From assembly GCA_034780895.1 (NCBI GenBank), contig JAUZTB010000057.1, forward strand, positions 433,572 to 497,571: a DNA stretch of 64,000 bases. Direction: 5' to 3'. The DNA comes from Rhynchobatus australiae. Taxonomy: Eukaryota. Below the pieces are notes generated by a model that made no database searches, was not told where the DNA came from, and saw nothing but the letters and a program-made list of their open reading frames with translations. Shown piece by piece: positions 1 to 64,000 of the stretch. How positions within the stretch are numbered: the stretch's first letter is position 1; each line of letters opens with the position of its first letter. A program made the translations under genes and the position numbers.

Positions 1-269
1 CCAGGAAGTTCGGTAATACCGGTACATGAAGAAACGGTTCCATTTCCAGCAGGGGCATCGTGTGCTCCAGGTCACTCAGCCCTCCTGCTCGTTGTTACCG
101 AGTTGTTTTCGTACATCAGTGATAGTTTCTTCCCGTCAGTTCTTGATTTTAGAAGGAATATTAGTTGTGATTTTCCTTTAGGAACATCGCTCCGACAACT
201 TATTGTTCCGAAACATCTCTTAAATGTGGTCGTCTCCAATGGAAGAAATGCTGATCTTTATGAATATAC

Positions 270-385
270 AACAAAATGCTGGTAATTTTAGATAATAATA
301 GTACCGCAGACAGTCAACCGATCTGGCAGCATCCGTGAAAAGCGAAAGAGGTAACATTTCAGGTCGAAGAACTTTCAGCTAAAGG
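270..385 (-). mobile_element. Degenerate Penelope-like terminal repeat fragment (hammerhead-like remnant)
   Basis: 'atctggcagcatccgtg...aacatttcaggtcgaagaactttca' resembles the PLE terminal motif seen better preserved at 3890-4010 and 17005-17085. Confidence 0.35.
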
Positions 386-869
386 AGCGGAGTTCACGTT
401 GCCAGACCATTACAAATCAGTAATTCTGAAAGATAAATTTCAATGTGCGGCCCAAACATTCGCTCCTCCTCCGTATTGACCGTTTGTCCTGTGATCGGAC
501 ACCCAGGTCTCCCTGAACATCAGCCTTAAATCATTGTTACTAATTTCAGTAAGAGGTACCTTTCTGTTCTCATCCACAAAGTCCCTCATAATTTCCCCAC
601 TATGATGCCTTCTAAGATTGCGCTCAGAATCGGGTTCCTTCAATTAACAATTCATTCAAAAATTTCTTTCCTGTTGTTCCACTATCCCTACACTTATTTC
701 CCATTAATATTGAGCGACTGAACGAACCCAACATCGGATTTTCTTAAATAATGTAACATTGGTCAATATTTTCTGTCTGTTTACCTTGTGCCTTTGCGCT
801 TCTATCTGCTTCCACACAGTCTGATTTTCAGTTTTGAAGGGCCATGTCTTGATTCACTAAATTGCAGGA

Positions 870-1160
870 AAGTTAAAGGGAAGAAGGCCATTTGACCCTT
901 CCTCTTTGTACCAGCTTTCTGAAAGAGAAATCCAACCTTCAGCCCGAGGTCCCGCTAATTCCGTCCTTTCGGTCCCAGCTGCCCTTCAAACCTGCAGGTG
1001 AATGTTTCTCCACCACTCCCCGGCACCGCACTCCGGTCTGGACCGTTCGATCTCTGCAACAAACATCGCTATCTCCTTCTTGGATCTTTGCCCAATTACT
1101 TTCATTCTCGGGATCTTGTCATCCATTCGAGGGATCTTTTCCCAAATGCTTTCATCTCTA
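870..1160 (-). mobile_element. Old CR1-type LINE 3' end
   Basis: Reverse complement ends '...agctggtacaaagaggaagggtcaaatggccttcttccct', a decayed version of the CR1 3' tail (gggccgaatggcctcctt). Confidence 0.4.
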
Positions 1161-1164
1161 TATT

Positions 1165-3045
1165 CTCAGGAATATAGAGTAGCGAGGAAGGAACTTAAGA
1201 AAGGACTGAGAAGAGCTAGAAGAGAACATGAAAAGATATTGGCTAATATGGCTAAGGAAAATCCCAAGGCTTGTTTCTCGTACGTGAAGGGCAGAACGAT
1301 GTCTGGGGTAAAGGTAGATCCGATTAAAGACAAAGGTGGGAGGATGTGCCTGGAGGCGGAGCAAATGGGAGAAGTTCTCAATGAATACTTCTCTTCGGTA
1401 TTCATTCCCTTCGGAGAGGGGTCTTGATAAGGCGGAGGAGAGTGCTTGTTGGGGTAATGTTCTCGAGGTTGTGGATATCAAGAGAGAGGATGTGTTGAAG
1501 TTGTTAAATAATATCAGGACAGATAAGTCTCCGCGGCCTGACGGAATATTCCCCAGACTGCTTCCAGAGGCGATGGAGGAGGTTGTTGCATCGCTGGTAA
1601 GGATCTTTGAGTCCTCGTTTCCACGGGGATGGTATCGGCGAATTGGAGGGTGGCAAATTTTGTCCTCTTATTCAAAAAAGGCAGTAATGATCGTCCAGAG
1701 AATTACAGACCGGTGAGTCTCACGTCTGTGGTGGGTACGCTGTCAGAAAGGATTCTAAAGGATAGGATCTATGAACACCTAGAGAATCATGGGCTAATTA
1801 GGGACAGCCAGCATGGCTTTGTGAACGGAAGATCTTGCCTCACAAGCCTGATAGACTTATTTTAGGAGGTTACAAGGAAGATTGATGAGGGTAGTGCGGT
1901 GAATGTAGAATACATTGATTTTAGTAAGGCGTTTGATAAGGTTCCTCATGGTAGGCTGCTTCAGATGGTCAGAGGTCAAGGGATCCAGGGAAGCTTGGCC
2001 GTGTGGATTAGGAATTGGCTTGCCGGTAGAAAGCAGATTGTTGTGGTGGAGGGAGTGCCCACGAATTGGAGGGCTGTGATTAGTGGTGTCCCGCAGAGAT
2101 CGGTCCTGGGACCTCTACTTGTTGTTATATTTATAGATGACTTAGATGAAGGGGTGGAAGGCTGGGTTAGCTAGTTTGCGGATGATACTTAGATCGACGG
2201 TGTTATGGATAGTGTGGAGGGCTGTCGGAGGTTACAGACGGATATTGATAGGATGCGGAGCTGGGCAGACAAGTGGCAGATGGAGTTCAATCCTGAGAAC
2301 TGTGAGGTGGTACACTTTGGAATGACAGATTCAAGGACAGAGTACAAGGTAAATGGCAAGGTACTTGGCAGTGTAGAGGGGTAGATAGATCTGGGGTTCA
2401 TATCCACATATCACTGAAAGTTGCCAGGCAGGTGGATAGGGCAGTTAAGAAGGCCTATGGAATGTTAGCTTTCATAAGTCGTGGGATCGAGTTTAAGAGC
2501 CGTGAAGTGATAATGCAGCTTTACAAAACTATTGTGTTCATTTCTGGTCGCCGCATTATAGGAAGGATTTGGAGGCTTTGGAGAGGGTGTAGAGGAGATT
2601 CACCAGGATGCTGCCTGGATTAGAGCGTATGGAATATGAGGAGAGGCTGAATGAGAGGAGGATGAGGGGAGACATGATGGAGGTATATAAAATATTGAGG
2701 GGGATAGATAGAGTAGACAGACAGCGCCTGTTTCCCAGGGCACCGATGCTCAAGACAAGAGGGCATGGCTTTAAGCTTCTGGGTGGGAAGTTCAGGGGAG
2801 ATGTCAGAGGGAGGTTTTTCACGCATAGAGTGGTTGGTGCATGGAATGCGCTGCCTGTGGTGGTGGTGGAGGCACATACGTTGGACAGGTTCAAAATATT
2901 GTTGGAAAGGCATATGGAGGAATGTGGGAGGGAGGGATATGTCGGAGGAAGGTGTTAGATATTGTTAGTTGTGGATTGATAGAAGGCACAACATGGTGGG
3001 CCGAAGGGCCTGTATTTGCTGTATTGTTCTAACTTCTATGTTCTC
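1165..3045 (+). mobile_element. 5'-truncated, frameshifted CR1/HER1-type LINE (ORF2 reverse transcriptase and 3' tail)
   Basis: Split ORFs carry [56 protein letters not shown] and FADD. The 3' end is 'gcacaacatggtgggccgaagggcctgt...ttctaacttctatgttct'. Confidence 0.93.
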
Positions 3046-3884
3046 TGCCTTTGGCCCACCCCAACCGTGGGAACGGCTTGTGTACCTTACTGTGTACCAC
3101 CTTGACTGTACCCCACGATTATAAATACATGTGCAAGTTCCCACCTGCAAATTTCTATATTGCGAACAGCCTCACTTCACCACCTCTTTCAATGAGCTAA
3201 AGCCCCCCATTCTGGACAATATTTTGGGAAATACCTTTGGCATCATCTCCAAACCCTGCACAAATTGCGGCCCAGAACTGGACACAATGTTCATTTTGGA
3301 AAATGAAGAAAACAAATAAATCAACACTTGCTTTCCAAGTAATCAGAACATCATGTCCAACACGTCTTTAAAATAATGGGTACGGGATATGTGATGTAGA
3401 CAGAAGATAGGCTGTGTGCAGCCGGTATATGGCAGTAGTGGGAGCTGAAAGTTGCCAGAGTAAAGCATCTCCCGTGTTATGCCTCCTCGGAACAGTTGTC
3501 CCAACAGTGTCAAGCTGCTTCGTAAGATCCCCTCTCCCGGTGCAGCGGTCCATCGTCCATGAAGCTCCCAGAATACGGAGCTCCTCGGCAGTCCTTCCCA
3601 CAGTAGAACATTTCGTGCACAGCCCGTCGTGCACTGCATTGCTCACTCGGCATCGACAGGCTCACTGTGCTGCGATTTCCTNNNNNNNNNNNNNNNNNNN
3701 NNNNNNNNNNNNNNNNNNNNNNNNNNNNNNNNNNNNNNNNNNNNNNNNNNNNNNNNNNNNNNNNNNNNNNNNNNNNNNNNNCACGGAAACACGGCTGAAG
3801 GAGGGCCGGACTGGCAGCTCAACGTTACAGGATTCAGGTGAAAAAGGCGCGACATAGATACAGGTCGGACAGGAGGGAGCGCAG

Positions 3885-5295
3885 GTGATTCTGCAGATGC
3901 GGGAAGCTGGGAACATACACAGAAAGTGATGGAGGAGCTCAGCAGGTCAGGAGGCAAATTTCGAGAGAAATAAACAGAGAATGTTTCGGGCCGAGGCCCT
4001 TCATCGGGAGAGGAGAGGAAGACGGCAGTAGAAGAAGGTCGAGGGAGGTGGAAGAGCACATGCTAGCAGATGATAATTGAGTCCATGCGAGAGTAGGAAG
4101 GTAGGAAGTTGGGGGTGTTGGAGGGGGAGTGAAAGAGAGTGATGTAAACAGCTGATGGGTGATTGGTACAAGATGCAAAGGGGTGAAGCAGTAGGAATGC
4201 GGTGGGAGAGGAGAGGAGAACATGGAATGAAGGGAAGGAGGTACTGAATAGATGGGCAGGTAATGAGGGAACCGGAGGGGAAAGAGAAGGGGGTAGTGGC
4301 ACCGGAATTAGGGAAGACGGAAGGGGAAGCGGAGAAGGAAGGTGGAGTGGTTACTAGTAATTAGAGAAACAGATGTTGAGGCTGTCAGGTCGGAGACTAC
4401 CACGGCGGAATATGAGGTGCTGTTCCTCCAACCTGCGTCTGGCCTCAGTGTAGGAGTACAGGAGGCCGTGGATGAAAATGTCAGTATGGGAGTGGGACGT
4501 GGAATTGAAGTGCCTGGTCACTGCTGGATCCCGGCTTTTGCATCGGATGCAGCGAAGGTCCCTGATGAAGCGGTCACTCTTTCTGCATCGGGTCTCACCG
4601 GTGTCGAGGAGGCCGTACAGGGAGCACCGAATTCAAAAGGTGAGACCGCGGATTCACAGGTGAATCCCTGCTTCACCTGGAAGGACTGCCTCGGGAACTG
4701 AATGGTGGTGAGGAAAGAGTTGCAGGGACAGGTTTATCGCTGAGTGCGGTTGCAGGGATAAGTGACGGCCGATCATCTGCAGGGAGAGACGAGTGGACAA
4801 GGGAATTGCAGATATAGAGATCCCTGCGGAAAGAGGACGGGAGCTGAGGGAGGATGTGGCTGGTGAACGGATCCCGTTGGAGGTGGTGGAAGGTGCGGAG
4901 CACGATCTGTTGGATGCGGAGGTTCGTGGTATAGTTGGTGAGGATAGGGGGAACCCTGTCCCTTTCTTGTCCGGAATGGAGTGGATTGGGTAAAGCAGAC
5001 GTGCGGCGAAAATAGTAGATGCGGGTGAGCGCTACATTGATGATGGTGGAAGGAATATCCCGTTTCCTGAATAATGTAGACATCGCTTATGTCCTGGAAT
5101 AGGCAGCCTCTTCATGAGAACGACGCGGTGGAAATGGAGAAGGGATCAGCGTCCTTGTAAGTGCCTGGGTGGGAAGAGGTGTATTCAAGATTCCTGTGGG
5201 AATCATGGGTCTGTAAACTATGTCTGTGGTTAACCTGTCTATGGATATGGAGATCCAGAAAGGGCCGAGAGGTGTCGGAGATGGACTCTGGCTCT
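3885..5295 (-). mobile_element. Penelope-like retroelement 3' portion (RT C-terminus, GIY-YIG region, terminal repeat)
   Basis: Minus-strand peptides ISISIDRLTTDIVYRP, STLFRKRDIPSTII and RDRVPPILT...LRTFHHLQRDP match the PLE ORF C-terminus. They are followed by a pyrimidine-rich 3' UTR and a hammerhead-like motif. Confidence 0.85.
3975..4012 (-). ncRNA. Minimal hammerhead-ribozyme-like motif of the PLE terminal repeat (core variant)
   Basis: Minus strand reads CCGATGAA-GGGC-CTCG-GCCC-GAAAC: a CUGAUGA-like core (U4 changed to C), a 4-bp stem II, then GAAA. Confidence 0.6.
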
Positions 5296-5385
5296 GAATT
5301 CGGCCGCTTCCAGGCCGAGACCTCTCAAACCGCCGCTTTGCATCGGGCTGGAACCACCGTCTGCTTACAGGGACAGCGAGATAGT

Positions 5386-5478
5386 GGGCGGGAACTGGAT
5401 TAGAATGACACTCCCTTCGACCAATAGGTGCGTGTTTTTTTCTGCATTGGTCATTTGACTGAGTGGTCACGGGCCAAT
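5386..5478. promoter_or_regulatory. Possible GC-box plus triple CCAAT-box promoter-like patch
   Basis: GGGCGG 5386-5391, CCAAT 5421-5425, ATTGG 5446-5450 and CCAAT 5474-5478 in a CpG-richer non-repeat stretch. Confidence 0.3.
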
Positions 5479-6009
5479 GAGGTAGTGAGTGAGTTTCCAT
5501 TTTGATACGAACAACATGGAAATAACGGCAACTGTAGAATTCTACAGAGGTCCCGTTGCCTGCAAAATAAAATAAGATATGATCACACTGTTCCGGAATG
5601 CAGGATGGATTGGGGTGTAGAGTCAATCGAGAGGGTATAGAGAGGATTGGGGGTGTGAATGGACTGGAAAGGGTGCAGAGAGGATTGGCGGTGTTGATGA
5701 TTGTCCTGGGAAGGATGAAGAAGAGCTGAAATACAGCGTCAGGAAGTGTATTCTTGTCTGAAGAGCTGGTGCAGGTGGCAGGGATCCATGTTCTTGCTCC
5801 ACTGAGATTTCTTCTGTGGCAGAGACCTGTACAAGAGGGACAGTTTGCATTGACCCACGGAGGGACTAATATCCTTGCAGGGAGTTTTTGCAGTTCCACA
5901 CAGAGGGTTTAAACCAGATTCACAGGCGTGGGATTCCGAGTTGGACCAAGTCTTGGGATAAAGCCAGAGAGAGGAAATCTAGATATCAGGAATACTCATT
6001 AATTTCAGT

Positions 6010-6350
6010 TAACTGCATTTATTTCAGTGTTCGAGGTGCAACAGGTGAGGCGGGCCAACTCAGAGCGCGGACTGGCTTTGAAACCCTGGATGATCTTGAT
6101 ATAAAAGAAACACGGCTGAGAGAAGGACAGGATTGGCAGCTCAATATTCCAGGATGCAGATGCAGTGAAACAGGTAAACGTGAAGGGCCGGAGATTTTTT
6201 GAAACGGGAGGACGTAACATGTGATGCTCAGCAATGGGAATAGTCCAGGAAGGCCACATGGGTAGAACATAGAAACAATAAGGGGGGAGGGGGCTCACTC
6301 TAATGGGGCTTACCAGGTGAGGGGGCTCACTCTAATGGGGCTTACCAGGT
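6010..6350 (+). mobile_element. CR1 endonuclease (APE) fragment ending in a perfect 32-bp tandem duplication
   Basis: Peptide IKETRLREGQDWQLNIPGCR. 'gagggggctcactctaatggggcttaccaggt' occurs at 6287-6318 and 6319-6350. Confidence 0.65.
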
Positions 6351-6624
6351 TTACCAATCACCATAACAGCAACATGCTGCTCCTGAACACCTGATATCAC
6401 ACTCTTAACAGCCGCCGACTTGAAATTCGTTCCTTGCGCTTCAAACAGGCTCAGCCAATCAAAGTCTGCTAAATCCTATCTTACTCCCCCCAAATTTGAC
6501 CTGTTCCAGTTTAGGACTTGGGGACCCTATGGAAATTAAAATCTCCCGCCAACTCAACCCTATTATTGTTACAAAATTCACGTCCAATGGAATCCAGGGA
6601 GAGCTAGTTATGTGTTTTGTTTTG

Positions 6625-6905
6625 CAATGACAAGAAGGCACTTCAGCGGTTCTGCTTCGACTGGAGTTTGAGGAAATTTTGTTTGGCATCGAAGGGTCTT
6701 GTCAATTTCTACTGATGAACGGTGGAGAGTTTTTTTAACAGTTTGCTGGTACGGACTCTCCAGTGAACAGGATCGAAAGAGGGTGCATAGGGTTGTGGAG
6801 TCAGTCAATTCCTTCACCGGCGCAACCCTGCCCACCATCGAGGACAACTTCAAGAGACTTTGCCTCAGTAATATGGCATTCATTACTGCGGACCCTCACC
6901 AGGAA
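6625..6905 (+). mobile_element. Rex1/Babar-like LINE 3' ORF fragment
   Basis: Peptide CWYGLSSEQDRKRVHRVVESVNSFTGATLPTIED, typical of the Rex1-type RT C-terminal region. Confidence 0.65.
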
Positions 6906-9370
6906 GTATGAAGACCATCACTCAACGATCCACGAACGGCTTCTACGTCGAACTATAACTAGAATTCAACAGGAAATGAAAGACATTCCAGGGGAGTTCA
7001 GAAGGTGTAGACACATCAACCAGAAACAATGTGAATACCTGACAGGGACACAAGCCCGGGCGAGGAAGTTCTACATTCTCACCCAAATACACAAGAACCC
7101 AGACACTTGGACCGTACCCGAAGAAGTACCTACGGCAAGGCCCATCGTATCAGACAGCGGCAGTGAGTCCTACATGATAGCAGAATACATTGACTCCTTC
7201 CTCAATCCACTGTCAGAAGAACATCCCAGTAACATCAGAAACACACACCATTTCGTCCAAATTGTCAATTCCTTCTCAGTACACCCTGACACCATCCATT
7301 ACACTATGGACATTGAAAGCCTCTCTACGAATATTGAGACCCGGAAGGGGCATACAGGCAGTCATAAAGATCCTGCAAAAATACCCAGACCCGGAGAGGG
7401 AAGATTTCAACGTCAAAGGCACGGCAATGGGAATGAAATTTGCCGCAGCCTATATCAACATATACATGGCAAAGTGCGAAGAGACAGTGTGCCCAAAATA
7501 TCCCAGAAAACCCATGTGCCTCTATAGATATCTAGATGACATCTGGGGTGATTGGATACATTCAGAGAGAGAGTTAGAAGAATGATCTCAAATTACGAAC
7601 ACGTATCACACCTCCATTAAATGAACACCATCACCGTTTTCAATCTGCCAGCAGAAAATGGTAGCCAAAAACTAACGACTGAATTCTTTTTCAATCCAAC
7701 AAACACCTATACATTCATGCGCACAGCGATCCATCACTGAAAACACACCTTCAGTGGCATCGACAAATCTCAACAGACACGCTTCCACCGCATTTGCACC
7801 GGGGAGGATAATTTCAACCACACCACTACTATCTTCTTCACTGCATTTGGACAGAGGCTCCAGTAAACACAGTTTCGGGCACATCAAATCAGATTTCTCG
7901 GGAGGCCTTACAAACCCCAAGGCACAGAACAGGGCAACATCCATGTTACCACTGATTACAGGGTACAATCAGATGGCCATCGATATCCACATACTAATTA
8001 AGAGCCACTTTCAACAACTGAAGGGGCGGGTGAGCTCAATGGGACGATACACGACAGTATCAGCTTTTAGAAGGACACTGATAATCTAAGAGACCTATTA
8101 GTTAGTACCAAACTGTTCACAGCTCCAAACTGTGGCGGGATACACTGTGGAGCATGTAAACGTTCAAAAATAGGGAAAAGAAAATCACACACAACAGAGC
8201 GACAGGAAAATGGTCATAGATAGAGCAGAGGATAACCTGTAGCCAGCAGATTCTAGTGGATGCCATTCAGTGCAAGGAATGCCATACCTTATACGTAGGA
8301 AGGTAATAGTCTAAGGGTTAGACTTGCAGGCACCTTTGTACTTTTGCAGGACAACACTAGAACAAACTTGTCAGCAGGCATGTCCAACAGCACGGGATCC
8401 GGTCTTTAGTGATCATGGACTTGGAAACTAACCTGAACTAGTCAACCTCACAGAGAAAGAGAGAAGAGAACAAATGGATTGAGTTATGACAGACCCACTC
8501 CCCAAATGTTCTTAATCAAGTCTAAAAAAATTAGTTAAAAAAAATAAACAAAATTTTAAAAAAAATCACAATCAGGCCCAGAAAACACCAGAAGGAAGAA
8601 AAAGGCTTCGAAAGATTAGGGTCACACGTTTCTCTTCAATTTAACTTTGACTGGGGACCCAATCCGAACAAATTTATCCCCGCTCATCCGACATAATCTC
8701 ACAGACACTCCTACACACTCTCACCCTGACACAGACAGAACCCACCTCCAGTAGACCATCTCACATGTACCACCCTGCAATCCCACATACTTCACGATAT
8801 CTTTGGTTTGGGTCCAAGACATCTTTTTCCCCAATACAGACCAGGCAACACCCACCCCTTCTGTCCACATACACTCTCGTATATTCCTAGCAAACATTTA
8901 CACCCGCGTTTCAGCCGCCCCCCGACACAACACATTACACGTTCAGCACCCACCTACATCCCTACATCCCTGCATCCCTACATAAGTATCCATAATTCTC
9001 GGACAACTTCCTCACAAGAGGCCAGACAGGAAGCAACCCTCCTGATGGCACGTATACTCCTGTACGTTCCCCCCAAACACTTACACCCGGGTCTCAGCCT
9101 GTTCCCCTGAAACAGCACATTAGAGTTTCCACCCCCGCTAACCTACATATATCCCTTGATACATGTACTGGCATCACAGACAGCTTGTTCACACAGACTA
9201 GGCAATAGGCACCCTTTGTGATATCACATACACGTCCCTGCATTCCCCTGTACTCAAATCCCCGTCAAACCCTGGCCAACACCCCCACATGCAAATCCCT
9301 GCACAAACACGATTTCCCAAATTCACCACCACCTCCAGCCCTTTACCTAACCTCAACATGCCACAACGCG
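6905..9370 (+). mobile_element. Second, distinct Penelope-like element (degraded RT and GIY-YIG region to about 8525) with a long C/A-rich 3' region
   Basis: Peptides KFYILTQIHK...RPIVSDSGSES...YIDSFLNP, TMDIESLSTNI, GTAMGMKFAAAYINIYM and YRYLDDIW. A CKECHTLYVG-type GIY-YIG segment lies near 8265-8300. Confidence 0.8.
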
Positions 9371-9374
9371 AGGC

Positions 9375-9815
9375 AATTGATTAGAGAGCTTGTGCTATTG
9401 GGAGAAATTGGACAAACTTAGGTTGTTTTACCTGGAGCGTCGTAGGTTGATGGCAGAACTGACAGCAGTTTGTAAGATCAGGAGAGGCACAGATAAAAGC
9501 AGACATCCTGTAACATTTTGCCAGGGACGAAATGTCTGATACCAGGGTACGAGGCTTTAATGTGACAGGCGGCAACTTCAAAGGAGATATGTGCGGCAGG
9601 TTTTCTTCCCACATATTGGTGGGTGCCTGGAATGTGCTGGAAGGTCTGGCGTTAGAGGGAAATACATCTGAGGCACATGGATGTACAAAGAATGGAAGGT
9701 TACAGACATTGTGTAGGCAGAGAGGATTGGTTAAGCGAAACATTGAAAAACTTGTACAATTAGTCCGGTAGAACATCGTGAGCTGAAGGGACTGTTCTTG
9801 TGTTGCACCTTGTTT
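9375..9815 (+). mobile_element. CR1 3' fragment, co-duplicated with the GPCR unit
   Basis: Peptide TRVRGFNVTGGNFKGDMCGRF...VGAWNVL. Colinear with 19885-20325 and 62695-63130. Confidence 0.8.
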
Positions 9816-10246
9816 TCTTACCCAGGTCTCTAGCTCTGTGAATTCAAACCTCAAACGGCGTAAATTTATTCTGCCGAGAAAAACCGCCTTGGGATAATTC
9901 AAAGTAAAAGTCAATGACGAGTTTATTGTCAGATTCACAGGATTAGTACACGAACATACAGATGTAGTGAAAAACGTAATTGCAGCAACATCAATGGAAC
10001 ATTGCGTTATGTAAGCAGCATTCTGAAGTGAAACAAATTAAACACAAATTACACACAATTTGTTCAAGGAACAAGAAAGCTCATTTAGAACAAAACAAAG
10101 TCACAGAACTGAGGCGATATTCCTTCCAGTTCACAATTCCCGGCCGGATTATCCCTGTACCCCCCCCCACCCCACCCCACCCCCGGTGTGTTTGGAGTGG
10201 GAGAGACGGGGTTGGTTCAGGCGGGGGAGTAGCGCCGATGTCGCAG

Positions 10247-11150
10247 CTACACTCCGCGCTGAGCGAATCTCAGAGTGAGAATGAGGAGAAATTTCACATA
10301 TTCCTTCAGCTGCTCCCTGAGCTTAGTCTGGGTCACGGCGTAAAGAGCCGTGTTCGTGCAGCAGCTCAGGAGCTGCAGCATGAAGCTCAGTTCCCTTATG
10401 GTCCAAGGTGAACACTCAACCACAGTAATGTGACACAATCGGAGCCACACAGAATTCACCGTAAACAGCGCCCACAGCAGGATGAAATTCCCCGACACAA
10501 CCAACAGTAAGATGAGGGATTTCCTGCGGTTCTTCATCTCCGGATCTCTGGGAATCTCTCCATTGCTCCGAACCTGAAGCCTGCTGCGGGCTCTGCTCAC
10601 CACTAAAACGTATCTGATGGTCAAAACATTGAGAAGGAGAATGAGGACAAATGGGATCACAGGGGTGAGGAGGTAATGGAGGAACTCGACTGCGCTCCAT
10701 GCCACTGAGAACAGAACACCGCCTCTTTCCCAGCAAAACCAAGGAAAATAATTAAACATGTATTCTCCAGAGAGCATGAAATACCAGAAAATGCTCTTTG
10801 AAGAGCTCAGCACGGTCACCGTCCCCAGAACCGCAGCCGCCGTTCTCTTGCTGCAATATTTCGCTTTCAGCTTTTGACAACGAATGGCCACAAATCGATC
10901 AAAGGTGAAAGCGACGGTGAACCAGACAGAACAGTCGGCGGCTGCTAAAGCAGGACGGCGTGAATATTACACATGGGGATGTACCCCAGGAAACCAAACG
11001 CTTCCCGATATACAATCGGAATCTGCATCAGTATCAGGTCGATGACAACGACCAATAGATCCGCCGTTGCCATGGCCACCAGATAGAGAGTGACGCCTTT
11101 GGAGAGACCGCACTTTCCCCGCGACAGGAACACAATCGTCAGCACGTTCA
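10247..11150 (-). pseudogene. GPR139-like class A GPCR exon 2, frameshifted (paralog A); exon 1 not found
   Basis: Acceptor 'ctcctcacag|TGAACGTG' at 11150. Motifs YLVAMATADLL, TFDRFVAIRC, DPEMKNRRKS and LLSCCTNTALY. A 1-nt deletion near 10946 gives CTT TAG instead of CTT TAC GCA in paralog B. Confidence 0.88.
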
Positions 11151-11946
11151 CTGTGAGGAGGGAAATAAACACAAACATGAGAGCGGGGTTGGAGCAACGT
11201 TAGCGGATTCACAGAGAGGGAAATCAAATGCAGAAACCTGCTCTTGGATTCAGATTTGGAGGTGGTTGTACCCGACCCCGGGGTTGTCTGCTGGAGACGG
11301 GGTTTATAGATCAGTTAAATCAACAAGGAACCGGCATCACCTCGACCAATAGACAGGTGAGAAGCGGTCGTTCCGTCGTCCGGAAAATATGCCTGTCCAG
11401 TGAATAATTCATGACGTGTTCCAGGTAATAAAGATCATAGTCCCCACCATCTGAGCTTCGGTTGACGGAGAGGTGATCTATTGACCTGGCTTGTCAGCGG
11501 AATCAACCGAGGGTCCTGATCCTGATGATTGTTCAGTGTTTCATGAGAGCGTCGCTGCTCATTGTGTAGTGACCGGGGGTCAGTGTGGTTTGGAGAACCG
11601 GTCACTCTCCCTGCTCTTCGTGCAGCGACTTTGTGTTAGTTGTGGGTGAATCGGATCAGAGTTCTCCGTCGATTGTTTGCCATCTGAGGCTGTGCCGGGG
11701 CCGCCACCTGCTCCTGGTTGGGAACATGACGCAGCCACGCTGGAGATTGTGGTGAAATTTGATCAGACCCCGGCGGAGCAGTCTTATTCAGCCGCATGTC
11801 GTTCCCGGCAGGGTGATGCAGGCGATGGGAAACTACCAGAGGTTCCAGTTGAAATTAGACCATGATTAATACAACAATATCAGTTTACTGTTTGCCGCAG
11901 AGAGCTCCGACAGCTGGTATGACTAGACACGGCAGCAGTGAGGAGA

Positions 11947-12015
11947 GCGTGAATTACAGGAACGGAAGTGCAGACAAACCATTACTGTCTGCACTTCCGT
12001 TCCTGTAATTCACGC
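11947..12015. repeat. Perfect inverted repeat (30-bp arms, 9-nt loop)
   Basis: gcgtgaattacaggaacggaagtgcagaca-aaccattac-tgtctgcacttccgttcctgtaattcacgc. Confidence 0.97.
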
Positions 12016-12123
12016 AATATGAGAAGATGGTATAGAGAAACGAAGGATAAATAACACGGAGACAAATGCCATTTAAGGCGTAAAAGATTTTTTTTCACAT
12101 TCAACCGCGCATACAGTTAGTAA

Positions 12124-12147
12124 TGCGAGAGGTCCCGGGTTCAAATC
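12124..12147 (+). pseudogene. 24-nt tRNA-Pro 3'-half fragment
   Basis: TGCGAGAGGTCCCGGGTTCAAATC matches vertebrate tRNA-Pro from the 3' anticodon stem through the T-loop; the rest of the tRNA is absent. Confidence 0.6.
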
Positions 12148-12219
12148 TCTCATAATAAGTTTTAATCATGTTTTAATAAGTTTTAATCTCTCATAATAAG
12201 TTTTAATAAGTTTTAATCA

Positions 12220-12800
12220 TGTTTACATGACAGAGTTGTGTTTTCTTGCGTCTATCTGGTGTGTGAATTACATCGTTTAATGGGTTTACTTTGGATCCAT
12301 TTAATCGCAGGCATCGTAATCTTCTCGATGAGTCGAACATGTGGGACCTTCCAAAACGTCTTACTAAAGTCCATGAAGACAACATCCACATCTCCACCTT
12401 CATCAAAGAACATTCATCACCTCCTTCAAGTTCTCGATCAACTTCGTAGACTTGTCTTTCCCCGCAAAAAGCCACACTGACTAACCCGAATTAAGCCACT
12501 GTTTCACAAATGCTCATGAATCCCGTGCCGAAGTCACCTCTCCAATCACTTTCTGACCACTTACGTGAGACTCACTGCTGTTCTGTTTCCAGGAATATCC
12601 CTATTTCACAGAACAACATGAACTCCTCACCATTCCGGGTGCACATCGTCAGTGGCTGGTGTGGAACCGACGATCTTGATCAAAGCCTCTTCAATCTCAT
12701 CTCTTGCCCCTCTCAATTACATGGGGTTTATCTCATCAGGCTCTGGGGACTTATCTCCTCTCGCATTTGATACTTTCAGCCGCGGATAAAGACTCTGACT
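12220..12800 (-). mobile_element. Degraded CR1 ORF2 fragment
   Basis: Reverse complement shows decayed ksPepDeinp..., glirvsqcgf and vdvvfmdfsktfgkvph segments. Confidence 0.6.
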
Positions 12801-13018
12801 GTCTAGATTATCTCTGCATCGCCAAACTTGAGACATTTTTTATCAGATCGCGCTTCAGCCTCGAACACTCCAGAGTAAGAATCCAAATTTGCCCTCCCTT
12901 TATTTGCCACTATTACTCNNNNNNNNNNNNNNNNNNNNNNNNNNNNNNNNNNNNNNNNNNNNNNNNNNNNNNNNNNNNNNNNNNNNNNNNNNNNNNNNNN
13001 NNNNNNNNNNNNNNNNNN

Positions 13019-13205
13019 TCCATTCACCCCTACCCTTTGTTTCCTATCTGCCAACCAGTTTTCTATCCATGTTAATACCCTCCCCCCAATTCCATGAGCC
13101 CTAATTTTACCCACCAATCTCCGGTGCTGCACCTTATCAAATGCCTTCTGAAAGTCGAGGTACACAACATCCACTGAATCTCCCTCGTCTATTTTCCTAG
13201 TTTAC
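13019..13205 (-). mobile_element. Young CR1 RT fragment abutting a gap
   Basis: DVVYLDFQKAFDKVQHRRLVGKIRAHGIGGRVLTWIENWLADRKQRVGVNG; nearly identical to 49010-49153 in the opposite orientation. Confidence 0.9.
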
Positions 13206-13647
13206 ATAGACTTTACATAGGTTGATGATTTCCATGAACGTGTGTGATTTTCTGCCTGCGGTTGAATTATTTCGCACCCCCAACATCCTGCCGCGGCCTT
13301 TCGAACCGAGCGCTGCCTCATTCTCATTTATTTTATCCTTCACCTGTCTTTCCATGAGGGTGTACCGTGAATTACATTTTCTCATCTGCTGTCAGTCCGC
13401 TCGCTTTCCCTTCTGTACCAGTGTCAAGTTGAAAAAGCAACTCACAACGAACTTCTGGTTCCCAGTCTTGAAAGTACAACCGGCCTTCATATTAGAGTTT
13501 CCAAACCTGAGGATGATGAATATCGAAAGCTCGCTAACGAGGTAACAGGGTCAACCGGCACACCTGAAATCAGACGCCATCTCAATGATGTTTTACTCAG
13601 GAAATTTTGTTGAGCCCAATGATCCACCGTGGACTCTCCACATGTGC

Positions 13648-13692
<45 letters not shown>

Positions 13693-13695
13693 CCT
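13648..13695. repeat. (CT)n microsatellite
   Basis: Direct reading. Confidence 0.95.
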
Positions 13696-15059
13696 CTGGT
13701 ATTTAAAGGCAAATTCAACGGTTTTTTCCCCGATGTTTTGGACCACTAGCTGTTCTTAATTGAATACAGTTCCACTGCCCTTGGAAAAGCGACGATTTTT
13801 CCACATCTGGCACCTGAATTTCTGGGCCCTTCTCGGCGTTTTCCTTTTACTTAAGCAATTTATGCACAATTATAAAGGAAGCAGATTCAATGTGCCGGCT
13901 TCCTCTCACACCCAGGCTCGCACTGTATTTTCACCCAAAGACTGTCGCTTCCAAACAAATAGTCTTGCTGAACGTCACTCGCGTCTCTTCCAGGTGACTT
14001 CCTCAGTTCTAACCACAGCGACGGTTGTAATGCTGCTGTTTCCTGACATAGAACTCATTCTCTTTGCTGCCAATTCCCATTCTCGTTCCACATTCACAAT
14101 TCTCCATCTCTGACTCTACCATTCCATTTCTGTCGCTCATTTGTTCATTGAGTTCAAATCGAGCTGCGCCACATTAAAAAAAATCCTGATCACACGGTAC
14201 CCCCATCGAATAACAGAGCTGAGTGGACTTCTATTTGACAGATATGTACAGATGTTTTCGCATGGGGATATTAGCTAACAATATGTGAAAGAGAACGGCG
14301 GAGACATCACAAAGGGTTTGCTTTCGCATATTCACTATTCCCTTAGTTCCTGCTCCATCAGAAATATCCAATTCATCTCTATCAATCTCAATCATCTCTA
14401 GTAAAATTATCGAGTCCTTGTGCAATCGGTTTTATGACACCCGATCATTTGAAACAGACATTTAACTGTCTTCATGTGGAACGGTGCAACATTACATTGT
14501 ATGCAGAAGAGCTTCGACATCAGCTGTCGTTGTGGTACAATCGGCCAACGATTCCATCAGTTCACTGCAAATTTGCTGGTTTGAGCCCACCCAGGAACGA
14601 CAAACTGACACTTCTGCCCGATGCTCAACCTACGTTATTTTTGTGGCGTGGGGCTGAAACTGCAAATCAACATTTCTTGAGAGTTGAAAGCTTAAAGTCG
14701 TGTCGGATTTGAAATGCTCCGTTGGACAAGAACAGCGAGCAACCGAGTGAAGAGACGACCACAGGATTAACGACCTCTGATTCATTAATTCTCTCTTTGC
14801 TGAGCTCTTTCTTTCTCTTTTATTTAGGCGTTATTCGGTTTTGATGAGGCTTATACCTATTCACCACTTATTTTCATATGATTCAACATGAACAGTAAAC
14901 ATTGTAATTGACATTGTTCACCAATTATGATTTCAATCTTTGTTCTCCTGATGAAACTAATACATTTTTTCTTAAATCTTCGGGTCTTTTCAGACATGAT
15001 CGCATCATACTGCGACGTTGACAGAGCACAGTGCGGCCTATGAAAATCACAGGGATGAC

Positions 15060-15410
15060 AAGGTTTGCAGTCGTAGAGTCGCCGAGAGATACAACTCCTT
15101 AACCTGCCCTTCGGTCAATCGTGTCCGAGCCGGCTATCAACTTTGCTGGTTTGCCACATTTCATCAACAGCCATTCATAGGAAGCCTACATTGATCCCAA
15201 TTATCATGTTTCCCACATTCCTGTCAACTTCCCTCAGATTTCACAACTCAGCTTCACACTGGGATCCACTTACAATGGTCAAGTAAATTGTCAAATCTCA
15301 CGCCATTGGCATGTGGGAGGAACTCGGAGAACCCTGAGGAAACGCACTCGGTCAGAGGAGGTACGTGAAACCTCAGCAAAGTCAGTAGTCGAGGTCACGA
15401 TTGAACGGGA
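15060..15410 (-). mobile_element. CR1-type 3' tail plus V-domain (HE1-like) SINE remnant
   Basis: 'gtgggaggaactcggagaaccctgaggaaacgcac...ggtacgtgaaacctc' is the reverse complement of a decayed V-SINE central domain. Confidence 0.5.
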
Positions 15411-15639
15411 TGTGGAAAGTCTGGACTCTGTACTGCAAAGGACAACGCTTTGTACTTCCGTGGGTGTTTACGTTCCTCGTAACCGAACTGTTATCCTTGG
15501 AATTAAAGCTGAATTGCAAATCAATTGCATGGTGATTTCGGGGATGATTTGTGTTGAAGGAAGATTAGCGTGGTTCCTGAACAAAGTTCCTGCACTGGAT
15601 GAAGGTCAGTTTCACTGTTATTATCATTACGTGCAAGAG

Positions 15640-16590
15640 AAGCTTGGGAACCACTTTTTTGAATGAATATACATCCAACAAATTGGCGTCATTGTAAAAG
15701 TGAAATAGTGAAAGTTCAGTACCAAATTGTTCCTGTACGACTGAAATGTAAGGAGGTCTTTGAACCTGGGCTATCAAGGAACGTCGAGAGTTCCATTAAA
15801 GAAAGCATAAAAAGGCACATGACCGGTAAGGGGAATGGAAAACAGCTGAGGCATTTTTGGCAAATGGAACTTGCACAGGCGGTGATGGGTGAATGTGTAA
15901 AAACTGGACAGCAAAGAGGTGGCAAGAAGTATTCCTGGCAGACAAGATTAAAGACAATCCCAGGACAGTTTATTTTCATATTCGAGAAATGTGGTAAACC
16001 AGGCAAAGTGTCGGTCGCATCAAGGACCGAATGGGAAATCTGTGCGTTTGTCCGAAGTGCTGTGTCAGGTCCTAAATGATTATTTTCTTTTATTTTCTAT
16101 TTAGTGCGGAGATGAACACGGTGCAATGGCATTCTGGAGCGGGTTAACATTAAATAAAGAGAATGTATTAGATGTCCCAGCAAGCAGAGAGTTGGAACTT
16201 TCCCCAAGATCTGACGGTGGGCTGCTTTGGGAGGCAAGGAAGAATGTCGCTGGCGCCCACGAGAGACACATTCTTTTTAATATACCCTGTCCGCAGGGAC
16301 GGTGCCAGATGACTGTAGTTCAGGAAATGTTCTATCTCTATTGCCGAAAGGCAGCATGGATAAGTCAGGCTGTGACCTGCCAGGCTTCGCCAGTAATTAC
16401 AGACAGAATTTCGTGACAGGGAAGGTTTTCGGAAAGAACCCTGAGGAATACCAATAATCTGCACGTCGGGAGTGAAGTGATAGGACAAGTCACCACGGAT
16501 TTACTGGTGGGAGGTCCTGTCTGACTAACGTCTTTCAGATTCTTGAAGAAGTTATGAAATGGATTGAGGAGGGAAATGCTGGTGACAGGA
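15640..16590 (+). mobile_element. Old CR1 ORF2 fragment
   Basis: Decayed KELSPRSDG-like and 'caccacggatttactggtgggaggtcctgtctgactaac' (QHGF..GRSCLTN) segments. Confidence 0.55.
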
Positions 16591-17004
16591 TGCTGGCCCT
16601 CAGTTCAGGAAATCTGGAGTTCAGGAAATTTAAGAGCATAGAAGACATGGAACAAGAAGTGGAACGAAATATCCTTGCAGATTAAATAAAGCTAAGGACC
16701 AGTTTGTACTTATTTTACGTTATACGATGACATCAACTCTTGAACGGACAATCTATCTCGTTATGACCCTGCACATTATTGTCTACCTGCACTATACTTT
16801 TTTTTGCAATTGTCACACTTTATTCTTCTCCCTGTCATTGTTCTGCCTTGCACTGCCTCAGTGCAGAGCTGTGATGAATTCTGTTGGGTGAACGGGATGT
16901 AAGACAGGTTTTACACTGTACCTCAGTACATGTGACAATAAGAAACGAATTACCAATTCTATCAATATGTTATTCAGGGAAAATGTCGGGGAACACCTAC
17001 AAAG

Positions 17005-17085
17005 AGCTGGAGGAACACAGCAGATAATGGAGGGAAATGGGCAGTCGACGTTTCGGGTCGAGATCCTTCATCTGGACTGGGAAGA
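17005..17085 (-). mobile_element. Isolated Penelope-like terminal repeat with hammerhead-like motif
   Basis: Minus strand CCAGATGAAGGATCTCGACCCGAAACGTCGAC, preceded on + by 'gctggaggaacacagcag' as at 3930. Confidence 0.6.
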
Positions 17086-17580
17086 GTAGAGCCCGTCAAG
17101 GACTAAAGGGAAATCTATGCATTCATCCAACGAACTGCTAATGCAATGGGTGTTCCACCATAATATAGCCTGGAATACCCAGGACGCAATGAAATGTATC
17201 TCAGGTTACTGTGGGGTGCAGGGGACAGATTTGCTGGTGCCACAACAGAAAGTATTTTTTAAATCTTCGCTTGCCGCTGCTGAGGTGCCAGATATCTGGA
17301 GTTCAGGAAATGTCAGGCCTTTATTAACGAAGGACAGCAGCGAAAAGCCAGGTAATTACAGACCTCTCCGTATGAGGATAGAGATAAGGAAGTTAGTGAA
17401 AATATCCGAGCGGCGGGAAGACTCGGCACTGAGGTAGTCAAGCAGTGTTCAGGAAAAGTCAGCATGGATTTGCCGGCGGAGTTCCTGCCTGACAAAGCTT
17501 CACATTCCCGAAGAAATCAAAAAAAAATTTGATGACTGCAGTGCTCTTCATGAAGAATACCTGGACGTCAACTATGACTT

Positions 17581-17650
17581 GCATTGGGGGTTCAGTTGTA
17601 GAATTCTCGCCTGCCACGCGGGAAGCCCGGTTCGATTCCCGGCCAATGCA
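17581..17650 (+). tRNA. tRNA-Gly(GCC), probably a pseudogene
   Basis: GCATTGG...CTGCCAC...GGTTCGATTCCCGGCCAATGCA. It differs from canonical vertebrate tRNA-Gly-GCC by U8>G, D-loop GG>UG, one variable-loop change and a 1-nt T-stem deletion. No encoded CCA; TTTT terminator at 17659-17662. Confidence 0.9.
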
Positions 17651-17689
17651 ATCGCACCTTTTACTTCGAGAGGTTAGTCATGGCACACA

Positions 17690-18570
17690 TCAACTCCAGC
17701 CGCCAAGTCAACCTCGACCCACTGCAAATCGTCTAATGCGGGCAGGTCCACGGAAGACACCACCTCCATGGCCCTATGCTTATCTCTAGAGCATCTGAAT
17801 CACAACACACCTGCGCCAAACTAATATTTATTGACTGCAACTCCGCTTTCAATACTAGCATTCCAGGCAAAGTTATCTCCAAACGGCTGGAACTGGGACT
17901 CAACAACTTCATTTGCAAATTGATCCTTGACTTCCTGACCAACAGGTCGCAATCATTAAGTACAGGCGGAAACATCTCCGCCACGGTTATCCTCAAAAAT
18001 GGTGTCTGACAAGATTGCGTTCTCAGACCGCTACTCTACGCCAGATGCTCATGCGACTGCGTGTCGAGATTCTGATCTAACTCCATCCACAGGTCAGCAG
18101 ATGATACCAGCGAAGTGGGCCAAATCTCAAATACAGATTAATCTGAGTCTAGGAAGGTTATCGAGAACCTTGTGTCATGGTGTCATGAGAAAGACCTTTT
18201 CCTATGTGTCAAAAAACAAAAAAAACTATTACTTGACTTCAGCGAGGGAAGCCGTGCACACAGCCCTCTATATATCGACTGTGCTGCGGCCAGAGGTTTG
18301 AGAGCTTCAAGGACCTAGCATGACGCTCACCAATAGACTGTCCTGTCCTGGTCCAACCACGTAGATCTCATGGCCAGGAAGCATACCAGCGCCCCTGCTT
18401 CCTCACGCAGCTCAATGAATTTGGTATGTCTTCTTCGGCCCTCAGAATTTATTGATGCACTGTAGAAAGCATCCTGTGCGGATGCATCACAGCTTTTTAC
18501 GGCAACACCTCTCCCCATGACCACAAAAAACGCAATCTCCATGATTGACCTTGTACCAGCACTGACCACC
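17690..18570 (+). mobile_element. Rex1/Babar-like LINE RT fragment
   Basis: Peptide AKLIFIDCNSAFNTSIPGKVISKRLELGLNNFICKLILDFLTNRSQS. Confidence 0.8.
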
Positions 18571-19299
18571 CTCCTTTCCGACAGCCCTGCCTTTCTGACT
18601 GACCGGAGCTCCTAAAATCTCATGATCCTCGGAAAGAATTTCACAACTGAGCCATGGAAACCTTCATCTGCTTTACCACACCAGTTCTGCAATCTGTTTC
18701 ATCAGCTCCGAAATTTCCGATTGAGATACTCTGGTTACTTTGAGATTGGTGAGCTGGTGAAAAAGGCGATAACGTTCAGTTGAGTTCTCCAGCATCAAAC
18801 TGGCAAAAGTTCGCTCCACATTATTTTCAATGAAACTCGGAGCTCTGTTTCACGGGGTGACGGCGGTTCATATTTATCGGGCTCGTCTTCGAGAACTGCA
18901 GCCACCGGCCTCCTGTGTTTATACTGATCCCACCTCAGGCTGAGAATATTCTGTGAGTGTGGCGCTGCTCTGATCCGCTCCTTCATGACACCGTTAGCAA
19001 TGACATCGGATTCAGTGGTGTGACTGCAAACATGTTGGTCTGACGGTCACTGTCCGACACCGGTGGAAACATGTTGAAACATTTGCCCAGCTTCTGTTTC
19101 CTCCCAGAACGAACCGGCTTCACTGAACTACCTCCTCTGTTTTGTTGTCAACGTCGCGTCACCCGAACCAGAAGGGGGCATCAAATCCTTGCAAACACCC
19201 ATATAGCAACGCGCTCCAGGAGCATAATTTCCAAAATTCACAACTAACCTCAGCCCTTTACCTAACCCTAACATCCCACAGCTCGGCAACTCCCCGACA

Positions 19300-20325
19300 G
19301 ATTCTGGTTGGAGGTACGTGACCAGTGGTGTTCCGCAGGGATCGGACTGGGACCTCTGCTGTTTGTTATGTTTCAAAATATCCGGGGTGAAAATGTGGAT
19401 TGGAGGGTTAATAAGTTCGCACATGATAGAAAATTTGTTGGTGTTGTGGGTTTTGTTGAAGGTTGATAAAGGATACATTAGATTGTAGAACAGTTGCAGA
19501 TGTGGGTGGAGAATTGGCGATAGAATTTATCTGACCAACTGTGAGGTGCTGCACCGGGAGATCGAATATAAATAGACTTTGCACTGTAACTGGCAACATC
19601 CTTCACAGTGATGATTGACAGAGGGATCCTGCGGTGCAAATACACAGCTCTCTGCAAATTGCTGCAGAGCTTGATGGGGCGGTATGAAAGCCGTACCAGC
19701 TCCTTCAGCTGCTCCCTTAACTTAGTCTGTTAGCCAAGGCATTGAAAACAAGAGTCGAGAAGTTATTTCGCTGCTGTTTAACACTCTGGTCAGGCCGCAT
19801 CTGGAGTATTGCACTCATTTCTGGTCGACCGTTACAGGAAGGACGTAGAGTCTATGAAGACGGTGCCGAAGTTCCAGGCTGCTGCTTGGATTAGAGGGCG
19901 TGTGCGGTTGGGAGAAGTTGGACTAACTTGGGTTGCTTTACCTGCAGCGCTGGAGGTTGACGGAAGAACTGACAGCTGTTCGGAAGATGACGAGAGACAC
20001 AGATAGAGCATATAGCCGGTATATTTCTCCCAGAGACGAAATGTCTGATAACAGAGTACGTGGATTTTAGGTGAGAGGCGGTAAGTTAAAAGGAGATGTG
20101 TGGGGCAGGTTTACTACCCAGAGAGTGTTGGGTGCCTGGAATGAGCTGTTAGGTATGGTGGTGGAGGGAAATACATATGGCGTACATGGTTGTGCAGATA
20201 ATGGAGGCTGATGGACATTGTATAGACAGAAAGGATTGGTTTATGAAGCATTGAAAAGACTTATTTAATTAGGCCAGCATATCATCGTGGCCCGAAGGGC
20301 CTGTTCCTCTACTGTACATGGTTTT
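19300..20325 (+). mobile_element. CR1 3' fragment, co-duplicated with the GPCR unit
   Basis: VTSGVPQGSDWDL and RPHLEYC segments; tail 'catcgtggcccgaagggcctgttcct'. Confidence 0.85.
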
Positions 20326-20655
20326 CGAACTCAGGTCCCTGGATCTTACACGTAAAACCTCAACCAGCGTGACGCAATTCTGCTCAGAAGAACAGACGTC
20401 AGATAATTTAAAGTTAAATTCAAGGTCGAGTGTTTTTTCACAGATGCAAAAGTAAAACAAATTAAACATGCATTATACCAAACTTGTTCAACGAAAGAAG
20501 CACATTTAGAACAAAGCAAAGTCACAGAATTGAGACGATATTCCTTCCAGTTCACAATTCCAGGCCCGATTCTGCCTGTTTCTCCCCAGTGTGTTTGGAG
20601 TGGGAGAGACGGAGTTGGTTCAGGCCGGAAACCAGCGGGGATTTATCAGCTCCTG

Positions 20656-21531
20656 TCAGCACTGAGCGCATCTCACAATGAGAGTGAAGGGAGATTTCAC
20701 CAGCTCCTTCAGCTGCTCCCTTAACTTAGTCTGGGTCACCGCGTAAAGAGCCGTATTTGTGCAACAGCTCAGGAGCTGCAGCGTGGAACCCAGTTCCCTT
20801 ATAGTATCCGGTTGAAGCCACATTTTGGAAACGAACCACATTCGGAACCACACAGAATGCACCGTAAACGCCGCCCACAACAGGATGAAATTCCCCGACA
20901 CAACTAACAGTAAAATGAGGGATTTCCTGCGGCTCTCCATCTCCGGATCTCTGGGATTGTCCCCACAGCTGGGACCCCGCAGTCTCCTGCGGGGTCTGCT
21001 CGCCACTAGAACATGTCTGATGTTCAAAGCATTGAGCAGGAGAATGAGGACAAATGGGATCACAGGCGTGAGGATGGAATGGAGGAACTCGACTGCAGTC
21101 AACAGAACACCCCATGTGCTCCAGCAAAACCAAGGAAAATTAACTAACCTGTAGTTTCGTAAGAGCATGAAATACCAGAAAATGTTCTTTAAACAGCTCA
21201 TCACGGTCACTGTCCCCATAACCACAGCCGGTGCAATATTTCGCTTTCAGCTTCTGACAACGAATGGCCACAAACCGATCAAAGGTGAAAGCGACGGTGA
21301 ACCAGACAGAACAGTCAGTGGCTGCGTAAAGCAGGACGGCGTGGATATTACACACGGGGATGTACCACAGGAAAGGAAAGGTTTCCCGATAAACAAACGG
21401 AATCTGCCTCAGTATCAGGTCGAGGACAACGACCAGTCGATCCGCCGTTGCCATGGCCACCAGGTAGAGAGTGACGCCTTTGGAGAGACCGCACTTTCCC
21501 CGCGACAAGACCATAATTGTCAGCACGTTCA
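20656..21531 (-). pseudogene. GPR139-like GPCR exon 2, frameshifted (paralog B)
   Basis: Acceptor 'ttctcacag|TGAACGTG' at 21531. TM motifs as in paralog A. Net 11-nt deletion after KYC (about 21230) relative to paralog A, plus an in-frame 4-codon deletion in ECL2. Confidence 0.9.
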
Positions 21532-22596
21532 CTGTGAGAATGGAAATATAGACAAAAATGACAACGGGTTTAGAACATCTTTCGCAGAGTCACAGAGAGG
21601 AAAATCAAATGTAGATACCTGTTCTTGGATTTAGAGTTGGAGGTGGTTGTACCCGACACACGGGTTGTCTGTTGGAGACGGGGATTATAGATCAGTGAAA
21701 TCAACCAGCAACTGAAAATAACGGCATCACCTCGACCAACAGACAGGTGAGAAGCGGTGGTTCCGTGGTCCAGTGAGGATGCCTGCCGAGTGAAAACTTC
21801 ATTATGTGTTCCGATAAAGGTCAAATAAAGGTCAAAGTCCTCAGTATCTGAGCTTCGGTTGAGGGAGAGGTGATTTTCGACCTGATCAGGTGGCGGAATC
21901 AGCCGAGGGTCCTGATCCTGATCATTGCTCAGTGCTCTGTGAGAGCGTCGTTGACTATTTCGTGGTGACCGGCGGTTAGTGTGGTTTGCAGAACGGTCAC
22001 TATTCCTGCATTTTCTGAAGCGACTGATGTTGGAGGTTATGTTGGATGTTATGACGCAGCCACACTGGAGATTGTGGTGAAAGTTGCTCCGGTCCCCGGT
22101 GGAACAGACTGATTCAGCTGCATATAGTGGCCGGCAGGAGGATGGGGGTGGTTGGAAACGACCAGAGGTTTCAGATTGAAATAAGACCATATTGAATGCA
22201 ACAATAACACTTTACTTATTGCTGCAGAAATTTCCGGCAGCTGGAATCGCCAGACACGGAAGCAGTGAGGAGAGTGTGAATTTTAAGTACCGTAGTGCAG
22301 ATAGTAATGGTTTATCGAACAAATAAATGTAGTTTTGGACGTGCCAGCAATATACGCATAATATCGAGAAACGAAGGATAAGTAACACGGAGATAAACAC
22401 AATTCAAGCCGCTGATCCCGCACATGGACCAGGTCTGTGTATGACATCTCCCTCAAACGGACTTCAGTTAGTGAGGACGTTCGGCTTTATTAACCAGCAC
22501 ATGTAATGAACAGTCCACCCACCAGACCTCTTTATCGGACCCCGTAACCGCTGCTTCTCACCTGTTTGTCGGTCGAGTCATTGCACAGAGACTTAC

Positions 22597-22732
22597 CTGG
22601 AACAGCAAGAGCGATGATGGAATAGTAGACGGGCTGAATAGTCTGGAGTAAATAATTGATCCGATCGTCTACTGTTATCCAAGCAGCATCCGATAAAATA
22701 TATTCCGCAGACCAGAAGACACCCCGCCCCAT
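22597..22732 (-). pseudogene. Exon 1 of GPCR paralog B
   Basis: ATG at 22732 encodes MGRGVFWSAEY...IQPVYYSIIALAVP (45 codons plus 1 nt), then G|GTAAGT donor. Phase 1 matches the 21531 acceptor. TTTAAATAG near 22840 on the minus strand. Confidence 0.85.
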
Positions 22733-24399
22733 CGCTGCAACGTCCCACTCTTCTGTATCTAGATCCAGACCCACTGCTGTAACACCTCACTCCACTGTTC
22801 CCAGATTCCAATCGGTGACCAGAACTTCACACTCCACTATTTAAAGATTCCGTCCGTTCATGTAACATTCCACATTATTGTTCGCAGCTCCCGAATTATC
22901 GTCTTCCTCGGTGCAGCTTCTACTCTCTGTCAGTGACGGAGGGGCTGTTCCCACTGACACTGTGAGACTTCATCGAAAAGAACAGATTTTACATGCAGCG
23001 GGGAAATCCCTGGAGACACATTCGTGCTCCGTGCAGCCGGACGTTAATTACACTAACTGAACAAACATCAGCGGTTAACTCCTTTGTATCTGGACGGCTG
23101 GAGCAATACCTATAATGAACGAAACAACTGTGTAATGATGTCCAGGACTTCCACTGTATCCTGCCACTCCGGACATTATCTCGTCTCCCCCTTCCATCAA
23201 GCAGAAGATACAAACGCCTGAAAGCACGTACCATCGGGCTCAACGGCAGCTTCTACCCTCTGTTTTAAACCTTTTCACGGTTCACGATAACATACTGTCC
23301 ACATCAAAATTCGCCTTATTGTCTACCCGCGGTGCATTTACATTGGAACCATAACACCTTATTATGCTCTCTTTTGTTGCTTTCCCTTTACTACCTGAAG
23401 GCTTGGTTGTAATGAATTGAGCTGTGTGAACGATATTTAGATTTTCTCTGTACCTCGGTGCATGTGACAATCAAAAAACAATTGACCAATCCTCCAGTAT
23501 CAAGGTGGGATGAACAATGAGGGTCAGGGAGTCGTATGCAGGGCTGCTCGGATCCGACCGTGTGATGAGGAATTCTATGGACCTTGAACAGTTCCCTGAA
23601 AGGGAACGATCCAGATGAATCATTTCTCTGGATGAGAGGTTGGAGATAGAATCCCTGGAACGCTGGGATATTTAAGCTAACGTCACTGCGAGGGCCATAG
23701 CGTGAGTGGACGATCCAGACCCTGGTGGAGTCACCTGGGGAATTATACGGGGCAATTTGCTTTATTTATCCAATGGATTTGGGACCAGATCTGTGGCAAA
23801 CACTGACCCATCAGATCTCGTTTTAAAGCCCTTCCGCGCACCTTCATCCAAAGGCATCTCACTTTTAATGCACCTACCCTGGGAACAGAAGTTTCCGCAA
23901 GCAGCCCTGTCTGTTCCTCTCATGATCTGATCCATTTCTGTCAGGTCACATTGCAGGGAAAACAAGCCGAGCCTGCCGTAACCTCCAAAAGAGACAACAT
24001 CTCAGCGATTCTGCTCCGCTCTGTTCCCAGCTGAATCACAGCGCTCCCGAACTGTGGTGGCCAGAATTACACACTGTCCTGTGGCCCATTGTTTTCTTGA
24101 GATGCACCATAACGTTCCCGCTCTTATATTCCATGTTACGGCCTCTGAATTCTGTCATACCGTATGCCTTCATCACCACCCCATCGACCTGTGTGGCCAA
24201 TTTCAGGGAACCGTGGACTGGGACCCCGTTCTCTGTTCGTCAGCATTGATTCTGTGTCTTCACGTATACTGTACTGGATGGAAATAAATACCATCTGCCA
24301 ATGCACCATCATAGTTTCTAACTGATATGTGTCCTGTTGTATCATCAGAGAACCTTCTCGGTATTCACAACACAGCCATATTTTGGATCATCTGCAAAC

Positions 24400-37421: not shown

Positions 37422-39272
37422 ATGCTGGACATATACAAAAGTGCTGAGGGAATTTTGTACGTGATCATTGCTGTCACTGGAGTTCCTGGTAAGTGCAAAG
37501 AGCAATTTAGGTTCTTTCATATTTGATTTAACCGTTGGTTACCGGTTTATGATCATATTACAACCTTCCGCATTGATGATCTTTATGGAAAATAGAGCAG
37601 CACAAAAATTTTCTTCGATGAATTCCCTGCACTTTTCACGACTTCGGACAACAAATAATTAAACTTTATTTTCCTCTAACTCTTGGATGCGCTGGAGTAT
37701 TGCCATTTTCTTCAGTGGGGCAAGTCCCAGAATTAGACCGGTGCTCGGGACAAGCGGCATTTCGGGCAAGTGTTACTGGGGAGAGTTATGTTGTGAATTG
37801 CACTGTTTCTGAGTTGTTAATCAGATTGAACACCTGGTCCTGTGGACACGTCTCACGATGGAGTCAGTTACAGTCGGATTCCATTGACCATTCGTCAAGT
37901 ATTTGGTCCAATCACCTGTACTGGTGGCCGCAGATCGACTAGCGAATGTCATGGAATTGAACTCACTCTGAATCTAATTCATTAACGGAGCTGCTCTGCT
38001 CCCTCTGCAAGCCTCTTCGGCCCCATCAGATGCTGACTTTACATAGCCCTGGTTAACCACTGCTAGTCACGGTTAATTCTGTGAAACTGAGACAGTAAGC
38101 AGGATTCATATCTAAAGGGCCATTCACTCTATTGCAACGGATGTCTGCACGTTTTCTCTCCGCCGTTCACCCCGTCTATCGCTTTAGCTCTTTATCCCTA
38201 AAGCAGACAGGCTGATCACCGTTGGGTCCGTGTCTAAATTTGTTGAACATGCAGCCACGCACCGTTTCCAACTCTTCCATTTCGAAACTGAAAGCCGAAT
38301 CCGCGTTCACACCCGAAGAACGTGTTAACTGATGCCCAGTGTCTGTTCTCTTCTCTATCTCCAGTGAATTTAGCGGTGATTGTGATCCTGTCCCTGGGAA
38401 AGTGCGGCCTCTCCACCTGCCCCACTCGCTACCTGGTGGCCATGGCAGCGGCGGATCTACTGGTTATTATCACGGAGGTTATTTTGTCTCGGATTAAATA
38501 CCATTACTTTTCATGGTGTTTCCTGAACATCACTGCTGTGTGCAGTGCTGTACTTGCACTGCGTCGGGCAGCATCGGACGGTTCTGTGTGGTTCACTGTC
38601 GCTTTCACCTTTGATCGATTTGTCGCCATTTGCAGCCAGAAACTGAAGACAAAATATTGCACCAAGGAAACTGCAGATGTGGTTCTAACAGCGACCGCCG
38701 TTCTGCTCTCTCTGAAAAACATTCCTTTCTACTTCACACAGGAAAGCGGAAAGATTGTTGACAATGTACCCTGGTTCTGTAGTCCGATGGACAGTTATTT
38801 CACTGACCCCCGGTGGGTGGCATTTGACTGGTTCGATGCGGTTTTAACTCCGTTGATACCTTTCGCTGTGATTATGATGCTCAACGCTCTGACAGTCAGG
38901 CACATTTTAGTGGCCAGTCGTGTCCGTAAGGGGCTCAGGGGTCAGAGAAAGGGGATGAACGGCAGTGACCCAGAGATGGAGAGCAGGATGAGGTCGGTGG
39001 TTTTACTTTTCACCCTCTCTGGTAGCTTCATCCTCCTGTGGATGCCGTTTGTTGCAGAATTCTTCTATTATCAGATCGCAGGAAATGGAACAGATCCGAA
39101 TGATTCTCATCTGATCTTTCACTTTGTAGGGTATTTATTGAGTAATTTCAGCTGCTGCACGAACACATTTATTTATGCGGTGACTCAGTCCAAGTTCAGG
39201 GAGCAGGTGAAGCACGCGTTGAAATATCCGGTCACATCAGTGCTTCAGTTCATCAGTAAAGCCGCGCCATGA
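37422..39272 (+). CDS. Intact two-exon GPR139/GPR142-like class A GPCR, 324 aa (exons 37422-37488 and 38365-39272)
   Basis: Exon 1 MLDIYKSAEGILYVIIAVTGVP with G|GTAAGT donor; acceptor 'ttctctatctccag|TGAAT'. 975 nt open frame with seven hydrophobic segments, YLVAMAAADLL, TFDRFVAIC, PWFC and SCCTNTFIY. Confidence 0.92.
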
Positions 39273-39389
39273 CTGAATCAATAGGCGGCCACACATTCTC
39301 TTGAGTGGGATTCTTCCGATGACATTCACGAACTGTTCATTCGGCTGTTAATTATGTGCGAATATTCCATTCCCGTGTCTCAAACCAGT

Positions 39390-40680
39390 TTCAAAAGATT
39401 GAACGTCGACAAATCTCTAGGGCCTGAAAAAGTAATCCAAGAGCACTGTGGAAGGTTAGAGACATAATTGCGGGAGCTCTGGTTGAGATACTTGCATTAC
39501 CGTTAGCCACATGCGACATGCCGGAAGACTGGGGGACAACGAATTTTGTGGTTTTCTGTAATAAGGTTGCAAAGGAAAACCTGGGGATAATAGGCCAGTG
39601 AGTCTACCAGCTGTGGTCGGTAATTTACTGGAGCGGATTCTGGGGGATTCAATCTAGATCATTGGAAACACAAGGATTGTTTGGAGAGAGTCAACACGAT
39701 TCTTATAACCCAAGTTCTCCTTTTGATCTTCATATACTTGCAGAACCTCTCAAGATTATTTTTCTCATGTTCTGCCAACGTCATGGCATGTGCTGTTGAG
39801 TGTAGTCTTACTCAATACTCAGGGGTTATCTTCATACCAGCTGCCTCTATCAGACGTATGCTTCCCTCTTTCACCTGACCAGTGCTTCAATATATCCACC
39901 AGAGTTCCTTAATCTGTCGAGCCTTGCCCTTCACTTTAATAACAACATGTTGTCCGTTCTCATATTATTTTCAAATCCTCCTATTTGCCAGACCTCTCTC
40001 AAGTCGTTGTCTAATGTTTTCAAAATTTGCCTTGCCCCAACTGAGGATTTGGATATATGGACTAGTCCTATCTTTTTTCTATACGTATTTTAACATTAAT
40101 ATAATTCTGATGAATGGTCCAAAAGTGCTCTCGCACTGACAGTTCGGCCACTTTTCCAGCCTCATTTCCCCAAAAAAGGCTGAGTATTGCGAATTCTGCA
40201 GTTGGGCCATCCACATACTGAGATAACCTAACTGGGAACATTTCATACATTGCTCCCCATTCAAACCTTTTGCACATGGCAGTCCCAGTCAATACGAGGG
40301 AAGCTGAAATCACGTACCGCTACAACTCTCTCATTCTCAGAGATGTCTGAGATCTCCTACATACCTGGTCTTCTAATTCCCGCTGACAATTGAGGGATCT
40401 TTAATACAATCCCATCAAAGTGATCACCTTCTTCTTAGTTCTCAGTTCCATCCATTTAGTGTCACTGGACGATCTCCAAGGGTTTTTTTCCCCTCAATTG
40501 CTGCTGCTGATGCTCCCCATCACGAAAAATTAACTTCACTTCCTCTCTTGCCTTCACTTATTTCATACCTGTTGCACCTATAGCTTGGGAGATTGAGCGA
40601 CATGTGATGCCACTCCCTCAATTATGTTTCCGTTATGGGTGTATTATCCCAGTACCGTGTAGCAATCCATTCCTGAGATC
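39390..40680. mobile_element. CR1 fragments (+ about 39390-39700, - about 39700-40680)
   Basis: 'ccggaagactgg...ggggataataggccagtgagtctacc' on +; APE-like remnants on -. Confidence 0.55.
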
Positions 40681-41999
40681 ATCCGCTCTCTTAGATGATC
40701 TTGTAGGTTGAGGGCAGAAGAGCAGAAACGATTGATGACGGGAGAGCAGACAGAGGAGAGGGTAGTGGAGTCAGAGATGAGGTGAGTAGAGGGTACGAGA
40801 CAAAGGGGAGAAGAGAGTAGAATGGGGAAGGGAGGGAATATTTACTTGTATTTTGTACTAATTTTGATTTGCATCCGCTAATTTTTATTTTGAGATTTTC
40901 ATTCAATTTATTGATATAATTAATTTGCTGTAATTAACTCTGTTTGTATCCAAAGCAGCACTGTGACTGAGTTCTTTACTCCCTGGGCTAAGCGCCTCTG
41001 CAGAACGCATCGGATTATGTTCCCAAGCCCCACAAGAATCGAGTCTTTTCATCTGGTGACCTCTTTTCCCGAGGGTCTGGTGCAGGCTGTCGTTTACAAC
41101 TTTGTACCCCGAGTAGAAACCACAAGGACATCGAACAGTAAAACAAACAATGTTTTGAATAAAGTTGATAAAGTTGAGGGGAGGTCTCTGTCACTCACAT
41201 CTTTCTGTATCTCATTCTGTCTCTTATTTCTCCCCTTCCCCTCTGTTTCCCTTCCCCCACCACAGCACCCTCTAATTTCCTGTCTCTGAGTTCCAGCTCC
41301 TTCTCACCTCAATCCAAGTGCCCCAGCCCCGAGTCAGACTGACTGAACATGGAACAGCAACTTCGGCCCACGATGTTTGTGCCAACCATGATGCTAATTC
41401 AAACGGCACAGTTGCCTACAGTGTACATCTGTCCCTTACCTACCTGTTCATGTGCCTGTCTAAATGACTCTCAAACATTGCTATCATATTTGCTACCATC
41501 ACTTTCACTGGAAGCACGTTCAAGACAATATCATTGTTTCTGTCAGAAGGTCTACCTTGTAAATCTCCGTTAAACTTCCCCATCTCCAGCTCGACCTATG
41601 ACCTTTGGTATTTGACATTTCCACCCTGATAAAACGATTCTGACGAAACGAGATCTATGCCTCTCTCGATGTTGTATATCGTATTTCTTTAACATCGACC
41701 GTCAGCCTCCAACAATCCAGGGAAAATAATCCAAATGTGTCCATCCGCTCTTCTGCACCTGCTGCAAAGCCCCAATACAATTTCTGTATTTGGGCGACAA
41801 GAATACGGAATACTCGGAAAGTGGACCTATTAATGTTTTATAGAGCTGCAATATTATTTCCTTATTTTTATATTCAACGCCCGAACAACTGGATGCACGT
41901 ATGCCTTCTTTACCACTCCATTGACGTGTGCTTCCACTTTCAAACAGCTATAGTCTCACACCCTAAAATCCCTCTGTTGGCGAATATCGTTGATCTCTC

Positions 42000-42755
42000 A
42001 ATAAATAGTGATTCGCCCGCGGACCTTCTGTTGATCCCCTATGAATAGTGAACCGTTGACCAGCTGTTATGGTGACCCTCTCCTGCTGACCCATGGAAAC
42101 AGTGAATCTCCTCCACTGAAGCCTTGTAATTATTACACTCTCGCGCTGACGTCCTGTAAACAGTAACCCTCTCTCGCTGACCCGCTGTAAATAGTGACTA
42201 TCCCGCGAACACCGTTGAAGTGACTACCAATCACACCCTATAAGTTGTGACGCTCTCCCGCTGAACCGCTGTAAATATTGACCCTCTCCCGCTGACTTGC
42301 AAAAGTTGACCTTCGCTCTCTATCTTCCTGTAAGTAGTGATCCTCTCCCACATAAATTTCTTCAAAGAGTGATCCTCTCCCACTGACGCCCTGTCAATAA
42401 TCATCATCTCCCAACACCCTCTCCCGCTGATTCTCGGAAAAAAACAAGTCTCTTACTCTGACCCTCTGTAAATATTGACGCTCTCCCGTCGACCCCCTGT
42501 AAATAGTGAACCTCTCACGCCGACCTCCTGCGAATCGTAACCATTTCCCACCAACCACTGTAAATAGGGACGCAGTCCCGCTGAGTCCCTGAAAATATTG
42601 ATGTCCTACCGCTGAATCCCTGGCAAGTGACCATCCCCCTTTGACCAGTAAATTGTCACCCTCGCTCTCCGTCTCCCTGTAAACAGTGACCCTCTCTCAC
42701 TGAGTTCCTGCAAATAGTGAACCTCTGCCACTGACTCCCTCTTTCGTTGAACCCC
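42000..42755. repeat. Degenerate minisatellite, unit about 30-40 bp (ctgtaaatagtgaccctctcccgctgacccc)
   Basis: Recurrent 'ctgtaaa.a.tgac.ctctcccgctga' units. Confidence 0.85.
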
Positions 42756-45700
42756 TGTAGCGAAGTGCCACGCACTGAGTTCAGATTGTAACACGAAGTC
42801 AGAGGTCTGAACTCGAGACTCGTTTATTGATTAGCTTTCCGCGCTAGCTTTTAAACCCGGTGAAAACCCGCCCTCTACAGGCGGAAGTGACGCCCACTGT
42901 ACGTCACCAACACTTCCCGCTTCCGAGCTCTCTCTCCTCTCTCGGAGAAGAGGTCCGCCGCCATTTTTCGGCCGGCCTTCCTGCAGACGCGCGCTCCGTT
43001 GCTGGAGCCGGTTCGCTTGACTCGAAGGTAGGTCGCAACATGACCCTCCCCCACAGAACCGGCGACACCCCTCCCAGAGTCCACAGGTTGGGGCAGTCGC
43101 TGTTTGGACGGTCTTCCTCTGTGCCGTGGGGCCTGAGCCTCGACTGTCTGTGACAATTCCACGTAGGCCGGTTTGAGACGGTCCACTGTGAACACTTCTT
43201 CACCCCCACCGCCCCCCCCCCCCCGATGTGCAGGACGTATGTGGTTGTTCCGTAGTATTTTGAATGGTCCCCCATACGGCCGCTGCAGAGGTTGCGGTGC
43301 GCTCCCCTTCCAATAAAAACAAGTTTACAGTTGCAGGTCCTTGGGTACACAGGTCGGGGTTTGTCCGTGTCGGGAAGTCGGTACGGGGGCCAGGTTGCCG
43401 AGCTTCTCGCGTAGTCTATCCAGGACAACCGAGGGTTCTTCCCCCGCCCCCTTTGGGCTGGTATGAACTCTCCTGGGACGATCAGGTGCGCGCCGTACAC
43501 CAGGTCGGCCGACGATATGTGTAGATTCTCTTTGGGTGCTGTGCGGATTCCCAGCAGGACCCAGGGGAGCTCGTCCACTTAGGCCCTTTCAGGTGGGCCA
43601 TGGGAGCCGACCAAGAGGCGGTGTAAGTGTTCCCCAGTCGGTTCGACTCTGGGTGGTAAGCGGTTGTATGGAGTAGACGTGCTCCCAACAGGCTGGCCAC
43701 GGCCGACCACGGGCTGGATGTGAACTGGGCACCTCTGTCGTTGGTAATTTGGACCGGTATTCCGATGTGTGCTATCCAGGTTGCGATCAGCGCTCGGGCG
43801 TAGGAATCGGCAGTGGTGTCAGTGAGCGGGGCCGCCTCTGGCCACCTTGTGAATCGGTCGACCATAGTTAGTAAGTACCTCGCTCTTCTCGACACAAGCA
43901 GGGACCCCAGAATGTCTGCATGAACGTGGTGGAACCTCTGGTGGGTTGGATCGAACTGCTGCAGCGGTGCTTTGGTGTGTGGCTACACCTTGGCTGCTTG
44001 GCACCGCACGCACGTTTGGGCCCACCCGCTGACCTGTTTGCGGAGCCCGTGCCACACGAACCTGCTGGAGACTATTAGAACGGTTGTCCTGATGGATGGG
44101 TGCACCAACCCGTGGATGGAGTTGAAGACTCGCCGCCGCCAGGCTGCCGGGACGATGAAGAGAGGCTGGACGATAGATATGTCGCAGAGGAGGGTCCGGC
44201 CACCTGGGTCTCCGAGGAAATCCTGCAGCTGCAAACCAGAGACGGCGATCGTACCTGGGCAACTCGTCGTCCGCCTGCTGCGCCTCCGATAGCGCGGCGT
44301 CGTCCACTCCCTGAGATGGGGCCTGGACAGCTCGTCTGGAGAGTGCGTCCGCCACGACATTGACCTTTCCCGAGACATGCTGGATGTCCTTGTGTATTAG
44401 GAGATGTCGGACATATAGCTGCTGACGGGCCGAGCAGGGATCGGAAGCCTTCGCGAAGGTCAATGGTTTGTGATCCGTGAATGCGGTGAACGGATTGCCC
44501 TCTAGAACGTACCGAAATGCCGGATTCTCAGGTTTGTGCCAGCAGCTCCCGCTGAAGCACCACACTTGAGTTCAGGCTGCCGCAGGTGCTTGCTGAAGAA
44601 CGCTAGGGGTTGCCAGCGCCCCTCGCTGAGTTGTTTCAGCACCCCACGCACTGCCGTGTTGGACACGTCCATTGTGAGGGCGGTTGGGACGTCCGTTCTG
44701 GGGTGCACAAGCATCGCACAGTTTTCCAAGTCTTCTTTGGCTTGAGCGAAAGCGGCCGTGGCCTCTTCGTCCCGAGTAATGTTCGTGCCTTTACCCGAGA
44801 TCAGGGTGAACCAAGGGCGCATGTCTTGTGCTGATGAGAGGAGGAAACGGCGGTAGAAGTTGACCAGACCCACGAATTCCTGCAAGCCTTTGACTGTGTT
44901 CAGCCGGGCGAAATGGCGGATCGCGTCTACCTTGGCGCGCAGGTGAGTTGTCCATTCTTTGGTAATTCTGTGTCCCAGGAAGTCAATGGTGTCGAGTCCG
45001 ATGGTTTATGTTGAGGCCGACGTCACTCAAGCGGGAGTAGAGCAGGCGGAGGTGGGACAGGCCTTCCTGGCGGTTGCGCGGGCTCTGAGGATGTCGTCTA
45101 AATAGATGAACGGAAAGTCTAAGTCCATTCTCCGGCCTCCATCAGTCGCTGGAACGTCTGTGCATCTGTGAAGAATTCTTCAGGCGAAAGCAATCCTGAG
45201 GAACTCAAACAGGCCGAACGGCATGATGAGCTCTGTCTTCAGGGTGTGCCGGGATTTGTTGGTATCCCCGGACGAGGTCCACTTTGGAAAAGATGCTCGC
45301 CCCGTGTAGGTTTGCTGTAAAGTCCTGTGTGTGCTGTAGAGGGTAGATATCTGCGGTTGTGGCCTTGTTCAACTGACAGTAGTCGCCGCACGGCCCCCAG
45401 CCCCCAGCTGCTTTGGGTGCCATGTGCAGTTTGGAATCCCATGGGCTGTCGGACCTCTGTACAATCCCCAACCCCTCCATACGTTTGAATTCCACATTCG
45501 CCGGCCGTAGCTTCTCCTGAGGAAGAAATCCCAGACGAACAAAAGGCTGTCTTGGCTGCCAGCCGCCGTAGCCATCAGTGGCGGCTGGTTTCGGCGTTTC
45601 CTGGGAACTCACAGGGCGGGCGACACCGTCGGGCTTCTGCGCCCCACCGCTGATGGTAGACACACCATTGAAGGTTGGGTCCCTCACTGCTGCCTCTTAG

Positions 45701-46603
45701 TTGCTCGCGCTCCGTTGCCGGGCCTGGTCTGGCCTGTCGCTAGGCATGTGGCTGGATGATCTGTACGATGGATGCCTCGGTCTCCCTCTTGGCCTTCCAC
45801 AGAACATCTGCCCGGGCCGACACCTTCCGGGGGCCACTGAAATCTGCATCGGCAAGTGGCAGATGTATGTTTTCAGGCGGCTGCTCCAGAAAGGCCTGCT
45901 CGCATATGAGGCAGGGCTTGTGTCCGTCAGCCAGGGCCCGCATTTCGTTCATTAGTGCGGAAGGTGGCCTGTCTCCGAAACCGTCCAGGTGCAGCAAGTC
46001 GGCGCCTCGCTCCCGCCGTGAGAGGCCGAAGGTGTGAATGAGCAGCGCTTTGAATGCTGCGTATTTTCCTTCCTCCGGTGACTACTGAATGAAGTCCTCG
46101 ACCTTGGCGGCTGTCTCCTGTCGAGGGAGCTCACCACGTAATAGTAGCGCGTGCAGTCGGAAGAAATCTGTCGAAACTGGAACTGAGTCTCTGCTTGATC
46201 AAACCACAGACGGGGCTGAGGCGTCCAGAAAGTTGGCTGTTTAAATGAAACTGCGTGAACAGCTGAGAGGTCGGTCATCTTTGGTCCAAATCCCGTTTGG
46301 ACCGTCGGTGTCACCAATGTAGCGAGGTGCTACGCTCTGAGCTAAGAATGAAACACGCAGTTGGAGGTCTGAACTCGAGACTGATTCATTCGAACCTCGC
46401 CACTCTGGCTTTTATGGAGTTAAGTTCCCGCGCTCGACGCGTGGCGATGACCTCAGAGATGTGCTAACCGAACCCCTTCCCACACGTGGGCGTTCTCCCT
46501 TCGCTGTTGAAGAAGGACCGGCGCCATTTTGCGGCGGGCCTGACTGCCGACGCCCGGGCAGACTTCGGAGCCGGCTCGTTTGCGTCGAAGGTCTGTCGCC
46601 ACA
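42756..46603 (-). mobile_element. Gypsy/Ty3 LTR retrotransposon, frameshifted, protease region deleted
   Basis: TGT...ACA LTRs at 42756-43040 and 46318-46603. Gag PTFWTPQPRLWFDQAE; RT DSPWDSKLHM...FSKVDLVRGYQQ; RNase H WQPLAFFSK; integrase H..VHP...C..CQ and LTMVDRFTRWPEA...DRGAQF. PBS 46303-46316 is 13/14 complementary to the tRNA-Trp 3' end; PPT near 43044-43052. Confidence 0.92.
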
Positions 46604-46799
46604 CAGTCAGACTGATTTCTTGCATAACTGGGGAACTAAGGGCTTTGGGAGAAAGGCAGGTGACTGCAGTACACGGCCAGATGAACTGTGATCTTATTGA
46701 ATGGGAGAGCAGACCTGACGGCCCTGTTGAATGGCAGACCAGGCTTGACGGCCATATGGACTCCCGTTGTTCCTGATTTTTTACATCTTTATGTCGATA

Positions 46800-47775
46800 T
46801 GGAGATAGAGGTCGAGAAAGAGATATAGTTAGAGATCGAGAGGTTAAAAAGGTGGGTGCGTTGTTTTGTAAAGTCTCAAACTACATGAAGATTGTGCTGT
46901 TGCTGAGAGTGCAGAGGATTGTGTGAGGGCATAACTGGATATTATCAGTTGTAGATGTACGTGGAGAGATGACAGATGAAGCTTAGTCCGGCTGAATGTG
47001 TGGTTTTCTACTTTGGGAGATCAAATATAAAGGGACAGTACATACTTAGTGGCAGGAGACTTAATATTGTTAACGTTCAGAGTGATCTTGTGGTTCAAGT
47101 CCATAGCTTCCTGAAATTGGCTGCACAAGTTTACTGAGCAATAAAGAAGGCTTATGGCATGCTTTCCTTCGGTAGTAGAGTCGGGAAGCTATGTTGCGGA
47201 CTTCTGCAACTCTGATTAGGCTGTATCCGGAGTATTGCATTCAATTCTGGTCGCTTCATTACAGAGGAATGTGGAGGCTTTAGGGAGGGCACAGAAAAAT
47301 TTTACCAAGACGCCGCCTGGCTGAGAGGGCCTGTGCTATGAGGAGAGACTGGAAAATCTGGAATTGTTTTCTCCAGAGCGGAGAATGCTAAGGGCATACC
47401 TGATAGAAATTTGTAAGATTATGAAGGGCAAAAGTAGAGGCAGCCGGTATATTTTCCACAGCCATTGCAAAGTATCTAAGTGCAAGAGGGCATGCATTTA
47501 AGGTGAGGGATTAAAATCAACGAAGACATGCGGGGCCAGTTCTTTTCAAAAGACTGTGGGTGTTTGGAGTGCGCTTCCAGGGGTGGCATTGGAATCAAAT
47601 ACGTTCACCTTTTAAATAGGTGCACGAATATGCAGTGAATTGAGAGATGTGGACGTGTCGGCAGAAGGGATTAGCTTAGTTAGGCTATTAATTGCCAGTT
47701 TAATATGATCGACACAACATAGTGGGCCGAAGGGCCTGCTCCTGTGATGTACTGTTCCATATTATAATTTCTATG
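46800..47775 (+). mobile_element. CR1 3' fragment
   Basis: 'gagtattgcattcaattctggtcgc' and tail 'gtgggccgaagggcctgctcctgtgatgtactgttc'. Confidence 0.8.
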
Positions 47776-48254
47776 ACGGTGAGCTTCATCTCTGAGAGCG
47801 CTAAAACTGTTTGAAGCTTCTTCCCCGAAAGCTGTCGATGCTGAGGAACTGAATGCTATCAAGACTGACAAATACTTGCACTTCACCGTACTCAAGAGTG
47901 CAGGAGGCAACTTCAGGAAAACGTATATCTGATGCTTGATTTATCAGCACTGATCAGATGTAGATCGTAAATTTCTAAGTAGCTGGCTGTGAGGTGCAGG
48001 TGCTTTTTTTTTTGCCAGACTACCAAAACAAGGTGAACCAAAAATCAGAATGTACGTTCTCGATTTTCTCCGGCACTGAAGTCCACAGAACAAAGACGAC
48101 TTCAGCAGGTTCGTATAATCTCAGATCTTTTCATCACCATAAGTCTTCAATGAAAATTGATGAACAAGACGCCTTGCACAAAATGGTTTAAGGGACATGA
48201 TCTTATAAGGAATGACTTGGGCAGAGAACAGATGAAAACAAAGCGAGAGGGTTA

Positions 48255-48503
48255 ACCCATAGAACAGAGAACAGTACAGCAAAATATAGGCCCTTCGGCC
48301 CACAATGTTGTGCCAAACTTTAAACCTCGCCTCAGACCATCTATCCCTTTCCTCCCACATATCGCTCGATTTTAAATTCCTTCATGTGTTTATTTAGTAA
48401 TCTCTTGGAAGTTGACCAATGTAACTGCCTCCACCACCGCCCCAGGCAACGCACTCCATGCCCCAAACATTCTCTGGGTAAAATATCTTCCTGATATCTC
48501 CGA
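48255..48503 (-). mobile_element. CR1 3' end
   Basis: 'catagaacagagaacagtacagc...ggcccttcggcccacaatgttgtgcc' is the reverse complement of the CR1 tail. Confidence 0.8.
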
Positions 48504-48504
48504 G

Positions 48505-49153
48505 TCGAATTAAATAAGTACTTTGGATCTGTCTTCACTGGCGAAGAGGTAAGAAGTCTCCTAGAGGTACTGATGGACAAAAGGCAGAGGGTGACAGAGG
48601 AACTGAAGTGGATTGACATTAGGAAAAAAATGGTGATGGATAGACTGATGGGACTGAAGACTGACAAATCCCCAGGTCCAGATGGGCTGCGTCCCAGGGT
48701 ACTAAAGAAGGTGGCTCTAGATATTGTGGATGCATTGATGATCATTTTCCTATGTTCCTTAGATTCGGGGTCAGTTCCTGAGGATTGGAGAATGGCAAAT
48801 GTTATCCCACTTTTTAAGAAAGGAGGGAGGGAGAAAACGGGGAACTATCGTCCAGTTAGCCTAACATCTGTGGTGGGGAAGATGCTAGAGTCCATTATTA
48901 AGGATGAAATAGCGGCATATTTGGATAGCAATGATAGGATTGGGTCGAGTCAACATGGATTTACCAAGGGCAAATCATGCTTGACTAATCTACTGGAGTT
49001 TTTTGAGGATGTAACCAGGAAAATAGACGAGGGAGATTCAGTGGATGTTGTGTACCTCGACTTTCAGAAGGCATTTGATAAGGTGCCGCACAGGAGATTG
49101 GTGGGTAAAATTAGGGCTCATGGAATTGGGGGGAGGGTATTAACATGGATAGA
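48505..49153 (+). mobile_element. Young CR1 RT segment, open reading frame up to the gap
   Basis: Uninterrupted DKSPGPDG...NYRPVSLTSVVGK...SQHGFTKGKSCLTNLLEFF...[11 protein letters not shown]. Confidence 0.93.
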
Positions 49154-49253
49154 NNNNNNNNNNNNNNNNNNNNNNNNNNNNNNNNNNNNNNNNNNNNNNN
49201 NNNNNNNNNNNNNNNNNNNNNNNNNNNNNNNNNNNNNNNNNNNNNNNNNNNNN

Positions 49254-49311
<58 letters not shown>

Positions 49312-49790
49312 CCAGTGCCTGCACACTGAGGCACTGTTGATACAGATCTGTGTCTGTACGGTGAGGTACTTTCGGTGTACATATCTGTGTCCTTACAGTG
49401 AGTTACTGTGCGTGTATACATCTGTGTCTGTATAGTGAGGTAATGTGGGTGAAAAGATTTCTGTCCCTGAAGTGTTGTTGTGCAGGTGCACACAGCTGTT
49501 TCATTGCAGTGAAGTTATGTGTGTGTCTAGAAATGTTACAGTGACATCCTGTGTGTATACAGAGCTGTGTCCATACAGGGTTTGACAGTTGGTGAATGGA
49601 AATATGTCCTTAGAGTGACGTACCATGGGTTTCTAGAACTATGCCCATACAGTGTGAGTGTGGGTGTGTCGAGCTTGTTCTTGCCATGAGTTACTGTGCC
49701 TGTACACATCGGTGACCTTACAGTGAGGTGACATGTGTGTCTTCAGCGTCTCTCTTCCATTAAGTTACTTCGTATATATTTTTGACCACG
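49254..49790. repeat. (TG)n followed by a degenerate TG-rich minisatellite of about 38 bp
   Basis: Recurrent 'tac(a)gtgaggt.actgtg...tacagatctgtgtc' units. Confidence 0.75.
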
Positions 49791-49807
49791 ACAATTTTTA
49801 TTGTAAG

Positions 49808-50070
49808 TGTGGTAACGCTTTGTGAACTAGGTTCAATCCCGGACACTGAAAGGAGTTTGTACGTTCTCCCCGTGTCTGTGTGGGTTTTCTCCGGGTGCTA
49901 CAGTTTCCTCCCACCTTCCAAAGATGTATGGATTAGGAAGTTGTGAGCATGCTGTGTTGGTGCCGGAAGCGTGGCAACACTTGAGGGCAGCCCCCAGAAC
50001 ACTCTACACAAAAGATGCATTTCACTGTGCGTTTCAATGTACATGTAACCAATGAAGATATCTTATTAAA
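49808..50070 (+). mobile_element. tRNA-derived V-domain (HE1-like) SINE
   Basis: B-box 'ggttcaatccc', then V-domain 'gagtttgtacgttctccccgtgtctgtgtgggttttctccgggtgctacagtttcctcccac'. Confidence 0.8.
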
Positions 50071-50739
50071 AATCCATTGGTCTGTTTAAGGCCCCAGTGC
50101 ACAGTAACTGGCACAATCAGTAACTGTGCCTGTCTGTTACAGTGCTGAAAAAAATATTAGCCCGGTGAAAATTACCTCCAATTTATTTTTCAGTGGTGTG
50201 TATCTCTCTGGGAACAAAAGACAACACCAGCTACCCCTTCCTGAAGATCTGCACAACGACAATGAAAATACATTCACTGATGACCCAACTGCAGGAATCC
50301 TCGTTGGCATTCCTTTTCCTTCTTGTAATGCAAATAGTGTTACAAATTGTGCTCGTCATACAAGTGTGAACCACATGCGGCAATGACATCACTGTGGCAC
50401 CGGGGCAAGGGAGAGGTACGAATGTACAAGGGCCTCATGGAGCTGTGACTAAGCACAACTTCAGCAATGGTAGGAAAAAACTGATGGTCCCCACCTGACC
50501 AGTGGTCTATAAACCATACAGTGGTGGTGAAATTCGACACAATACACCAGACCCCTTTGTGTCCATTGTAACTGTGAGGGAAGGGAAGGTGTCCTTGCAG
50601 TGAACTGCAGTGTAGAGAAAATTGTGCCTTTCCAGTGGGTTACTATGGGTGGAGAGATGTGTGTCCTCACAGTGAGGTGATTTGAATGTCATGACATGTT
50701 ACAGTATAGTATTGGGGGCTGATATTGATATCTCTGCTG

Positions 50740-51005
50740 ACTGCATTGTGTTGGGTGTGTAGTGGTCTGTCTCCTTAGTGCAGTGTTGGGGATGTACTGG
50801 TTTGTCCCCTTACAGTCCAGAGCTGGGGTGTATACAGGTCTGACCCCTTACAGTACAGAGTTGGGGGGTGTACTGGCCCGTCCCCTTACAGTACAGTTTT
50901 GAGGTGTACTGGTCTGTCGCCTTACAGTACAGAGTTGGGGGGTGTACTGGTCTGTCCCCTTACAGGCCAGTTCTGGGGTTTTTCTGGTCTGTAACCTTGC
51001 AGTGC
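50740..51005. repeat. Minisatellite of about 36-39 bp (gtactggtctgtccccttacagtacagagttgggg)
   Basis: About seven recognisable units. Confidence 0.85.
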
Positions 51006-51899
51006 ATTCTGAACCCACAATCATTTTCTGTCTCTGCTCACCGGACAGCATTAGCTATTGCATTTGCCTGTTTTCTGACAGCACCATGTGTGCATTTGTA
51101 CTGCCTGTCTCAGCACTGTGTGTTTTACCAGACTGATGCTCTCCGTGCACTTCTGGGGTTGTCCTGTTGTGTCTGCTCACAGTGAAGTACTGTGGATGGA
51201 CTGATCACTGTCCATTTTGTCCTGTGCTTGGTCGGCACTGCTCTGTCTTCTGATGGTACAACATTTGGCTTTACCTGGTCGATATACCTGAAGTAAAGTG
51301 TGAAGGGTGAGAGCGACCTGTCTCCCGCACTATATTCCTCGGGTGTACTGTCTCTCTGCTTCCAGTAAAATGAGTTTTGACTGTAGTGGGATCAGATGCT
51401 GTTGCTTTTACAAATGAAGCATCACAGAGATCCAGGTCCGAGCTGCTGAGGTATCCACTTCTCAGTGACAGAATGGACCGTGGCCCAGTGTTGGGTGATA
51501 CTGAAGTCTCAGCTGCTGACACCCCACTAGTGTCGCCATGGGCACCTGCAGCTGTAAGGGTGCATTTGTCAGGGAAGGAGCAGGACCTGTCAGTGAAACC
51601 CCCCACCCCCTGTGTTGTCTGTTCCATCAGCTCCAGAGCCAGGTCTGGCAGACACACCCTTCAGTACTGGACCGGCTCGGTCACTGGTGGGACTGCCGGC
51701 TTTCTGCAGGGACGGTGAAATCCTCCCACCACAGTGCATTCGGTGTCCGTGCTCCACCCAGCACTTCCCCCAAGTGTTGTTCAACATGGATATGAAAACC
51801 GTGTTCCATCACTGTGGAGGGCAGCCATGGGTGGAGGCAGCACTGAGGCACTTCGGGCCACAATCTCGGATACTTCCCGATGCCTGGACAACACTGAAG

Positions 51900-54800
51900 G
51901 CTTCCAGGAATGTGACTCCTTACTCATTTCCACGTTCAGCCGGCACCGAAGGGACAACCTATTAGGGGAACGGCCTTTCAGAGGAGAACAGCAGCAGCAG
52001 CCCGGTCTGTGGCACAATGACTGGCTCTGATGTACAGCAGGGGAGGATGGAGACAAGGAGAGCTGCAGTGGTAGGAGACCCCACAGTGAGGGGGACAGAC
52101 AGCAGATTCTGTGGCTGGGAACGAGGTTCCAGGATGGTGAGTTGTCCCCCGGGTGCTCGAGTCATGGACGTCTCCGAGCCGTTCCAGAACATTATGAAGG
52201 GGGAGTGTGAGCAGCCAGAGGTTGTGGTACACATTGAGACCAACGACATGGATGGGTTCCTGCAGAGTGAATTTGGGGAGTTCGGCAGAAGGGCTGTAGT
52301 CTATGGATAACTGCCGGTGAGACGTGCTAGTGAGGAGAGGAATAAGAGGACAGGGTAGGTGAATGTGTGGTGGAGGACCTGGTAGGGAAGTGGTCAGGTT
52401 TTTGGAACATTGGGATCTCCACTGGGTCAGAGGTGACCTGTACAAGAAGGATTGGCTGCACCTAAATTGGGGAGGGGGGCACCAATAGTCTGGTGGGGGG
52501 ATTTGCTGGTGCTGTGCATCAGGGCTTAAAATGGTCTTGTTCGGGGATGGGATCCAAAGTGTAAATATGGCAGACGAGAAGGAGGAAGCAAATCTGAAGG
52601 TTACAGTGAGAAAAACTAAGAGACGGGACAGGCAGGGGTAAGGCAGGGAGTGAGGAGAGACTGATGGGCTAAACGGTGTTAAATTTTAATGTGAAACACC
52701 TGACAGATCAGGCAGGTGAACCCGGACATGTGATGGTCCATGGGATTGTGGTGTTCTGGCTGTTATGGGGCACTGCAAGCAGCTCAATGTCCCAGGGTAC
52801 AGATGTTTGGGGCATGAGAGAGGTGGAGACAAGTTGCAGATTTGATCAGCAGAACATCACAGTGATACTGAGAAGGATAATCCAGGACTTCCAGTGAAGC
52901 AAAATAGGTGGAACTTCGAAATCAGAAAGATGGGCTCACTTTGATGGGATGATGATATGTCCGTTCGCTGCCCACCTCATTCCCCTCCTACTGCTGATAG
53001 CCAGCAGGATCGAGAGGAGGGAATGTGCAGGGTGATCGAAGATAGCTTTTGGATAATATGCAGTGACAGTAAAGCACAAGAGGAGCTGGATGAACTCAGC
53101 AGTTCAGGCAGCGTTCATGGAGGGAAATAAACAGGTGGAGGGAGGTGACTTTAACTTCCCTGATATTCACTGGGGCGACCACAGTGAGAAGGGATTAGAT
53201 GGGGCAACATATGTGCAGTGGGTCCAGGAAACGTTTTTCAAGCAAAGTGAAGATGTTCCTCCCAGAGAGTGGGCAAGGCTCACCATCCTCCTGGGATATA
53301 TGACTGGGAAAGACTGACGTGTCAGTGGGGTAGCACTGTGGCATCAGGGAACATAATGTCTTTATTTTTAAAATAGTTGCGGGAAACGATAGGTCTGGTC
53401 CATGGATTAAAATCCTAAATTAGGGGGAGAAAACTTTGATATCATTGAACAGCAACTTGCAAATTTGATCCGGAGAGTCTGCTAACAGGATTCTCGCAAG
53501 TGGGAGTCTTCAGCTGTGGGATCAGAAGACTTCAGGGCGAAAGTTCTGAGTATTGGCCTCGATTTGGCTCCTTGGATGCATCGTTGTACAGCACATGGAT
53601 TCCATTCTTGACTGATTAAATAATGACACACACCTGAGCCCCATCAGGGGCCTAGCATAAGTACCTTGGTTTCTCTAGCACTCGTTGCCAGAGTATTGGT
53701 CAACCTTTGGGTATACTTTGGCTCCTGCCTGTTTAGAGCGGTCTACTCTCGAGAAGTCCTGCGTTATCGATTCCTGTTTGAAGATTCAGTTCATGTTGGG
53801 ATTCCTCCTCAGATCTCTGAGGCAAGATTCCTTCCACTTTCTGCTGGCGTTTGGTCCCGAGGAAGTATCCTGACTCCAGTCTTGTACCAGGGTGCTACAT
53901 TTGTGTTCTCTGTGACCTTACTCTTTTCTGAATATTGTGACAGTTAGAGTGAATGGCAAGGCTGGCAGGGTGAGGGAAGTGAATTAGATCCATGATGGAT
54001 ATTGAGGATCTTGTCAGCAAACATAAGGAGGAACATGTCAGGTTTAGGCAGCTCAGATGAAGTGAATCCCTTAAGGAATACAGGAAATGTAGGACTACGC
54101 TTAAGAGGGAAGTTATAAAAGCAAAGACACAACATGATATCAAGTAAAGGGGAGTCCTGAAGGATTCTCTTAGTATGCTAAGAGCAAATGCTCAATGACG
54201 GAGAGTATTGGGTCTCTCAAGGATCAGTGATATTGTCTAGATGCGAAGCCACACCACATGGGTGAGTTTTTACATGTACACTGGTCATCTTCATTTGCCA
54301 CATGCGAGTTGGTGAGTAGAGTGCAGAGGACAGTGATATCATGAAACACACTGACAAAATAGAAGTGCAAATGTAGGTGATCTGGATAAATCCTTTGTTT
54401 CTGTATCCAATTCTGCATCAAATATGATGGCAGAGAATAGGATTAATGGTAGGACTCCTGGCAGAATGGAGGATCAGAGGGATCTTGGGGTCCATAGGAC
54501 GCTCAAAGCAGCTGCACAGGTTGACTCTGTAGTTAAGAAGGCATATCATGTATTGTCTGTCATCAATCGTGGAATTGAATTTAGGAGCCGAGGGGTATTG
54601 TTGCAGCTGCATAGGTCCCTGGTCAGACCCACTTGGAATACTGTGCTCAGTTCTGGTTACCGCACTACAGGAAAGATGTGAAAGCTATAGATAGGGTGCA
54701 AAGGAGATTTACGAGGATGCGGCCTGGAATGCGGAGCATGCCTTATGAATGCAGGTCGAGGGAACTTGGCCTTTTCTCCTTGCAGCGACGGAGAATGGGC

Positions 54801-55165
54801 GGGGGGGGACGGACCTGATAGATGTGTATAAGATGATGAGAGGCATTGGTCGGGTAGAAAGTCAAAGGCTTTTCCCCAGTTCTAAAATGATTTCCACAAG
54901 AGGACACAGGTTAAAGGTGCTGGGGAGTAGGTCTGGAGGAGAAGTCATGGGTAAGTTATTCACCCAGAAAGTGGTGAGTGTGTGGAACGGGCTGCCAGCA
55001 ACGGTGGTGGAGGCGAATACGATAGGGTCTTTTAAGAGACTGTTCGATAAGTACACGGAGCTGAGTAAAATAGAGGGCTGTGGGTAACCCTAGTAATTTC
55101 TAAGTTGGGACATGTTGGGCACAGTTTTGTGAGCCGAAGGGCCTCAATCGTGCGGCATGTTTTCT
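51900..55165 (+). mobile_element. Long degraded CR1 retaining ORF1 esterase (SGNH-like), APE and 3' end, with an internal RT deletion
   Basis: RAAVVGDPTVRGTDSRFCG...SCPPGARVMDVSE...VVVHIETND; GDFNFPDIHW; EYCAQFWLPHYRKDV; tail near 55120-55165. Confidence 0.75.
53547..53942 (+). mobile_element. Candidate solo LTR inserted in the CR1
   Basis: About 396-bp block starting TG and ending TGTGACA that interrupts colinear CR1 sequence. Flanks gttc/gtta are an imperfect 4-bp TSD. Confidence 0.4.
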
Positions 55166-57053
55166 GTGTTTCCTTGTTGAGGGAAGTAGATGAGGACATT
55201 TCTGGGGCTCTGGCAGATATTTTTGTATCCTCCTTAACCATTGGTGAGGTAACAGAAGTCTGGGGGATGGATAATGTTCTGCTTTATTGAAGAAGGTTGC
55301 AAGGACAAGCCAGAGAACCACAGGGCGGTGAGCCTCACATCAGCGGTGGGAATGTTACTGGAGGGGATTCTGAAGGAGAGCATCCACCAGCATTTGGAAA
55401 GGCAGGGACTGGTCGTCGACAGTCAGCATTGCTTTGTCCATGGGAAATGAAGTCTCAGAAATTTGACTGAGGAGGAGCCGAAGACTATTGATGAGTACAG
55501 GGTGGTAAAAGCTGTCCACATGGCTTTTGGCAAGGCACTGATAAAGGCCTGCCTGGTAAGCTGGTCTGGAAGGTGAGATCACATGGGACAGAGGGGATGC
55601 TATTGAATGGATACAAGACCGACTCGATTGCAGAGCTTGGGGGTAGGGAGGGCTGTTTCTCAGATTGGAGGCCTTTGACCAGTGATGTGTGGCAGGGATG
55701 GGTGCTGCCTCCCCTTTTGTTTGTCACATTCATGTTTGGTAAAGAATGTTGGTAGTGTGAGCAGTAAGTTCACAGATGAATCCACGACTGGTGGGTCATG
55801 GACAGTGAGGAATCTTGTCCAAAGTTATAACAGGATACTGATCATCTGGTAAAGTGGCAAAGGAATGACAGGTGTAATTTAACTAAGACACACGCTAAGT
55901 GATGCATTCTTTGGCAATTTAAAGCATGCTTGGGCATCCATGGTGAATGGCAGGGCCCGGCTGTTGTTGAAAGGAGAGACCGATAGCACAGGGACATAGT
56001 TCCCTGCAGGTGGCAACACAGGTAGAGAGGATAGTGAAGAAGGCACATGGCATGCTGGCCATGTGGCAGCAACAGAGGCAGTCAGTGCCGGAGGTGGGAC
56101 CTCATGTACAGGACAGGTTGTGCCGAGGGGCTTGTTTCCGGCCTGTATACATATATGAATGGATGAATTTCTAAATCTGATGGAACTGCTCGGGTTCATT
56201 CAGGGCTCAGAGCAGCACAGGTCAGCGGCACACAAAGTCCTGTCACTCACTGATACCCGGGGCTCCATGAACCAGGTGAAACAACGTTCACAGAAGTGAG
56301 ACCAGGAACCACCCACACACACATCCCCCCAGATCCTCACCCACACCCATTGCTATGGTACACTCCTGTGTCCGACATTCCCAACAGCCCTGTGTATTGG
56401 GACCCTTTTCTTCCCTCTGGCATTGTTACAACCAGCAGCCTGACATGGGCACTGCTGAGACAACCACACTGGTGTGACTGGTCACACAGGGACCAGGCCA
56501 GGTCAGGGCCGCAGCTGTCCTTCCCTCGATGTGAGGAGATCATCACGTGACGTGGGATTCACGAATACCTGTTCTCATTTTACCTTCAACTTTGTTCCAA
56601 ACTCCGTCGCCTGGTTACACATTCCCACAGGCGCATCACGAGAATGGGTTCATTCAGTCTCAATCACTGTGGACCTCAGAGCCCAGTGTGGCCAGAGCAG
56701 GACACAGACAGAAACAGCATCTGCCCCAGATAGTGAAACCCCGGGAATCTCAGTGATCCCTTCCTTACGGTGGCGCAGCACCTGTACACTTTACTCGGTT
56801 CTCTCTGCCAATGATTACATTCTGATCTTTGCCATGTCACTTTAAGTCTGGAATTCCCACAGCAGCACTATTCTGGGAGCAGCTGATGCAACCTGGTTGT
56901 TCTGTGAATGGAACTAACGTCAATGATCAGGAGACTGGTGCCGCTGGAGGGTTCTCTCCTCTATAATAAGAGCTGCCGTGAACATCTCATCACTGTTTTG
57001 GCAACAGGCCCAGTGTGTTGCATCGACAGAGGAATCATCACTTCTCCGCGAAA

Positions 57054-57123
57054 ATGGGAGCCCAGATACGTGGACAAGTCCTGGCCATTGACTATCCAGT
57101 TCTGGCAGCTGTCGGTGTTCCCG
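57054..57123 (+). CDS. Orphan GPR139-like exon 1 (MGAQIRGQVLAIDYPVLAAVGVP)
   Basis: 70 nt from ATG to CCC G|GTGTGT, phase 1, ending in the family ...GVP motif. Upstream TATAATAA 56962-56969, ACGTCA 56917-56922 and CCGCTGGAGG 56941-56950. A gap follows at 57191-57290. Confidence 0.72.
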
Positions 57124-57299
57124 GTGTGTAGTTCCACAGAGGAACGCATCCTGTTCATCTCTGTTAACTCTGTCGGTGCTGCTGATGAACNNNNNNNNNN
57201 NNNNNNNNNNNNNNNNNNNNNNNNNNNNNNNNNNNNNNNNNNNNNNNNNNNNNNNNNNNNNNNNNNNNNNNNNNNNNNNNNNNNNNNNNNAAATTCTTA

Positions 57300-59457
57300 A
57301 TAAACCTATCGACCAGCGCGTCAACCTTAAGAGATCTGAGCACCAGGTTACCAAGAACCCTCTGTTCCTCTATACTGCTGTGTCCACCCATAAATATTGT
57401 ATTCCGCCTTCAAATTCGATCTCTCGAAGTGTATCACTTCACACTTATTCGGGTTGAACATCATCTGCCACTTCTCATCCCAGCTCTGAATTTTATCAAT
57501 GCCCTGCTGTAATCGACAGCAACCTTCTACACAATCCACACCACCACCAACCTTTGTATCATCAGCAAACTTGCGAACCCACCCATATACATCCTCATCC
57601 AAATCATTTATGAAAATCACAAACAGCACGAGTCACAGAACAGCTACCCGCGGAACACCGCTGGTCACCGACCTGCAGGCAAAATACGCTCCATCTGCCA
57701 CCACCCGCTGTCTATTATGGGCGAGCCAATTCTGAATTTCCGCAGACGTTTCCTTGGATTCCGTGCCTCCTGACTTTCTTAATAAGCCTTCCATGAGGAA
57801 ACTTAACTAATGCCTTCCTAAAATGCATGTAACCACATCCACAGCTGGATCTTCATCAAAATACTTTGTCACATCCTCAAGAATTCAATCAAACACGTGA
57901 GGCACAACCGGCTTCTCACAATGCCATAATGACTGCCACAATTCAGCCTTTGTTTCTCTGAATGTTTATAAATCCTGTCTCTCAGAATTTTCTCTAGTAA
58001 CTTGCCCACCGCTGAAGTAAGACTCCCTGGCATTGAATTCGCAGGGTTCTCCCTACTTCCTATCTTAAACAACCGAACGACATTTGCCAGCTTCCAATCA
58101 ATCGGCACTAACCTGTGGTCAGTGGGGACGCAAAGATCATCGCCAAAGGCGCAGCGATCTCTTTCCTTGCTTCCAGTAATAACCTTGGTTATCTCCCGTC
58201 CGTCCCCGGTGACTAATTTATCCTAAAGTTTTTCAAACGCTCCGGCACATCCTCTTTCCTCAGGTTAACATGCGCTTGCATATCAGCCTGTCGAACGCCA
58301 TATTCACAAACGCCAACTCTCTCTCTCTGTCTCTCTGTGGTGAATACTGAAGCAACGTATTCATGAAGGACCTCCCTTACCTCTCCGACTCCAGGCACAT
58401 TTTCATCTTTTATCCCCGATCGGTCCTACCCACACTCTAGTCATCCTCTTATTCTTCACATACGTTTAGAACAGCTTGGGGATTTCCTTGATCCTGCTCG
58501 CCAAGGACATCTCATCCTCCCTTCTCGTTCTCCAGTCCATTCTTAAGCTCCGTCCTGGCTACCTTGTAACTCACCAGAGCCCTGTCTGATCCATGCTTTC
58601 TGAACCTCAGGTAAGCTTCTTCCTTCCTCCTGACAAGTCATTTTACGTCTCGTGTCAACCACAGTTGATTAACTCTACAATACTTACCCTGTCTCAATGG
58701 GACAAACCTATCCAGAACCCCATGCAAGTATTCCTTAAACAGCTTGCACATTTTCGCTGTGTACTTCCCCAAAAACATCTGTCCCCAATTTACACTTCCA
58801 AGTTCCTGACCCCAACTAAATACTTTCCCATATCGTCTGCTCCTCTCCCTCTCCAAGGCTATTGTAAAGGTCAATTAGTTATGGTCACTTTCTCCAAAAT
58901 TCTCTCCCTCCGAGAGATATGAAATCTGATCAGCCTCGTACCAGGTCGAGAATGCCCTCTCCTTTAGTTTGGCCTGTCCACATACGGTGTCAGGAGTCCT
59001 TCCCTATGCACCGCTAACAAACTCCGGTCCATCTGTTCCATTTACAGTGAAGAAATGCCAATCAATATTCAGGAAGTTGAAATTATCCACCTCAGCCATC
59101 CTGTTATTGTTGCACCTCTCAAAATCTTCTGCTCAGCGTCTCCGGGGGTGTCTGCAGAATGCTGCTCATGGAGTGATTGCTCGCTTCCTGTTTCTCACCC
59201 CCCCTCCACACTGACCCAATGAACGATTCCTCTTGGACTTCCTCCCTTTCCACAGCTGTGACGCTGCTCCTGATTAGAAAAGCCACCCGCCACCTCTTTT
59301 ACCTCCGCCCCTGTCCCTTTTGAAACATTTCATCCCCGGAATATCAGCAGCCCTTCCTGCCCTTGCGATAGCCAAGTCTCTGTAATGGCTAACACGTCAT
59401 AATTCCACGTACATACCCATGCTCTACGTTCATCAGCCTTATTCCTGACATCTCTCG
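57300..59457 (-). mobile_element. CR1 ORF2 (APE through RT), degraded
   Basis: Peptides WNYDVLAITETWLSQGQ, DWKLANVVRLFKIGSRENP and FINDLDEDVYGWVRKFADDTKVGG. Confidence 0.88.
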
Positions 59458-59557
59458 NNNNNNNNNNNNNNNNNNNNNNNNNNNNNNNNNNNNNNNNNNN
59501 NNNNNNNNNNNNNNNNNNNNNNNNNNNNNNNNNNNNNNNNNNNNNNNNNNNNNNNNN

Positions 59558-59635
<78 letters not shown>

Positions 59636-60330
59636 ATATCTTAAAGGGACAATCACTAATAGTAACCTGGTCCATAAAACATGGCCTTGTCCAATCACCT
59701 GGAAGCCATGGCTAAGTAAGCTCACTAGCAACTCTACTTCCTCAGGAGGCTGAAGAAATTTGTCATGGCCCCCTTGACACTCACCGACTTTATCGATTCA
59801 CCAAAGAAAGCATCCTGCCGGATTCATTCCGGCTTGGCATGACAATTACTTTAGCCGCGATGGCAAGATACTACAGAGAGTTGTGGACAAGCTCAGCACA
59901 TCAGAGAAACCAGTTCCCTTCCATACACTCTGTCTGTACCTCTTTGCCGTGGTGAAGCAGCCAGCAGAATCAACGATCCCATCCACCTGGGTCATTCTCT
60001 CTTCCCCCCACCCCCATCAGGCAGAAGATACAGGAACCTGAAGGCATAATCCACCAGGTTCAAGGACAAGTTATTTCCCTCTATTATTCGACCAGTGACC
60101 GGTCAACCAGTGCGATGAAATGGACTCTTGACTTCACAATCTACCTCGTCGCGGCCCTTGCACTTCATTGTCTGCCCGCACTGAACTTTATCTGGAACAG
60201 TGACTCTTTATTCTGCATTCTGTGATTATTTCTTTCCTTTTGAACTATCTCAATGTACTTCTGTATGGAATGATTGGTCTGGATCGCATCCAAAACACGC
60301 GGTTTTTCACTGGTTCCCGAAAGATGTGAC
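59558..60330 (+). mobile_element. (CA)n plus Rex1-like LINE 3' end
   Basis: 'caactctacttcctcaggaggctgaagaaatttg' (LYFLRRLKKF-like) and 'catcaggcagaagatacagg'; near-identical copy at 63590-64000. Confidence 0.75.
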
Positions 60331-60339
60331 ATCAACAAT

Positions 60340-60460
60340 GAAGGATGGGCGATAAACCCTGGTCAGCCCCTCCTTATCAAGGGGCGATGAAGGTTGGGCA
60401 ATAAACCCTGGTCAGCCCCTCCTTCTCAAGGGGCAGTGTAGGATGTGCAATAAATGCCGG
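60340..60460 (+). repeat. 49-bp tandem repeat (about 2.4 copies) derived from a LINE/SINE 3' tail
   Basis: 'gaaggatgggcgataaaccctggtcagcccctccttatcaaggggcgat' starts at 60340, 60389 and partially at 60438. Confidence 0.8.
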
Positions 60461-62034
60461 CAAGTCCTAACCTTCATGCACTGTGAAGCTGCAAATACCT
60501 CCTCCCTGGTGATATGGACGTTCTCCAACCCATTTCCACTTGTTTCCTTCATGTCTGAAAAACCACGATTTTCTCCACATTAAGTATAGAGGAGACATGT
60601 TCGTTAAAGTTCTCATGCGGCGCAAGACATTCGGGGCCCTGATCATCTCTGAGGGAACTAACCCTCTCCCTCGCCACCACGGTGTGTCCTTGCTACATTC
60701 TTTTTACAACGGAACAACTTGAGCCACATTACTGCCTTCGGGACCTTCACCCGTGGGCGGCCAACGAAAAAGCGATAATCGGCTCAAGGGCTTCCGCTAT
60801 TTCGTTTCTAGACTCCCGCAAAATCCGAGGACTCATTCGATCAGGCCCTGTGTATTTATCCTCCTATGTGCGCTGTGAGGCTGAAGATACCTCCTCCCTC
60901 GTCATATCAATGTTCTCCAGCCCATCTCCACCTGTTTCCCTCATCCCCTCAGCAACCATGGTTTGAAACAGAGAATAGAACTTTTCCTTAAAATTACCAT
61001 CCATGCGGCTCAGGACGTTCGCTGCCCTGCTTGTCTCTGAGGGACCTGCTCTCCCCCGAGCCACACTTTTTTAATGCAGCTGGAGAACCTCTTGGGATTT
61101 CACTCTGGAAGTTTATTCTTAATTTTCTCTTAGTCATCAAGGGATTCGAACCAACCAGACCTCTCAAACTCAATGGATGCTCCTTTCCTTTCTTGACGAG
61201 AACTTAAATATCTTCATGCAGCCAGTGTTCCCTAAGCTTGCCAGGTTTACCCTTCCCCCTCATAGGAACATGCTGTTCCTGGACACTTGATATTACAACC
61301 TACAAAGGCTCCCACGTTCCATTCGTTTCAGTCGCTTCAAACAGTCTCCGCCAATCGACGTCTACTGGATACTGTCTAATTCCGCCCAAGTTATCTCTTT
61401 TTCAGTTTAGTACTGGGGAATATTGGGGAAATTAAAAGCTCCCGCAGAAAAAAAAACTCTATTTGTCTCACAAATATGTGTCATGAAATCCAGAAGAAAA
61501 GCTCGTTCGTTGGATTTTATTGCAATCACGAAGAAGCCCCGAGAGCGGCTCTACTTCGATTGGAGTTCGAGGAGATTTGGTATGACATCTGACGGTCTTG
61601 TAAATTTATTTTGGTGTACGGTGGAGAGTATTCTGACGGCTGGTCTGGAAGCCCAATGCACAGGATCGAAAGAGGGTGCAGAGGGTTGTGGAGTAATCAA
61701 GCGACATCGCCCGCACAACCCTCCCGACCATCGAGGGCATCTTTTAAACGCAGGGCTTTAAGAATGCAGCTTCCATCACTGAGAACCCTCACTATCTGAG
61801 AAATACTGTTCACCTGACTACCATCAGGGAGCATGAAGACCCACACTTCCCAATCCAGGAACAGCTTCTTTCTCTCCGCCATAAGATTTATGAACGGTCC
61901 ATGAACATCACCTGATTGCTGCGTATTTCATTATTTATTTAAAAGTTTCGCGTAGTTTTATGCCTCTTCACTTTACTGCTCCGTCAAAAAAAACACATTT
62001 CACGGCATTGGAGACGGTGATGATAAATTGATTC

Positions 62035-63279
62035 TGATGGTGAAGATGCGTGCGATCCACCGTGACTTGACCGGTTGGATTCTGAACGGGCTTGCCTCGA
62101 GAGCACAAACCCACAGAGCGATGGGACTGAATCTAGCTGGAGGTCCGTGAGTCGTGGTGTTCCCCAGCGATCGGATCGGGACCTTTCCTATTTGTAAAAT
62201 ATCAAAGTTAACCTGGACCAAAATGTGAATGTGTCCGCAGACGAAACAACGATTAGTGGCGTTGTGGATTGTGTTGAAGATGGGCAAAAGGTACAGTGGT
62301 ATAGGGATCAGTTGCAGATATGGGCGGAGATTTGGCAGATGGAGTTTAATCCGGTCACATGATCGATGTTGCATCCTCGAAGATCAAATATAAAGTGACT
62401 GCACACTGTTAATGGCAAGAAGCTCAACAGTGTTGATGGACAGAGGGATCTTGTGGTGAACATCAATAGCTCTCTGAAAGTGGATGCACAGGTTGATAGG
62501 GCGATAAATATGGTGTATGGAATGTTTGCCTCTGTCAGACCAGGCACTGGCTTCAAGAGGCGGGATGATCCCTCGCTGCTCTTTGAAGCTCCAGTTTGGC
62601 CGCACCTGGAGTATTGCATTCAGATCTGGCCGCCACGTTACAGGAAGGATGTGGAGTCTTTGAAGAGGGGACCGAAGTTCCAGGATGCTGCTTGGATTAG
62701 AGGGCATGTGTTGTTAGGAGAACTTGGACAAACTTTGGTTGTTTCTCTGGAGCGTCGGAGGTTGAGGGGAGAACTGATAGCAGTTCATAAGATTACGGGA
62801 GACACAGACACAGTAGACAGCCGGTGTCTTTTCCCAGGGACGAAATGTCTGATACCAGAGTAAATGTCATGAAGTTGAGAGGCAGCAAATTCAACGGAGA
62901 TTGCAAGGCAGGTGGTTGTTACACAGAGTGTGCCTGGTGCCTGGATTACGCTGTCATGTGTGGCGGTGCAGGGAAATACGATTGGGACACAGGAAAGTAC
63001 AGAGAATGGAGGGTTATGGAGATTGTGTGGGCAGAACTGATTAGCTTAGTTAAGCATTTAAGAAATTGTTAAATTAGCCCGGCACAACACCGTGGTCTGA
63101 AGGGCCTATTCCTGTGCTGTACCTTGTTTTCCAACCCAAGCCTCTGGATCTATGAATCATAACCTCAAACAGCCTGACCTAATTCTGCCGAGAAGAACCA
63201 AATTCATATAATTCAATGTCAAAGTCAAGGTCGAGGTTATCGTCAGAAGCACGCGCACGAACGCACAGGTGCAACGAAA
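62035..63279 (+). mobile_element. CR1 3' fragment plus unique flank, paralogous to the 3' flanks of GPCR paralogs A and B
   Basis: After the CR1 tail, 'ctctggatct...aacctcaaacagc...aattctgccgagaa...aaagtcaa' matches 9825-9930 and 20335-20430. Confidence 0.8.
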
Positions 63280-63379
63280 NNNNNNNNNNNNNNNNNNNNN
63301 NNNNNNNNNNNNNNNNNNNNNNNNNNNNNNNNNNNNNNNNNNNNNNNNNNNNNNNNNNNNNNNNNNNNNNNNNNNNNNN

Positions 63380-63452
<73 letters not shown>

Positions 63453-64000: not shown

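Follow-up and report, generated by a model that had tools for sequence, protein, structure and literature searches.

A family of more than 800 receptor loci in a ray genome is a candidate, probably olfactory, chemoreceptor repertoire

What are the receptor genes, some intact and some broken, that lie in this 64,000-nucleotide stretch of the Rhynchobatus australiae genome (the window), and what might they sense? An earlier note, made from the sequence alone, described six traces of GPR139-like receptors and proposed a lineage-specific chemosensory or ligand-sensing family undergoing birth and death. Our analysis supports this reading in part. The receptor parts in the window, with their flanks and promoter sites, are as follows.

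9379-10246, minus strand: gene A 3' flank, carrying the LINE-end junction that characterises the A/B subfamily
10247-11150, minus strand: gene A exon 2, from the end of TM1 to the C-terminus; a 1-nt deletion near 10946 causes a frameshift
19296-20655, minus strand: gene B 3' flank, LINE-end junction as in the gene A flank
20656-21531, minus strand: gene B exon 2, with an 11-nt deletion near 21228 (frameshift) and an in-frame 12-nt deletion near 21100
22597-22732, minus strand: gene B exon 1, A/B subfamily type, 45 codons plus 1 nt, ending AVP, donor GTAAGT
34058-34068, plus strand: O/E (Olf-1/Ebf)-like site lying upstream of the first lone exon 1, with a TATA box about 11 nt further on
34169-34235, plus strand: first lone exon 1, gene C type, 22 codons plus 1 nt, donor GTAAGT, E 1e-38; N run within 300 nt downstream
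37314-37324, plus strand: O/E-like site lying upstream of gene C, with a TATA-like sequence after it
37422-37488, plus strand: gene C exon 1, 22 codons plus 1 nt, ending GVP
38365-39272, plus strand: gene C exon 2; joined to exon 1 it encodes an intact class A GPCR of 324 aa
56939-56949, plus strand: O/E-like site with 2 mismatches, lying upstream of the second lone exon 1, with a TATA box about 13 nt further on
57054-57123, plus strand: second lone exon 1, of a different subfamily, 23 codons plus 1 nt, weak GTGTGT donor, E 6e-8; N run within 100 nt downstream
62125-63279, minus strand: lone 3' flank of the A/B type, which stops at an N run

All six traces were recovered. The three lone pieces, however, adjoin N runs (within 300 nt) that may hide their missing parts, so they are not countable as pseudogenes, and broken status is established for genes A and B only. 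Gene C is the single intact two-exon receptor that the note had described: its GT-AG intron is phase-1, its exons are spliced in frame to give 324 amino acids plus a stop, and the product matched the Pfam 7tm_1 profile with E 5e-24 (85.5 bits against a cut-off of 30.5). Genes A and B are frameshifted in exon 2, as had been claimed. At the gene A frameshift, no indel was seen among the contigs of one sequencing run, and no long contig spans the site. Two exon-1 DNA profiles found no exon 1 for gene A in the window; the exon 1 said to be shared by all loci was demonstrated for genes B and C and as both lone exons, but not for A, and it is short (22-23 codons) in gene C and the lone exons but not in gene B. 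The reading of gene B exon 1 as an orphan exon was rejected. The lone 3' flank belongs to a tandem duplication, the next copy of which lies just outside the window, matches it at 90% and continues into a receptor 3' end. A chance LINE was therefore rejected, since the same LINE-end junction recurs in 22 of 30 loci retrieved with gene A (A itself being one).

The family extends far beyond the window. Across the whole genome a family motif gave 839 matches, compared to 12 for the control, and an exon-1/donor pattern, which misses the gene C subfamily, gave 436 compared to 2. The motif was present in 15 of 21 loci recovered by independent queries, so about 1,150 loci are plausible. This ray genome therefore holds more than 800 two-exon loci, in keeping with the large, rapidly turning-over family that had been proposed and not with a low-copy alternative. 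The loci do not form a single cluster, as the note had assumed, but many, on at least 21 large scaffolds. Because the intron is kept in the copies, a retrocopy origin was rejected; the family spread by DNA duplication. In public data, 2,304 protein clusters were found, of which the best 120 are from sharks and rays where named, with no chimaera among the named matches listed. Subfamilies are common to this ray and sharks, and the expansion is elasmobranch-wide; the gene lineage, in contrast, is not shark-specific, as a sister gene was found in amphibians, sturgeon and reedfish (P0230, P0289, P0305, P0310), apparently once per species and automatically named 'probable GPR139' or uncharacterised. 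We accordingly rejected a restriction to cartilaginous fishes.

The automatic names invite the explanation that these are extra copies of GPR139 or GPR142, sensing tryptophan and phenylalanine. Human GPR139 was indeed the best match of the family profile among solved structures (58.5 bits compared to 47.2), and the acceptor of the phase-1 intron in TM1 agrees between the family, ray GPR139, GPR142, L169 and L170. However, the R. australiae genome already carries its own single GPR139 and its own single GPR142, a tree grouping the family with these genes was rejected (AU p 0.0012), and gene C is identical to ray GPR139 at only 64 of 270 positions (~24%). One-to-one orthology is thus absent, and the family stands outside both genes. 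The agonist residues of GPR139 include F3x33, H5x43 and N7x38 (PMC5430874); all four (with W6x48) were kept together in 0/101 copies and three in 7/101, gene C retains one, and the basic R/K6.51 was found in 4/101. These observations make the extra-copy explanation very improbable. What stands of the GPR139-like claim is the shared intron and the best profile match; the family is a cousin clade and should not be assumed to sense aromatic amino acids. The next branches out in the tree contain coelacanth and teleost genes (P0231, P0241, P0265) and single ray genes (L168, L170), which, judging by their taxa, probably correspond to GPR210A/B.

Membership of class A was consistent across the family, with 23 of 24 aligned sequences matching the 7tm_1 profile. 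A structure model of a manta-ray relative (73% identical) showed seven helices and helix 8 with a pLDDT of 87.5, and N1.50, D2.50, DRF, the two disulfide cysteines, W6.48 and NTxxY are near-invariant. None of the Pfam families sought for OR, TAAR, V1R, V2R or T2R receptors was found among the 24 members, nor did any match Srw (PF10324); TAARs are not known to have a dedicated Pfam family. The tree, which includes no TAAR, places the family away from the olfactory receptor families. We then compared a predicted pocket of 30 positions, fixed before the comparison. Pocket identity was 94.5% among 22 amphibian orthologues (77% overall), 51% within ray subfamily C (72% overall, 85% in the inner TM region) and 32% among 101 ray copies. 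The receptors are thus conserved in their cytoplasmic half and variable in their outer half. The same polarity was seen in the substitution rates of 37 disjoint pairs: dN/dS was 0.29 (0.25-0.32), falling to 0.18-0.19 in the inner membrane half and cytoplasmic side and rising to 0.33 in the pocket and 0.63 in ECL3. No region exceeded 1, the value above which positive selection would be indicated; the copies are under purifying selection, and by profile coverage 40 of 55 gap-free sampled copies have kept an open main exon.

Promoters were scored for the published O/E consensus with at most one mismatch in 33 mutually unalignable groups, transcription starts being assumed from TATA boxes. An O/E-like site just before the TATA box was present in 9.2 of the 33 groups, compared to 1.0 in shuffled sequence (maximum 5) and to 0.6 in distal and 2.0 in intron background; held-out groups gave 6.0 of 18 against 0.5. 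A de novo motif search returned a homeodomain core joined to the O/E-like site, and this pairing occurred in 6.7/33 groups compared to 0.45 when shuffled. Promoters and enhancers of mouse ORs show the same combination of homeodomain core and O/E site, although the spacing in the family is mostly 0 or 2 nt and that of the mouse composite probe is 1. The strict site was found in under a third of the promoter groups, and no O/E-like site lies near gene B exon 1. Other patterns were less informative: a first, mis-spaced O/E pattern was not enriched (7 compared to 4.4), an 11-letter Olf-1 consensus matched 0/72 promoters with one mismatch and 23/72 (against 11.6) with two, and general counts of TAAT and E-boxes showed no enrichment. 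Ebf factors are active also in B cells, fat and many neurons.

Pocket diversification and the O/E-like promoter site strengthen the chemosensory idea, and we consider that the family is probably (a probability of roughly 0.6) an undescribed chemoreceptor repertoire, likely olfactory. The ancestral gene would have bound one fixed ligand, as the amphibian gene may still do, while shark and ray copies would have lost the basic residue at 6.51, diversified the pocket and retained a common G-protein interface. Each copy would be switched on by Ebf and a homeodomain factor in a small number of sensory neurons, olfactory ones being the likeliest, would bind a different water-borne ligand and would signal through the Go/TRPC2 pathway found in the microvillous neurons of sharks. 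Amines, basic amino acids or basic peptides would be the ligands favoured by the acidic pocket (D3.37, D/E5.39 and often E7.36). More tentatively, at a little under even odds, a fifth vertebrate family of olfactory receptors, numbering several hundred to a thousand genes, may serve the sense of smell in sharks and rays, having been derived from a neuropeptide-receptor-like cousin of GPR139 and brought under the Ebf/homeodomain programme of receptor choice. Against an olfactory repertoire, no GPCR was among the 50 most specific genes in a catshark brain-plus-nose library, a weak point because V2Rs were missing too, and catshark OR genes are expressed in spleen, testis, stomach and ampullae, not in the nose. 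The automatic name of the family had no match in 12 of the 24 files of PMC8455134 or in any of the 8 files of PMC13188829.

An alternative is that the diversified repertoire senses ligands elsewhere than in sensory neurons, for which gut, skin, gonad, or B cells and other leukocytes come into question, and that it responds to microbial or self peptides or to amines. Birth and death with a variable pocket would suit immune sensors equally, and Ebf1 acts in B cells. In catshark, members of chemoreceptor families frequently show expression in spleen, testis, intestine and rectal gland. Nevertheless, the O/E and homeodomain pairing is that of olfactory receptor genes and the GPR139 group is neuronal in origin, leaving such a repertoire a plausible but unlikely explanation. 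More improbable still is mostly passive amplification, in which a receptor gene was caught in duplicating subtelomeric DNA and most copies are redundant and decaying. It would account for the bias of exon-1 matches towards scaffold ends (60/87 within 2 Mb, 8% being expected), for the LINE flank carried along in most A/B-type loci and for the broken main exon in 15 of the 55 gap-free sampled copies. The dN/dS of the youngest pairs (dS under 0.35) was also higher, at 0.53-0.66, and haplotype duplicates may sit on small contigs. Decay is, however, difficult to reconcile with the low cytoplasmic-side dN/dS, the subfamilies in common between ray and sharks, the thousands of public protein clusters, and a promoter motif that persists where flanks no longer align.

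A candidate chemoreceptor family of this kind can be set beside several known systems. GPR139 and GPR142, class A orphan receptors that respond to L-Trp and L-Phe, belong to the same wider clade, share the phase-1 acceptor before the TM1 asparagine and likewise lack proline at 7.50, but exist as one copy each and not hundreds, and their agonist residues and basic 6.51 are mostly lost in the family. GPR210A/B (Rinne et al., 2019, PMC6504862), or 'Orphan 139-like' (PMC5207463), are low-copy, unlike the family, and the word 'shark' is absent from Rinne et al. (PMC6504862). The OR, TAAR, V1R/ORA and V2R/OlfC families are similar in outline, being large, clustered birth-and-death families of compact genes with a short N-terminus. 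The variable pocket, putative O/E and homeodomain promoter sites and TATA box also appear to resemble those of vertebrate olfactory receptors, from which the family differs in its ancestor and in a coding intron in TM1. Nematode srw chemoreceptor candidates, also a large fast-turnover family (Srw-bearing clusters ranked 7 and 9 in a feature search), descend from the FMRFamide/myosuppressin receptors (PMC2576165), a group with which GPR139 has links, and so provide a precedent; unlike srw, the ray family is an independent expansion nested among vertebrate genes.

Cartilaginous fishes have been credited with 20-62 olfactory receptor genes (mean 43.8), the fewest of any vertebrate group (PMC10869828), despite their large noses, and their GPCR complement has been described as comparatively poor (PMC8455134). 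A family of hundreds of receptors under selection, hidden under the name 'probable GPR139', contradicts the latter description whatever its function. If the family is olfactory, the puzzle of large noses with few receptors would be resolved, a receptor family of separate origin would be added, and the view of sharks and rays as having the smallest vertebrate olfactory repertoire would be overturned. The single Xenopus gene would then represent the ancestral state, and both Xenopus and axolotl, with one orthologue each, offer a way to study the ancestral ligand and the site of expression in the laboratory.

A translated search of the window, with its single long receptor frame as query, recovered three receptor bodies, and DNA profiles built from 30 paralogue exon-1 regions located two lone first exons.

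Receptor sequences in the window
37422-37488, + strand: exon 1 of gene C
38365-39272, + strand: body (exon 2) of gene C, from the translated search
11150-10247, - strand: body of gene A, from the translated search
21531-20656, - strand: body of gene B, from the translated search
22732-22597, - strand: exon 1 of gene B
34169 and 57054: lone first exons, from the DNA profiles
62125-63279: lone 3' flank with a LINE-end junction

Gene C has a phase-1 GT-AG intron within TM1, and its spliced product of 324 residues matched Pfam 7tm_1 with 85.5 bits. Compared with the nearest open paralogue of each, gene A has a 1-nt deletion near 10946 and gene B an 11-nt deletion near 21228; no exon 1 of gene A was found in the window with the profiles. 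Of the 30 loci that the gene A query retrieved, 22 matched the LINE-end junction of the lone flank, and a 90% copy of this flank just beyond the window runs on into a receptor 3' end. The six traces described in the earlier note (one intact gene, two frameshifted genes and three lone pieces) were all present, but the lone pieces are not proven dead, since an N run lies no more than 300 nt from the point where each one breaks off.

Several repeats accompany these loci. A tandem duplication of ~4 kb joins 59558-63279 to sequence from 63537 onward, which enters L061, a locus continuing beyond the window; similarity between the units is 95% across the 464 nt that lie in the window and 90% across the flank, which would fit either a recent duplication or a pair of haplotypes assembled in tandem. 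Another local duplication of ~2.7 kb (24402-26970 and 27120-29832, 69-81% alike) is without receptor sequence. The intron of gene B holds an inverted repeat (70%; arms 21731-21903 and 22411-22577), one arm of which also lies in the gene A intron (11341-11489). A decayed LTR retrotransposon (42834-45696, - strand) retains frame-shifted pieces of RT-type RNase H (PF17919) and integrase (PF00665). A LINE reverse transcriptase frame (48495-49153, PF00078) is from a young element, 146 nt of which recur inverted at 13062-13207 with 97% identity; older CR1-like pieces, labelled by eye, are numerous elsewhere in the window. Broken reverse-transcriptase-like frames at 6739-8086 (+ strand) appeared Penelope-like by eye, with no Pfam match. 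Degenerate tandem arrays occupy 49314-51003 (units of 37-38 nt) and 42134-42735 (31 nt).

The receptor cluster proposed earlier is real, and the family to which it belongs extends far beyond the window. In the window's own genome (2.23 Gb), every candidate scored was a match, both for gene C (130 of 3,834 scored) and for gene A (150 of 3,104 scored). A TM7 motif gave 839 exact matches against 12 for a control, so that the alternative of few copies was not borne out, and an exon-1/donor pattern, which misses the subfamily of gene C, gave 436 against 2. As the motif was present in 15 of 21 loci retrieved independently with coelacanth and Xenopus queries, we estimate the family total at ~1,150 loci, of which those on small contigs may include haplotype duplicates. 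Among the first 100 listed TM7 matches, two were genes A and B and the other 98 were retrieved (54 from one scaffold); 7 had no family match, and in 36 exon 2 was interrupted by an N or by the end of a contig. The pseudogene count called for earlier could be made on the remaining 55, where exon 2 was fully open in 40 and not in 15 (one of these 15 appeared open by tblastn). On 21 scaffolds >10 Mb, 60 of 87 exon-1 matches lay within 2 Mb of a scaffold end, against 8% of the sequence, although scaffolding may account for part of this bias. Retention of the intron indicates that the copies spread as DNA. Public data held 2,304 related protein clusters; for the best 120 of these, the named source was a shark or ray in 117 and absent in 3. 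Shark and ray copies were intermixed within subfamilies, indicating that the expansion is older than the shark-ray split.

Automatic database names of family genes were 'probable GPR139', as had been anticipated, and sometimes capa or vasopressin receptor-like. This naming is wrong, and GPR139 identity was not upheld: the ray genome has its own GPR139 and GPR142, each as a single gene, and a grouping of the family with GPR139/142 was rejected (AU p 0.0012, 28 rows). Two more single relatives, L168 and L170, share with these two genes and the family a common acceptor position. Maximum-likelihood analysis of 38 selected rows, with which FastTree on 134 rows agreed, placed the elasmobranch family as a monophyletic group (support 100/98), sister to an amphibian and sturgeon gene (100/99); further outward branched coelacanth and teleost genes with L168 and L170, then lancelet-like proteins, which we guess to be lancelet sequences, and GPR139/142. 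Searches with the sister gene recovered 20 amphibian clusters, each from a different species (frogs, salamanders and one caecilian), as well as sturgeon and reedfish proteins, and one cluster per named species suggests that it is single-copy in amphibians. It had no one-to-one ray partner, being 30-37% identical to all 118 ray matches, and two word-limited searches gave no teleost or amniote copy except one weak match. These proteins (P0230, P0286-P0305, P0310) represent an orphan receptor that is conserved across amphibians, sturgeon and reedfish, its pocket being nearly invariant. Restriction to cartilaginous fishes thus holds for the expansion and not for the gene. The single ray genes L168/L169 (G000:C65:27.2 Mb) and L170/L196 (G000:C2:82.9 Mb) are GPR139-like orthologues of coelacanth/teleost orphans; the L170 intron is ~12 kb, against ~0.55-1.8 kb in family members for which both exons were located. 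Related low-copy genes of fishes and coelacanth have been named GPR210A/B, in a paper where the word 'shark' does not occur (PMC6504862).

Over 37 disjoint pairs drawn from 101 open ray copies, weighted toward the subfamilies of C and A, dN/dS was 0.29 (0.25-0.32). It was 0.18 in the inner membrane half, 0.19 in ICL1+2, 0.33 in the predicted ligand-binding pocket, 0.40 in ECL2 and 0.63 in ECL3, and exceeded 1 in no region. The 30 pocket positions had been fixed ahead of the comparison, with numbers assigned by their distance from class A anchor residues. Pocket identity among 22 amphibian orthologues was 94.5% (77% overall, 79% in inner TM), as against 51% in subfamily C of the ray (72% and 85%); it was 71% in subfamily A/B (76% and 86%) and 32% across all ray copies. 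The ray copies therefore vary most what a one-ligand receptor conserves most. Every aligned single-copy relative had R or K at 6.51, compared with 4 of the 101 ray copies. D3.37 (84/101) and D/E5.39 (82/101) make the pocket acidic, and we infer that the ligands may be cationic. Seven helices and helix 8 were evident in the modelled structure of a relative with 73% identity.

A recurrent element 5' of the TATA box was first noted in 27 upstream regions, in which an initial, mis-spaced pattern was not enriched. With 70 loci added, 72 upstream regions formed 33 groups without mutual alignment, and the Olf-1/Ebf-type (O/E) consensus as printed in PMC3247239 was sought between -150 and -30 relative to the ATG, allowing one mismatch, in one random member per group. 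The site occurred in 9.2 of 33 groups, against 1.0 in shuffled sequence (maximum 5), 0.6 farther upstream and 2.0 in introns, and in 6.0 against 0.5 among 18 previously unseen groups. It lay mostly 11-16 nt upstream of a TATA-like box. At up to two mismatches it was found upstream of gene C and both lone exons, and not for gene B. De novo motif search joined it to a TAATTG-type core (log-likelihood 108 versus 51 for one shuffle), a composite present in 6.7 of 33 groups against 0.45. Since the groups have a common ancestor, this shows one conserved promoter element, a putative Ebf site, and not repeated origin. O/E, homeodomain and TATA sites are described as enriched in mouse OR promoters, and an abutting Lhx2/Ebf composite is described in OR enhancers; the spacer is 1 nt in a published enhancer probe, whereas it is mostly 0 or 2 nt in the family promoters.

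The family is large and under selection; its members are conserved on the inner side and vary on the outer side, and an O/E-like element recurs in their promoters. We propose, at a probability of about 0.6 and from sequence evidence, that each copy would be switched on in some sensory neurons only, would bind its own external ligand and would signal via one shared G protein, which in the shark nose would be Go with TRPC2, the signalling described there (PMC10116579). That the loci reflect passive copying appears improbable; some copies lack a full open exon 2, and dN/dS is low in the inner regions. A sensing repertoire of non-neuronal cells is a lesser possibility, and Ebf is not nose-specific. 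Amino-acid sensing like that of GPR139 is very doubtful: although human GPR139 was the best solved-structure match of the family profile (E 5e-15), none of the 101 ray copies had all four GPR139 agonist residues, as given in PMC5430874, together.

This expansion was not described in the literature found on the family or its context, drawn mostly from open-access journals and in part from accessible text (including PMC12294341, PMC5207463, PMC12208981, PMC2576165, PMC3247230, PMC5608512, PMC11979771, PMC13188829). Ten cartilaginous fishes are reported to have 20-62 olfactory receptor genes (PMC10869828), and a paucity of GPCRs is stated in PMC8455134. The elasmobranch family is likely to constitute a chemoreceptor repertoire.
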